From: Heptranchias perlo
Taxonomy: Eukaryota
DNA length: 64,000 bases
Assembly: GCF_035084215.1 (NCBI RefSeq)
Contig: NC_090363.1
Coordinates: forward strand, 5,890,001 to 5,954,000
Direction: 5' to 3'
Shown here: piece by piece, positions 1-64,000 of the stretch
Layout: every line of letters begins with the position of its first letter
Numbering within the stretch: the stretch's first letter is position 1
Made by a program: the position numbers and the translations under genes
The notes under the pieces: model-generated
Told to the model about the DNA's origin: nothing
The model's database searches: none
What the model saw: the letters and a program-made list of their open reading frames with translations, nothing else

Positions 1-452
1 GGCAGCTCGTTCCAGACACTCACCACCCTTTGAGTGAAAAAATTGCCCCTCTGGACACTTTTGTATCTCTCCCCTCTCAACTTGAATCTATGCCCCCTCG
101 TTATAGACTCCCCTACCTTTGGGAAAAGATTTTGACTATCGACCTTATCTATGCCCCTCATTATTTTATAGACTTCTATAAGATCACCCCTAAACCTCCT
201 ACTCTCCAGGGAAAAAAGTCCCAGTCTATCTAACCTCTCCCTATAAGTCAAACCATCAAGTCCCCGTAGCATCCTAGTAAATATTTTCTGCACTCTTTCT
301 AGTTTAATAATATCCTTTCTATAATAGGGTGACCAGAACTGCACACAGTATTCCAAGTGTGGCCTTACTAATGTCTTGTACAACTTCAAAAAGACATCCC
401 AACTCCTGTATTCAATGTTCTGACCAATGAAACCAAGCATGCCGAATGCCGA
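1..452 (-). mobile_element. CR1 LINE ORF2 3' fragment (young subfamily)
   Basis: Nearly identical to 21260-21636, which encodes [15 protein letters not shown]...RLRGDLIEVYK. Confidence 0.9.
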
Positions 453-540
453 ATGAAGGGAAGGATCAAGAAAACAAGAGAGTTTTAAATATGGAAACGA
501 TATCCCAATGACTTAATGTTACAATGTTAGGTTTTCTTAC

Positions 541-867
541 GCTTTACAGTAACCGAGGTTCCTCTACCGACTGCCTTCGGCTCGCCCATTATTTCAATCT
601 CACAGTAATACACTCCAGACTCGCATTGCGTCATATTCATAATTTGGATTGATGCATCCCGCCTGTCATTGAACGCATCCTTGTCGGCTTTTTTTAGTCC
701 TTTCTTGTATCTCGGAGAATCGAAGTCTAAGTGACTGCTATCTTTTCTCCATTTGTACGTACCCACCCCTGATATACGAAAGGTGCAATTCAAAATCACG
801 CTTTCACCTTCGAATAAAGTAACTGAAGAGGGATATTGCACTATGGTAGATGTTTCAGCTTCCAAAC
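541..867 (-). CDS. Gene A exon 2: V-set (VJ-type) Ig domain, NKp30/NCR3-like receptor; gene continues beyond the window start
   Basis: 327 nt phase 1-1 exon, acceptor ...tgtgcgtcactag|, donor AAG C|gtaag. Encodes GLEAETSTIVQYPSSVTLFEGESVILNCTF...YKWRK...DASIQIMNMTQCESGVYYCEIEIMGEPKAVGRGTSVTVK, with B-strand Cys, C-strand Trp, YYC and a J-like GxGT motif. Confidence 0.92.
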
Positions 868-959
868 CTAGTGACGCACAAAAAAACACAAGGATTAATT
901 CGCCATCGTTACAGGATAAAGTAATGCGCATTATGCACCTTGTACCGATAACATCTTGG

Positions 960-1320
960 TTTTGCAGCACCACTATCGCCTGTGACTCAAATAGTTGTAG
1001 GTTCAAGGCGCAATTGTGGCCTTCAGCACATTATTCTAGGCTGACACTTCAATGTCGTACTAAGGGAATGTGTTTTTTTCAAAGCGGAGAAAGTTCTCCC
1101 GGTGCAATAGCCAAGGTTCAGTCCTCAAGAAACACCACCAAACAGCTTAACTGGCCATTCGTCTCATTGCTCTTTGTGGGACTTTGTTGTGAGCAATGTG
1201 GTTGACGCGTTTACCTACAAAGCAACAAATACTATTCAAAAAACAGTTCAGTAGTCATTCATTGGCTCATGGACGCCTTGAGGTTGCTTAAGATGCAATA
1301 CAATTGCAAATTCTTTCTTT
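960..1320 (+). mobile_element. Decayed Deu-domain (SacSINE1-like) tRNA SINE
   Basis: ggttcaag B box, taggctgacacttc, ttctcccggtg, and a ...ttctttcttt tail; similar to 15253-15551. Confidence 0.65.
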
Positions 1321-2389
1321 GTATCATGCAGTCTCAACTTACACTTTTGCTTTAATATGTTACGTTATTAATTCCAAAGGAAATTATTATATGAATGACA
1401 GAAGAAAGAAAGAGAAAGAGAGAAAGAAAGTAAACAAAAAAGAAAATGTTACATTCATTATTGCTTCATTAATAATAGTATGAAGTAATAAATCAATTCT
1501 ATACATGTTTTATCCTTATATAATTATCCAGGAATGTCTGATTTCCACATGAGGGAAATATAAGAAAACACGTTCAGCAAATGTAATAGAAGCGGGATAT
1601 TAGCTTGTTGTATATATTCGACAATAAGCCGTAAGTTGTACAGTAAATCATTTGTGCATTGTAAACTGTGTACATCTTAAAGTCAGGAAAAATAAAACAT
1701 TGGCTCATGTAAATTCAGTCATCTAATGGACGGTAAATATCGAGTCTAATATACCAGGCGACTGTCAGAAAATTAATTAGTTAAGGACAGTATGGTCATT
1801 GCGATGAATTTGTGAACCGCTGTTTAGATATTGAAGCCATACGCTAGTCACCCTTGTGAACATAAGGTACCACTTTTCGTTACAGATTGAACCAAGGTTT
1901 TTTTGTATATTGAGCTCAATTCCATCAATGATCAACTTTTTACACCTTGCCAATAATTAAATCAATTTCATTTACTTCCTACGTTTAAAGATTATCCTCT
2001 CGGACCCTGGTGTATGATTATCTCATTTGGCTGCTAACCGCAAAGCAAAAATAAGCTATGAATAGAATAATAGGATATGACCTATTAAAAATATAGTTAT
2101 TGTGATGCTTTCACAGATAAAAACCTTCATTGTTTATTTTTTATCAACGTGTGTCCATGAGTTCCTTGGGGTGATTTATTCATTTAATGGCCAATATTGC
2201 TGGGGTATAAAATATACCCAGGACAGAAAACCGCTAGCAAGATTTCCAAATATATGCAGAATCATTAAACAAAAAATGATGAAAAATATTATTCAAATAA
2301 CAAGCAAGGAATATTACAGAGAACAACAAAGAACGATAGTTACTTTTCTAAATGTGGTGCATTTATATTAGTTGATTTTACAAACATTA

Positions 2390-3352
2390 TTTTGACATAT
2401 ATTAATAACCTGGACTTAGGTATACAGGGTATAATTTCAAAGTTTGCAGATGACACGAAACTCGGAAATGTAGTAAACAATGTGGAGGATAGTAACAGAC
2501 TTCAGGAGGACACAGACAGACTGGTGAAATGGACAGACACATGGCAGATGAAATTTAACGCAGAGAAGTGTGAAGTGATGCATTTTGGTAGGAAAAATGA
2601 GGAGACCAATATAAATTAAATGGTACAATTTTAAAGGGGGTGCATGAGCAGGGGGACCTTGGATGTATTTGCACAAATCTTTGAAGTTGGCAGGACAAGT
2701 TGAAAAGGCTTTTTAAAAAGCATATGGGATCCTGGGCTTTATCAATAGAGGCGTAGAGTACAAAAGCAAGGAAGTTACGCTAAGCCTTAATAAAACACTG
2801 GTTAGGCCTCAGCTGGAGTGTTGTGTTCAATTCTGGACACCACATTTTAGGAAGGATGTCAAGGCCTTTGAGAGGGTGCAGAAGAGATTTACCAGGATGG
2901 TATCAGGGATGAGAGACTTCAGTTATGTGGAGAAACTGGAGAATTTGGTGTTCTCCTTAGAGCAGAGAAGATTAAGATGAGATTTGATATAACTGTTCAA
3001 AATCATGAACGGTTTTGATCGAGTAAATAAGGAGAAACTGTTTCCGGAGCAGAAGGGTCAGTAACGAAAGGATTCAGATTTAAGGTGATCGGCAAAAGAA
3101 CCAGAAGCGACAGGAGGAAAATATTTTTTATGCAGCGAGTTGTTATGATCGGGAATGCGCTGCCTGAAAGGGTGGTGAAAGCAGATTCAATAATAACTTT
3201 CGAAAGTGAATTGGATAAATACTTGAAGGGAAATAAAATACACGGCTATGGGGAAAGAGCAGGGAAGTGGCACTAACTGGATAGCTCTTTCAAAGAGCCG
3301 GCACATGCAGGATGGGCCGAATGGCCCTTTCTGTGCTGCATCGTACTATGAA
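2390..3352 (+). mobile_element. 5'-truncated CR1 LINE (RT C-terminus and 3' UTR)
   Basis: YINNLD...SKFADDTKLG, WQMKFNAEKCEVMHFG; 3' UTR gatgggccgaatggcc. Confidence 0.93.
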
Positions 3353-3659
3353 ACTATAAAACCTATAAGTAATGACACGGTGCGTTAATTTTAAAAATAT
3401 TAGCTCATTCTAATGCAATTTTGATTCGAACTGTTACTACCAGACGTTAGAGGTTGGATATAACACCATATCATCACTAACAGTGCTCCTCAAACTCTAA
3501 CTTAAGCAATATCTTGACGCTAAACACAAATGATTGATTAAAAGACTATTAGGAAATTTGTGACTCTGCAGTTTGTAGATATTGGAATCTTTTACATCAA
3601 TCGTTTGTATAAAGTATGTAGCTAATTTGGGATGCGTAGCAAGTGGTATAATATAAATT

Positions 3660-4110
3660 AGCAGTGGTCATTTTAAACTATATTTGGCCCTGTTCCGACC
3701 ACATTTGGATACAGTGCGTACTTTTGATCTCGCCGTTTCAAAACGACATTCAGTTATTGGAGGAGATACAGAGAACGGCTGCACAGTTGATCCCAGAACT
3801 TAAAGGAAAGACGTATTAACTACCCGAGGTCTTTTATGGAAAAGAGAAGACTGAGGGGGGATATGATAGAAGTATTTAAAATAGCAAGTGCAGGAGAAAC
3901 TTGTTTTACTACAAGGGTGCTAAGTATGTGGAACGGATTAATGGCAGGGGTGGTGGAACGAGAAACTTTAATGGGTTTCAAGAAGGAGCTAGACAGATTC
4001 TTGTCAAAAAATGGGATTCAGGAACATTGAAAATGCGCCGGGAATATTGTGGATATGTGGGCTAGATGGACCGACGGTCTTCTCCTGTCTGAAACTGTTG
4101 CTATGTTGGG
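3660..4110 (+). mobile_element. Old CR1 fragment
   Basis: EKRRLRGDMIEVFK, FKKELDRFL. Confidence 0.8.
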
Positions 4111-4472
4111 TGCATTCTTTCGTTCCCATAAATCATAGGCCTGCTCACAAACCTGTCTATTGATTGTTTTCTGAGTTGCATATTGGTAACTTATCAAAGC
4201 ATATGGTTTAGGAAAAACGAAAGAAATGCAGTTTAAAAGATGGCGGCTTAACCCTTCCGTGCTTAAAGGCATCGTAAAATGGATACCCTAGAGGGGTTAC
4301 ATTAAAAAAAATGACTAAAACTAAGGTTGGATTTTGCACTTGTTTCGGCCAACGTTATAGAAAATATAGAAGTCATGCTTCTCTATTATTTTACAAATAC
4401 GTGCAATCATTCACTTCTTCCTGATTAATGATCAAAGTATTCTTATAACATTTAAACAATAAAAGCACTTAC

Positions 4473-4533
4473 CCATTAGAAAAATTGAAACCAGATGGAA
4501 AATAACGGTTTTTGCGCATCGATCCATCGCCAT
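4473..4533 (-). CDS. Gene A exon 1: signal peptide MAMDRCAKTVIFHLVSIFLM(G)
   Basis: 61 nt from ATG to G|gtaagt (phase 1); joins in frame to the V exon, giving the hydrophobic leader ...IFLMGLEA/ETST. Confidence 0.85.
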
Positions 4534-5784
4534 CGGTGCTGACTGGTTTTAAACAGGAAGACAAATTACGTTAGTCTGAATTGCAGCATGAGATAAGATC
4601 AGCCTTTAGCGTGAGACAGCATTGAGTTCTCAGGCACGAAATGGCACAGCATGAACCGCGGCTTGCTGGTAATCGTGCAGCTTCGGTTTATATTATACTG
4701 CCGAACTGACAGGCTCGCACCTGACAGGATGTGAAGATTCAACGAAATTAACGAGCTTGCCCAAGAAAAGTAGTAAGATGGCAAGGCAAATATGAACTCT
4801 ATTTCCATTTTCTCAGAGCTAAAACAAAATACTGGAAATTGTAGATTATAAACCCTTCTACAGAGTTTAGTGCCGGATATGAAATCCACGCAATTCCCCC
4901 AGATTCCCCGTCCTCTTGCATTATAGGGACTTTAAAAATCGCACACTTGTCGTCACATAACTGCCATTTTATCATCACTGTGGGCTGCTCTGCTACCATT
5001 TGCAACCTTACAAGTATCTGTGGGTCTTAGTGCTATGGGCTTTGGTTATTGGCCTACATCACGTCTCTCACGTATACATCCTTGCACTTACACATACGCA
5101 CATTCCAATGCACACACTGCAGTTGCTGCCATTTAATTCATTACAAGAAATAAAAATCATGAAAGTATACATAAATCAGCCAGGCTTTCAACTGTCAAAC
5201 GTTTCCTTGCACACAATATCGCAGGATCGTGCATACATAAAAGGAAGACCAAGAAAGATAAAGAATGTTAAAGCTATTTTTATTGCTTTTTATACTGGAG
5301 CATTAAATAAAACTAACACAACATGTGTGCTGTGATGAGCCTGTAGTCAGCAGCGCCCGTGTTTGTAACTGTTTAATAGAAAGGTGATTGATTGTTACAC
5401 TGGATAATGATTGAAAAAAATAATTAAAGTAGTTTTTCTTCCCATGTTGTAGTTGTATGGGTAAGCGGGATTGCATTAATTTATACAGCTGCATTGCAGA
5501 TCATGGAAGGTTTATTGATGTACTGTATGCCTTCCATTCTATGTTTTTTTTCTTGGTGCAATCAGCACCTGACCTAAATAAACATACACAGCCCTGATAG
5601 TTCTGAACGGGTTGTCGTATGCACTATACGTGACCCTAATCTTAAAAGGCACCAGTGAGCCTAACAGTTATTCTTCGCTTAGCTGCCGATGCCAGCTGAT
5701 ACACATAGACTGTAACCTCAAGCATCGTTACACATAAGAGCAGCATAATTCAATTCAAGATATCGAGGGAGGGAAAGAAATTAC

Positions 5785-7850
5785 TAGAGAACCATAGAAT
5801 CATACAGCACAGAAGGAGGCCACTCGGCCTATCATGCCTGTGCCGGCTCTTTGAAAGAGCTATCCAATTAATTCCACTCCCCTGCTCTTTCCCCATAGAT
5901 TTGCAATTTTTTTTTTCTTTTGAAAGTTATTATTGAATCTGCTTCCACCATTCTTCCAGGCAGTGCATTCCAGACCAAAACAATTCACTGCATTGTAAAA
6001 AAAATCTCCCCATCTCCCCCACCCCGTTCTTTTGCCAATTATCTTAAACATGTGTCCTCTGATTACTGACCCTCCTGTCAGTGGAACAATTTATCCTTAT
6101 TTACTCTATCATAACATCTCATAATTTTGAAAACCTCTATTAAATTTCCCCTTAACCTTCTCTGCTTTAAGGTGAATAATCCCAGCTTCTCCAGCCTCTC
6201 CACATAACTGAAGTCCCTCATCCATGGTATCATTCAGGTAAATCTCCTCTGCATCCTCTCCAAGGCCTTGACGTCCTTCCTAAAGTGTGGCGCCCAGAAT
6301 TTGATACAATACTCAAACAGGCCTAACCAGTGATTTATAAAGGTTGAGCCTAACTTCCTTGCTTTTGTACACTATGCCTCAATTTATAAATCCAAGGACC
6401 CCACATGCTTTTTTAACAACTCTATCAACTTGTCCTGCCACCTTCAAAGATTTATGTATGTGAACCTTCAGGTATCTCTGTTCCTGCACCCCCTTTAAAA
6501 TTGTACCATTTAGTTTGTATTGTCTCTCCTCATTGTTCCTCCCAAAATGCATCACTTCACACTTCTCTGCTTTAAATCTGCCATGTGTCTGCCCATTTCA
6601 CCAGTCTGTCTATGTCATCCTGAAGTCTGTTACTATCCCCTCACTGTTATTTCATTTCCAAGTTTTTTGTCATCTGCAAACTTTAAAATTATGCCACCTA
6701 GACCCAAGTCCAAGTCATTAATATATATCAAAAAGAGCAGTGGTACTAATAACAACCCCAGGCGGACAACACTATACACTCGCCTCCCGTCTGAAAGAGA
6801 AATGTTCACCACTAGTCTCTGCTTTCTATCTCTTAGCCAATTTCGTACTCATGCTGCCACTGCTCATTTAATCCCATTGGCTTCAATTTTGCTAATAGGT
6901 CTATTATGTGACACTTAATCAAACGCCTTTTGAAAGTCCATATAAACAATATCAACTGCCTTCATCAACCTTCTCCGTTATTTCATTGAAGAGCTCAATG
7001 AAATTTGTTAGACAGGATTTGCCTATAACAAAACCGTGTTGGTTGTCATTTATTAACCCATGTTTCTCCAAATGAAAATCGATTTCGTCCCGGATTTTAG
7101 TCTGTAGAAATTTCCCCACCACCGACGTTAGGCTGGCTGGCCTGTAGTTAACAGGTTTATCCCTCTCCACTCACTTGAACAGGGGTGTAATATTTGCAGC
7201 CGTCCAGCACTGCTGGCACCACCACCACATCTAAGGAGGATTGAAAGATTGTGGCCAGAGCCTCTGTTATTTTCATCCTTGCTTACCTCAGAAACCTAGG
7301 ATGCGTCCCATCTGGAGCGGGTGACTTTTCTACTTTGAGCATGGCCAACCTTTTAAGTATCTCCTCTTTGTCTATTTTATTCTGTCCAATTTCTCTATCC
7401 CTCCTCCTTTGCTATGACATTGGCAGCAACCTCTTCTTTTGTGAAGACAAATGCAAAGTAGTCATTCAGTACCCCAGCCTCCACAAGAAGATCTCCTTTT
7501 TTGTCCCTAATCGACCCCACCCTTCCTTTGACTATCCTTTTACTCTTTATGTATTTATAATAGACTGTGGTGTTCCCTTTTATGTTACCCACACATCTTT
7601 TTGTAGGCAATCTCTTTGCCCCTCTTAATGCCTTTTTCACTTTTCCTCTGCACTTTCTGTATTCTACTTAATTCTCTATTATGAACCTGACATTTATCAT
7701 TAGCCTCCTTTTTCTGTTTTATTTTAATCTCAATTGTCTTAGTCACCCAGGGAGCTCTAGCTTTGGATGCCTTTCCTTTCACCCTCATAGGATTGCATTC
7801 AGTTTTTACCCGGACTATCTCCTCATTGAAGGCCTCCTATTGCTCATTTA
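5785..7850 (-). mobile_element. CR1 LINE ORF2 remnant (~2 kb, frameshifted)
   Basis: NYRPASLTSVVGK, QHGFVIGKSCLTN, APWVTK; CR1 3' UTR at 5790-5900. Confidence 0.93.
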
Positions 7851-8039
7851 CTTTAGAGAGAAAGAGACAGAAAGGAGGAGGTCCAATTTGGCAACTATGT
7901 CCTTCAAGGCTCAGTTAGTGGTAGAAATACTGAGTCATTCTTGCTGGTGGGCACTAAATTCCCAACCCAGAGTATATTCTGTGCTCTGTATCCCTCAGTG
8001 CTTCTAACAAGTGATGTTCCACGTAAAGGAGTACTAATC

Positions 8040-8520
8040 TGCCAATTTAAGAGGCGGTACGTGGTAATCAGCAAGTGCCTTTATTTGACCTGAAGCCATG
8101 AAACGTCTTATGGTCCAACGTCAATGCTGAGGTATCCCAGGCCACACCCACACAAATTTATCCTATTGTGCCCACAGTTCTGGTGGACGGAACATACTCA
8201 GAGATGGTGATGAAAGAATCTTGGAAGTTAGTTGAAAGGCATGGTTGTGGGAGTGTGGGATCCGAGGCAGCTATTCCACCTTGGGCATCAATTCTGAGAT
8301 ATTAGTGAGGAAGACTTTTTAAGATCAACTGGACTGGGATAGATGAGTGTTTTTCTGATCTATTACCTGGTTCTTTGTTGATAGGTTATTCGATATTTCT
8401 CTTTATTGTTCTGTTTTGTCACGGTCGCTTTACAACTCGGTGGCTTGATAATCCATTTCAGATGGCACCGAGAGCCAATCACTTTTTGTGAGATTGCAGT
8501 CACATGTAGGCCAGATGGAT
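8040..8520 (-). mobile_element. Decayed endonuclease-region fragment of the LINE family at 58230-60626
   Basis: gtggtaatcagca...tttgacctga..ccatga is the reverse complement of the 58700-58765 region. Confidence 0.65.
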
Positions 8521-8529
8521 TTTCAGAAT

Positions 8530-9600
8530 GTGATCAATAAATTGTTTCACCAATGGTTAATTAGAAAAATTCAGCGTATGGTACAAGAGGAAATGTTGCT
8601 GAATAGATAGAAAGATGAATGACAGAGAGAAAGCAAAGAGTTAGCGTGAATAGATGTTGCATAGACTGGAGAAGGGTCGAAAGTGATGTACCCCAGGGGC
8701 GAGTGCTACATAAATGATTTGTACTTGCGTGCAGGGTGCATAATCTTGTGATGACACAACAGGTTTGGCAAACAGCAAGGGGTATTGTAAAGGACTTCAG
8801 GAAGACATAGGTAGGCTATCAGAATGGGCAACCAGGTAGAAGATGTAATAATGTGGATGTGTGAGAGAATACATTTTTGGAGGAAAAACAAGGAATGGGA
8901 GTATATACTCAGTGGAAGGACATCGAGACCTAGAGTTTCAAATATACAATTCCCTAAACGTGCGAGTGCAGGTAGATAAAGTCAGAAAAAGCTAACATCA
9001 TTTTGAGTTTTATAAATAGCATAGAATTCAAGGGTAAACAAATAATGATACATTTGTACAAAACATTGATCTGGCCACAGTTAGAGTACCGTATATAGCT
9101 TAGAGCATCCCATTATAGAAAGGTTATTAAAACCGTAGAGGGTCAACAGCTTAGGTTTACCAAAATGATGCCAGGAAGGAGAAACTATAATTATAAGAAG
9201 AGACTTGAGCAAGTGGGATTCATTCCACTGGAGCGGAGAAGGCTGAGGAAATTTAATAGGGATTTTTAAAACTAAAAACGATTCGTGAATAGAAAAAACT
9301 GCTTCCTCTAGTTGTAGAGCCAGTGACCAGGATTCAGCAATTTAAACTTGTCATTAAGAGATTGAGATAGTACATTTCTTTACACAACAGGCTGTTGGAG
9401 CATGAAACGCTTTGCCACCAGGAAGAGCTGAAGCAAAGATTACATCTTTTGAAGGAACATTGGATTAATATTAGAAAAGCAGGTAGATACCGAGGAGAGA
9501 ACGCACCGTGGTATGAGGTTTGCATCCCTCTAACAAAGTGCTGGCAAAAAGACGATGGGCAGAATGCCCGCATTCCGTACTGTAAAATTCTATAGTTCCA
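8530..9600 (+). mobile_element. Old CR1 RT/3' fragment
   Basis: gtaccccagggg, gatgacacaa, gccacagttagagtac, and a degenerate 3' UTR. Confidence 0.8.
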
Positions 9601-10253
9601 ATTCAGATATTTAAACAGGACACAAAAAGAAAAGTTCTAACTGCTATTCATGAATGAAAAAATTACAAATCAAAAATCGTGAGAACAGATTCTTAAAATC
9701 GCTTCCAATCAGTTTTAAATTGTACATTATGTTGTGTCCATCGATAGAGAGGGCAACTAGTATATTGAAGATTGAAGTTTTATGAATTAGTTAGTATAGT
9801 AAATTGATTTTTAAAAGCATGTATGTCCCTTAAAATCGGTACTTATACAGAAAATTACACAAGCATATAAAGTTATAAAATTGTTTACACTTTCTATCAA
9901 TGTATCTCTCCGTCTATCTATTGTGAGTCGGTCTGACTATCCGTCGGTTGGAGGCTGCGTTTATCCCTCCATCTACCCATCCGCCTATCCATCTACCCTA
10001 CCTTGTCTATCTTACCTATCTACCTAGTGCTCCATCAACCAAAGCCTGGCTTAAAAGATTCGTATTTTCATTGGATCTGTTCCTCCTACTAGTTCAAATC
10101 TTTCTATCTTATTTAATCTCCGAAGGGAGGCGAAAAAAATAAATCAAATTTGGTTAGACACAAATGTAAACGATGTTAATTACAATTTGGAGTTATTCTC
10201 AGTTTTTCATTGTAGCCGAATAATGATGAACCGAAGAAAACCAAGGGAACATA

Positions 10254-10413
10254 AATCATAATATCATAGTAGGTACAGCAGAGGAGGAGGCCATTCGGCC
10301 CATCGTGCCTGTGCCAGCTCTTTGAAAGAGCTATCTAATTATCCCCATTCCCCTGCTCTTTCCCCATAGCCCTGTAATTTTTTTTCCCTTCAAGTGTTTA
10401 TCCAATTCCCATT
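10254..10413 (-). mobile_element. CR1 3' tail fragment
   Basis: ggaggccattcggcccatcgtgcctgtgccagctctttgaaagagc. Confidence 0.85.
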
Positions 10414-12057
10414 GTAGATAAAAGTCTGACAGCGGTAAGTGCCGGCAGCCATAATTAAACTGATCTCCACCATTAGGACCCCCCCTTTAAAATTCGGCTC
10501 TTCAAAACAGAACTACGCTGAATTTTAACATCTGTTCGATTGTTTTCTGTCACTTTGGATTTTCAAACAGTCCTTAAGAAGATAGCACTGATGGCCTGAT
10601 GTACTGGAGGAGTTAACAAGCTACTCAGTGCGGTAAAGCTGAAACTCAAATCTCCTATTGATGTTAATTAAGCTATCATCTGATAAGAACTCCAGTAATC
10701 TACTACACCAGCTATCACAATGGGCTTGTTATTTCATAAAGCTCTCTTAGAAATATTTTACTGAACTGAGGTTGGTTTATAATGAAAGTTCAGTAAAATA
10801 AATTGTCTTTAACTTTGTACAAAGAGGAAATGGTATGCCTAAATGTGGTGTAACTTTAGAAGTATGACGCGGGCATACAACACAATTGAGCTAACTGAAG
10901 CAAGTTGGCGGATAACCTTGTAAAATTTCCAAAAGTGGTCTGTTGGTTTCTATGTGACAAGCTTTGTCGTTTTTAATTAAGTTTAAACTTTTTGGAGATT
11001 GCCGTGGAACGAATGCACTGCAGAGAAATTAAAAAGTACATAAGAATCAAAATAATAACAGTTGGATAAAAACAAATTTGAGGGCATGAATTGTGTTGAA
11101 TAATAATATTGCGGTGCATGGTTTTCGGCAGTACTATTTGGACGGAATTGATTGCACCTTTTTTGTTAATTTATAATATTAAAGTAGAGTCTGTCAAATT
11201 TTTAGTATTACAGCGTAGAAATTACTGTCTGTCATATTATGGCAAGAATGCTTAAGTCGCTCCAATCAAACCCCTCGTTCCTTTATCTTAGCAGAAGAGT
11301 TAATGCATTTGAAATATCGCCTCTATTAGAATATCAGAAAGAGGAACCGGTAACAACTTTATTTCAAAGGTCACCGCCTCTATTGGAATATCAGATAGAG
11401 GAATTTGTACCAACATATTCAACATTTTTACAATACCAAAATTTAAGCATTCGCTAACAGTAATCTCTGTCCTTACACATCACAACGATAGGGAAAGAAT
11501 TCCTCTGGTGTCCGTGTTCGTGACAAGGTGAACACAGAGGCAAAACTATCCTCTGATCATTTTTCCGATTAAGTGTGTTTTCCGGAGTGATTTTGAAATT
11601 TCGCTATCATATTCCTATCATGTTTACAACGCTTCCAACATATAATGCCAGAGAAAATCCCGCCCCACTTCCAATAGATAAAAGTGTAGTTACTTTAAAA
11701 TAAATACCTTCTGTGTGAAAAGTTACACTTTAGAATTCTGTCGAGTATCTTCCTTCCAAGCGATTCACATGTACCGAAAACTTCAGGCTTCTGAGAGTCC
11801 TTAGAACATCCAATTGTAGGTACGAACTTCTGCAAAAACACCCAGACGAGAACAGCACAAATCGAAACCGATCAAGCTGGTTGGGCCGACTGTTTAATCT
11901 AAACTCCGAATAAATTATTCGGACAGCGAAATGTTCTGCGCCCTGGTTAATAGATGGGTTTTAATCTGGTTGTTGGCCAATTATTTTACTTAGGAACTGC
12001 TCATTCTTTACTCAATCTACATCTCGACTGCGGTCCGTGGTCGGAGCCTGAATGACT

Positions 12058-12246
12058 TTATCGCTTAAATAATTGCACGTTTTCAGCGTGGAGGCAGTTT
12101 CTGCTCTCTAACGCATCAAAAATGTCCGTGTTCGGTTTGAATTCCTCTGGTGTGCCATTGACTGTCTCCTCCAAACCTTCCTCCGTCAATTCGGAAAGTT
12201 TGCATGACTGACAGGGGTGTGCTGGTGCGGGGGGAGTACTTCCTCT
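12058..12246 (-). CDS. Alternative candidate terminal exon for gene B (phase 0: RGSTPPAPAHPCQSCKLSELTEEGLEETVNGTPEEFKPNTDIFDALESRNCLHAENVQLFKR*)
   Basis: Acceptor gttttgctttttag| followed by 62 open codons in apparently non-repetitive DNA; needs an unidentified phase 1-0 linker exon. Confidence 0.25.
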   Translation of the reverse strand, partial: RGSTPPAPAHPCQSCKLSELTEEGLEETVNGTPEEFKPNTDIFDALESRNCLHAENVQLFKR

Positions 12247-13464
12247 CTAAAAAGCAAAACCTACATCTAACTCTGTATCACTTCTATTCTTACCATCCTA
12301 TTTTTTTAGACACAACAATGGCTGTCACAGTGATATAAAATAACATGATTCCCATCTGTCTACTCTTTCCAGTCTCCGCGGAAATAAGCATGACCTCGTT
12401 GGAAGTTAATATTTCCAGTGTAATTTTGAGAAGGATATACATTCGAAACGTTAATACTTTTTTTTTACAAATTCTGATATTTGTACAATTGATGTGGTAA
12501 TTAGAATCGGGAGTAGATTAATTAGGTTTGATGGTTTAACGGTCGGTGCTCGACCTGGACAGCAGAGTCACATGGCAGGCAGTGTACGTTAATAGCTTGC
12601 TTTTTTTTTCGGTTGTAGGGAAATAATACATACTTAAACCAATAGGCTGCGTGACAACAATATGACACTTAAAGCAGCAAATTGCCTGATCTACAATCGG
12701 GAACAATGCAACAAGCGGGGACGCTTTCCTCGTTCGTTACGTTTAGCAAATCGTAAACGCCTTTATAAATCACTTATTCGGTTTTGCTAGGTGGTGCGTA
12801 AGGAGGAAATCTTCCGTGTAATCAAACTCATTGATCAATAGTTAGTAATTCAATCTGGTGAAAAGAGAAAACACGTAGATATTAGAAATCTATGATGAAA
12901 TTGGGAATTGTTGGACATGAACAACCTTCAGCCAACCATCTGAAAGCGAGGCGTGGGTTAACATTTTGGTTCAGATACTGCTTAATCTACTGTGCATTAC
13001 TCACATTTTCCATTTTTACCTGTCAGAGATCGAGTCCCTGAAATTATATCATGTGATACTAGAAGCACGTTGGTCTGAAATGTCCTCTCCACTATTTTAA
13101 CAGAGCTGCTTAAAATAAGTGTGTAATATTCACTTGTGCTAGAAAGCAAGGAGAGGAATTTCAGATAGCCAAGGCTCTTTAAGCTCACAAGTAAAGAACA
13201 GATTGTTGAATGCAGCGCCACTACTGGCTGGAGGGTGCACTTACAGTGTGACATGTTTATATAGGCAGTTTTCATTATAGGGCACAAACTTGAGCGTTCC
13301 TGGTGTACATTTGGCATCGCCATGCATTGTCAGATCTAGTTTGACCACACCAAGGTCTCTTAGGCCTCGGCATTTTCTGCCAAATCAGCCCACAATATCA
13401 TCCTCAAAGACACAGCCAATCCTATGCACCTGTTTCCTGTTACCAACTGACTCCATAAACAACT

Positions 13465-13933
13465 GATACCTGGCCTAAAAGGGTTAAATTATGAGGACAG
13501 GTGCATAGACTAGACTTGTATTTCCTTGAGGATAGAAAATTACGGGGTGATCTAATTGAGGTGCTTAAGATGATTAAAGGAGTTGATAGGGTAGACAGAG
13601 AGAAATTATTTCCTCTGATGGGGGAGTCCAGAACAAGGGGGCATAATCTTAAAATTGGAGCTGGGCCGTTCAGAGGTGATGTCAGGAAGCACTTCTTCAC
13701 ACAAAAGCTAGTGGAAATCTGGAACTCTCTCCCCAAAAATGCGGTTGAGGCTGGGGGTCAATTGAAAATTTCAAAACTGAGATTGATAGATTTTTGTTAG
13801 GCAAAGGGTATTAAAGATTACGGAACCAAGACGGGTAAATGAAGTTAAGATATAGATCAGCCATGATCTAATTGAATGGCAGATTAGGCTCGAGGGGCTG
13901 AGTGGCCTCCTCCTGTTCCTATGTTCTTATGTC
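13465..13933 (+). mobile_element. CR1 3' fragment
   Basis: RKLRGDLIEVLK...SRTRGHNLKI; tail cctcctgttcctatgttcttatg. Confidence 0.9.
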
Positions 13934-14629
13934 CCTCCATCCTCAACTCTAAAATTTGTGCGTGCTATAAAATGAACCAGATTTGCTTTGTTCCTGATCA
14001 GGTTAACATTTTATGGGCTTTAACTCAACTTTCACCTCATAGCTTCACAAGTTGCGAGTGGAACTGCAAATAACAGGATGTCAAATGGAATTTTGGTACA
14101 AGTACTGCATGTTTCTCCAGGAAAACCGAGGCTTTGCTCTTTGTCACCACAACCTAAGATCCACTTTTGGCTATATCAGCAGATGAACGTTTAACAAGCT
14201 TGTCTAACATTGCCCTGTCCGATATTTTAGCGGAGGCTTGAACCCATTCAAAACAAAAGGGTTAATACTTGCATTAAATGGGCTACAGAAGAATATAGAT
14301 TAAATGTTGGGTCACGCTAATATTACCAACAGTAATTTTATACCACAGAACTGATGTGTTTTGTAGAAAGCAGCGCTACGTGTTGGCAGCTCGCCGTATT
14401 GCAGCTATTTATTTTACTCATCCCCCGCCCCGTAGCCTCGCACTATCGAAAATTGCAGTGAATTGGCAATTGCAATAGATTCTTAACGTAGAATGAAACA
14501 TTAATGTCGCGTGATGTAATTCTATTACTGCACGTTTTATTCAACCGGAGATGAAATACAGATGTCTAAATATTTTAGATATTTAACAAGCCACTACAGT
14601 ATATTTAATTCATTGTTAAAAGCAGTCGA

Positions 14630-15090
14630 TGTCCCTTACTTCATAAACATCGTTGTTACCTCTAGACTTCACTATTCCAATGCTCTCCTGGCCACCCTCT
14701 GATCTTCCACCCTCCATAAACTTGAGCACATCCAAAACTCTGCTGCCCTTATCCCAACTCGCACCAAGTCCAGTTGGACCATGATCCCTGTGCTCACTGA
14801 CACAACGCCTCGATTTTAAAATTCTTATCCTTGTCTTCAAACCCCTCCATGGCCTCACCCCTCCAAATCTCTGTAACCTCCTCCAGCCTCACAACCCTCC
14901 GAGATCTCTGCGCTCCTCCAGTTCTGGCCTCTTGAACAGCACGATTTTACGCTCCATCATTGGCGGCCGTGCCTTCAGCTGCCTATATCCTAAACTCTGG
15001 AATTCTCTCCCTAAATCTCTCTGCCTCTCAACCTCTCTCTCCTCCATTAAGGCGCTCCTTAAAACCTACCTCTTTGACCAAGCTTTTGAG
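14630..15090 (+). mobile_element. L2-type LINE 3' fragment
   Basis: gttacctctagact...tattccaatgctctcctgg; GGRAFSC...LWNSLP...LKTYLFDQAF. Confidence 0.8.
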
Positions 15091-15252
15091 ACCAAAGGCT
15101 TCCACTCAAAACATTACAAGAAATACCAGCTGAAGTGCATTTTTAATGCACTGTAACATCGCAACGGAGTGTGGTATCGCGCTCAAACGGTGTGAGATGA
15201 TCTCCCCCGGTGGTCTGACACTGTTATCCTCGGAGTCATTGGGACCCACTGC

Positions 15253-15551
15253 TAAAAGAAAGACTTGCACAAAACAGCAACTTGGCAATGACTGGAAAAT
15301 CTGTTTTAGGGATGTTGGTTGAGGGGTAAATATTGGCCAGGACACCAGGGATAATTCGCCTGCTCATCTGAGGGGGCAGATGGGGCCTCGGTTTAACGTC
15401 TCATCCGAAAAATGGCACCTCCAACAATGCCGCACTCCCTCAGTACTGCACTGAAGTGCCAGCCTTGATTTTGTGCTCAAGAGTCTGGATTGGGACTTGA
15501 ACCCACAACCTTCTGACACAGAGGCAAAACTGCCACCAACTGAGCCACAGC
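15253..15551 (-). mobile_element. Deu-domain tRNA SINE (SacSINE1-like), internally deleted
   Basis: A box tggctcagttggt, B box ggttcaagtccc, core ggatgagacgttaaaccgaggcccc...ggtgtcctggccaatattt, tail tgcaagtctttcttt. Confidence 0.85.
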
Positions 15552-17324
15552 TTACACTGCTGACCATAATGTCACCATTTACGTTAAGGGAACATAAAAG
15601 TGACAGTATCACTGCACCGTGAATTGTAAGAGTGGGTAGGCTATTCGCCGAGGACGCATTAGCGCCTACCTTGGGCGTGCACTCCCTCCCATGGACACAC
15701 CCACAATTTTCAGTGGGTGTCACTAAGAGTGTGGGGAAAGGGGGAGGGCGTTCCGATTCTACACTCCCAAAGAAATTGTGCACTATCAGATCGGATTTCA
15801 CGTCCGTTAATATTAATGCATCCCCAGTATCCTGAGCCATCTCGTGAAATTGTTTGCAATTGCAAAAACCCGCGAGCTTAACCCGCATTGACACTTCGCT
15901 GTTTTCAAATAAACAGAAGAAAACGGATTTCACCCATACTTGCCGCAATTTCAAAGGACTATATCCAAGGTAAAGTTGCCATCAGAACGCTCGGGCACCA
16001 TTACGAATCAAGAATTGGGTAGCTACCCCTCGGACCTTCCAGGTAATCCCTTCAAAATCCCCGCTTGAGCTATGCAAAACCATAATAAAGCGCTTGGGAC
16101 GTCTACCTCTCACACCCACTGGTTAACCAGTTGTCCACGACAGCAAGTAGAGAAAAGTTGAATTTGTAGGGAACATTGGTCTAAATGCGAGGGAAACATA
16201 ATGAGACGACACGACTATATAAAATGTATTTGTTTATTTCGGTAAAAGTTTGGCCCTGCGCATTCATTTGTCAATAATAGGGTTTATCAAAAGTAACTAT
16301 TTAGTTACAAAAATTCTGTCTTAAAACGTTCTACTGTACTAGTAAAATCACTGCTTGATTAATGCTGGTTGACCATGTGATGAGTTAGCACGACATTTGC
16401 TACTAGCTGCAAAAGATGTATCTCCTCTGCCTGTGTCGAAACGTCTCTTTTGTGCGCTCGGCGCGAATACACACAAGCATGTGACGGAAGCACGTGTGGA
16501 ATATGACCCAATCAGAACCAGTGCTGGTGGGCCTCAGCTTGACAATGGTGAAATACCAGGCAATGTGACGCGTGTTCCAGGAGGCCTGTACGTTAGCCTT
16601 GCACTTGACTTTCTATGGGGTTTTGCACGGCGAGTTCCTGTAAGTCAGATCCAAACAGGTTCTCTACATGGCATCTGGGACCTTGGCAAGCAACTGTGTA
16701 TCTCCTCAAACAATCAGAATGAAGAATCGTTAATGAGCAGCCAAAGTCTGAACCAGGAAGTGTAAGTTAGAATAGAAAATTCAACGTCAAATCAGGTACA
16801 GTTAACAAAATAGAGGGAAAGAAAGAGAGCGATAAAAGAGACAGAAAGAAACATTTAAAAAAATACCAACACTCATTAAAAGCTGAAGGAATGAGACTCG
16901 GCCCTTGTCAAACTTAATTTTCAGTACCAGAGAGTTTGTCTGCCAATCACTAAGACTTACCACGCTGTTTAAAGGGTAATTAGACTGGAATGGACATGCC
17001 CTAACTTTCTGTGGTGAGTTTAATAAATATCTACCACGTCATAATAGGAACTTCATGCTGTTCAATACATTTGAATGGGGAGCCAGACAGCGTGATACCG
17101 TTTTCACACGGCTTACCGAGGGGCAACGCATCTGGGACAGCAACTTCTGGATTCACACGTTTGACTGCGCAGTTGCTGTCCAATTTGCACATAAATAATG
17201 GTGAGCACTGTTAGTCTCACCGTTACTTTCACAGCAAAATCCGGCCCATTTAATATACTCACAGCAAGGGTGCGTTTTCTGAACAATGCTGTTCCTTAAC
17301 AATGCTTAACATGCTGATACTAGC

Positions 17325-17507
17325 GGGTAATTTTAACCTATCTGGCCGGGCGGGAAACCAGATGATGGGGAAGAACACTGGTTTGACATCCTGCCCAATA
17401 TTACTCTACATTGCCTTCAATGGACAGTAAAATCAGGCGGGATGTACAACCAGCGTTGCATCCAATCCCATCAGTTTCCAGACGGGCAGGTTAGGTTAAA
17501 ATTGCCC
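17325..17507. mobile_element. Palindromic MITE-like element
   Basis: Ends gggtaattttaaccta / taggttaaaattgccc, imperfect symmetry about cattgccttcaatg. Confidence 0.75.
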
Positions 17508-18959
17508 CCTCTCCCTGTGTTTTTCACAGATTAAAACAGACTTAAGTCCATTAACCGTTCGTACGGCACCAACGCGGTTGGGAAAACATGCCTCATATTC
17601 ACCATAAAATCTGTACTGTTTGTCAAGCACCTTTAAACATAAAAACTTGCTGTATAATGGGAAGAACATTCTAATGTCATGAGGCTATTAAGCCATACAT
17701 ACTTTCAAAAATGTAATCAGCGGGAATTATGCGATATTCTCCAGGATACAATTTCAGATAACTAAAATGACGCAATGTTACCGGTGGAGTACAAGAAATG
17801 GATGGGGAGGAGTGAAATTGGTCTTACACAGTAGCGCAAAACAGGCGATAGCTCATCTGCAGCCAGCATTAGGCTCTGTCCGATTTTCTTCTCCATTGGA
17901 GAAGAGATCGGGCGGAGCGCAAAACGGGCTGCCCATGCTCTATCACCCGTTTTACCCTAACGCCTAAGATTAGTTCCACCTGCACCGCCTTTTCGAGGTG
18001 CTTGACACGGTTTAAAATTGTTCTTGCCTCCTGAGGCCTTGGAAATTGGCGTGTGTAGACCCAGGTTATTGAGGGTTGCTCATACTCAGTGAGTTTACTG
18101 AAGCGTATTCCAAGCGATCTACATTCCTCTTCACTCTACTCTTCTTTCCCTCTTGCTTTATAGTCAACTGGGAGTAATGCAGTAACTGCTCCTGAGCAGC
18201 GCCATGCTGGGGAAATGCCTAAAAGTATTAAAATATTAAAATTAGCAATAAACAGCAATCGTCATCACGGAAACTATGTGCTTCCATACATTCTTACTGT
18301 GTTCAAATCAAGACTCGTGGAACTTTCTCTTAATTTAACTTATACTTTACCGGACCTCGGCGTACTGAAACTCTTTACATTACTGAACCTTCCATTACTG
18401 CCTCGAGATTGTCAAACCCAGTTTTGGTTCACCTAATTACTTATTGTTAATTTATCTTCTCTGCTACTTCAGTATCGGTGGGTCCCTGCACCACGCTCCC
18501 TGCCCTTTTACATGGTCCTAATAAAAAAAAACATCAGTTACCAATATCCCAATACCACACATGTACCATCAATCAAAATGTTTGCAATGAGACAAGAGGA
18601 TTCAATAAAATTCAACCCCATTTATAATTAATCGGGAGTGCAATGGCGATAAAAAGAGATCTGTTCTGTGTTTATCAAGTGACGGAAGGTAAAGAACAGT
18701 TTCCACTTCACACCCAATGTGACCATTGGGGCATTTGATGGTCGCTTATAGCATGGGTTTGATGCACAGTAAAGCTCCCTCGATTCTATAAGTGGGCCTT
18801 AATCAGGAAGCACAAAAGAGCATTCCTGTACCAGAATTGCAACATGATGTGATTGTCCACAGTCCTTGTGGCTGATAATAGTGACATTGTCAGTTTTTAT
18901 GGAAATTTAATGCCAAAATTTTGACCGAGACAAACACGTATTAGGACATGATTGGGATA

Positions 18960-19525
18960 AGAACATAAGAAATAGGAACAGGATTAGGCCATACGGCCCT
19001 TCGAGCCTGCTCCGCCTTTCAATAAGATCAATGCTGACCTTCGACCTCAACTCCACTTTCCTGCCCAATCTCAATATCCATTGATTCCCTTAGAGTCGAA
19101 AATCTATGGATCTCAGTCCTAAATATACTCAACGACTGAGCAACCACAGCCCGCTGGGGTAGAGAATTCCAAAGATTCACGACCCACTGCATGAAGAAAT
19201 TCCTCTTCATCTCAGTCCTAAATGTCCAACCCCTTATCCTGAGACTATGCCCCCTAGTTCTAAACTCTCCAGCCAGGGGAAACATCCTCTCAGCATCTAA
19301 CCTGTCAAGCCTTCTTAGAATCTTATATGTTTCAATGAGATCACCTCTCATTTTTCTAAACTCCAAAGAGTATAGGCTCATTCTACTCAATCTCTCATCC
19401 AAGGAATCAATCAAGTGAACCTTCGTTGCACCGCCTCTAGGGCAGCTATATCCTTCCTTAGGTAAGGAGACCAAAACTGTACACAGTACTCCAGGTGTGG
19501 TCTCACCAAAGCCCTGTAGAATTGC
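18960..19525 (-). mobile_element. CR1 3' fragment
   Basis: LYSLEFRKMRGDLIETYK...LWNSLPQ; agaacataagaaatagg tail. Confidence 0.92.
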
Positions 19526-19854
19526 AGATACGCAGGAATGTAGTAAACCTGTTTCACCTTGGACACCTTACAAACGGGAACGATTGGTGGGGGTTTAATC
19601 TTGGCCGGTAGTGCAAAACGGGTGATAGCTAACCGGCAGCCCGTGTTATACCTCGCCCGATTTTATTTTTCATTGACTGAGAAACGGGCTACCAATACGA
19701 TATCGCTCGTTTTCCGCTATCGCCCAAGATCAATTTGATCCCCTCGATTTGCATCCCATTAGATTGAGTTGATTTGAATTCAGACCATATTGTAGTAGAA
19801 GGGTCTTGGTAGTGGCACTATTGCGAATTTCATCTGTTTCAATCAACTGACATT

Positions 19855-19876
19855 CATATATATATATATATATATA
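19855..19876. repeat. (TA)n microsatellite
   Basis: Pure TA run. Confidence 0.9.
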
Positions 19877-20283
19877 GAATCATTAAATCATAGAATTATA
19901 CAGCATAGAAGGAGGCCATTCGGCCCATCATGCCTTTGAAAGAACAATGCAATTAGTTCCATTCCCCTGCCCTTTCCCCATAACCTGGCAATTTTTTCAC
20001 CTTCAGGTATTTATCCGATTCCCTTTTGAACATTATTATTGAATCTGCTCCCACCACCTTTTCAAGCATTGCGTTCCAGATCCTCACAACTCGCTACATG
20101 AAGAAATTCTCCTCATCTTGCTTCCAGTTCTTTTGCCAATTACCTTAAATCAATGTCCTCTGGTTACCGACCATTCTGCCACTGGAAACAGTTTCTTCTT
20201 ATTTATGCTATCAAAATCCTTCATGGTTTTGAAGAGCTCTATTAAATGCCCCTTTAACTTTCTCTGCTCTAAGGAGAACAATC
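19877..20283 (-). mobile_element. CR1 3' fragment
   Basis: CR1 3' UTR plus tctgctctaaggagaac. Confidence 0.88.
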
Positions 20284-20718
20284 CTATATATATATTCAAA
20301 TTGAACCTGGGAGTTGAAAGATGACTTTACGCTTTGGATAATGGTGTATTTTGAACCCCTGGGGCCTTAAAATATTTGAACCTTGAAATCCTGTTACAAC
20401 CGTCTATCATTCGACATGTAAAACATCTGATAGTTCTTACTTGTGCTGTTGCCTGTACATGACCGGAAGCTGTGGTAATGAGAATGTCAGAATTATTTAA
20501 TGCTGAAAAAATAAAATTAATCATATAACAGGATTTTTAATGCAGTTATTTAGATAGTAATAAGAATGAGCAAGGAATCGCATCTCGGATCTCATAAAAG
20601 TTGTGACAAAAATTGAAATTATTTCCCTTCCTGTTAAATTCTACTGAACAAAAAAGAAATTATGGAAAATAAAATAGATATTTAAACTCTGGTTCTTCCC
20701 CCGTTAATTATCGTGTCT

Positions 20719-20840
20719 TCACCATGTTATTGCAACTCGGTACCACTGTGGCCCAGGGACAGTCCAAGCCTTCTCTTCAGTGACATCGTTACAATTTCGC
20801 GTTTGAACAAAAGGCGCAATCAGAATTCCTTCTCGTTCTG
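20719..20840 (-). CDS. Candidate gene B cytoplasmic/terminal exon (TEREGILIAPFVQTRNCNDVTEEKAWTVPGPQWYRVAITW*)
   Basis: Acceptor-like ttttgtgtgttgtttaaaag|cag and an open phase-1 frame to TGA, about 1 kb downstream of the TM exon; no homology support. Confidence 0.3.
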
Positions 20841-21068
20841 CTTTTAAACAACACACAAAACAATAGTTTCTTGTTAAACCCTTACAAATCATTGGTAGCA
20901 ATTACTCTGGTCGCTACGTGTAGCGGCATAGTGAATTCATTAAGATGTACCCTGGTACCTCCTTCTAGCAGAATCGTAAATGCAATTTACCAGAATTATG
21001 TTCAATCCCCTCATGGAGGAGAGCAGCAGAAAGCTTGCTAACATTGACCTCTGCACCAAGGAAGAGAT

Positions 21069-21637
21069 ATAGAATCATAGAAGTTTACAACATGGAAACA
21101 GGCCCTTCGGCCCAACATGTCCATGTCGCCCAGTTTATACCACTAAGCTAGTCCCAATTGCCTGCACTTGGCCCATATCCCTCTATACCCATCTTACCCA
21201 TGTAACTGTCCAAATGCTTTTTAAGAGATAAAATTGTACCCGCCTCTACTACTGCCTCTGGCAGCTCGTTTCAGACACTCACCACCCTTTGAGTGAAAAC
21301 ATTGCCCCTCTGGACCCTTTTGTATCTCTCCCCTCTCAACTTAAATCTATGCCCCCTCGTTATAGACTCCCCTACCTTTGGGAAAAGATTTTGACTATCT
21401 ACCTTATCTATGCCCCTCATTATTTTATAGACTTCTATAAGATCACCCCTTAACCTCCTACTCTCCAGGGAAAAAAGTCTCAGTCTATCCAACCTCTCCC
21501 TGTAAGTCAAACCATCAAGTCCCGGTAGCATCCTAGTAAATCTTTTCTGCACTCTTTCTAGTTTAATAATATCCTTTCTATAATAGGGTGACCAGAACTG
21601 TACACAATATTCCAAGTGTGGCCTAACTAATGTCTTG
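21069..21637 (-). mobile_element. Young CR1 3' fragment
   Basis: ORF 21271-21615 ([28 protein letters not shown]); tail atagaatcatagaa. Confidence 0.93.
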
Positions 21638-21878
21638 GGATATAATTAGCCCGGGCTCTGTTATAAACTGCCTCCCTGTTAATGCCTGTCTCGATTAGTT
21701 AAACGCTCTGCAGACATTCATGTCATGGCTTCCATATGAAAAATAGTCACTTGGGCACGTTATCAGACAGAGGCTTGAGGGCTGAGGAACGTTACCCCTA
21801 CATCATTAGCGCCTTCAGAAAAGGGCACAAAAAGGCAATAGTTGATCAGGTACATGTGAATGTTAAGAAAATACGAAC

Positions 21879-21998
21879 TTTTATTTCTCCACATCAGTCG
21901 AAATGTCAGAAATATGATTAACACAGCTATCAACGCCAGGGCGACCAGCAAAACCGGTGTTATGTCGGTCCCCGCATCCTTTGTTTCCATCGTGCTGC
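21879..21998 (-). CDS. Gene B exon 3: stalk + transmembrane (C)STMETKDAGTDITPVLLVALALIAVLIIFLTFRLMWRNK
   Basis: 120 nt phase 1-1, acceptor tcttgttatttcag|, donor A|gttcgt; about 20 hydrophobic residues followed by basic stop-transfer residues. Confidence 0.82.
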
Positions 21999-22269
21999 CT
22001 GAAATAACAAGATGAAGTCAGAGTTTTGAATTGAAATTGAAACTTAAAACAAATCACCTTCTTCGCACTAAAGGAAGCAACTTCTGTACTGAGGGCAAAT
22101 GTTCACATCTCAGTGGAACCAAAATACTTGTACTCCTGCCAGAACTGTGCCCTACCAGCAAAACCATGCCCTCGCCTCCCTTCTTCCAGATGCTGACGTG
22201 CCCACTCTACATCAACAGCACCAACTCCTTCAAAGCAAATGGGGGGGAAGTAGGTGAGACCAATGTTCT

Positions 22270-22545
22270 GAACATTGCCTTGCAGAGTCCCATCATAAAG
22301 ATGAAGCTGCTCCTGAAACTTGCTTTGGTGTAACTTGGAACAGCGCAGAAAGCCAAAGAGGCTGAACTCAAAGTGGAGATGGTGGGGGGTTTGGCGAGGA
22401 CTGGAAATCGAGCCACCGAAGTCATATTTCCAGAAAGAATGAAGATGTTCAGCAAAGCAGTCACCCAATCTGCAATTGATCTCTGCAAGGCAGAAGGGAC
22501 CACACCGTGAATAGTAAATAACGGGGCAGTTTTCTCCGTTCATAT
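22270..22545 (-). mobile_element. Penelope-like element relic (GIY-YIG endonuclease C-terminus)
   Basis: IYYSRCGPFCLAEINCRLGDCFAEHLHS and QSKFQEQL...GTLQ resemble the recalled PLE pattern CSRCGLLYIGETKRRLGDRFAEHLRS...RKLEEQHLIFRLGTLQP. Confidence 0.75.
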
Positions 22546-22740
22546 GCCTGGGACTATTGGATCACGCGGGCGCACCCATTACAGGTGGACAGAAGTACAC
22601 GGTCGTAAAGGATCCCGCCGCATTTTACGCCCATTGAACATAAAATCAGTCGAGTTAAATCAACATTGTGGAAAAATTATTTTATATGGGTAAAATCACA
22701 AAAAATGTTCTCTAAATCATTATTTTCAATTACTACTTAC

Positions 22741-23094
22741 ATCTCACTTCCAGTGTGGTGCCATTGGTGACTCTCTGTCTCTTTTCTGCAACTTGACAGT
22801 AATAGGTGACTGAGTCTCTCGCCATGAAGCCAAAGATTTTAATAAAAATTTCATCCTTGCCAAACGCCTCCTGGGCCACTTTCTGCAAGTGGTCTTTATA
22901 CGATGGACTTTTGTCCCGATTTTCGCCGGTCGATAGACCTCGTGTCCACTTTGTTATGTTGAACAGTGAACCCTTTCCCTCAGAATCCAGGGCGCAGCTC
23001 AATGTCACCGACTGGCTCTCTGTTAAGGTTATAAATGGAGAGAACTGAAATATGGCACCATTCATCTGATCATTAATTTTAAATTCCACCAAAT
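22741..23094 (-). CDS. Gene B exon 2: VJ-type Ig domain (5' boundary uncertain; possibly pseudogenising)
   Basis: Open frame AIFQFSPFITLTESQSVTLSCALDS...ITKWTRG...IFIKIFGFMARDSVTYYCQVAEKRQRVTNGTTLEVR, donor AGA T|gtaag. The only in-phase AG found (23095-23096) is weak; the AG at 23066-23067 is phase 0. Confidence 0.8.
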
Positions 23095-24379
23095 CTATCA
23101 CATGCGACTCTATAATTTAGACTAGCCGATTAGAAATCTATAATGTGGAGAATGGGGATTCTGCTAGTCTCCAGTCTCCATATTATGTTAACACTAGTCA
23201 ATCATATATCTAAAATATATAAACGCAAGTCTATTAATTATTTGTTATACATAAATACTAGTCCAAGAATCATCTATTATATATTAAAGTTTGACTCTCG
23301 CCTGTCTGCCATGTTCAGAGCCGTTGGCGGAAGTTTTGTATCTCTAGCCCGTTATTTCCCACATTTAATTATCACAAATAGTTCACCCCTGTCTGTTGAG
23401 CCCGAGATGTGTTGGAGCAGAAGCTTCGGACCCATCCGTCAAAGTGTCACATTTTGTTACCAAAACAAAACAGTCTTGCCAAACAATTGTATGTTGCAAT
23501 TATCCCTCAACTATGCGTGGAAGCTTACAGCAATTCACTGGACGTGGCTAGTCAGACCACTATTCATGGGGACAATAGAGCAGCTGTCCCAAAGAAACAG
23601 AACCGTTCAATGTAGTTCCATCATGGCACTAAATATCACAGCTGTGCTCCAGGCTATCCGGCAACATGCCTCATTCCCGCGGTCAATTAAGCCTCCAAAT
23701 AAAACTAAACAAAGCATAGAGAAATCACGAACCGGTTACTATCTATTGCACATTAATTGCAGCCAGTACAGCAGTAATATGGTCACTGTAGGAAAGAACT
23801 TCCACAGCATCTAACACCACAACTACAGATGGCCGTGTACGAATTTTTGGGAATGATTTCCTCCGGTCTTTATGTTCATAACTTTTACAATTTTGCTAGA
23901 AATTCGACCTCGGGAAATCTTCTCGAACTGTTCATCACAGACTAGAATGTTAATATCGCTCAGGTTAATTTCAGGTCTCCGCTCCCCACACACAATGAGC
24001 GGGCGAAATTAACCCCGTAGGTTTCAGCCAATGTATAGGTGAATCCCAGTAGCCGATATCTGTCAACAGACTCTACAGGTGTCTCAGAAGAAATATAGGT
24101 CAAAATAAATCCAAATGTGCAATTCACTTAAAAACCATTGTACTTGCGTGTGTATGGTTGGTTTCGCGTGGAAATATCTCAAAACACTTCAGATCATCAA
24201 TTATTTTTTATAATGCAGTGACGCTCTGCAATGATTCATCACCAGCCGCGTCCCGGTAAACAGTAAGAACATATGAACGTCAGTTAATCCGCCCCCCACC
24301 CCCTTTTAGTGGCATTGGGTGCGGGAGGACTGGCTCCCAGGACACCGGGATAACCATCGCTCACTTTTGCATAGCGTCC

Positions 24380-24575
24380 TGGAATCTTTGACCTGGATCC
24401 GAACCCCTGTAACAGGCAAATCAGCCTCCCTTTTAGGTCTCCCCCGTAAGGAGGGCACCTCCGACAGTTCTCCCGCAATACAGCACTGGAGCGCTAGCAC
24501 ACCTGCGGTTCCGGCGTTGGGTTTGACTCCAGTATTTTCTGACTCAGAAGAAAGAGTTCTACTAACCTATCAATA
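24380..24575 (-). mobile_element. Decayed Deu-SINE 5' part
   Basis: tctgactcaga, cagcactgga, ggcacctccgacag match the 15253-15551 family. Confidence 0.6.
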
Positions 24576-26489
24576 ATTTATCTTATTAGAAGAGAGAAGC
24601 TATAGCTCTTGAATCAATTGGCAGAGAAAATTCATGGTAGGAAATCGTTAATTTCTGAAATTGTTTCTAGTCCTTTAATATGACTGGAAGCAAAGCCTTG
24701 TATCTGCTAAAAAACGGATTGTCTTTTTTTTTTAGGAAGTACTAGTAAGAGTTGTTGCTTTGAGGAGACTTTAAATTAGTATATAGAAAATCTACGGGCG
24801 AACTATTGATGTAAATTATGCAAAATTCCGAGCCCGTATTTTTATTGAAACATTTTTTATTATGCTTCGTTGTGACTTATAATATGCCTCCATTTTTATA
24901 AAAATTACCTGAAACATTACATTTCCCCGGATGAATGATATAAATATTTACAAATGCGTTGAGAGGGCGTTCAGGGCTAAGTCTGAGGATTCCCCTGTGT
25001 ATTTGCCAAACTGCTGATTTAACACTCATCTCAAAGACAACCCGTGTGAGAATCGTATGACCGTCCCAATATTCCCAGGGGTATCCCGCAGCATGTCGCA
25101 AGCGCGTATTGGATGAAATAAAATATATAGTGAACCTGTGGTAACATCCTTTTTGTTTCGTAAAAATCTACTCGGCTTTTTGCACCGAAGCTACTTTGCG
25201 TTATTATGGAGGATGCATGCTCGAATTCAAGGAACACAGAGCTAAATATACACGCACAGTAACAGAATGGGGATGATTTTTCGCGGCCTACAGCTATTTG
25301 AAGCTACAAGTGACGGATGCAACTGCATACTTCAATAGATTGGAGTCTGAGCTGTACAAAGCTCAAACTCTAACCCACAATCTATAAAATAAACCCAACA
25401 CATTTATTATTAGGATTCTATTGTTGAATCCCAAAGCGGCCGGCCGCTGTCTATTTAAGCATTAAATGCAGGAGCCTTTGGATAGAAGTTTCCATGCGGC
25501 TACCCAACGCCGCACAAGGCCCGTGAAAGAGCGGGTGGCTTATCGGAAAATCGGGGCTGCACTTCGCAAGATTTTCCTACGATCATCGTCAATGGACAGA
25601 AAATCAGGGGCAGTCCTCCCACGATTTCCCCATAGGCCACCTAATGAGTGCGAGACCCCGAAAGTAGCGCTCGAAAAATTCCGCTCAGATTTCCAAAGTA
25701 GGTGTGCGAGTGAAAGGTGGTGATAGTGTTTCCGTGTTCATGCTTATCAATTTCCAAACAGAATGAATCATACCTGGTGAGCCGAACTGCACATTTATTT
25801 TGGATACTTTCTGCGTTGGCAATTTGCTGGACCAAAGGTCGGCTTCGGGCCATTCCGGTTACATTGATATCTTCATTAACGACAATAGTTTACCGTCAGA
25901 CAAATGAAACTTTTGGCGTATAGCATCTTTTTTTGCCCCATATCTTTCGCATTTAATGTCCGCTTAACCTGGCACCACCCACGGGTGTTTGGTTTAATTG
26001 GAGGGGGGCGTGCAAAACAGTACAGTCTGTACTGCACTCATTACGGAATTATAAATATATAATGTTTAAATTTAATACTGACTAGTGATAAATGCATTTT
26101 AAACTGCAAATCATAGAAGTGGTACCGTTCAATCATAAATCAACACAAGACATACTAACTAACGATTTGTGGAATGCTACAGGATGCCAATATCTTTATG
26201 AAATTACTCATCTGACATTAAAGTCCACAAATGCAGCACTCCTTCGAAGCGAGCTAATCAAATCGTTTCACGTTAGAATTTTATATCCAATCTATTACGG
26301 TTAAACTTGAAGTTTTGCAGAAAATGGCAACCATCGGCGCCAAAACAATTTCGTGGCAAGATCGCCTTAACATTACCATAAGATACTGCAAATATTTCAC
26401 AAATTGCAAAAAAAAAATCATTTTAAAAGTTATGCCGTTATTCACTGGAGTATCTGCATTTTATAATAGAGGTGAATAAGTTAACTCAC

Positions 26490-26547
26490 CAGTGCATAGT
26501 ACAAAGAGAATCAGGTGCATAAAGGCAATTCGCTGGATGATTAGCAT
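26490..26547 (-). CDS. Gene B exon 1: signal peptide MLIIQRIAFMHLILFVLCT
   Basis: 58 nt, ATG to G|gtgagt (phase 1); hydrophobic; homologous to the gene C leader (same length, shared TGATTCTCTTT and flanking sequence). Confidence 0.85.
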
Positions 26548-28321
26548 CTTCCATGTGCACATGGTAAAGATATGGAGAGAGTGTGATGCAGCCCGTAGAT
26601 GAACAATCTTAATACAATAAGGTGAGCGTGAATGGAACTATTTGCGGTCTCTCTATTTTGGATACCCAGAGCTCCATTTATCGTCCGGTCAGAAGGGGAA
26701 AAACCCGACTTCAGAATGCCCAATGTGAAGAAAAACTCCAAAGCCGACAAAAAGTTAAAAGGCATTTGTCTTTGGTGCTTATTTTGGCGTTCATAGAGTA
26801 AAGGGAAGGTTACAGTCCAAATGATGTCCTTATCAATATATAATCACATAAATTGTATGCTCCTGAGGCACGTCGAATATCCGCAAAATCGTGGGCTATC
26901 TGATTTTAATCGACGGAAAATCACATTCTGCAGGTGCGCAATTTCGCTGTATACGGCCCGGGAGAGCAGCAGGAGCGCGGAAAGAGGCTTTTTAGCCGCC
27001 TAGCGTGCTGCAAGTGTCTCCAATTCCGTCTAACCTAGACTCTGTTTATAATGTAAACCTTCCGCTGAAAAATAAAATGAACAGAAAGAAGAATTACTTT
27101 GCTTGCTATGTGTGATTACATTCTAAAAATGTTACTTCTTAAACGCTTTTGAGGAGCTCACTGCAGACAGTGGCTTAATCTACACGAAGGGCAAAGGGGC
27201 CTCAAGATGAATAAGAAGGCGATTGGACAGATTATCGCCATGGCAACGAAGGTCATTGTACCAGTTGTTGTCATACATTTCGTCCATGAGACCCACATCC
27301 TGCTCTCATGAACCTATTTCCACTAAACTGCTAACCACCCACCTTCCCGTCCCAGCCCCCCATGCTAAATGATATTGTAAACGGTTCCCTCCCATCAAGT
27401 ACTGCCCCCTCCCTTTCAAGTCTGCCGGCTCTGACTTTTAGATTACCGCCCCATCTCCAGCCTCCTTTTTTCTCTCCAAAGAACGCGTTGTCGCCTTCAA
27501 AATCCGTACGTATCTTTCCCGCAGCTCCATGTTTGAATCTCTCCAATGCGGTTTCTGCCCCAGTTATGTGAACAGATTGTGCGCCATGTGCATTCAAGTC
27601 TCCGCCCTTGGACTTAAGGGAGTGAAGTTAGGGGCCGTGCCTGGGAGAACGGCCGGGGTGCGAGAGATTAAGGGTTTTACTAAGGATTAGGGCAGCAACA
27701 GCGGGGTTAGGAAGTGATTCAACAGATTGACAGCTGTAGAAGTAGCCTGGAGAACAGAGGGCCGAAGACCAGACACGTGGGAGTTTGAAAGTGTAGTTGT
27801 AAGTGCGTTGGGGAGAGGTTTTTTTTAAAGTGAGTCAATAATGAAAAACAACTCGATCAAGTATCACCCACGCTGCACCCAAATAGAAGGAGCAAAACAA
27901 CAAATGCCTAAAATATAACCTGGTGAAAGGAGGCCGAACTGCCTCCAACATTCGGAAGTACAAAACTTCAACCGCATGCGTGAGAAATGTTGAAGCAAAG
28001 CTCTATTTAGGTTTTCTGCGCCAAAGTCACCCAATTAACAAAGGAAACACGTTTGCTTGTTTCTGGTGAGGTTCAAGCTTTAAAAAGGTGTCTGCGTGAT
28101 AGTAAAAATGGCATGAACTAAATACCAACCTTGGATTAAGCATAATCATGGTGCTTCACCAATGGCATTCGGAAGTACTTTTTGCTTAACGAAATCTCTC
28201 TGGTTGTTCAATTTTTGATTGAATAGGATCGTTTGCATCCCCGCTATGTTGGTGTTTGTTCGGAGCCATGCCAGTTGCCCAGTCATATGAAAAGTAGATT
28301 AGTATTGAGTCAAATTCATTG

Positions 28322-28712
28322 TATCATAGTAGGTACAGCACAGGAGGAGGCCATTCGGCCCATAGTGCCTGTGCCTGCTCTTTGAAAGAGTTATCCAATT
28401 AGTCCCATTCTCCTGCTCTTTCCCCATAGCCCTGTAAATTCTTTCCCCTCAAGTATGTATCCAATTCCCTTTTGAAAGTTACTCTTCAATCTGCTTTCAC
28501 CACCCTTTCAGGCAGTGCAGTCCAAATCATTACAAAATCCTGTGTAAAAAAAAACGTCACCTCTGGCTCTTTTGCCAATCACCTTAAATCGGTGTCCTCT
28601 GGTTACCGACCCTTCTGCCACTGGAAACAGTTTCTCCTTATTACCTGTCAAACCGGTCATGATTTTGAACACCTCTATCAAATCTCCTCTTTAACTTCTC
28701 CATTCTAAGAAG
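28322..28712 (-). mobile_element. CR1 3' fragment
   Basis: CR1 3' UTR and gtgtcctctggttacc. Confidence 0.88.
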
Positions 28713-29264
28713 ATTCTCCTCTTCTTGCGTGATGTTCGACTGCAGTGTGGTGAAGAGGCTGTTCTTCTCGCAAAGTCTTCCTTTTATATTGTTTTTACCA
28801 ATAGGCGATAGGTTAGGGGAGTGTCATTCTTTTTGTCCAATTGCTCCCTGTTGGTATATCAATTACCATACCTCAATGATTGACAGTTTAGGCTTTGACC
28901 ATGTGACTGGGGACCCTTTGATGTAGAACAGACCATGTGGACCTCGTGGACTGAAGAATTAACCAAACTTCAGGCGGATGATCAAAATACTTGGTTTAAG
29001 GTTATACACATTACATGATTTGCCTGATGTGTGCATGAATTGTTACATCATTACACAATAACGTTGTGAATTATAAAGTGTATAACAGGAATTTATAGAG
29101 GAAAATCATATGTATGGTTTGATTTTGCTTCATCAATGTTCATATGAATGATAACATCATTAAATAATTACTTTTGATTAACAAAACCACAGTGAGTGAG
29201 GGTGACTTTCTTTGCTTGACTATTCGTCCAGTTCCAAGAATCACAGGAAGTAAGGCATACACTA

Positions 29265-30180
29265 CAGCTCCTCCAGCCTCTCAACAGAACTGAAATCCCT
29301 CATCCCTGGCACCATTCTAATAAATCTCTCCTGCGCCCTCTTTAAAGCATCTGAAGACATCCTTCCTAAAGTGTAATGCAGAATTGAACACAACACTTCA
29401 GCTGAGGCCTGATCAGTGTTTTATAAAGATTTAGCATAACTTCCTTGCTTTTGTACTCTACGCCTCCATTAATAGTGCCCAGCATCCTATGTGCTTTGTT
29501 TAGAGCCTTCTCAGCTTGCCCTGCCACCTTCAAAGATTTGTGTATGTGCATCCCCATGTCTCTCTGTTCCTGCACACCCGTTAAAATTATACCACTTAGT
29601 TTACATTGCCTCTCCTCATTCTTCCTACCAAAATGCATCATTTCACACTTCTCTGCCTTAAATTTCACCTCCCATGTGTCTGCCCATTTCACCAGTCTTT
29701 CTATGTCCTCCTGAAGTCTCTTACTATCTTCCATATTGTTTACTACATTTCCGAGTTTCGTGACATCTGCAAACTTTGAAATTATACCCTCTATACCAAA
29801 GTAAAGGCCATTAACATATATCATAAAGAGCAGTGGTCCTAATACTAACCCCTGTGGAATTCCACTGTATATTTCACTCCAGTCTGCAAAACAACCGTTC
29901 ACCACTACTCTCTGCTTTCTGTCCCCTAGGCAATTTTGTATCCACGCTGCCATTGTCTCTTTAATCCTATGGGCTTTATTTTTACTAACAAGTCTATTAT
30001 GTGATACTTTGTCAAATGCCTTTTAGAAGTCCATATACACAACATCAACTGCACTAGCCTCATCAACCCTCTCCATTACTTCAGAAGAACTCAATCAAGT
30101 TAGTCAAACACGATTTTCTTGCAACAAATCCGTGCTGACTTTCATTTATTAGCCCATAATTTTCCAAATGCCAATAAATA
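29265..30180 (-). mobile_element. CR1 RT fragment
   Basis: KQRVVVNG...GIPQGLVLGPLLF...KFADVTKLG; ESQHGFVARKSCLTN. Confidence 0.92.
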
Positions 30181-30404
30181 TTGTTCGGATTATTATTATT
30201 GAGAAAATGTCTTGATAAATTGACTTTCACATTTTGGTTCTGACTTAAGATTAAGAGACGTTTTAAGGTACTGCAGAGGCGATTCACAATCCCTCAAACT
30301 CGAAAAGGCCTCGTTTTGTTTTCGGCTGGCTTTGTACACTTTGTCGCCTCGATTATCACTGGGTGCATGTTATATTCAATCAAGGAAAGATGACATCCAC
30401 TCAT

Positions 30405-30830
30405 TTAATCAAGAAAACGGAGAGGGTTGATGAGGGTGGTGCGGTTGATGTTGTGTATATGGACTTTCAAAGGGTGTTTGATAAAGTACCACATAATAGA
30501 CTTGTCAGCAAAATTGAAGCCCATTGGATTAAAGGGGCAGCGGCAGCGTGGATACAAAATTGGCTCAGGGACAAAAAGCAGAGAGTAGTGGTGAACGGTT
30601 GTTTTTCGGACTGGAGTGAAGTAGACAGTGGTGCCCCCCAGGGGTCGGTATTAGGACCACTGCTCTTTTCATATATATTAATGACCTGGACTTGGGTAAA
30701 CAGGGCATAATTTCAAAGTTTTCAGATAAGACGAAACTCGGAAATGTAGTAAAGCTCTTTCTGTTCCTGCACGCCCTTTAAAATTGTACCATTTAGTGTA
30801 TATTGCCTCTCCTCATTCTTTCTACCAAAA
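30405..30830 (+). mobile_element. CR1 RT fragment with a short inverted segment at ~30757-30830
   Basis: VDVVYMDFQRVFDKVPH...GAPQGSVLGPLLF, then a switch to minus-strand CR1 sequence. Confidence 0.85.
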
Positions 30831-31457
30831 TATTATCTATTTGTTAGCTGATTCGGTCTTGATCTTAATGCTGCGAAACTATGCATTCATTCTGCAATGT
30901 TCTTGACAAGTCAGTAACACCTCGATGGGGTAGCAATTCGATTATTTCCTGTTGGAACATGAAAAGTGAGAATTTGATTAGTTCTGGAACAATGTTAATA
31001 CAGAGAATTAGCCTCTTCAATCATTCGTGATTTCCGCCCATGCCTTTTATTGCTGATGCAGTGCGGTTATCCTCGTTGTATCAATATCACTGAACAAGGT
31101 TTAACGAGGCAGCAAGAAACATATAAACAGGGAAATTGGATAGAATTAGATAGTTTGTTGTTAAACTGAAGTCGCCCGTGGTAAAACACATTGACAATAA
31201 TTAGTTTTGCCTACAAATCGGTGTCTACCAACCCGACTACATCTGGACCATGCTGTTAGTGGATGGCAGGGAATGTTAAGCTACGTCCCTTAGTTACATT
31301 TTATGAATATTTTTGCATTATTAAGCAAATTACTCTCAGCGTCCACTCAGCTTTCAAGATGTCCGCATTTAAAACAAATCACTTTAGCACATAGACCGTT
31401 CCCCTCAGAATATTAATTGAGACATGCATCGTGTGGAGAGGCAACTTGCGCTTTTTA

Positions 31458-31544
31458 TTATATAGTTGATTGATTGCAGAGTTGTGCGAGATCGTACCTG
31501 TGCTGCTCAGTATAAGAGTCCACATCGTGCAGATTCAAGCACTT
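31458..31544 (-). CDS. Candidate gene C terminal exon (phase 0 KCLNLHDVDSYTEQHRYDLAQLCNQSTI*; phase 1 EVLESARCGLLY*)
   Basis: Good acceptor tttctccctattatag|; the phase-0 stop overlaps an AATAAA (31454-31459). Confidence 0.3.
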   Translation of the reverse strand, partial: KCLNLHDVDSYTEQHRYDLAQLCNQSTI

Positions 31545-31629
31545 CTATAATAGGGAGAAATCCATCTTACCTCAAACTTTGTTGTTAAAAAGGTTTATTT
31601 TAATTTATTCAGGATATTCTGGAAATATA

Positions 31630-32678
31630 ATGGTAGGTACTCACATTGGCAGGATGTGACTAGTGGAGTCCTGCAGGGATCTGTCTTGGGGCCTCAATTA
31701 TTCACAATATTCATTAACGACTTAGATAAAGGCATAGAAAGTCTCATATCTAAGTTTGCCGATGACACAAAGATTGGTGGCATTGTAAACAGTGTAGAAG
31801 AAAACATAAAATTACAAAGGGATATTGATAGATTAGGTGAATGGGCAAAATTGTGGCAAATGGAATTCAATGTAGGCAAATGTGAGGTCATCCACTTTGG
31901 ACCAAAAAAGGATAGAACAGGGTACTTTCTAAATGGTAAAAAGTTAAAAACAGTGGATGTCCAAAGGGACTTAAGGGTTCAGGTACATAGATCATTGAAG
32001 TGTCATGAACAGGTGCAGAAAATAATCAATAAGGCTAATGGAATGCTGGCCTTTATATCTAGAGGACTAGAATACAAGGGGGCAGAAGTTATGGTGCAGC
32101 TATACAAAACCCTGGTTAGACCGGACCTGGAGTACTGTGAGCAGTTCTGGGCACCGCACCTTCGGAAGGACATATTGGCCTTGGGGGGAGTGCAGCGTAG
32201 GTTTACTAGAATGATACCCGGATTTCAAGGGTTAAGTTATGAGGCGAGATTACACAAATTGGGGTTGTATTCTCTAGAGTTTAGAATGTAAAGCGGGTGA
32301 TTTGATCGAAGTTTATAAGATGTTAAGGGGAACAGATACGGTGGATAGAGAGAAACTATTTCCGCTGGTTGGGGATTCTAGGAGTAGGGGGCACAGTCTA
32401 AAAATTAGAGCCAGACCTTTCAGGAGTGCGATTAGAAAACACTTCTACACACAAAGGGTGGTAGAAGTTTGGAACTCTCTTCCGCAAATGGCAATTGATA
32501 CTAGCTCAATTGCTAAATTTAAATGTGAGATAGATAGCTTTTTGGCAACCAAAGGTATTAAGGGATATGGGGCAAAGGCGGGTGTATGGAGTTAGATCAC
32601 AGATCAGCCATGATCTTATCAAATGGCGGAGCGGGCTCGAGGGGCTGAACGGCCTACTCCTGTTCCTATGTTCCTATA
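31630..32678 (+). mobile_element. CR1 RT and 3' end
   Basis: QGSVLGPQLFTIFINDLD...FADDTK; tail cctgttcctatgttcctat. Confidence 0.94.
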
Positions 32679-32829
32679 TGTTACCACGTATGCCGAATCC
32701 ACGTCAGAGTGATTGCCAGTTTCATTCTGTGAGACAACTGTAGCGAAATAATAATACACCATAACCTTGAATAATTAAATTCCCAAATGATATACTTAGA
32801 AAAGCAACGTTTACAATGTTGCAAGTACA

Positions 32830-34795
32830 TCTATGTAATAATACGACGGTCTTATACGAAGACAAAGGACAGTGGAGAACCCACGGAATGGGAGAGATAC
32901 AAAGGACAGCAAGGGGATAAAAATAAAGTGGTAAGAGCTGCAAAACGAGAATACGGGAAAAAACTTGCAAGGGATATTAAGTACAACATTAAAGGCTTTT
33001 ACAAATATATTAAGAGAATGAGGGTGGCTAAGAGTAATGTTGACCCCTTTATGACAGATTCAGATGATATTGTAATTGAAAATCAGGAAATGGCAGACTT
33101 ACTAAACAGATACTTGATATCAGTCTTCACAGTACAACATAAGGATAAGGTACCAGAGATACAAGCAAACTAAAAATAAATCAAGGGGAGGAACTAACTA
33201 GATTCAGTATGAGTTTTTTAAAATGGTGATGGAGAAACTAAGGGGATTAAAGATAGACAAATCCCCAGGACCCGATAGTTTCCACCCCAGAGTATTAGAA
33301 GATGTAAGTGAGGAAATTGTTGATGCATTAGTCATGATCGTCCAAAACTCTCTTGATTCAGGAATTGTCTCCTTGGATTAGAAAATTGCCAATGTCACTC
33401 CATTATTTAAGAAGGGTAGGAGAGATAAATTAGGAAACTATAGGCCTATTAGGCTAACTACAGTTGTGGAGAAGTTACTAGAATCTGCTATAACGGACAG
33501 AGTGACTGAGTATTTGTATAAATATAAGCTGATCAGAGAGAGCCAGCATGGATTTGTAAAGGGTGCGTCATGTCTAACGAATCTAGTTGAATTTTTTGAA
33601 CAGGTAACAAACGTGTTAGAAAAGGGAGTCTCTGTGGATGTTATTTGTATGGACATCCAGAAAGCATTCGATAAGGTTCCACATAAGAGACTGTTAACCA
33701 AAGTGAGAGTGCATGGAATTGGAGGCAACCTATTGACTTGGATAGGGAGTTGTTTATGAGGTGGGAGACAGAGATAAGGGACAATGGGTATATAATCAAA
33801 TTGGCAGGAGGTGTCCCCTAGCGATCTGTACTGGGGCTTCAGCTTTTCACCATATTTATAAATGACTTGGATGAAGTAATAGAAAGCCATATATCTAAGT
33901 TTGCTGACAATACTAAGTTACGTGGCACAGTAAATGGTGTAGATGGGAGCAGAAAGTTGCAAAGGGACATTGATAGATTAAGTGAGAGGACAAAACTGTG
34001 GCGATGGTGTTCAGTATGAAAAAGTGTGAGGTCATCCACTTTGGACCTAAGAAAGATAGATCAGGGTATTTTCTACATGGTGATAAGCTGGAAACTGTGG
34101 GTGAGCAGAGAGATTTATCGGTTGGAGTGCAGAAATCACTAAAAGCTAATGGACAGGTACAAAACATAATTAAGAAGGCGAATGGAATTTTGGCCTTTAT
34201 CTCAAGGGGACTGGAATAAAAAAGGGTGGAAGTTATGTTACAGCTGTACAAAGCTCTGGTTAGAGCCCATCTGGAGTATTGCATTCAGTTATGGGGAAAA
34301 TACCTCAGGAAGGATGGATTGACCTTGGAGCGACGCAGTTTCACCAGAATGATACCGGGGTTAAATTATGAGGACAGATTGCATAGACTAGGCTTGCATT
34401 CCCAAGAATATAGAAGATTAAGGGGTGATGGAATTAAGGTGTTTAATATAATCAAACGAATTGATAGGGTAAATGGGGAGAAACTATTTCCTCTGGTGGG
34501 GGAGTCCAGAACAAGGGGGCATAACCTTAAAATTAGAGCCATGCCGTTCTGGAGTGATGTCAGAAAGCACTTCTTCACACAAGGGGAAATAGAAATTAGG
34601 ATCTCTCTCCCCAAAAAGCTCTTGAGGCTAGGTCAAAATTTTAAAACTGAGATTCATAGATTTTTGTTAGGCAAGGATATTAAAGGTTACGACACCAAGA
34701 CTGGTAGATGGAGTGACGATACAGACCAGCCGCGATCTAATTGAATGGTGAAACAAGCTCGAGGGGCTGAATGGCCTACTTTTGTGCCTATGTTG
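32830..34795 (+). mobile_element. CR1 ORF2 remnant (~2 kb)
   Basis: Linker region (aaatccccaggaccc), ESQHGFVKGASCLTN, KAFDKVPH, 3' UTR. Confidence 0.93.
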
Positions 34796-34829
34796 CTGTG
34801 TTCCGATAAGGTTGCCGATTTTAAAGAGA

Positions 34830-34940
34830 ATATCTGTCTTTCTATCATCTATCTATCATCATATACCTATCCATCTTTCATTATCTATCTATATATTTTT
34901 CGATCATCTATCTATCATCATATATCTATCTATCTATTAT
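34830..34940. repeat. Degenerate (ATCT)n repeat
   Basis: tctatcatctatctatc...; a similar tract lies at ~9900-10025. Confidence 0.7.
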
Positions 34941-35647
34941 ACAAGTTCGTGAGTGTTAACTATAAAATGTGTCATGACATTTCTCAAAAAGTAACTCTAA
35001 ACTGCAACAATGTGTGTTAATGACCGCTTACACTTCCACTGACGGACAGATACAGTTACATAAAACTGTGGATGCGAACACATATGTGCTGATAGAGAAT
35101 GATTTGCTTTGGCCGCTATGTGCTAAGCCTGGCTGGAAGATTTACTGGCCTTTAAATTTGTAGCCTAATGCTCAAAGCGTTGTAAGTTTACAATTTCCAT
35201 AGATAACGCAATATTGGAAGATTTGCTCTCTAATGTTTTGGGACACGCAAAATGAATTTTAAAAGATCATAACAACCAGAGCAATTCCTCACCCCAGATG
35301 AAATCTCCCCGTTATGTTTAAGACTCACTAATAGCGACTGCGGGGTTCTTCCTTATTCGTGTCACCTAATAAGTATATTGACCAATGAGTGTCAAAGTAT
35401 GATGCCAGTATACCTTCCACAATATTAAATAATCATTTTAACTATTGCTGCCTCAAGTTAAATTAATTTCGAACCTGATTTCAAATGTCAAAAGTTCGAA
35501 ATGCAAAGGCAAAATGTAATAAATAACATTACTCTGGCTTTAATACACTTTGTTCTCTATAGATTCCAAGATATGCTGTTGTAACATTTTGGAAATGATT
35601 ATTGCATTTTGACATTTGTCATTTCAGTCTTAGAGCATTCCAAATAC

Positions 35648-35691
35648 TTCAGAGCGCATCTTATTTCCCTCAGTTTTCTTCAAGCTACCAA
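35648..35691 (-). CDS. Candidate gene C cytoplasmic exon (VGSLKKTEGNKMRSE; read-through gives VFGML* ending at 35630)
   Basis: attttatag| acceptor, open phase-1 frame, weak gtattt donor (phase 0). Confidence 0.3.
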
Positions 35692-36074
35692 CTATAAAAT
35701 CTCGAGTTTCACTCAGCTAATCACGACTTCTTCATTTATGACTATCCTTTGATAATCCTTTCAATTGTTGTTTCTTAATCATAAATAAAGAAATAAAATT
35801 CTCTTAAGATCCTACCCATTTCCTTTGCTCTGCTGGCTACAATATACGCGGGTCATACTATCAAAATGTATTAATTAATCACCTCACTGCTGATTCATTA
35901 TCCCGAGTCACCCCACCGTACATCGAATAAATGCATAATTTATACCAGTTAGAGGTAGAATTAGAGTTCACAGTTAAACTCATCTTTTAATAATAAATAA
36001 TTCGTTAAACTGTGCATGATTGAAGTGTCAATTATATTTGAAGGTTCACAAAAGATGGTCTTACTTTGTATCGG

Positions 36075-36435
36075 TAGAGGTGCTCAGATTCCTGAACGGA
36101 TATGATAGAGTAAATAAGGAGAAACTCACTCCAGTGCCAGTAAGGTCAGTAACCAGAGGACACACATTTAAAGTGACTGGCAAAAGAACCAAAGGCGACT
36201 AAGAGATTTTTTTTTAACGCAATGAGCTGTTGTGACCTGAAATGCACTGAAAGGGTAGCGAAAGCAGATGCAATAGTAACTTTGAAAAGGGAATTGGATA
36301 AATACTTGAAGGAGAAAATTTGCAGGGCTGTGGGGAAAGAGCAGGGGAGAGGGACTAATTGGTTAGCTCTTTCAAAGAGTGGACCAAGTGGCCTCCTTCT
36401 GTGTTGTATCATTCTAAAATTCTATGATTCTATAA
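36075..36435 (+). mobile_element. CR1 3' fragment
   Basis: VTRGHTFKV, KRELDKYLK; tail ttctatgattctat. Confidence 0.88.
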
Positions 36436-36519
36436 CAATGTTTTAAATGAACCATTACCGCGTGCATTATCAGAAGAGTGATTCTTTAAGGGTGACGTTC
36501 CATATACAAAGATACATAC

Positions 36520-36648
36520 CATTGCATTTCCATTTCTGTTTGCGTGCTAGTATTATCATGATTACAACAGCCAGCAAGACTAGTGCGCTCCACATTACAT
36601 GTGGTAAACCAATCGCTGGGCTCTGGCAATTTGAATTCGTTATCCTTC
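36520..36648 (-). CDS. Gene C exon 3: stalk + transmembrane RRITNSNCQSPAIGLPHVMWSALVLLAVVIMIILARKQKWKCN
   Basis: 129 nt phase 1-1, acceptor ttcatttcatcatttcag| (similar to the gene B TM acceptor), donor G|gtatgt; this frame is not in the ORF track. Confidence 0.87.
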
Positions 36649-36689
36649 CTGAAATGATGAAATGAAGTTAGTATTTCTGTTTCTATTCT

Positions 36690-37085
36690 AGGAACAGGAA
36701 CATAGGAACAGGAGTAGACCATTCAGCCCCTCATGCCTGCTCCGCCATTTGATAAGATCATGGCTGATCTGTGATCTAACTCCATATACCTGCCTTTGGC
36801 CCATATCCCTTAATACCTTTGGTTGCCAAAAAGCTATCTATCTCAGATTTAAATTTAGCAATTGAGCTGGTATCAATTTCGTTTGTGGAAGAGAGTTCCA
36901 ATTCCGTTTGCGGAAGAAAGTTCCAAACTTCTACCACCCCTTGTGTGTAGAAATGTTTTCTAATCTCACCCCTGAAAGGTTTGGCTCTAATTTTTAGACT
37001 GTGACACCTACTCCTAGAATCCCCAACCAGCGGAAATAGTTTCTCTCTATCCACCCTCTCCGTTCCCCTTAATACTTATAAGCTT
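36690..37085 (-). mobile_element. CR1 3' fragment (same subfamily as 32302-32678)
   Basis: DREKLFPLVGDSRSR...; contains a small internal duplication near 36876-36925. Confidence 0.9.
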
Positions 37086-37206
37086 AAAGCTTAAGAACGA
37101 AGATAGCTGTCCTACAGAAGACAGTAAAAATATTTTTTAATGACTCTCTGTATAAATAGCAAGGTTTAAAAATATAGGCGAATGGGCTCTGGGTTTTATT
37201 CTCTAG

Positions 37207-37236
37207 CTCTCTCTCTCACACACACACACACACACA
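37207..37236. repeat. (CT)n(CA)n compound microsatellite
   Basis: ctctctctctcacacacacacacacacaca. Confidence 0.9.
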
Positions 37237-37413
37237 GGTCATTCACATCTCTTCGAAAGGGCAGAAATATGAACATAAACAATTAGTTGTTCATTTTAAC
37301 TCTACAACATTACAATAATGAACTCAGAGACAATAGCACAATGTAACCAACAGACAGATCTGTAACAATGGTACGGGTTTTTTTTTAAAGCATTACTTCT
37401 AATATCTATTCAC

Positions 37414-37562
37414 GCCTCATTTATAGTCTGATGTCGTTTCGGTCCCTTTCACATTTTCCCCATTCGGTCTTTGCAGCAGTTACAGGGATCTGAGTCTGTC
37501 CCTATCACATCAGAGATTTTAGTAAACATTCTGAGTGGCTGTTCCACTGCGGAGGGAATCGC
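37414..37562 (-). pseudogene. Decayed duplicate of the 3' half of a V exon, inside gene C intron 2
   Basis: RMFTKISDVIGTDSDPCNCCKDRMGKM* aligns with gene C RIFIKISDLIEKDADTYFCSIRLMGEG; shares tcagagatttta with the gene C V exon; in-frame stop; ends in C|gtgaat. Confidence 0.7.
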
Positions 37563-38003
37563 ATTTTTTTTATTCGTTCATGGGATGTGGGCGTCGCTGG
37601 CAAGGCCAGCATTTATTGCCCATCCCTAATTGCCCTTGAGAAGGTGGTGGTGAGCTGCCTTCTTGAACAGCAACTGAGTGGCTTGCTAAGCCATTTCAGA
37701 GATCGATTAAGAACCGACCACATTGCTGTGGGTCCGGAGACACATATAGGCCAGACCTGGTAAAAACGGCAGGTTTCCTTCCCTAAAGGACGTTAGTGAA
37801 CCAAATGGGTTTTTACGACAATCTGGTAGTTTCATGGCCACCATTACTGATACTAGTTTTTTTTATATTCCAGATTTTATTTAATTAATTGAATTTAAAT
37901 TCCCCAGCTGCCATGGTGGGATTTAGAACTCATGTCTCTGGATTATTAGTCCAGGTTTCTGGATTACTAGTCCAGTAACATAACCACTGTGCGATCGTAC
38001 CCA
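37562..38003 (-). mobile_element. tRNA-headed SINE sharing both its middle and its 3' tail with the LINE at 58230-60626
   Basis: Head cgcacagtggtt...gagttctaaatccc; body matches 58230-58340; tail matches 60522-60626. Confidence 0.85.
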
Positions 38004-38272
38004 TTGCCCAAGCCTGTCCTCAGTAATGTCGGCATTCTACACTTTTGACTGGGTAATGTTCAGGTCTGTGAACTCTGTCACGCATACACACTATCCTGTG
38101 CTGGGAGAGAAACATCAATAGGTTGCAGTGTGTTAATTCATATAAACAATACATTGCAATAGCATGCGGTAAACTAATAGTACAGTAATTAAAACAGAGA
38201 AAACGGAATCATACTTATCCTGTAAAATTACACCACGTGCTTTCTAAAGGGCTCTTTGTATTTGGTACTTAC

Positions 38273-38614
38273 GTTTCACTTCCAGTTTGGTCCCATTTCC
38301 GCTTCTTGCTCCTTCTCCCATTAAACGTATGCTGCAGAAATAGGTGTCTGCGTCTTTCTCAATCAAGTCAGAGATTTTAATGAATATTCTGTTCTTGAAA
38401 AATGAATCGCTCTCCGATTTATTCAGCCGACATTCATAAAATGGATTATTGTCCAGTTCGTACCCATTCGGGTCACCCCGTGTCCATGTAGCTGTACCGA
38501 TCAGAGATAGATTTCGTTCAGAATCCACGGCACAGTTCAGTGTCACCGACTCCCCCTCTTGTGCAGTTATAACGGGAGGGAACTGGAAAACGGTGAATGG
38601 CATCTTCCCACCTG
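38273..38614 (-). CDS. Gene C exon 2: VJ-type Ig domain, NKp30/NCR3-like
   Basis: 342 nt phase 1-1; tandem acceptor tttcactttacag|cag|, donor AAA C|gtaagt. FTVFQFPPVITAQEGESVTLNCAV...LSLIGTATWTRG...IFIKISDLIEKDADTYFCSIRLMGEGARSGNGTKLEVK resembles recalled NKp30 motifs (IGSVTW; YVCRVEVLGLGVGTGNGTRLVV). Confidence 0.93.
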
Positions 38615-39007
38615 CTGTAAAGTGAAACTTTAACATTAAACCCATTGTTTTTAATTGGAAGGAAAATCTGCCGGTGTCTGTGATAGGCGGCCTATCCGCA
38701 ACGCCCTGGCGACAAGTTGAACTCCCACCCCAGCAGCTGTGATTTTCCCACCAGCAGTTCACTGCATTCCAGGCCCTGATATGGCGTGGACCGCATAAAA
38801 TTCCATCCAATGCTCAAAGCTTCCAGCTATCTGGCTCGAGAAGGAAAAGATCTAATTCTCTTCACTACTTAATTGGACAGAATGGATCATGGGCATCCAT
38901 GAAATGTGTCTGTGTAATCTATGAAATAAACTGGACATTAACAAATACCTTACCAATTTCGCATCAAGTCACAGTTATCTAACTCTTTCAAAATGAAGAA
39001 AACAAAG

Positions 39008-40643
39008 GGGTAGATTTTCCTCCTTAATGTCGTGGCGTTAAACATCGCCTGAGCGAAGCACGCCCTTAGCTGTTCCAGTACAGCTACAACACTGGCATCT
39101 ACCCGACAATGTGGAAAATTGCCCAGATATGTCCTGTCCACAAAAAGCAGGTCAAATCCAATCCGGCCAATTGCCGCCCCATCATTCTACTCTCAATCAT
39201 CAGCAAAGTGATGGAAGGTGTCGTCGACAGTGCTATCAAGCAGCACTTACTTACCAATAACCTGCTCACCGATGCTCAGTTTGGGTTCCGCCAGGACCAC
39301 TCGGCTCCAGACCTCATTACAGCCTTGGTCCAAACATGGACAAAAGAGCTGAATTCCAGAGGTGAGGTGAGAGTGACTGCCCTTGATATCAAGGCAGCAT
39401 TTGACCGAGTGTGGCACCAAGGAGCCCTAGTAAAATTGAAGTCAATGGGAATCAGGGGGAAAACTCTCCAGTGGCTGGAGTCATACTTAGCACAAAGGAA
39501 GATGGTAGTGGTTGTTGGAGGCCAATCATCTCAGCCCCAGGACATTGCTGCATCTTCAGCTGCTTCATCAATGACCTTCCTTCCATCATAATGTCAGAAA
39601 TGGGGATGTTCGCTGATGATTGCACAGTGTTCAGTTCCATTCGCAACCTCTCAAATAATGAAGCAGTCCGAGCCTGCATGCAGCAAGATCTGGACAACAT
39701 CCAGGCTTGAGCTCATAAGTGGCAAGTAAAATTCACGCCAGACAAGTGCCAGGCAATGACCATCTCCAACAAGAGAGAGTCTAACCACCTACCCTAGACA
39801 TTCAATGGGATTACCATCGCCGAATCCCCCACCATCAACATTCTGGCGGTCACCATTGACCAGAAACTTAACTGGACCAGCCATATAAATACAGTGGCTA
39901 CGAGAGCAGGTCAGAGGCTGGGTATTCTGAGGCGAGTGACTCACCTCCTGACTCCCCAAAGCCTTTCCACCATCTGCAAGGCACAAGTCAGGAATGTGAA
40001 GGAATACTCTCCACTTGCCTGGATGAGTGCAGCTCCGACAACACTCAAGAAGCTCGACACCATCCAGGACAAAGCAGCCCGCTTGATTGCACCCCATCCA
40101 CCACCCTAAACATTCACTCCCTTCACCACCGGCGCACAGTGGCTGCAGCGTGTACCATCCACAGGATGCACTGCAGCAACTCGCCAAGGCTTCTTCGACA
40201 GCACCTCCCAAACCCGCGACCTCTACCACCTAGAAGGACAAGAGCAGCAGGCACATGGGAACAACACCACCTGCACGTTCCCCTCCAAGTCACACACCAT
40301 CCCGACTTGGAAATATATCGATGTTCCTTCATGGCCGCTGGGTCAAAATCCTGGAACTCCCTTCCTAACAGCACTGTGGGAGAACTTTCACCACACGGAC
40401 TGCAGCGGTTCAAGAAGGCGGCTCACCACCACCTTCTCAAGGGCAATTAGGGATGGGCAATAAATGCCGGCCTCTCCAGTGATGCCCACATCCCATGAAT
40501 AAATTAAAAAAATTGAACGCGCGGAATTTAAAGGGCAGGAAAATTCAGCGGATTGCGTTGGGGGCGTGCCAGCCAGATTTTTATTTCTGCGCTCCGCCCA
40601 GGCGATGCTTAACGCCCAGGCGGCAAATGCGAAAATCTACCCC
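39008..40643. mobile_element. MITE-like element with TIRs, interrupted by a LINE
   Basis: gggtagattttc...ggcgttaaacatcgcctgagcgaagc (39008-39060) is the imperfect inverted repeat of 40590-40643 (...gaaaatctaccc). Confidence 0.75.
39068..40513 (+). mobile_element. 5'-truncated non-LTR retrotransposon (CR1-group, distinct from the other CR1s), RT and 3' end
   Basis: WKIAQICPVHKK, AQFGFR, LDIKAAFDRVWH, FADD; AATAAA/A-rich tail. Confidence 0.92.
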
Positions 40644-41621
40644 TTTTTCGAAAGTACCTGCAGCTTTGAAAAGCTGTTACATAACCACCCAGCTCACGTT
40701 TCTGGACTTTGGCGCACAGGGCTTCCAGCGACGCTGAGGGGGCATTTTTTCTGCGGGTCTTGTACTGGCATTTTGCTCGCTGCCGAGTCGGGATAGAGTC
40801 TGCCGGAAATTCAGCTCTCCACATAACATTCGCCTGAAGATGATTTAATGGGCCCTGCAATGTCAGGTTTACAATCTGTCCGGATTTAAGATGTCTTTTT
40901 CAATCTGCTCTTCAATTAATTTAAAATGAAAAAGCACAAAATTAATCCACACATAAATATCACCAGCAAAATAGATATTCTGTGAATTCCTTACAATATC
41001 TGCGGGTGTCTGCAGATTTTTTTTGAGTTTCCTGAAACGTTAGAGCGGATACCTAAGATAAGTGGCCGGTGCAACTGGCCGAATTTTAAAATATATCAGA
41101 GAAAAAAAGTTACGGCCTTTATTAACAATACGGTAACAATTACATGCACTAGCGACATGGTTATATGCATTCAGAAACATTTTTCTTTGGTCTGCACTTC
41201 TGGAGAAACTGTAAACTGTCTTTCATTAACATACTTACCATATCGCTTACAATTAGTGTTCAGAGGAATTCCTGCTCTACAAATTTGGAAAACTGAACGA
41301 AATTAATTCTGATCAATGCCCAGATATGACGTGTCAAATATAAAGAAAGTAAAAATTGATCAAATATTATCCTTGCAGAGTATGGAACATAAAAAATAAC
41401 TCAAAGCAAAGAAGTTGACACCTGTCAAAAGCAACGCAAATGATCCAAGCAAATGAGAAACTCGGGAATGCTGAAATGCAGAAGTCACAGTATAGCAACT
41501 GCCCAAGCACAGTGGCGCCGTCACTTTACATTGCGTGAAATAAACTTATTTGTGTGTGTTACAGGAAAATTCCAGTAAGATAAAAGAATCAGGGAAAGGC
41601 TGGTACATTTGCGATTACATT

Positions 41622-42200
41622 GAATTACATACAATGTACAGTACAGGCATAGGCCATTCCGCCCAACTAGTCTATGCCGGTGTTTATGCTCCAACCGAGC
41701 CTCCTCCCACCCTATTTCATCTCATTCCAATAGCATAACCTTCTATTCCTTTCTCCCTCGTGTACTTATCTCGCTTCCCCTTAAAAGCATCTCTGCTATT
41801 CCCCTCAACTACTCCACGTGGTAGCGAGTTCCACATTCTAACCACTCGCTGGGTAAGGAAGCTTTGCCTGAATTTATTGGTGACTATCTTATATTTACGA
41901 CCAATAGTTTCGGATTCCCCATAAGTGGAAACATCTCCTCTCCGTCTACCCTATCAAATCCTTTCATAATTTTAAAGACCTCTATCAGGTCACCCCTCAA
42001 CCTTCTCTTTTCTAGATAAAAGAGCCCCAGTCTGTTTGGCCTTTCCTGATAGGTATAACCTCTCAGTTCTGGTATCTTCCTTGTAAATCTTTTTTGCACC
42101 TTCTCCAGTGCCTCTATATCCTTTTGGTAATATGGAGACCAGAACTGTTCACAATATTCTAAGTGTGGTCAAACCAAGATTCTATATCAGTTTAACATCA
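41622..42200 (-). mobile_element. CR1 3' fragment
   Basis: QKRFTRKIPELRGY...EKRRLRGDLIEVFK. Confidence 0.9.
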
Positions 42201-42446
42201 TTTTAAGTAATACATTCACCAATCGGAGACTGAGATCATTTCGAAAACTCTAATTGTGTGCAAAATATTCAATTTACATTGATTTCAATATTATAATTAG
42301 AATTATATAGTATTATGTAGTAAAGACGAGCATAAGTTAACTCGATCATTATACAGTAGCGATTCATACAACTTAACTAGAATATTAAATAGTACCGAGT
42401 GGTATAAGTAGAGCATTATATAATAACGTAGTATAAGTTAACTAAC

Positions 42447-42504
42447 CAGTGGTTAGCGGAAAGAGAATCAACTGTAAAATAATAATTTGTTGCATTAAAA
42501 CCAT
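42447..42504 (-). CDS. Gene C exon 1: signal peptide MVLMQQIIILQLILFPLTT
   Basis: 58 nt, ATG to G|gttagt (phase 1); paralogous to the gene B leader. Confidence 0.83.
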
Positions 42505-43884
42505 CGTCGATGTACACATGGCAGGATGGATTAGATGTGATGTTGCTCACAGACCAATACCGTCAACATCTTAAGTGTTAACGACATCGATGACAATATC
42601 TTTGGTCTTTGTATTGACGACACAGGATGCGAAGACTCCCGTGTTGCAGAAAATGAAACGGTGTTGGTCTTCAACGAAGAATTTTAACATTTAAGCAGTC
42701 GCATGGAAGTTGCAACCGCAATGTTGTCCGGCTATTTAGAGCGGGAGAAATGCAGAATGTTGCACGTATCAATAATAACTCGCTATACAGATGTACTTCC
42801 TGTTCTATTCTTGTAACACAGACACCACCCTACCGCTAGGTTTAGAGAACTGTTAGACCCGTCATAATAACTTCAAACTTGCCCAGCTTCGACAGAAGGC
42901 TAAGGGAAGGCAATTAGGGATATTGAGAATTCAGCTTACAATTCGAATGCAGATTAAATTTCAGATAAAATAACAATACGAACAATGATAAAAGCATCAG
43001 AGGCATTGAGACTAAGCCAGCAAGGATTAGTAAAAAGAATGGTTTATTCTGGATACGGATACAAAGGTGAAGCGTGTAACAAATTAACAAAAAATAATAC
43101 CGTTTAGAAAGGTAAGTAATCTGTACTATCTAACGTTGCTGTATCAGAGTGTCGTTAGAGACTTAACAGCGTCGTTGAAATAATAACAAAGACAAATATT
43201 TGGCTTTATTGATCCCTATTTAGGAACCGCCCGGTGCACCCTTAAGCTATAAAGACCAAAAATTCTCAGGTTCGATATCCGGCCTATTCTAATCTCAACC
43301 GAAGAATTTAGGGAAGTCAAATTGACTACTGCTGAACGTCATGGTTCTCATGGCCCTGCTTGCCAATATGAACAACGGCCATTTGGGCGAAGTACCAGGA
43401 GACCACAGTCAATCACCATTACAATGTCACGGGCTGTCTATCGATCATCCGCCGTCACTTAGGCGGAAGATCCGTGAAATCGCACAAACGGCTAACAGCG
43501 GTTGTTGACGCCGTATCACTGGCGATTCCGTGAGCTTCCTGCAAAGTTATTGCGGGAGATCGGGGGAACCCTGAAAAATTCTCCCCAGTGCCTCCAGGTG
43601 ACGGGAAGAAAAATAAACGTTTTTTCTGTTAACGGCAACATGACCAATATATCTGCCTTGCTGCTTGGATTCCATGAATATGGTATCGGTTTTCTAGAAT
43701 TGATCAAAATTCAGAAATAGGTTCTAACCGCATTTCTCACATTCTGTCGCACATTCTTGTGCTTACAGCATCGTCACCACAATCATTTTTTGACACTAGT
43801 GCAGAAAATGTTGTTACCCATTCCCCTAAGCCGCCCACAAGATCATTGCTGAACACAACACTGACCGTAAGTTCAAACCAACCA

Positions 43885-44525
43885 GGAACATAGGAATTAC
43901 TAGACGAAAAAAGACCAAGATCCATCTAGTTCGCCTTCAACCATCCTGGTAGTTGCATGATACAATGACAATGGAGTTGTTGACTAATCATAGTAATCAA
44001 TCTCTATCCATCAGTCTACAACAGACCCAGACATGAGGCGAGGATAACTCCAGTGATGGAGAACTTTGGGAACCATAAGTCTAAAGTCACATTTTTCCTC
44101 CCAAGCATGTTACACTTACTCACATGTCATGTCTCAAATTACTCACATGCTGCATCCCAAAATGTTATTTTCTGAAAGAAATCTATCTCATTTGCATTTG
44201 AATGAATCAATGCTAACTGCTTCCACCGTCTCCCCAGGGAATCGGTTGCATTGATTGAACATTCCCTCAATGAAATATTAGTTTTGAATTTAACTCCCCT
44301 CCAAGGGCAGGCCGAGTATTTTGGTTCTGCTTTTCTGGACAAAGTGAAATACCTTGTCATGGTCTAAATTATCTAATCCCTTTAGAATCCTAAAATCAGC
44401 AATCAGCTCACTTGTCAACCTCCTCTTTTGCAATTTGCATAATCGCTCCTCATAATACAATATCTCCAGCTCCTCAATGATCCAGGTTTCTCTCTTCTGT
44501 ATCCATTCAAGTGTTGCAATATCCG
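43885..44525 (-). mobile_element. Old CR1-like 3' fragment with a long 3' UTR
   Basis: ggaacataggaa tail; degenerate ORF2 end at 44220-44520. Confidence 0.6.
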
Positions 44526-46107
44526 TTATGCAAACTTTTCAATTGTGCTTGCCTGAGTGCATCTCCTGTAACGGAATGAAAACGCGGATTGAGGAATTAA
44601 TTTACAGCCGAGCGTAATATAATGTATGGAATATAACATATAATTTTCCATTATATATGATAAGCAGTTGCTGAATTAGGTAAACTGACGATATATATAA
44701 TACATTCTTTTTCATTTTATTCTTTAGAGTCACAACAATATAACATTTTCTCAAAAATATGATGATGGGTTCAATAGATGTTTTTGTTCCCTCCAACTCA
44801 GGGAGCCAGACCAAACGCATTATATCTCCACTTAAATGGGCATTGTTCCCAGAGTCTGCACAGCCATCCCAACAAAACCAGGAGGTCAAATTGGTCTTGG
44901 GCTGTAGCACAAATCGAGCGATACCGAATCCGCCGCCCGTTTTACACCCCGCCAGAAAGGAAAATCCGGCGGGCTGTAAAACGGGCGGCCCGTTCTGCAC
45001 TACCACCCAACATCAATTTCAACCTCACTGCCGTCAATGGCCACTCCCACAAAAGTAGGAGGAAGTAGGTTTTCGTCTTTACCACTTGGGCGATAATCTG
45101 GTGAAACGGATCGCCCATCCTATATAGAACTCGCCTGATTTTCATCCCATTGAAATCCATAAATCCACCCTTCAGGCGGTGAAGACGAAAATCTGCTCCA
45201 ATGGAGATTAAAATGTACAACGGCTTCACAAAGTAGATGCGTTCGAAAAACTAAATAAAAACATGGAACGTATTCACCCTGCCTAAAATTTATCAGCACT
45301 CAACCACTTGTGTATTAAAGGCCCCTCAATAATGTTCACCAGAGAATTTACAGAATTGAAATGTTGGAGATGCGCAAATCTCTTTATATCTCACGTATGT
45401 TTTTAGCTTAACTATACCCGGAAGTGGAGGAAATGGACCTTTCCATTGTACATGTCAATATCTGCCTGCTACTTGACTCAACGCGCATTAAAACCCAACC
45501 TGCGCATGTCAGGTCTATTTGGGTCCATACATATTTTATGATTAGATTAGCTGTTACTTTTTTTCTCGCCAACAATGTGCTTTGCACCTGTCACTGATTC
45601 CATTGATAACTAGAGAAAGCCTAGTAACAACTATTGCACTTCAATAATCGTGTATAGATCACATCGTATAGCAAGTGCAGCCGGCTCGACTACGACGCAT
45701 GCCGGGTTGGTGCAGATTCCTATTAAATGCATAGAAGCTGAATATCTAAAAACGTTCATTCCTTCTTAAATCTTTCTTTCTTGTCAACCACTGTTAAGAA
45801 AACGTTTTTATTACAGTTTACACATGTTAACGTTCAGTTTAATTACATAGCTCTTTCCATATATCAGCAGCCACAGACAGGAACCCTTCATGTGTGAGTA
45901 CATCGTTAAAATTCGCTTTAAACGATTCTATCAGTGGGTCCGCTAAATGACCTTTTGCACCATACAGAATAGGTTATATTTCTTTGAAAATCATCGCCAT
46001 AGGCCTGGATGTGATTAAAATAACATTGCACCGGGCGCCCCTGTGTCTCGTGCCTCCAGAGGTGGCACAACATTGGGATTCGAAGCAATCTTCAAAGGAT
46101 CCGCTGT

Positions 46108-46660
46108 AAACAAACATACTCACACACACACATACATCACACACACTACACTCACACACACAAGTGCACACAAACACACACACCACACATACACACATAT
46201 ACACACAAACAACACACCACACACACATTATACACACACCATACACACACATTACACACCACACATTCAAACAGCACATGAACACGCACACGCACACACA
46301 CTATGCACATTTGCATGCGCACAAACACACACACACCACACATACACACATATAGTCACAAACAACACGCCATACTCACCACACACACATCACACACACT
46401 ACACACTCAAACAGCACATGCACATGTACACACACAAACTATGCACACTTGCCTATGCACAAACGCACACACCACATACACACACAACCAACACACGACA
46501 CACATACACCAAACCACACACACACTTACCACACATACATGCTCCCCACAGAGATACATATACACACACACCACAGACATACACATGCACACACCACACA
46601 CATACACATACACACCACACACACAAGCACACACACACATACACACACATACATACTCAC
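46108..46660. repeat. Degenerate (CA)n low-complexity tract with internal duplications
   Basis: CA-rich 550 bp; the unit aaacagcacatg...actatgcaca...cacaaac occurs twice. Confidence 0.95.
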
Positions 46661-47109
46661 CAAACGGCCGTCATTAAAGAGCTACACAACTGGTAAAAAA
46701 TATTCGATTGAGTTAGGTTACCATAATCCTCCGGCTAATACAACACCTCAGATGGCCACTGGTTGTCTGTGTTTTGCCGGATATTCTGGAATGCCCCCAT
46801 ATCTAATTCATTTTGATATGGCTACACGTCGTCTTTAAAAACCTTTGATTAAATGAATTTGGTGTTTCCTTGGATGGGGTCCCAGGGCTTGAGGTGGACA
46901 AAGTGTTCAAATATTTAGCAGGGCACGTAAAGCAAGTTTCAATAAAAGTATTTCAATGCCAATCTAAGAATCTAAGTAGAACAATTCACCAAGACTTCCA
47001 TATCCTCACATTGAGAGACCTTCATCAAATATATGCACATTTCCTTCGTCTAAGAAAAAAAACAGCCATCAGAGATAACCCACGTTGTTAGAGTTAACAT
47101 AAAGAGCAT

Positions 47110-47925
47110 AGGCATGATTTTAACTCGGAAAAACGGGTGGGTTCGGGGCGGAGGGGGGAGGGGCAGTAAAAATTTTAAAAACCTAAAGCCTGCCCCCAAC
47201 CCGCCTCGAACCAGCCCATTTCTGGTTTTAACCGAGGCGGGACAAGGGGCGGTAGCTCTCAGGATGCGGGTTGGTCATTAAAAGCTTTCAAGGAGCCTGC
47301 GGACCTACATTTTAACAGATTTTTTTTTGTTTTTAAACCCTGGGGACTGGGATTCCTGGGCCTTCAACTTCACACCACGTGACAGGAGGCGAGAAGGCCC
47401 GAAACAGCAGGTAAGTGCCTTTATAGAACAGCTTGTGGGCCCAGGGGAAGCAGGAGTGTTTCTCCCAAGCCCAGCAAGCCTACCTGCTGTGACACCCCCC
47501 ATGATCTTCGACCCCACCCCACGATCTACAACCCACCCATGATTAACGACCCCCCCCCCCCATGATCTCCGACCTATGCGATAGCCCCCAGCTACCCCAA
47601 TGATTGACCTCCCGCTGACCCCAATGACTTAGCCCCAACCCCCATGACCCCCGATGACTGAGCCCCTCATGACCCTGATGACTGACCATTCACCCACAAT
47701 GGCCCCCAAATGACTGAGCCCCCTCATATCTAAGGCTTACTTGCTCGCATCCTCTTCCTTCCTCTTCTCCCGTCCGACTGAGGCCAGACTATCAATCGGG
47801 CGGGAGACCTATAAAAAATGACGTCCTTACGTCAAAATCGTCGGGAAATCCGCACTTCCCAGTTTCCCATCAAGAATTCCAACGCCCTCCTCCCCCCACT
47901 TCCTGATGAAAACAAACCCCATTGG
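47110..47925. mobile_element. GC-rich non-autonomous repeat with an internal C-rich tandem repeat
   Basis: Ends resembling ggcatgatttt / aaaacaaacccc; ccccatga/atgactga units at 47495-47730. Confidence 0.45.
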
Positions 47926-50411
47926 AACATATTTTTAAAACTGATGTAATAATACCAAGAAACAATTACTCGCAATATTTAGTACCGCTTTCTGTAAAGA
48001 TATAGATGTATATGTATATGCTCATGGAGTGCATCAATTCAAGGTCATTGTAGAAAATGAAATGGAAAGGATATTCACGATTGGAGAATTTATTCAGTCA
48101 GAAGAGTGTTTCCTTAGATGAATAAAATCAACAGTACACATTAGCAAAGCCACTCAGACGGAAAAATGAAGTTTACAAGCAATTACGACTTCATTCCAAA
48201 GCCCTCAAAGCCCCTCACATTGCGCTTTCCCCCCATTTACGCCACGACCTCTCTAAGCTCATCTATTTGATAATACCCACTCCCTAGTCTCTGGATCCAT
48301 CCCCTATTCAATTCTTGACCCCTGATCTTCCACTTCGGGCCCCTAATTCTAGTTAACATTGTTAACGGTTCCTTATCCCTTTCCCAGCGTCGAACTCTCA
48401 CCATTTCAAAACCACCATCTTTATGGACCTCCTAAAAAATCACCCTTTATCCGGGTGTCCTCTCAAAGCACTGCCCCATTGGTGTTTCAGAATGTTTTCA
48501 AAGGTAGACAAAGACGCAGCGAGGTGGAGGGGGCGGTTTAAAGCTCTGCCAGCAATGATGGGGCACAAAGATCCCTTAAAGAACTATATGCAACATAACA
48601 ACGAACCCTTTCAACAACAATAGGCTTCTTATTAACTTTAGGAGTCACACTTTAAAACAAAAAGTATACAAAGAAAGAAAATCATTCTGACCTCAGACTG
48701 ACGTAAGGATCCTACCAAGAGCAATTAGCCTCTAATTGACCCATGAGCCGTATCAATTGCACCTTGTGGCCTTAAAAGGATAGACCATGTAGACATGGGT
48801 GCGTTTTAGCATAAAAATGATACTTTGTTGGTTACTTAATGCTCAGATCCTTATAAAACATTGAATTCTCCACTTATGCAGCAGAACCATGGGAGATCTT
48901 TAATAAATAACATTGGCCGTTGAAGCACCGTTCCCTGAATGAACTAATAGACGCTACATTAGTAAAAAAAAGTGTACAATATTTAATAATTTTAAAGCAT
49001 GTTGTGAAATGGCAAGGTCCGGCGTTATAGGGTTAGAAAAGTTGCCTCAATCGTCGTTTGACTTCCGAACACGCCTGCGGGACTACATCCTCGCATAAAA
49101 GATTGTTCTACGTTCCTTCTCGGGCCGCCGTGAATCAGAGTGCGTTTGGAAGGCGTTTCCACCTGTATTACTATTGGGTGGGTAAAGACCATGTTCCCGT
49201 TAAAGGCTAACTGATAAAATCAATGCAACAACTTGTTATTGTTGGTTTCAATACATCTTTGTTAATTTCAGGAAATCGCTGATTGGTGGCGGTATCCTGA
49301 TTGATGTGCTGTGGAAGCATTCGTTTGGTCATGTTTGCGATTAGTCAGGATCACCTCGACCTGTAGCATTTCCTTTACTCCCTGGTTCAACATTAGAAGC
49401 GAGGCAAGTGGATCAGTTATGTAACAATATTAATAAACAGAATTGATACATATTCAATCATTTAATCACTTTGTGTCCAGGTATGGAGAAAGTGTTGTAT
49501 TTTCGAATTTGAAGTGAGCAGCGAAGTTATGGAGTTACTGAAAAGTTTATAACGGCAGTGAAGAGGAAGCCATATTCAATCGGCCAAGCTCGCCTTCCAT
49601 TCCAGGTTCCTGTGAGAGGCATTTTTCTTTGCCTTCTTTTTATTTTCCATTAGGTCGACAAGCTGTCTAATTTCTTTTGAACGCTCCCACAATAATTCTG
49701 CCAGCTGGAGCCTGTCTTTTAACTTTGAGGTTCTAACCCATTCAATTGCGTTTGCCTCCTGCTTCCCTCCCTTTGTCCTTTCTATTGGTTCAGCAAACAT
49801 TCCTTGTGTCTACCCACTCCACCAGCTAGCTTCGTGCTTTCTAAAACGTGGGTAAGCCCGCCCTACCCTTTGGTTTCTATTTTCAAAAAGGGCATCTTTT
49901 AATGACAAATAGTCACCATAAACTTAGGAACTAGTGGATCGCGGGCAGTGAAGTGGGAGATGGTAATCCAACAGCAACATTCAGATTCCTCGTAAATCAA
50001 GTGGATGTGATTTGTTTCTCAACTCAGCTCCTAGATTGAATTCACGTACAACCATCCAGTAAATAAATAATTGAAGGATGGTTTACTTCGACTTTTTCAA
50101 TCACGGTGTGCAGGCCATATTCATCCTGTATGCGTTTCTTTAAAGTGGCAAGGGCATTAATAAAATGGGTTTAATGAGGTTAACTTAAACAAACCTATAT
50201 TGTAGCCGATAAACTATTATTCACTGAGGGCTCCGTAAAGTAATTTATATTGTAGTAATGAGGGAGTGAACCTGTTTTACAAAGTGTGAGAATCCAGCCA
50301 AGAAAACTGCTTCAGACTTTCAACGCGAGTATTCAATTCGGTTCATCTTGTGGAGGTGATTATTGTATACACGCTGCAAACTGTCTAATGGACATTAGTT
50401 GATTATTCGAT

Positions 50412-50579
50412 GGGGGTTAATTTTAACTTCAAGTGATAATGTAAAATAGGCGCTATCGAATTGGTCAAACATTATACGTCCACCAGATCTTTCCTTCCAT
50501 TGACCAATTGAAAGGAAAATCGGCAGTGGTGTATAATAAGCACCAATTTTACACCTTCTCCCAAAGTTAAAATTACCCC
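50412..50579. mobile_element. Palindromic MITE-like element
   Basis: ggggttaattttaactt ... aagttaaaattacccc. Confidence 0.7.
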
Positions 50580-50603
50580 AACGTTCCTTCTCATTACTTG
50601 GTG

Positions 50604-50816
50604 GTCATGATGTGGAGATGCCGGTGATGGACTGGGGTTGACAATTGTAAACAATTTTACAACACCAAGTTATAGTCCAGCAATTTTATTTTAAATTCAC
50701 AAGCTTTCGGAGACTTCCTCCTTCCTCACCTGAGGAAGGAGGAAGTCTCCGAAAGCTTGTGAATTTAAAATAAAATTGCTGGACTATAACTTGGTGTTGT
50801 AAAATTGTTTACAATT
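50604..50816 (+). mobile_element. Short hairpin element (Penelope-like terminal repeat) with an 11-bp TSD
   Basis: Perfect 86-bp inverted repeat 50643-50728/50731-50816; attacttggtg at 50593-50603 and 50814-50824. Confidence 0.85.
50727..50761 (+). ncRNA. Minimal type I hammerhead ribozyme motif
   Basis: cac-CTGAgGA-a-ggag(gaagt)ctcc-GAAA-gctt-gtg: core CUGANGA/GAAA, stem II, palindromic AAGCTT stem III, stem I cac/gtg. Confidence 0.6.
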
Positions 50817-51029
50817 ACTTGGTGTATAGCTGATGGAGCAGCGACAGACCAAGGAAGTGTGACAGGATCAGAGAATGTAGAGTTTTTCCTCAGCAGGAGG
50901 TCTGCCTGACAGTGGAATCAAGCTTGAGGCTCGGTTCTCCCAAAAATTATATTTGAGTGGTTAAATCACTAAGTTGCTGACTTTGATATTCTTAAACTTC
51001 GAAAAGAAAAAAGGTTTACTGATGGAAGG

Positions 51030-52840
51030 GACAGGTGAAGCTTGTGGTGTGTGCAACTTGTACCCTTTTGGAGGCCATGGATGTTCCTTGTGTCCTGAAT
51101 GACCATAGAGGGAGTGTTTCTGGCTTCTTGCACTCAAGCTTAATATTTCCTAGCTGATGAGGTTCTGACAACAATCCGTCATATAATGAAGTCTGAAGGG
51201 ATTCTGGAATGCACATTCCAGGAAATGGTCACCCCAGCAGGCAGAGCTATTTATGATGAAGGGTAGTGTAAAATGGTTGACCACCCATCAAGGTAAGTAA
51301 AGTAGACAAAGGACAGTTTTCGAATTCCCTGAGAGTGCTGAATTGACAGATATTCCCTACTGACTACTCAATGACCATAACTTGGAGGCAGGCAACCACA
51401 AGCAAACCGCTGCAAGGTGGAACAATTAGCTACCATAAGGGGAAGTGGAGTGGGAAAATAGTAGTAATAGGAAATTCGATAGTCAAGACAATAGATAGGA
51501 GATTTTCTAGCTTCTACCGGGAACACCGACTGGCGTGTTGCCTCTCACGTGTAATGGAATGAGTACAAAATATGTTGGACAGTAAGGGGAACTAGCTAGA
51601 AGTTGTGGTTCATATTGGAACCAGCGGTATAGGAATAAACAGAATTGAGAAATAGATTTTGAGGAGTTAGAAGATCATTTAAGGGTAGGATCTCCAGGAC
51701 AGTAATCTCAATATTACTCATAATGACGTGGTAGTCGGTGCAGAACCAGCAAGACAATGAAAGTAAATGCGTGGCTGGAGAGATGGTGTAGGAGGGAAGA
51801 GGTCAGATTCCTTAGTCATTATTCTCAGATTGGAACCGGACTAACCTGCACCAGAAAACAGCTCGGATCCATGTGCTCCATTCCACATTAACTAGTGCAG
51901 TGGGGGCGGGGGGGGGTGAGTTCAAACTAATATGGAAAGCAAATGGAAGAAACGAAATAGGGAAACATAAAGAGAACTGAAAAGGGCAAACAGTATAGCC
52001 AAGAAAAACAATAAAACCACGAAGAAAAGATCAGAAGGTGGGGATTTAAAAAGAGTAAAACCGCCCAACAAATGAGTTAGAATTGATCATTAATTCAAAA
52101 CAAAATTGAAGAGTTGGAAACATTGATCACGAAGAAGGTGTATGATGTAGTAGCTATAACGGATATGTGGAAATGGTTTGAACAATAACTTAACATTCCT
52201 GATTATAACATTTCCAAGAGTCATTGGAGATAGGCAATACATTTAGGAGGAAAATAAAGGAATACAAACTTAATGCAAACGTGCAGAACGGATTGGATGA
52301 AAATACAGTTGGGGATTCAAATACATAATTCCTTGAAATTACAAGGGGTGTGTTATGAAGGCATTAAAAGAATAGCATTTTGGGTTTTGTAATTAGGGGT
52401 CTAGATTTCAAGAGCAAAGGGGAAAAGTTTAAGTTGAACATGACAATGGTTAAGCTACATTTAGAATACCATTGCAGTTTTTGGTTCCTCTTTATGGAAA
52501 GAACATGTAGGTACAGAGAGTGTACAATATCTATGCAAGGATGATACCAGGGATAAGAAAGTATAGTTATGTAGAGAGAAGTGATGCGTTGGGACTATTT
52601 ACACTTGAACAAAAAAGGCTAAGAATAGATTTAATAGAGGTTTTAAAAATACATGGAGGGTATTGGTAGGGTAAATCAGAAAATATTATTTCCACTTGTT
52701 CTGGCGTCAGTGGTGATGGCTCATCAATTTAAAGTTGTCATCAAGAGAGTGAGGAAAGAGGTTAGGAACATTTTTTTGTGCAGAAAATTGTTGGAACATG
52801 ACGTGTTTTACCACAGGGAGCAGTAGATGCAGACACCACA
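51030..52840 (+). mobile_element. Ancient CR1 with ORF1 SGNH/GDSL esterase relic and a deleted ORF2
   Basis: IVVIGNSIVKTIDRRF...CCL (GDS-like block), gttcatattggaacc (HIGT), tatgatgtagtagctataac (EN start), ORF2 end at 52300-52840. Confidence 0.75.
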
Positions 52841-54361
52841 TTACTCACTGAAATTCTACATGGAACATTAGTTGGTACAGTCATTCTCGAATGGATGCCT
52901 GTATTCTCTTGGTGTGCAACTGATTGTTTGTAGACTTATGCAGGATTCTACTCGTCCAGTTCATTGTAAGTGTGCTGACCTCCCAGTTTCATATCCCTTA
53001 ATGACAGGAAGACATTTCCATTCATTTATCCTGTCGCTAACTTTTCGATTAACTTATTTTAAGTCATTCAGGATAGCCCAGAAATATATCATGTAACATA
53101 CATGTAGATTTTACATCATACTGATTGTCAGCTTTGTTTATTAGATGGTTGTTTGTAATTAGAGAATGAAAAGCAAGCAACAGTTAAAACCCTGTATTGT
53201 GTACTTATAACAATAACCATTACAATTTTGTAACAGCAGCCTAGCATTCTTGATCAGAATGATGTGACCTGTATATCTATGGGGTAGATTTTCAACTTGC
53301 CTCCTGGGCAATGGAAAGGATAATCCAGCAGGGTGTATAACAGGGAGCAGAGACAATACCCTGGCTAGTAGGGTACCCCAGAAACTGACCTGTTGTGTGT
53401 TTGCAACATTTTCTGATTTTGTTTCAGATTTGCATTTTTTCTTTGTGCTTATACAGTTATACATAACTTGGATTCAGTATTGATGCAATTACAGTACAGT
53501 TGCACTTTTGAAACCCTGCTGACGGTCAGTGTGGAACGAATTTGTTGCATTCAACACTATAAACTAGCCAGCATATTAAACTGTTATTATTTATTAATAT
53601 TATCCTATAAAGTATTTAGAAAAATACAAAGCCACAGAATGTAATTCATCTGATAACAATATGTCGTTGGTATTAATTAGCAAACCGGATTTATTTTATA
53701 TTGTAAATTAAGGAATTAAAAAGCCAATACTGAAACCTCAAACTGCAGTAGTTCTCAATAACAGGTTATAAAATAAAACTTCACAAACAACTTTATTCAG
53801 ATTCTCATTACTCTTTAAATTTCTGAGATATTTCATAGTTGCTATATTCCTCCCTGCAATTTTAGGTATACAGTCTAAATAGTTTGTTTTTATATTGTAT
53901 TCTTGAGACATACAGGAGATTCAGAATCTCTGCACTGTGCTGAAATTAGACTCATCACGGCGTTTCCTCTACTATCACATTCTTCTCCAAGTTTTCAAAA
54001 ATTGGAACAAAATAACTTCCTCCATCTACCATTCCCCCTGCAGTCTACTGGCTTTTAAAACTCAGCTTTGGCTTCATCTAATTATTACTTGATTTGCCTC
54101 ATCCTCTCCCCGGCTCTTTTCAACCTTGGTTTCTCATTTAGAAAGTTAGAATCAATTCAAAGCCTCGTACTGCCTGTCCCATGTCATTCGTTGTATTGGC
54201 TACAATGCAAGACAGAGGCGGGTGAGAGCTCACCGTCCAACCTACTATTTAACCTTTGTCGGGATTGTCTCTGGTCAGTGTTTCTAGGCGAATTGTAAGC
54301 ACCCTTTCAAAGAATTCCTTGAGGATTTGGGTAAAAATATTGAACTGAGGAACTCTTTATG

Positions 54362-54512
54362 AACGGTCCCTTTCACACATCACCCCTGTACTCACTGACC
54401 TACACTGGCTCCCGGTCCTGCAATGCCTCGATTTTAAAATTTTCACCCTTTGATTTTCAAATCCCTCCCTGAGACTGTAATCTCCTCCAGCCCGACAACC
54501 CTCCGATATCTC
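54362..54512 (+). mobile_element. L2-type fragment
   Basis: catcacccctgtactcactgacctacactggctccc; matches 14780-14905. Confidence 0.7.
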
Positions 54513-55390
54513 AGACATGGGTAATAAAAGCGACGCCCACATCCCAGGAATTAACTTTAAAAAGTACAGAAGGCTGAACTTATTGTATAATGAGTTTAGA
54601 CAGAGTTGAGCTCTCTCTCTCTCAGAGATTTTTTATTCCGGCCGTTAGTGAGTTCAATGCAAGGACACAATGTACACTGCTTGCAGACAAATTATAAATA
54701 GCGACGCTCATTCGAAAATAACTCACAGCCCCAATAGTACTCATCCTTCACAGACTCGATGTGACTGTGAGCTCAGTCACGTACGAGGTAAATTAACCGC
54801 ATGCAGACGTGTCTGTTTGCAAGGCCTGCAGATGTAAATAAGCTAACGCGCCACAAGTGAAATACGTGAGAATTTAAACATCAGCAACATTTCAGTTCTG
54901 TCAATTCGGTGGTGAACAGGTTTAAGGATAATCTGCCTTTACTGGACCTGCCCTACGGTTTGACCAATTATAAACGTAATACGAGATTCACGCTCTGCCT
55001 TTAAATTTAATTTCATATTTTTAGAGATCCTTTCACCAGCTTCTATACAGATACCGATTGTGTGACGCCATTGTATATGCATCAACGGATGGGAAATCGC
55101 TGGCGAAATATCCGTGATTTCCGTCAAGCAGCCCGCTGCAAATGACACCTGTCGGTGGTGCGGGAATTCGGAAAATTCCGCCTCAGGTCTTGGACGTGCG
55201 GTGTCTTGCGACAGATTATAAGGCGATTGTTGGGATGGCTGTGCATTGTACTGTTTAAGGGATGAAACAACAGTGTTAGTCCTGGCCCCTGGAGTTCTCC
55301 TGTGGCGGGGAAACAAAGGGATTCATTGTTAATATTGTTCACGTTAACTCGTGATCTTGCTTATTGGCGCATTGAGCCCACCGATGAAAG

Positions 55391-55714
55391 GGAGTAATTT
55401 TAACCTAACTCGCCTGGAAGCAAATCAACAGGATCAGACGGAACGCAAGTTTTACACCGCGTTCAATTGACTTCAATCATAGAATCGTAGAATTTTACAG
55501 CACAGAAGGAAGCCATTCGTCCCTTTGCGCCTGTGCCAGATCTTTGAAAGAACTGTCCCTTTTAATCCCACACCCCAGCTTTTTCCCAATTACCCGGCAA
55601 ATTAATCCTCTTGAAGTAAATGTCCAGTGGAGAGTAAAATCCGGCGGGTGTAAATCCAGCGTTGCACCCGATCCCGTCAGTTTCCCGACGGGTGGGTTAG
55701 ATTAAAATTGCTCC
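55391..55714. mobile_element. MITE-like palindrome (family of 17325-17507) with a CR1 3' tail inserted at its centre (~55477-55625, minus strand)
   Basis: ggagtaattttaa / ttaaaattgctcc ends; the insert begins right after attgacttcaat. Confidence 0.75.
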
Positions 55715-56880
55715 AAATCCATCAAGAGAGCTCAACCATAGATGTGCTAAATTCATTGTACACCAAGTTCAGTTTGCCTCCACTACAGCGTACGAAAACT
55801 TGATCCAGATTCCCGTTAAGCGGATACAGCTTGGAAATCAAAACCATTCATTTATTGTTAACTTGTTTCCCCATTAATTGGTGACCTCGTTAGTTGGGCC
55901 GAAGTCCGTCAGGCAGTGAAACATTTACAAGTACAAGCAATCGAACAAGACTGCTCTCAGTCTCCAACGTATGCCCCAATACAAAGTGCCTGAGTTAATC
56001 TGTTTAAAGCCGCCATCCTTGATATTTGCAGCAGATGGTTAACAAACTTTACCATCACAAAAGCACAGGCTACTGTTCCCGCACTTGCTGGTCAGCCTTA
56101 ATTTTTACACACGGTGCTAACTTTTGTTATGACTGAGGGAAATATTGTCGTGGCTCATCAGTTTAGGTGTGCTGCTTATCACACATGATGAAAAAATGCC
56201 CAATATTGTGTTTAATACTGCTCAGGGTCACTGATTGAACTGATTTCTGCATTAACGATCCCATTTCATTAATGTGGAGCTATACAATTAAAGACAACTC
56301 GAAAATAGGCTATCCCTTTTCAACTGTTGAATGTTTTCCTTAATGTTCAGCTCAATAAGCACTGGACTGAAAGTTTAAGGGGAATAGGAAAAGTTTCTCC
56401 TATTCTGTGCACCCAATGTCAAAAATTAAGAAGTGCCAATTTGTTGAAGCACAGAATACCTGAACGGTGAACGCCCCTCCGTTCTACCTAAACAATGGAC
56501 CTTAACCCAATTGCAGGAAATCATCCTCAGATGTTCCTGTACACAACATCTATCGCTGTGGTCTTCCTGATTATCAATGACGCCATGTTGCTAAACTGTG
56601 CTGCACTTAAACTCTATGTCATGTAGTAAACTCCTGTTCTACGAATTAATTAACTGATATGACTCGAAAAAAGACGGCTTTTATTTCATTGACTCGTCCG
56701 ATGGAATGACCCAAATCACTCCATCAGACGAGTTAATGAAAGGAAAGCAGACATTGTAACTCGTTGCACTGCCGATTCTTCCCACAATAAGATGCATAAA
56801 GTCGAATTACAATGATCTTTCAGCACAGGTACCTGAACACGTGACATTTATTTTTCATTATAGTTGAACAACTAGTCCAG

Positions 56881-57902
56881 TCGGACTGGAGGGAAGTGTA
56901 CAGTGATGTTCCCCAGGGGTCGGTGCTGGGACCACTGCTTTTCTTGATATACATTAATGACTTGGATGTACAGGGCACAACTGCAAAATTTGCAGATGAC
57001 ACAAAACTTGGAAGGATAGTAAACAGTGAGGAGAATAGTGACAGACTTCAAGAGGATATAGATAGACTGGTGGTATGGGCCGACACGTGGCAGATGAAAT
57101 TTAACACAGAAAAATGCGAAGTGATACATTTCCGTAGGAAGAACGAGGAGAAGCAATATAAACTAGAGGGCACAACTCTAAAGGGGTACAGGAACAGAGA
57201 GATCTGGGGATATATGTGCACAAATCATTGAAGATGGTAGGGCAGGTTGAGAAAGTGGTTAAAAAAGCATACGGGATCCTGGGCTTTATAAATAGAGGCA
57301 CAGAGTACAAAGTAATGAAGAAACTTTATAAAACACTAGTTCGGCCACAACTGGAGTATTGTGTGCAGTTCTGGGCACCAAAATTTAGGAAAGATGTGAA
57401 GGCCTTATAGAGGTTGTAGAAGAGATTTACTAGAATGATTCCAGGGATGCAGAACTTTAGTTACATGGATAGACTGGAGAAGCTGGGATTGTTCACCTTG
57501 GAACAGAGAAGGTTACAAGGAGCTTTGATAGAGGTATTCAAAATCATGAAGGGTCTGGACAGAGTAGATAGAGAGAAACTGTTCCCATTGGTGGAAGGGA
57601 CAAGAACCAGAGGACATAGATTTAAGGTGATTGGCAAAAGAATCAAAGGTGACATGAGGAGAAACTTTTTACATAGCGAGTAGTTAGGATCTGGAATGCA
57701 CTGCCCATGGGCATGGTGGAGGCAGTTTCAATCATGGCCTTCAAAAGGGAATTGGATAAGTACTTGAAAGGAAAAAATTGCAGGACTACGGGGATAGGGA
57801 AGGGGAGTGGGGCTAGCTGGATTGCTCTTGCATAAAGCCGGCGCAGACGTGATGGGCCAAATGGCCTCCTTCCTTGCTGTAACCTTTCTATGATTCTATG
57901 AT
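56881..57902 (+). mobile_element. CR1 RT and 3' end
   Basis: VPQGSVLGPLLF...FADDTKLG; EYCVQFWAP; tail ttctatgattctatga. Confidence 0.94.
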
Positions 57903-58229
57903 CAAATGGGTGACAGTATTGGGGAAATATCAAAATATCTTATTACTTTAGATGTAGTTGCAGATTCTTTCACCCTGTAAATATATTCATCGAAACTACT
58001 TCAGATTTCTGAAATTTAGGATGCATATTGAGGCTAGAGGGGCAAAACTTGACAATAACTAGGCAATCTCCCTCAAAAAGACAAAAAGTTGGGTTGTGCA
58101 GGTAATGGAGACATTAACATTTTTAGCTTGTGCGTTAGCCAACCATTGAATTTTCCCCAATTCATTTAAATGACAGGAACTCGCAGGCTGGCTAATGCAA
58201 AAGTGGAAACTGGCAATGTCTGCCAAACA

Positions 58230-60626
58230 ACTAATGTCCTTTAGGGAAGGAAACCTGCCATCCTTACCCGGTCTGGCCTATATGTGACTCCAGACCCATA
58301 GCAATGCCCTCTGAAATGGCCTAGCAAGCCACACAGTTGTAAAATCTCGCTAAAAAAAAAGTCACAATAAGAATAAAACCGGACGGACCACCCGGCATCG
58401 GACCACTGGGCACTGGACACGACAAAGGCAAACCAAACCCAGTCGACCCTGCAAAGTCCTCCTCACTAACATCTGGGGACTTGTGCCAAAATTGGGAGAG
58501 CTGTCCCACAGACCAGTCAAGCAACAGCCTGACATAGCCATACTCACAGAATCATACCTTTCAGCCAATGTCCCAGACTCTTCCATTACCATCCCTGGGT
58601 TTGTCCTGTCCCACCGGCAGGACAGACCTACCAGAGGTGGCGGTACAGTGATATACAGTCAGGAGGGAGTGGTCCTGGGAGTCCTCAACATTGATTCTGG
58701 ACCCCATGAAATCTCATGGCATCAGGTCAAACATGGGCAAGGAAACCTCCTGCTGATTACCACCTACCGGCCTCCCTCAGCTGATGAATCAGTCCTCCTC
58801 CATGTTGAGCACCACTTGGAGGAAGCACTGAGGGTAGCAAGGGCACAGTATGTACTCTGGGTGGGGGACTTCAATGTCCATCACCAAGAGTGGCTCGGTA
58901 GCACCACTACTGACCGAGCTGGCCGAGTCCTAAAGGATATAGCTGCTAGATTGGGCCTGCGGCAGGTGGTGAGTGAACCAACACGAGAGCAAACTTACTT
59001 GACCTCGTCCTCACCAATCTACCTGTCGCAAATGCATCTGTCCATGACAGTATTGGTAGGAGTGACCACCGCACAGTCCTGTGGAGATGAAGTACCGTCT
59101 TCGCACTGAGGACACCATCCAACGTGTTGTGTGGCACTATCACCGTGCTTAATGGGATAGATTCAGAACAGATCTAGCAGCTCAAAACTGGGCATCCATG
59201 AGGCGCTGTGGGCCAGCAGCAGCAGCAGAATTGTATTCCAGCACAATATGTAACCTCATGCATGGCCCGGCATATTCCTCACTCTATCATTACCAACAAG
59301 CCAGGGGATCAGCCCTGGTTCAATGAGGAGTGCAGAAGAGCATGCCAGGAACAGCACCAGGCGTACCTAAAAATGAGGTGCCAACCTGGTGAAGCTACAA
59401 CTTGGGACTACATGCATGCTAAACAGCGGAAGCAACATACTATAGACAGGGCTAAGCGATTCCACAACCAACGGATCAGATCAAAGCTCTGCAGTCCTGC
59501 CACATCCAGTCGTGAATGGTGGTGGACAATTAAACAACTAACGGGAGGAGGAGGCTCTGTAAACATCCCCATCCTCAATGATGGCGGAGTCCAGGACAAG
59601 GCTGAAGCGTTTGCAACCATCTTCAGCCAGAAGTGCCGAATGGATGATCCATCTCGGCCTCCTCCCGATATCCCCACCATCACAGAAGCCAGTCTTCAGC
59701 CAATTCGATTCACTCCACGTGATATCAAGAAACGGCTGAGTGCACTGGATACAGCAAAGGCTATGGGCCCCGACAACATCCCGGCTGTAGTGCTGAAGAC
59801 TTGTTCTCCAGAACTAGCTGCGCCTCTAGCCAAGCTGTTCCAGTACAGCTACAACACTGGCATCTACCCGACAATGTGGAAAATTGCCCAGGTATGTCCT
59901 GTCCACAAAAAGCAGAACAAGTCCAATCCGGCCAATTACCGCCCCATCAGTCTACTCTCAATCATCAGCAAAGTGATGGAAGGTGTCGTCGACAGTGCTA
60001 TCAAGCGGCACTTACTCACCAATAACCTGCTCACCGATGCTCAGTTTGGGTTCCGTCAGGACCACTCGGCTCCAGACCTCATTACAGCCTTGGTCCAAAC
60101 ATGGACAAAAGAGCTGAATTCCAGAGGTGAGGTGAGAGTGACTGCTCCAACAACACTCAAGAAGCACGACACCATCCAGGACAAAGCTGCCCGCTTGATT
60201 GGCACCCCATCCACCACCCTAAACATTCACTCCCTGCACCACCGGCGCACAGTAGCTGCAGTGTGTACCATCCACAGGATGCACTGCAGCAACTCACCAA
60301 GGCTTCTTCAACGGCACCTCCTAAACCCGCGACCTCTACCACCTAGAAGGACAAGAGCAGCAAGTACATGGGAACAACACCACCTGCACGTTCCCCTCCA
60401 AGTCACACACCATCCCGACTTGGAAATATATCGCCGTTCCTTCATCGTCGCTGGGTCAAAATCCTGGAACTCCCTTCCTAACAGCATTGTGGGAGAACCT
60501 TCGCCGCACAGACTGCAGCGGTTCAAGAAGACGGCTCACCACCATCTTCTCAAGGGCAATTAGGGATGAGCAATAAATGCCAGCCTTGCCAGCGACGCCC
60601 ACATCCCATGAACGAATAAAAAAAAA
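58230..60626 (+). mobile_element. Non-LTR retrotransposon: APE endonuclease and RT with the RT core deleted
   Basis: PDIAILTESYL, VGDFNVHH, AMGPDNIP, NYRPISLLS, AQFGFR; jumps from EVRVTA to PTTLKK; poly-A tail. Confidence 0.93.
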
Positions 60627-61329
60627 TCCACATATATAAAAAAGTAAACATCACAGATGCAGAAAGCCGACCAACAATGTGTTCTGATGAAGGATGTACA
60701 GCCCAAATGTCAAACCACCTTCTCTCCCTTGGACATCAACAGTCCCACCCCTTAGTGCCCTCTACGGTAAAGGAAATGGAAGATAAAGCTAAGTTATAAA
60801 GTTACTCCAGTCATTGTTCAGACATCACAGTTGAAAATGGGATATTATTAATTGAGCTTGTATTGACAGGTTTGAAAAGTACAGGACGCCAGAGGCGGAG
60901 TGCTAAACCTTGGGGAGTTAAAGCAGAGAATGTCAGGGTACTCAGGATCATGTTTGAAAACAGAACAGAAATTATTGGAAAAGTAGTGGCCTAATCTCCA
61001 TTTGCACTCCCCAGTTTAGAGGAGAGAACAGGAGGCCGATCTGATATCGCCCGTTTTACACTATCGCCGAAAGTTAAAATTACTCTTGACTGCCTGTGTA
61101 CAACGTCATGGGAGATCTATTAAATATTAAATGCCTTGTATATGTATGGACATCCTGACCATCTAAAGCTTACTTTCTTTAACACTCCAGCTGCTTTTAT
61201 GTCGCATTTCAATTTTCCTATCCATCTTACTAATATATGATTCAAACTAGGTAGCACTCTGTTTATTATACCCGAGTGATTCATGTCACTTGGTTCGCCG
61301 AGCCATCATTCCAATTCCTTTTGGCCGCT

Positions 61330-61890
61330 TCAAACCTGGAGTATTGTGTGCCGTTTTGGTCTCCTTACCTAAGGAAGTATATACTTGCTTTAGTGGCGAT
61401 GCAATGAAGGTTCACTGGGTTGATTCCTGGGATGAGAGGGTTGTCCTATGAGGAGAGATTGAGCAGAATGGGCCTATACTCTCTGGAGTTTAGAAGATTA
61501 AGAGGTGATCTCGTTGAAACGTATAAGATTCTAAGAGGGCTTGACAGGGTAGATGCTGAGAGGATGTTTCCCCTGACTGGAGAGTCTAGAACTAGTGGAC
61601 ATAATCTCAGGATAAGAGGTCGGACATTTAGTACTGAGATGAGGAGGAATTTCTTCACTCAGAGGGTCGTGAATATTTGGAATTCTCTACCCCTGAGAGC
61701 TATGGATGCTCATTCATTGAGTATATTCAAGGTTGAGATCAATAGGTTTTTGGACTGTAATGGAATTAAAGGATATGTGGATCAGGCAGGAAAGTTGAGT
61801 TGAGGTCAAAGATCAGCCATAATCTTATTGAATGGCGGAGAAGGCTCGAGGGGCCGTATGGACTATTCCTGCTCCTATTTCTTATGTTCA
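61330..61890 (+). mobile_element. CR1 3' fragment
   Basis: GLYSLEFRRLRGDLVETYK. Confidence 0.92.
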
Positions 61891-62221
61891 GCATTTTTAC
61901 TAGCTCTTCCAGTACCCCCATTCCCAATGCTAGGCTCCTTGCCACTGCCTAATCCTACTGGTACCGCCGCTTGCCTGCCCCTTTCAAATGTGAGTCCTCG
62001 AGGTGCTGCCCAATGTCTTCTGTTGCCACTATCTGTCCCCAGATTTCGGGCCTTGGGGACCTCGTTCTGCCACTGATGCCACTGCCACCTGTCCCATATC
62101 CATATTGGTCTTCTGCCCTTTTTTATCCAGCCTTGGACCGCGGGCCACCTACCCCTGACTGCCGCAAATGAGCCAGCCGCATCTGACCGATTTTATAACT
62201 CATCATGAATATCATTAGGAT

Positions 62222-62404
62222 AATTGTAAACAATTTTACAACACCAAGTTATAGTCCAGCAATTTTATTTTAAATTCACAAGCTTTCGGAGACTTCCTCC
62301 TTCCGAAAGCTTGTGAATTTAAAATAAAATTGCTGGACTATAACTTGGTGTTGTAAAATTGTTTACAATTGTCAACCCCAGTCCATCACCGGCATCTCCA
62401 CATC
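62222..62404 (-). mobile_element. Second copy of the hairpin element, with a 12-bp TSD
   Basis: 69-bp perfect inverted repeat 62222-62290/62302-62370; atcattaggata at 62211-62222 and 62405-62416. Confidence 0.85.
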
Positions 62405-62769
62405 ATCATTAGGATAGACTAGCTAGGAAGGTCACTACACAACATGCTGCGAGTTTCACTTTTCCAAGATTACTTCTCTACAATGCCTGAATTCATGATT
62501 TAGGAAGCTAGGGTTTAGCTTTCTATCAATCAATTATACAAGAAGGAACTATTATTTATACAGCATTGTCCCTCACACATGTTCCAAAGTTCTTCAGGTA
62601 CAAGATTAGATTCTGAAGCTGTTGTTATTGGTCAAACAAAGCAGTCATTTTACATACAGAAAGATCCCACAAACAACAAACAACAATGAGTTGAATGATA
62701 AGTTTTCATTAGAGGACGGATTGCCAGCCAGCACATGGAAGGACTCTCTGCTCTTCTTCCAATAACAAA

Positions 62770-63125
62770 ATCCAACAACAACTTGCATTTATATAGCTCC
62801 TTTAACGTAGTAAAACATCCCAAGCCACATAAGGAGATATTAGGACCAGTAACCAAAAGCTTGGTGAAAGAGGTAGGTCTTAAGGAGTGTCTTAAGGGAG
62901 GAGAGAGAGGTAGAGAGGCGGAGAGGTTTAGGGAGGGAATTCCAGAGCTTAGGGCCCAGGCAGCTGAAGGCACGGCCGCCAATGGTGGAGCGATTAAAAT
63001 CGGGGATGTGCAAGAGGCCAGAATTAGAGGAAAGCAGAGTTGTAAGGTTGGAGGGGTTACAGCGATAGGGAGAGTGTGAGGCCATGGAGGGATTTCAACA
63101 CCAGGATGAGAATTTTAAATTCGAG
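62770..63125 (-). mobile_element. L2-type LINE 3' end (a Deu-SINE remnant adjoins at ~62650-62760)
   Basis: STIGGRAFSCLGPKLWNSLP...LKTYLFHQAF; tail atataaatgcaagttgttg. Confidence 0.82.
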
Positions 63126-64000
63126 GGGTGCTATTTACGTCTCATCAGAAGTTGGGCACCTGCAACAACGTATTTTCTTACATTTCCGACGCCAGCCATT
63201 CTATATGAACTAGATTGCCAGTTCACTGCCAATTACTAACCTTGGGGCTTTTCAGTGATGTTCACCTACTTGGCTCGGATTATTATGAACTCCAACTATC
63301 CAGAGCAAAACAGAGGAGACTTACCTCCCATCGGTTTAGACAGCATTTGAACAGGGTTCCCAAAGGTGCAAACAGAGTGTTGCAATCCAATATGCCATCC
63401 AGACTTATGCCACTGAACTAGCAATACTGCACCCAGTACTCTAACTGTTTCTTAACCAATGTCCTATGTAAATATATTACAGATTTTTATTCAGTCTATG
63501 AGGGTAAAACCCCAGAATCAAACATTGGTTTAATGTCCTATTTACACCTCTAGCTTTTAAAAGTAAACTGTTCATCTGTGTTCTTAGATCGCTCTGGACC
63601 TCTATAGCGCCTCTGAGAACAGTAGCGTTCTTATATTGTCTATGTTTTGTTTCCAAAAATGATCTACATCATATTGGTCTAAATTGACACGTGTTTCCCT
63701 CTCTCCTCTCGCAATCTCCTGCATTCTTCTTCACAATTTGTGGTCACCTAATTTGATAGAATCAGCATTTCTTTTACAGAAGATAAAGTTTCAATCAATA
63801 GGGTAACAAATTGATTGTTGAATTTCCCCGGAGGTTCCCGAACTCCCTCTGTAACTTCGACGGAAGATCGAGCGAAATGTTTTTTTCTGGGATTTCCACC
63901 CAACCTCGGAAATACACAACAGGGCGCATTGTTTTTTTCCGTTTCCCACATCAGTCATTTTAAGGCTGCATTTCATTATGATTGTCAATTTGGTGTTGCT

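Follow-up and report, generated by a model that had tools for sequence, protein, structure and literature searches.

Mammalian NKp30 (NCR3) carries an arginine in its transmembrane (TM) segment, signals through CD3 zeta and FcR gamma adaptors, and has a short tail; in humans, it binds B7-H6 and its tail varies through alternative splicing. The NCR3 family of the nurse shark reportedly comprises eight divergent subtypes, with linkage to the MHC and expression in the thymus. NKp30 is often cited as the sole natural-killer receptor that can be traced from sharks to humans. It is described as an MHC-linked, non-rearranging VJ gene (PMC12227049) and, on both counts, bears on how antigen receptors arose. 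The nurse shark family was published by Kinlein et al. (2021, Immunogenetics 73:333), and accessions MT914154-914161 are given as 'NCR3 genes' in PMC12227049. NCR3 families in sharks are therefore already on record, and the three sevengill genes analyzed here (A, B, and C) add to receptors of this kind. Like nurse shark NCR3, they are highly divergent paralogues with a single, non-rearranging VJ domain; they differ in coming from Hexanchiformes and in having, in the B-type, a V exon without A and A' strands. Since the sevengill belongs to an early-branching shark order, the cluster adds a data point on the ancestral form of the family, though it does not overturn current views.

The window (the whole 64,000-nucleotide stretch of Heptranchias perlo contig NC_090363.1 that was analyzed) contains three V-set ORFs, head-to-tail on the minus strand, at 527-1006 (gene A), 22733-23101 (gene B), and 38244-38810 (gene C). 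These positions, together with Pfam V-set matches (E-values of 4.2e-11 for A, 2e-10 for C, and 1.2e-4 for B, whose 22.6 bits fall under the 26-bit cut-off), bear out the tandem arrangement proposed in a first-pass annotation of this DNA. The same annotation noted phase-1 leaders of 58-61 nt, and the leaders measure 61 (A), 58 (B), and 58 nt (C), each with a GT donor. All splice sites in the three models are GT..AG, and all three V exons are phase 1 in and phase 1 out. A J-like G strand was likewise noted inside the single V exon: it lies there in A (GRGTSVTV) and C (GNGTKLEV), with a GT donor directly after it, and is degenerate in B (TNGTTLEV). Stalk/TM exons were located for B and C, while that of A is off the window. 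Pairwise identity is 43% for B-C, 36% for A-C, and 32% for A-B, which makes B and C the closest pair, again as first proposed. The proteins P0007 (A) and P0174 (B) each have a single Ig domain. A suspicion that the genes might be mis-annotated held in part: NCBI models A and B with the right exons, though under the name 'uncharacterized protein', and no annotated protein corresponded to C. Neighbors of NCR3 in the MHC class III region (LST1, AIF1, and TNF-family genes) were not recognized within the 64-kb window, using the ORF list and tblastn with family proteins only. Taken as a whole, the locus probably holds three tandem type I receptors, each with a single non-rearranging VJ domain, from an NCR3 (NKp30)-like assemblage of cartilaginous fish in which B and A stand for different lineages and B would be inhibitory.

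Judged by their V-domain sequences, B and C share a lineage with a nurse shark protein that was deposited under the name NCR3. In a careful tree of 62 V domains, assembled without mammalian NCR3, TCR, Ig, and CD28-family V domains and with rat and squirrel SIRP-type V domains as outgroup (own branch, 100/100), B and C fall in a seven-member clade with nurse shark NCR3 P0004 (support 100/98), B on a long branch (1.16). The backbone of this tree is a polytomy, and it did not retain a quick-tree grouping (92) of B/C-type proteins with bony-vertebrate NCR3-like proteins. Gene C, in which every hallmark V residue is present, shares 70% V identity with a Heterodontus NCR3-like protein and 66% with P0004, which itself has an uncharged TM and the ITIM VEYATI at the end of its tail. 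Human NKp30 (PDB 3NOI, 3PV6, 6YJP, 9FWW), which like the window genes has one V-type domain with a G strand of the form GxGT(K/R)L.V, is the best solved relative of C: it aligned over 104 residues at 7.7e-11, versus 6.9e-7 for the next family, and a profile of C-type proteins gave 2.6e-10 for NKp30 and 6e-8 for the next match. For a model of gene B, NKp30 led the top Foldseek matches in TM-score (0.72) and had the smallest rmsd of them (2.9 Å), in a ranking whose pattern is generic for V-set domains. The clade with nurse shark NCR3 and the NKp30 match of C uphold the earlier reading of the locus as a tandem cluster of non-rearranging, single-VJ-domain, NKp30/NCR3-like genes.

That label had been given to all three genes, and for A it fits less well. 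The features of gene A inside the window are as follows.

4473..4533, minus strand: coding part of the leader exon, 61 nt, ATG at 4533, phase 1, donor GTAAGT
541..867, minus strand: V exon, 327 nt, phase 1 to 1, J-like GRGTSVTV

Both exon pieces match Heptranchias perlo P0007 (XP_067830063) exactly (2/2), the leader peptide MAMDRCAKTVIFHLVSIFLM being an exact substring of this NCBI protein (21/21 identical in tblastn). The stalk/TM and tail exons lie past the window start, and the stalk/TM is known only from P0007, whose TM segment, WMWVAVAGGVTILITLTLLVVIAVLV, is free of R, K, D, and E. Use of a donor inside the V exon (807-806) would yield a V-less isoform; in P0011 (146 aa), ...VTLFE is joined straight onto the stalk. 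The juxtamembrane part of the tail, RRNKAYALLVRE, is strongly conserved, and the motif RRNKAYALLVREC is invariant across an alignment of four sharks and occurs, slightly changed, in proteins from Pristis, Narcine, and Pristiophorus. The gene A tail contains no ITIM or ITAM; its AYALLV has K at position -2.

Gene A represents a separate, well-supported elasmobranch lineage, whose one-to-one relatives come from sharks and rays and whose tie to NCR3 proper is weak. In the careful tree, the A-type forms an eight-member clade of its own, from sharks and rays (99/99), with no resolved tie to NCR3-named clades. Against solved structures, the A-type profile gave 1.7e-8 for NCR3 and 9e-8 for SIRP alpha, a lead of only five-fold, and the single gene A sequence scored SIRP alpha (2e-6) and also TCR alpha above NKp30 (2.4e-5). 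SIRP, which comes second among solved families with the A-type profile, shares a V domain with a J-like strand, and SIRP alpha has ITIMs in its tail; SIRP alpha and beta differ from the window genes in having a V and two C1 domains instead of one domain. The NKp30/NCR3-like assignment therefore stands for B and C, by clade and by NKp30 match, and is loosened for A, which is separate and weakly tied.

Alternatively, A, B, and C could all be true co-orthologues of vertebrate NCR3, tandem duplicates of one ancestral NKp30 gene, although we consider this rather unlikely. In an exhaustive search with gene A, the best relatives outside the elasmobranchs bore NCR3-like names (lungfish, 1e-17), and they and nurse shark NCR3 (1.3e-17) came well ahead of SIRP-type mammalian proteins (5.7e-12 and 3.5e-10), and among single-domain solved structures NKp30 ranks first for the A-type profile. 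Furthermore, A adjoins B in the window and a B-type unit in a sawshark model, and the whale shark orthologue of A is automatically named NCR3-like. The latter point is offset by the inconsistency of automatic names for A-type proteins among species, which range over 'uncharacterized', 'myelin protein zero-like 1', and 'NCR3-like', and a word search with gene A found no nurse shark NCR3-named protein among its matches (four hits of six candidates). The isolated 99/99 clade and the single-sequence scores given above also speak against co-orthology, as do the TM segment and tail of A, which have nothing in common with those of the B/C-type or of NKp30. A separate A lineage beside a B/C lineage remains our preferred arrangement.

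Gene B has the following features.

26490..26562, minus strand: first coding exon, ATG at 26562 (NCBI model), second in-frame ATG at 26547, phase 1, donor GTGAGT
25774..25870, minus strand: alternative exon between leader and V, 97 nt, contig joints in run X1
22741..23019, minus strand: V exon in the form spliced in RNA, 279 nt, contig joints, acceptor ttaacag followed by AG
21879..21998, minus strand: stalk/TM exon, 120 nt, contig joint and NCBI model
20441..20469, minus strand: 29-nt exon (TSGHVQATAQ), in P0174 (isoform X1), absent from P0173 (isoform X2)
18066..18218, minus strand: tail exon with stop codon, two ITIM-type motifs

Spliced leader-V-TM RNA had been set beforehand as a test of the cluster, and it is present for gene B in contigs, which come from one sample of one study and from runs whose RNA nature is only a guess. 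Contigs of run X1 join leader to V (26490 to 23019) and V to TM (22741 to 21998, depth 40), both with GT..AG ends; the V-TM joint recurs in run X3 at a depth of 3.7, and intron bins, e.g. 22201-22600 and 24201-25600, have zero depth. Counted from the ATG at 26547, the leader spans 26547-26490 (58 nt), with the other in-frame ATG 15 nt upstream at 26562, and the 5'UTR extends past 26600 (contig record 7 spans 26600). Joints of the 97-nt exon (25870 to 26490 and 23019 to 25774) reached a depth of 9.09 in run X1, versus 19.2 for the form that skips it; its inclusion would shift the frame and lead to an early stop in the V exon.

The V exon of gene B starts at ESQSVTLSC, 45 nt further in than the start predicted by homology, and it matches NCBI P0173/P0174 at 100%. 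Since an acceptor within the ancestral V exon is in use, the codons of the A/A' strands (23065-23020) are intronic and the V domain lacks these strands; the former A-strand codons would now supply the intron with its pyrimidine tract and acceptor. In the sawshark model P0012, the V exon starts at the same point, likewise without A/A' strands, and 25 residues across the TM, DITPVLLVALALIAVLIIFLTFRL, are identical between the two. P0012 holds a B-type unit with a two-tyrosine tail and then an A-type unit, indicating that the B-then-A gene order is conserved.

The TM segment of gene B, ITPVLLVALALIAVLIIFLTF, has no R, K, D, or E. All five exon pieces are exact substrings of P0174 and three of the five are exact substrings of P0173, whose tail comes from the same exon in another frame. 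The isoform X1 tail contains LHYSQL and LEYASV, with tyrosines 23 residues apart, both fitting (S/I/V/L)xYxx(I/V/L), whereas the tail exon read one base later gives ISPAWRCSGAVTALLPVDYKARGKEE followed by a stop (isoform X2), with no ITIM. When the 29-nt exon is skipped, the tail exon is thus read in a different frame and both ITIMs are lost. The full isoform, combining an uncharged TM with two ITIMs, would be a putative inhibitory receptor that recruits SH2-domain phosphatases, and the form without the 29-nt exon, frame-shifted and free of ITIMs, would be signaling-null. Inhibitory function, like any ligand or cell type, is what we infer here; the first-pass annotation had suggested that the receptors may bind B7-family ligands. 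The two tails mirror the tail variation of human NKp30.

Gene C is modeled with three exons and contains a further V-exon fragment.

42447..42519, minus strand: leader exon model, ATG at 42519 or 42504, phase 1, donor GTTAGT, homologous to the leader of B
38273..38614, minus strand: modeled V exon, 342 nt, phase 1 to 1, encoding a complete V domain with GNGTKLEV
37382..37533, minus strand: decayed 3' half of a V exon, with stops, in the V-TM intron; 99/152 bases identical to the V exon of C plus donor
36520..36648, minus strand: stalk/TM exon model, 129 nt

From the ATG at 42504, the leader spans 42504-42447 (58 nt), with an in-frame ATG 15 nt upstream at 42519, and the surrounding DNA (42413-42615) is 66% identical to that around the gene B leader (26456-26657). 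An H. perlo paralogue is 87% identical in the V exon, with 76% of the query aligned. Residues R, K, D, and E are absent from the TM segment, VMWSALVLLAVVIMIILA. Comparison of the decayed half exon with the V exon gave an E-value of 6e-15 for that pair and a weak tblastn match. Retroelement ORFs occupy 29.3-34.8 kb of the window. Comparisons at the protein, motif, and DNA level revealed no tail exon from 36519 to 26600, and C had no match among annotated proteins and no exact H. perlo protein. Gene C, presumably expressed, combines an uncharged TM with a V domain that is intact and very similar to that of NKp30, but has no recognizable tail exon.

These features could instead reflect decay, a possibility we hold doubtful: C, and possibly B, would be decaying duplicates, the tail exons of C lost to retroelement insertions and B deprived of its normal V acceptor. 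For C, this reading would account for the empty stretch from 36519 to 26600 with its retroelement ORFs at 29.3-34.8 kb, for a stalk/TM exon far more diverged from the paralogue than the V exon (87%) and weakly matched in tblastn, for the missing exact H. perlo protein, and for the dead half V exon in the intron; yet the leader, V, and TM exons of C are all open with canonical splice sites, and its hallmark V residues are complete. Gene B, too, could be decaying, given its sub-cut-off V-set score, its branch length of 1.16, and its two vanished strands, to which a degenerate J motif and a frame-breaking 97-nt exon at about one-third of the leader-V contig depth in run X1 may be added. However, B is transcribed and spliced in frame, with two coding isoforms in NCBI models, and its truncated V start, TM (25 TM-spanning residues identical), and tail are conserved in the sawshark, which is unlike a pseudogene. 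Working receptor genes therefore remain our preferred reading.

It is highly improbable that the V exons are germline segments of a rearranging receptor, be it TCR or Ig light chain, or that they come from an unconnected IgSF gene such as SIRP. V domains of TCR alpha, Ig light chain, IgNAR, and SIRP are among the weaker solved-structure matches of A, B, and C, and the B model gave a Foldseek ranking generic for V-set. However, the V exon includes the G strand, with a GT donor right after it, the V exon of B is joined to a TM exon in RNA, each protein has one Ig domain, unlike SIRP, and NKp30 is ahead by four orders of magnitude for gene C. The outcomes named in the first-pass annotation as contrary to its proposal, i.e. 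V domains grouping with TCR/IgL V or an unrelated IgSF family, or a lack of spliced transcripts, are not what was seen.

The positively charged TM residue of the NKp30 type is absent from A, B, and C, and none of the three is predicted to work like mammalian NKp30. Human NKp30 differs from them in its TM arginine, while their TMs are uncharged and B carries ITIMs; gene A pairs its uncharged TM with a conserved tail lacking both ITIM and ITAM. The sevengill cluster is of interest for this set of uncharged TMs, ITIM tails, and alternative tails, as opposed to the activating form of mammals. More tentatively, the B-type of squalomorph sharks may be a working, conserved inhibitory NKp30-family receptor without A/A' strands, with the 29-nt exon as a switch, next to an elasmobranch-wide A-type with an invariant, previously unrecognized juxtamembrane signaling motif, a lineage that is perhaps uncounted in the published shark NCR3 family. 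If the truncated B-type V domain is functional, it would be an unusual variant of the Ig fold whose structure is worth solving, and if the A-type lies outside the described family, it would be a conserved orphan receptor with a new signaling motif.

NCR3-like proteins with a VJ-type V domain also occur in bony fish and amphibians (Polypterus P0040, Acipenser P0048, Pleurodeles P0117, Xenopus P0122, Pelobates P0158, Protopterus P0027), and their relation to the window genes falls on the polytomy of the careful tree. Several of them have a TM Arg and a very short tail, i.e. the activating type, unlike A, B, and C. Gene A matches these proteins at 1e-17 to 1e-8, and the motifs DASI.I and YYCEVE..G.G..G.GT are common to them and the window genes.

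The window is vertebrate DNA with many retroelement ORFs and no runs of N, and three V-set ORFs mark genes A, B and C on its minus strand (Pfam V-set E-values in parentheses):

527-1006, minus strand: V-set ORF of gene A (4.2e-11)
22733-23101, minus strand: V-set ORF of gene B (1.2e-4, below the cut-off)
38244-38810, minus strand: V-set ORF of gene C (2e-10)

Scanning for phase-1 ATG-to-GT segments that encode a hydrophobic core yielded leader candidates coinciding exactly with those of the first-pass annotation:

4533-4473, minus strand: leader candidate of gene A (61 nt)
26547-26490, minus strand: leader candidate of gene B (58 nt; second in-frame ATG 15 nt upstream)
42504-42447, minus strand: leader candidate of gene C (58 nt; second in-frame ATG 15 nt upstream)

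The stalk/TM exons of genes B and C, which have similar acceptor regions, were recovered by a hydrophobicity scan, and each of the nine introns that were checked starts with GT and ends with AG. The plus strand and the interval from 43 to 64 kb were covered by the ORF list and by tblastn with family proteins.

Two of the three genes are already represented among NCBI proteins. The V region of gene A is 99% identical to a 235-aa "uncharacterized" H. perlo protein (P0007, XP_067830063), while that of gene B is 100% identical to P0173 (XP_067830067), which clusters with the longer isoform of this gene, P0174 (XP_067830066). When each exon was translated separately, unjoined, and compared as a substring with these proteins, both pieces of gene A were exact in P0007 and all five pieces of gene B were exact in P0174 (three of the five also in P0173). 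Given these exact substrings and the GT..AG introns, H. perlo itself is the most likely source of the window, and the NCBI models of A and B are already correct, though without a gene name. The V domain of gene C matched six proteins in the protein search, none of them identical; since its best H. perlo match (P0003, cluster mate P0175) is a paralogue with 87% identity over 76% of the query, gene C seems to have no annotated protein within the searchable length range of 103-329 aa. The earlier suspicion of mis-annotation thus falls away for A and B, apart from the missing names, but seems to hold for C, for which no identical protein was matched.

In gene B, the one gene whose region was compared with RNA contigs, spliced transcripts show the leader-V-TM architecture proposed for all three genes. 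Contigs from four runs (X1-X4) of one sample in one study, identified as RNA by a tool's guess without a record, were placed on 20601-26600, the gene B region. Run X1 has a contig of depth 40 in which 21998 is spliced to 22741 and a contig of depth 19.2 in which 23019 is spliced to 26490. A variant at depth 9.09 carries an additional exon of 97 nt at 25870-25774. Every joint of this run is bounded by GT..AG on the minus strand. The V-TM joint was seen again in run X3 (depth 3.7), and run X4 partially covers the V exon, whereas run X2 gave no coverage of 20601-26600 apart from a retroelement at 21.0-21.8 kb. Contig depth was zero or near zero in the intron bins of gene B, which argues that the contigs of the four runs derive from cDNA. 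The 97-nt exon lies on the minus strand between the leader and V exons, with a length not divisible by three; on our reading it would break the frame, and because of this length and the predicted early stop it may be a poison exon. At 22860, the X1 and X4 contigs have T at full contig depth where the window has C (plus strand). By our reading this T turns a glycine codon to aspartate in the V domain of gene B (AFGKDE). The T may be an allele carried by the animal that was sequenced.

Gene B has a truncated V exon and two alternative tails. In RNA and in both NCBI isoforms its V exon starts at 23019 (ttaacag/AG), such that the signal peptide runs straight into ESQSVTLSC and the codons that correspond by homology to gene C's strands A and A' (IFQFSPFITLT) are intronic. 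In a by-eye alignment from tblastn output, the place of gene C's acceptor (ACAG) reads ATTAAT in gene B, next to a six-base gap. A model from the sawshark Pristiophorus japonicus (P0012), in which a B-type and an A-type gene are fused, has a B-type V part that begins at the same residue (ESQSVTLNC), 25 residues across the TM identical to gene B (DITPVLLVALALIAVLIIFLTFRL), and a B-type tail with two tyrosine motifs, followed immediately by an A-type V domain. The shared V start and the B-then-A fusion indicate that the truncation and the gene order are common to two squalomorph orders. The remaining exons of gene B are as follows:

21998-21879, minus strand: stalk/TM exon (120 nt)
20469-20441, minus strand: small exon (29 nt)
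18218-18066, minus strand: tail exon (LHYSQL and LEYASV, tyrosines 23 residues apart)

The small exon was located using the phase taken from P0174. An end at 21875 for the TM exon, as given by contig alignment, was replaced by 21879; in the light of P0174, the last four aligned letters were judged to agree with the next exon by chance, one of them being a mismatch. In isoform X2 the 29-nt exon is skipped, and the tail exon is read in a different frame and ends after 26 residues with no ITIM.

Following established knowledge of ITIM receptors, isoform X1 of gene B would be inhibitory: ligand binding would lead to phosphorylation of the two ITIMs and recruitment of tandem-SH2 phosphatases. Isoform X2 would present the same ectodomain and be incapable of signalling. 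Mammalian NKp30 has a charged TM residue, whereas A, B and C all lack one and so cannot work in the same way. An AlphaFold model of P0174 (53 aligned sequences, mean pLDDT 71) is an Ig-like sandwich, and its Foldseek matches are generic V-set domains, with the best TM-score (0.72) for NKp30. Part of the signal peptide is set at the missing A/A' strands in this model, a placement that was not accepted as evidence on the mature protein.

Gene A is present in the window as leader and V exons only. The TM segment of P0007 is uncharged, and its tail contains neither ITIM nor ITAM. Orthologues that are 47-67% identical are present in white shark, bamboo shark, whale shark, sawshark, sawfish and an electric ray; the stretch RRNKAYALLVREC is invariant across four aligned sharks and near-invariant in the remaining orthologues, and the motif is RRNKAYALLVRE. 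Gene A would signal, or be trafficked, via this conserved juxtamembrane motif. A 146-aa protein, P0011, has most of the V domain missing, with ...VTLFE joined directly to the stalk; this structure fits an internal GT donor at 806-808 on the minus strand in the gene A V exon (donor 807-806), which would make P0011 a gene A isoform almost without a V domain. An atlas search with the gene A tail returned no score of at least 0.9 and no trusted lead, and an AlphaFold model of gene A (four aligned sequences, mean pLDDT 40.9) was discarded.

Gene C has a complete V domain, the most NKp30-like of the three (7.7e-11 against human NKp30; next family 6.9e-7), and three open exons with canonical sites:

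42519 or 42504 to 42447, minus strand: leader
38614-38273, minus strand: V exon
36648-36520, minus strand: stalk/TM exon

No tail exon turned up in tblastn, first with six family proteins and later with about 170, in a scan of the minus strand for ITIM patterns, in local alignments of four tail peptides to the three reading frames, or in a blastn comparison of the B and C units; the matches were confined to repeats, the V exon and the leader region. The 10 kb between genes C and B are mostly retroelement sequence. The V-TM intron of gene C holds a decayed copy of a V-exon 3' half with its donor (37382-37533, minus strand), which contains stop codons and is 65% identical to the gene C V exon over 152 bases. 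Gene C may encode a receptor without a tail, or it may be a copy in decay; we consider decay rather unlikely. The closest paralogue, P0003/P0175, lies outside the window and has two NCBI isoforms, one with a tail ending in the ITIM VEYATI and the other with no ITIM, so tails of both kinds recur in the family.

The NKp30/NCR3-like identity proposed for all three genes stands for B and C and is looser for A. An exhaustive search with P0007 found 347 proteins at E <= 0.001; names were looked up for 30 of these, of which 11 carried NCR3 or NCR3-like in the source name (two in UniRef only), the others being "uncharacterized", hypothetical or automatically named (pIgR-like, turtle-like, SIRP-like). 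A careful tree was built from 62 V domains and 116 columns with two SIRP-type domains as outgroup. Isoform duplicates and four fragments were left out, and of the proteins with several V domains only domain 2 of P0012 and the first domain of each of two SIRP-type proteins were kept. Here the A-type domains form a clade of 8 (support 99/99), while B and C join nurse shark NCR3 (P0004) and a further four shark proteins in a clade of 7 (100/98). The backbone lacks resolution, and a join of B/C-type to bony-vertebrate NCR3-like proteins (92 in a quick tree) was not retained. In a profile search against solved structures, NKp30 ranked first among single domains, clearly for the C-type and marginally for the A-type. 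From these clades and ranks, we assign B and C to the shark NCR3 family and treat A as a distinct lineage within a wider NCR3-like VJ assemblage.

Work by Kinlein et al. from 2021 reportedly describes shark NCR3 as an expanded family of divergent genes linked to the MHC; on this basis the family is already known, and the window adds new members to it. Possible novelties are the truncated V exon, the switch by the 29-nt exon and the A-type lineage. Published work describes NCR3 as the non-rearranging, MHC-linked VJ gene of sharks, with MT914154-914161 as nurse shark NCR3 genes (PMC12227049), and counts NKp30 as one of the MHC's VJ genes (PMC10751288) and as a joined-VJ IgSF member (PMC11599192).

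Retroelement fragments with reverse-transcriptase-like ORFs lie at 1-470, 13501-13800, 19028-19474, 21271-21615, 29366-34744, 36776-37054, 39109-40450, 56896-57231, 58483-60563 and 61420-61803, and a C-terminal motif, ..RGDLIEVYKI.., recurs in the retroelement ORFs of the window. Contig depth over the retroelement at 21.0-21.8 kb reached tens of thousands in the four runs, which shows that the sample is rich in these elements. At 45974-46838, a CA-rich simple repeat that is long and imperfect gives His/Thr-rich and Cys/Val-rich ORFs on opposite strands.

What the first reader, a model, noticed from the sequence alone, without database searches (positions are those of the whole stretch)
21879..36648. 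NKp30-like ectodomains on TM segments lacking the activating arginine
Seen: gene B TM core VLLVALALIAVLIIFLTF and gene C TM core VMWSALVLLAVVIMIILA have no charged residue. Gene C has a His just N-terminal; gene B has an Arg only at the cytoplasmic edge. Both exons end in a phase-1 donor, so separate cytoplasmic exons exist. Known: mammalian NKp30 couples to CD3zeta/FcRgamma through a TM Arg. Inference: these receptors are not classical adaptor-coupled activators and may be inhibitory, costimulatory or decoy members of a paired-receptor family.
Basis: partly seen in the sequence, partly recalled or inferred. Interest (0 to 1): 0.7.

Follow-up and report, generated by a model that had tools for sequence, protein, structure and literature searches.

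The report
Shark NKp30 relatives: brake and look-alike
Two shark genes related to the human killer-cell receptor NKp30 lack its activating membrane arginine: one is spliced to a tail with two 'off' motifs and likely acts as a brake despite a clipped binding domain, while the other carries a near-copy of an inhibitory neighbour's binding exon and is likely that neighbour's activating or decoy partner.

Summary
In detail: both TM cores are present and uncharged. The genes belong to a shark NCR3/NKp30 cluster with 15 intact V exons and 13 located TM exons, of mixed charged and uncharged types. Gene B is spliced in public contigs (one sample) to a tail with two canonical ITIMs, so it is likely inhibitory. 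Its transcribed V exon starts at an internal acceptor and lacks the A/A' strands. A sawshark orthologue model shares that start, a stalk cysteine and 28 of 30 TM-region residues (V: 47 of 93). Gene C differs. No ITIM tail was found, and its His lies inside the outer TM, so adaptor coupling is not excluded. Its V exon is 93.5% identical to that of the head-to-head ITIM gene D (TM exons 54%), and a dead older V exon lies beside it: a SIGLEC11/16-like pair. C's expression was not seen. Uncharged ITIM-type and Lys-type nurse-shark NCR3 proteins are already deposited, and this scan noted similar shark clusters on other DNA. The main shark NCR3 paper could not be read. Verdict: a new variant of a known kind.

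The parts
26490..26562 (-). Gene B leader (signal peptide) exon, phase-1 donor
   Evidence: joint 23019|26490 in run X3; start of RefSeq model P0158
25774..25870 (-). Gene B alternative 97-nt exon; shifts the frame if included
   Evidence: joints 25870|26490 and 23019|25774 in run X3; length and frames
23020..23065 (-). Gene B former A/A'-strand coding stretch, now skipped; after the AG homologous to gene D's acceptor it is 8 bases shorter than D
   Evidence: sequence comparison; both joints into the V exon use 23019
22741..23019 (-). Gene B transcribed V exon (279 nt), strands B-G only, germline-joined VJ type; the V/TM junction codon is Cys
   Evidence: model aligns to NKp30 residues 32-128 and antibody V residues 15-112
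21879..21998 (-). Gene B stalk/TM exon (120 nt), uncharged core at 21954-21901
20441..20469 (-). Gene B 29-nt cytoplasmic exon; a RefSeq isoform that skips it is frameshifted and has no ITIM
   Evidence: P0025 versus P0158
18066..18218 (-). Gene B last coding exon with two ITIMs (LHYSQL 18182-18165; LEYASV 18113-18096), tyrosines 23 residues apart
   Evidence: only 1 of 521 open 50-codon stretches after a YAG on this strand has two ITIMs
42447..42519 (-). Gene C leader exon, phase-1 donor
   Evidence: homologous to B's leader, 72% over 109 nt
38273..38611 (-). Gene C V exon (339 nt), NKp30-like; 317 of 339 bases identical to gene D's V exon
37414..37533 (-). Dead 3' remnant of an older V exon inside gene C (stop, one-base shift, F-strand Tyr lost; 5' part not found)
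   Evidence: local score 123.5 versus shuffled maximum 75.5 in 200 shuffles; about 63-67% identity to B, C and D
36520..36648 (-). Gene C stalk/TM exon (129 nt): stalk Cys, His at 36601-36599, core 36598-36545
   Evidence: single copy in G000
35328..35365 (-). Weak candidate last exon of gene C (11 codons then stop, no ITIM); unconfirmed
   Evidence: picked by eye; below the splice-score cut-offs; no contig depth in its bin
541..867 (-). Gene A V exon (leader at 4533-4473); its uncharged TM exon lies just outside the window at G000:C42:5889551

Best explanation
Gene B is a spliced shark NKp30-family receptor with an uncharged membrane segment and two ITIM motifs, so it likely acts as an inhibitory receptor, while gene C carries a near-copy of the binding exon of the ITIM gene D, has no detectable ITIM tail and is likely D's counter-receptor. 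Shown for B: exon chain leader-V-TM-29 nt-last exon, two ITIMs 23 residues apart, a V domain without A/A' strands, a stalk Cys. Inferred for B: Src-family phosphorylation of the two tyrosines, recruitment of SHP-1/SHP-2 through tandem SH2 domains, and a disulfide-linked dimer held by the conserved TM. B keeps 1 of 11 human B7-H6 contact residues, so its ligand is probably not B7-H6-like. Shown for C: intact leader, V and TM exons; V exon plus short flanks alone homogenised with D; a dead older V exon; His in the outer TM. Inferred for C: it took D's V exon, would bind what D binds, and most likely signals through an FcR-gamma/CD3-zeta-type adaptor via the His (about 0.4 among the options for C; silent or decaying 0.3; decoy 0.25; unfound inhibitory tail 0.05).
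For: Splice joints for all five B exons in runs X1 and X3; RefSeq model P0158 has the same chain. Two-ITIM control 1 of 521. The B orthologue in Pristiophorus model P0011 keeps both tail tyrosines, the V start, the Cys and 28 of 30 TM-region residues. D and nurse-shark NCR3 QTT61901.1 are uncharged with a terminal ITIM-type motif. C versus D: V 93.5%, leader 64%, TM 54%, flanking introns about 50-55%; C and D V domains group at 99/99. Dead V remnant. No homologue of six tested B/D tail exons downstream of C. The cluster has 2 Lys, 2 Arg, 1 Glu, 1 His and 7 uncharged cores among 13 TM exons. An FcR-gamma/CD3-zeta-type TM exon exists in G000. Precedents: PMC10764270, PMC5701461. B7-H6 contacts from PMC3135353 Table II mapped through: C 5 of 11 identical, B 1 of 11.
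Against: No signalling was measured. The four runs are one sample, their RNA status is a guess by the tool, and contigs cannot show levels. The two listed contigs on C's V exon carry as many differences as D does there (14 and 7), so they come from D. No C protein was returned by two searches with C's own V. C versus D pN 0.063 and pS 0.060 give no sign of purifying selection. The His is not shared with any other TM exon of the cluster, and no C orthologue was found. A V domain lacking A/A' may fold poorly (mean pLDDT 73.6). A RefSeq isoform of B has no ITIM (P0025). In the sawshark orthologue the first ITIM has a non-canonical -2 residue.
Confidence: 0.7

Rival explanations
1. Gene C is a silent or decaying duplicate, and its V similarity to D comes from a neutral copying event.
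For: No C-specific contig listed and no database protein; pN about equal to pS against D; no tail exon found; an extra unpaired Cys in the V domain; large LINE insertions downstream of the TM exon (family recalled).
Against: Leader, V and TM exons are open, with GT/AG sites and matching phases, while the old V exon beside them has decayed. One sample cannot show silence. Relaxed constraint is also reported for converted exons of SIGLEC11/16 (PMC5701461).
Confidence: 0.3
2. Gene C is a non-signalling decoy: it shares D's ligand, has a short tail and competes with D.
For: No Arg or Lys in the TM core; all three candidate endings are short and lack ITIM/ITAM motifs.
Against: The His falls inside the best TM window, and His is listed among activating TM residues in CHIRs.
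Confidence: 0.25
3. Gene B is not a ligand-binding receptor but an ITIM-donating subunit that pairs, through its stalk Cys and conserved TM, with a family member lacking tyrosine motifs (gene A type or C), as NKG2A does with CD94 (recalled).
For: V lacks A/A' and most B7-H6 contact residues. The TM region is 28 of 30 identical across two shark orders while V is 47 of 93; D versus its Heterodontus orthologue gives TM 18 of 30 and V 59 of 86. A and its orthologues have a stalk Cys, an uncharged TM and no ITIM, and follow B in both species (fused model P0011).
Against: A homodimer explains the Cys and TM as well. The TM comparison rests on one pair of species and was noticed after the fact. P0011 is an automatic fused model.
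Confidence: 0.15
4. Gene B is a degenerating inhibitory gene whose clipped V misfolds; transcription persists without function.
For: Lost in-frame ancestral acceptor, weak TM donor, two frameshifting isoforms.
Against: The same V start, Cys, TM and tail tyrosines occur in a second shark order; both intradomain Cys and the core Trp are kept.
Confidence: 0.12
5. B and C are CD28-type costimulatory receptors.
For: Single V domain, stalk Cys, uncharged TM; NKp30 resembles CTLA-4/PD-1 in structure (PMC6514059).
Against: B's tail has no YxxM or YxN motif and has two ITIMs; V domains group with shark NCR3.
Confidence: 0.03

Closest known systems
Shark NCR3 (NKp30) family, subtype of nurse-shark QTT61901.1 (P0002) and Heterodontus XP_067865596.1 (P0004); Kinlein et al. 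2021, PMC8273117 (title seen in reference lists only)
   Same: Germline VJ exon, leader-V-TM-small tail exons, uncharged TM, terminal ITIM-type motif. B, C and D fall in one clade with these (10 rows, 99/93). Nurse-shark QTT61904.1 shows the Lys-TM type also present in this cluster.
   Different: B lacks the A/A' strands and two tail micro-exons and has a stalk Cys and a shorter FG loop. C has D's V exon on a diverged His-bearing TM exon, without the ITIM tail.
Human NKp30 (NCR3)
   Same: Best PDB sequence match for C's V (E 1.3e-10); single V, short stalk; 5 of 11 B7-H6 contact residues identical in C.
   Different: Human NKp30 has a TM Arg for CD3-zeta/FcR-gamma (PMC6514059). B and C have none, and B has two ITIMs.
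SIGLEC11/SIGLEC16 paired receptors (PMC5701461, abstract and passages)
   Same: Head-to-head genes whose ligand-binding exons are homogenised while signalling ends differ; relaxed constraint on the converted exons.
   Different: Different Ig family. The tract here is one exon of about 425 bp, an older V exon lies dead beside it, and C's activating function and expression are unshown.
Chicken CHIR-A/B/AB receptors (PMC10764270, passages)
   Same: Family sorted by TM Arg/Lys/His versus ITIMs; precedent for counting His as the activating residue.
   Different: C2-type LRC receptors, not VJ-type. In that paper His is reported for CHIRAB subgroups and is a classification rule, not a binding test.

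Membership tests
Shark NCR3/NKp30 family | Single non-rearranging VJ-type V exon including the G strand | tested here: met
   C has C-W-YxC-GxGT in one exon; B has the same exon with the first Gly replaced and A/A' missing
Shark NCR3/NKp30 family | V domain groups with deposited shark NCR3 proteins | tested here: met
   B, C, D in a 10-row clade with QTT61901.1, support 99/93, 34-row tree, midpoint root, no Ig/TCR outgroup
Shark NCR3/NKp30 family | Closest solved relative is NKp30 | tested here: inconclusive
   Met for C. For B the sequence hits are antibody chains at E 0.0016 or weaker; by fold NKp30 ties for best (Z 9.7, rmsd 3.0, 92 aligned)
Shark NCR3/NKp30 family | Linkage to the MHC | tested here: inconclusive
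   A PSMB8-like exon lies on the same contig about 14.9 Mb away; 0 of 43 class I hits and 0 of 1 class II alpha hit are on C42
Mammalian-type activating NKp30 | TM Arg coupling to CD3-zeta/FcR-gamma | tested here: not met
   No Arg/Lys in the cores of B or C; an Arg-type gene lies elsewhere in the cluster (G000:C42:6485791)
Mammalian-type activating NKp30 | Binds B7-H6 | not testable with these tools
   Contact residues identical: C 5 of 11, B 1 of 11; binding not tested
ITIM inhibitory receptors (gene B) | Cytoplasmic (I/L/V/S)xYxx(L/V) motifs in the spliced product (consensus recalled) | tested here: met
   Two motifs on a joined exon; chance control 1 of 521
ITIM inhibitory receptors (gene B) | Phosphorylation-dependent SHP-1/SHP-2 recruitment and inhibition | not testable with these tools
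   Needs a bench assay
Paired receptors (genes C and D) | Near-identical ectodomains kept by sequence exchange | tested here: met
   V 317 of 339 bases, TM 65 of 120, leader 37 of 58
Paired receptors (genes C and D) | Opposite signalling ends | tested here: inconclusive
   D has two ITIM-type motifs; C has a His and no tail found
Paired receptors (genes C and D) | Overlapping expression | tested here: inconclusive
   D-type contigs listed in X2 and X3; no C-type contig listed; one sample, tables cut
CD28-family costimulators | YxxM or YxN cytoplasmic motif (PMC11599192, passages) | tested here: not met
   Absent from B's tail; C's tail unknown

The most novel reading that the evidence does not exclude
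Gene B is an NKp30-family protein that has given up ligand binding: its V domain is clipped of the A/A' strands, and a conserved stalk cysteine and near-invariant membrane helix pair it with a tyrosine-less sister receptor, to which it lends two ITIMs. That would be an Ig-family counterpart of CD94-NKG2A, kept across two shark orders. Next to it, gene C would be a histidine-coupled activator that refreshes its binding exon from inhibitory gene D.
Probability: 0.12. Interest if true: 0.7.

Novelty: new variant of a known kind. Interest (0 to 1): 0.4.

Why it matters
Mammals have one activating NKp30. This cluster shows the shark family as a full activating/inhibitory system, which bears on how NK- and T-cell control began in jawed vertebrates. 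That general picture is probably already known from deposited nurse-shark sequences. What this locus adds is two testable cases: an expressed ITIM receptor whose Ig V domain lacks its first strands yet keeps a near-invariant membrane helix, and a ligand-exon swap between head-to-head genes with the discarded exon still visible.

Tried and rejected
(1) C's TM as a Lys-type activating TM that lost its Lys (resemblance to Heterodontus P0083): rejected. P0083 was not among the 10 best of 104 post-V regions, and C's TM exon is homologous to B's and D's. (2) B's TM exon ending 4 bases later in phase 2, suggested: rejected by the joint. (3) A candidate B exon near 18517-18441 and B copies of D's two micro-exons: not used in the joints. 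(4) B's leader supplying the missing A' strand, as in the full-length model: treated as an alignment artefact, since the leader Cys is shared with D and P0004. (5) Homodimer prediction for B residues 25-158: no answer, score 0.02, controls not folded, alignment not used; no evidence either way. No listed contig covers C's TM exon or candidate tail, but table 8 was cut and repeats swamp those bins. (7) Search with B's V among longer proteins: 0 of 28 candidates passed 1e-8. (8) MHC class II beta family search rang nowhere. (9) Papers not held: Kinlein 2021, Flajnik 2012 (16), Ohta and Flajnik 2015 (27), a PMC id tried for Ohta 2019 (56), Memmer 2016 (60). Searches listed no paper on ITIM-bearing or A-strand-less shark NCR3 by title or abstract; this says little, because the main papers and their supplements could not be seen. 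(10) The CHIR-A histidine search gave two unrelated papers. (11) Earlier-findings look-ups by place, relatives and sequence were empty. (12) The Pfam scan failed on a frame slip and was not repeated.
Full report
Setting. The window is G000:C42:5890001-5954000. It holds three minus-strand genes, A, B and C, each with a leader exon, one V exon that includes the J-like G strand, and a TM exon. C's V domain matches human NKp30 best among solved structures (E 1.3e-10). RefSeq proteins named for the shark Heptranchias perlo match B (P0158, P0025) and the neighbour D (P0159, P0008). In 264 kb around the window and 90 kb further along I found 15 intact V exons and one frameshifted one. The 406 kb between these regions was not fetched, and the search missed 3 of the 15, so the count is a lower bound. 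A PSMB8-like exon lies on the same contig about 14.9 Mb away; class I and II alpha hits are on other, separate contigs.

The observation. Thirteen TM exons could be located in the cluster (three tandem V exons share one): 2 have a mid-membrane Lys, 1 a mid-membrane Arg, 1 an Arg at the outer edge, 1 a Glu, 1 a His (gene C), and 7 have uncharged cores, including A, B and D. So lacking the Arg is the commonest state here, and activating-type genes sit in the same cluster.

Gene B. Contigs from runs X1 and X3 (one sample; RNA status guessed by the tool) join leader 26562-26490, V 23019-22741, TM 21998-21879, a 29-nt exon 20469-20441 and a last exon from 18218. RefSeq model P0158 has the same chain; it may rest on the same data, so it is not independent. 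The last exon encodes LHYSQL and LEYASV, with tyrosines 23 residues apart. Only 1 of 521 open 50-codon stretches after a YAG on this strand has two such motifs. There is no YxxM or YxN. By the established behaviour of tandem ITIMs (recalled), B likely recruits SHP-1/SHP-2 and dampens activation. RefSeq isoform P0025 skips the 29-nt exon and loses both ITIMs, and a 97-nt extra exon shifts the frame.

B's ectodomain is odd. Both joints into the V exon use an acceptor at 23019, 46 bases inside the position used by C and D. After the AG homologous to D's acceptor B is 8 bases shorter, so that site would be out of frame (read from the sequences). The transcribed domain models as an Ig fold (mean pLDDT 73.6) that aligns to NKp30 residues 32-128 and antibody V residues 15-112, so without the A and A' strands. 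B keeps 1 of the 11 NKp30 residues that contact B7-H6 (PMC3135353 Table II; mapped through); C keeps 5. The V/TM junction makes a Cys. A Pristiophorus japonicus model (P0011, an automatic fusion of B and A orthologues) starts its V at the same residue and keeps the Cys and both tail tyrosines; its first motif has a non-canonical -2 residue. Identity is 47 of 93 in V, 28 of 30 in the TM region and 33 of 56 in the tail; D against its Heterodontus orthologue gives 59 of 86 and 18 of 30. I infer a disulfide-linked dimer with a constrained TM interface. Whether the partner is B itself or a sister protein is open.

Gene C. Leader 42519-42447, V 38611-38273 and TM 36648-36520 are open, with matching phases. 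Gene D lies head-to-head just outside the window (V at C42:5956147) and is the orthologue of nurse-shark NCR3 QTT61901.1, with an uncharged TM and two ITIM-type motifs. C and D share 317 of 339 bases in V, but 37 of 58 in the leader and 65 of 120 in the TM exon; similarity stops about 35 bases before and 55 bases after the exon. Their V domains group at 99/99. Between C's V and TM exons lies the dead 3' end of an older V exon at 37533-37414 (score 123.5, shuffled maximum 75.5). The simplest reading is that C replaced its binding exon with a copy from D. An equivalent one is that C had two V exons, of which one was converted and one died. None of six B/D tail exons has a homologue downstream of C above shuffled scores. 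The possible endings are short and ITIM-less. C's His is residue 3 of the best 21-residue TM window and lies 19 residues before the first cytoplasmic basic residue. His is counted among activating TM residues in chicken CHIRs (PMC10764270, passages), and G000 has an FcR-gamma/CD3-zeta-type TM exon. The layout parallels SIGLEC11/SIGLEC16 (PMC5701461, abstract and passages).

Against C being functional. The two listed contigs on its V exon carry exactly the number of differences that D has there (14 and 7). Two searches with C's V returned no C protein. pN and pS against D are equal (0.063, 0.060). No orthologue of its TM exon was found. I put His-coupled activator at about 0.4, silent or decaying at 0.3, decoy at 0.25 and an unfound inhibitory tail at 0.05.

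What is known. Nurse-shark proteins deposited as NCR3 include an uncharged ITIM-type (QTT61901.1) and a Lys-TM type (QTT61904.1). Among 26 single-stretch hits of the 150 listed by the profile search, both kinds recur in sharks, rays, bichir, sturgeon and lungfish (the output was cut, and five of the 26 were read). The paper on the shark family (Kinlein 2021) was seen only as a title in reference lists; that these accessions belong to it is my inference from PMC12227049, which lists MT914154-914161 as nurse-shark NCR3 genes (passages). Other papers seen as passages only: PMC6514059, PMC12272517, PMC11599192, PMC10751288, PMC10450919 (reference list). No supplements were read. This scan holds 9 notes matching these words in at least 7 genomes, 8 of them shown; they are unchecked and are not counted as support.

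Verdict. The feature is real. B is a likely inhibitory member of a known family, C a likely counter-receptor of D with unproven expression. The general finding is not new; the clipped V domain with its conserved TM and the visible exon swap are the points worth testing. Novelty: new variant of a known kind. Interest 0.4.

Noticed in passing
window 541-4533 and G000:C42:5884033-5889551: Gene A has an uncharged TM, a stalk Cys and tail pieces matching the ITIM-less tails of ray orthologues; its close paralogue at C42:5820k has an Arg at the outer TM edge where A has Ala, a second possible pair.
   Followed up: partly
G000:C42:5836k, 5848k, 5868k: Two Lys-TM genes flank an uncharged gene whose tail has ITIM-type motifs.
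   Followed up: partly
G000:C42:6451318-6456163 and 6485791-6487865: Three tandem near-identical V exons share one TM exon with a mid-membrane Glu; a closely related single-V gene has the NKp30-like TM Arg.
   Followed up: partly
G000:C42:6494319-6494649: Frameshifted V exon, a pseudogene of the family.
   Followed up: no
G000:C42:5789574-5789720: The last exon of the gene at 5796k lacks the final tyrosine motif that its Heterodontus and Stegostoma orthologues carry.
   Followed up: no
window 20902-20929 and L014 (D intron after the TM exon): A short element shared by the first post-TM introns of B and D, present in D as an inverted pair.
   Followed up: no
L014, gene D: RefSeq models of D (P0008, P0159) start at an internal Met and lack a signal peptide, although an in-frame leader exon lies about 780 bases upstream of the V exon.
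   Followed up: partly
P0007 and P0009: Chiloscyllium punctatum has two consecutively numbered D-like V genes on one scaffold length, possibly a parallel C/D pair.
   Followed up: no
G000:C1:180255235-180255561: A single more distant V-like match outside the cluster (E 3.1e-5).
   Followed up: no
window 50643-50816: A 174-base near-perfect palindrome (98.9% to its own reverse complement) with related copies near 62220-62400.
   Followed up: no
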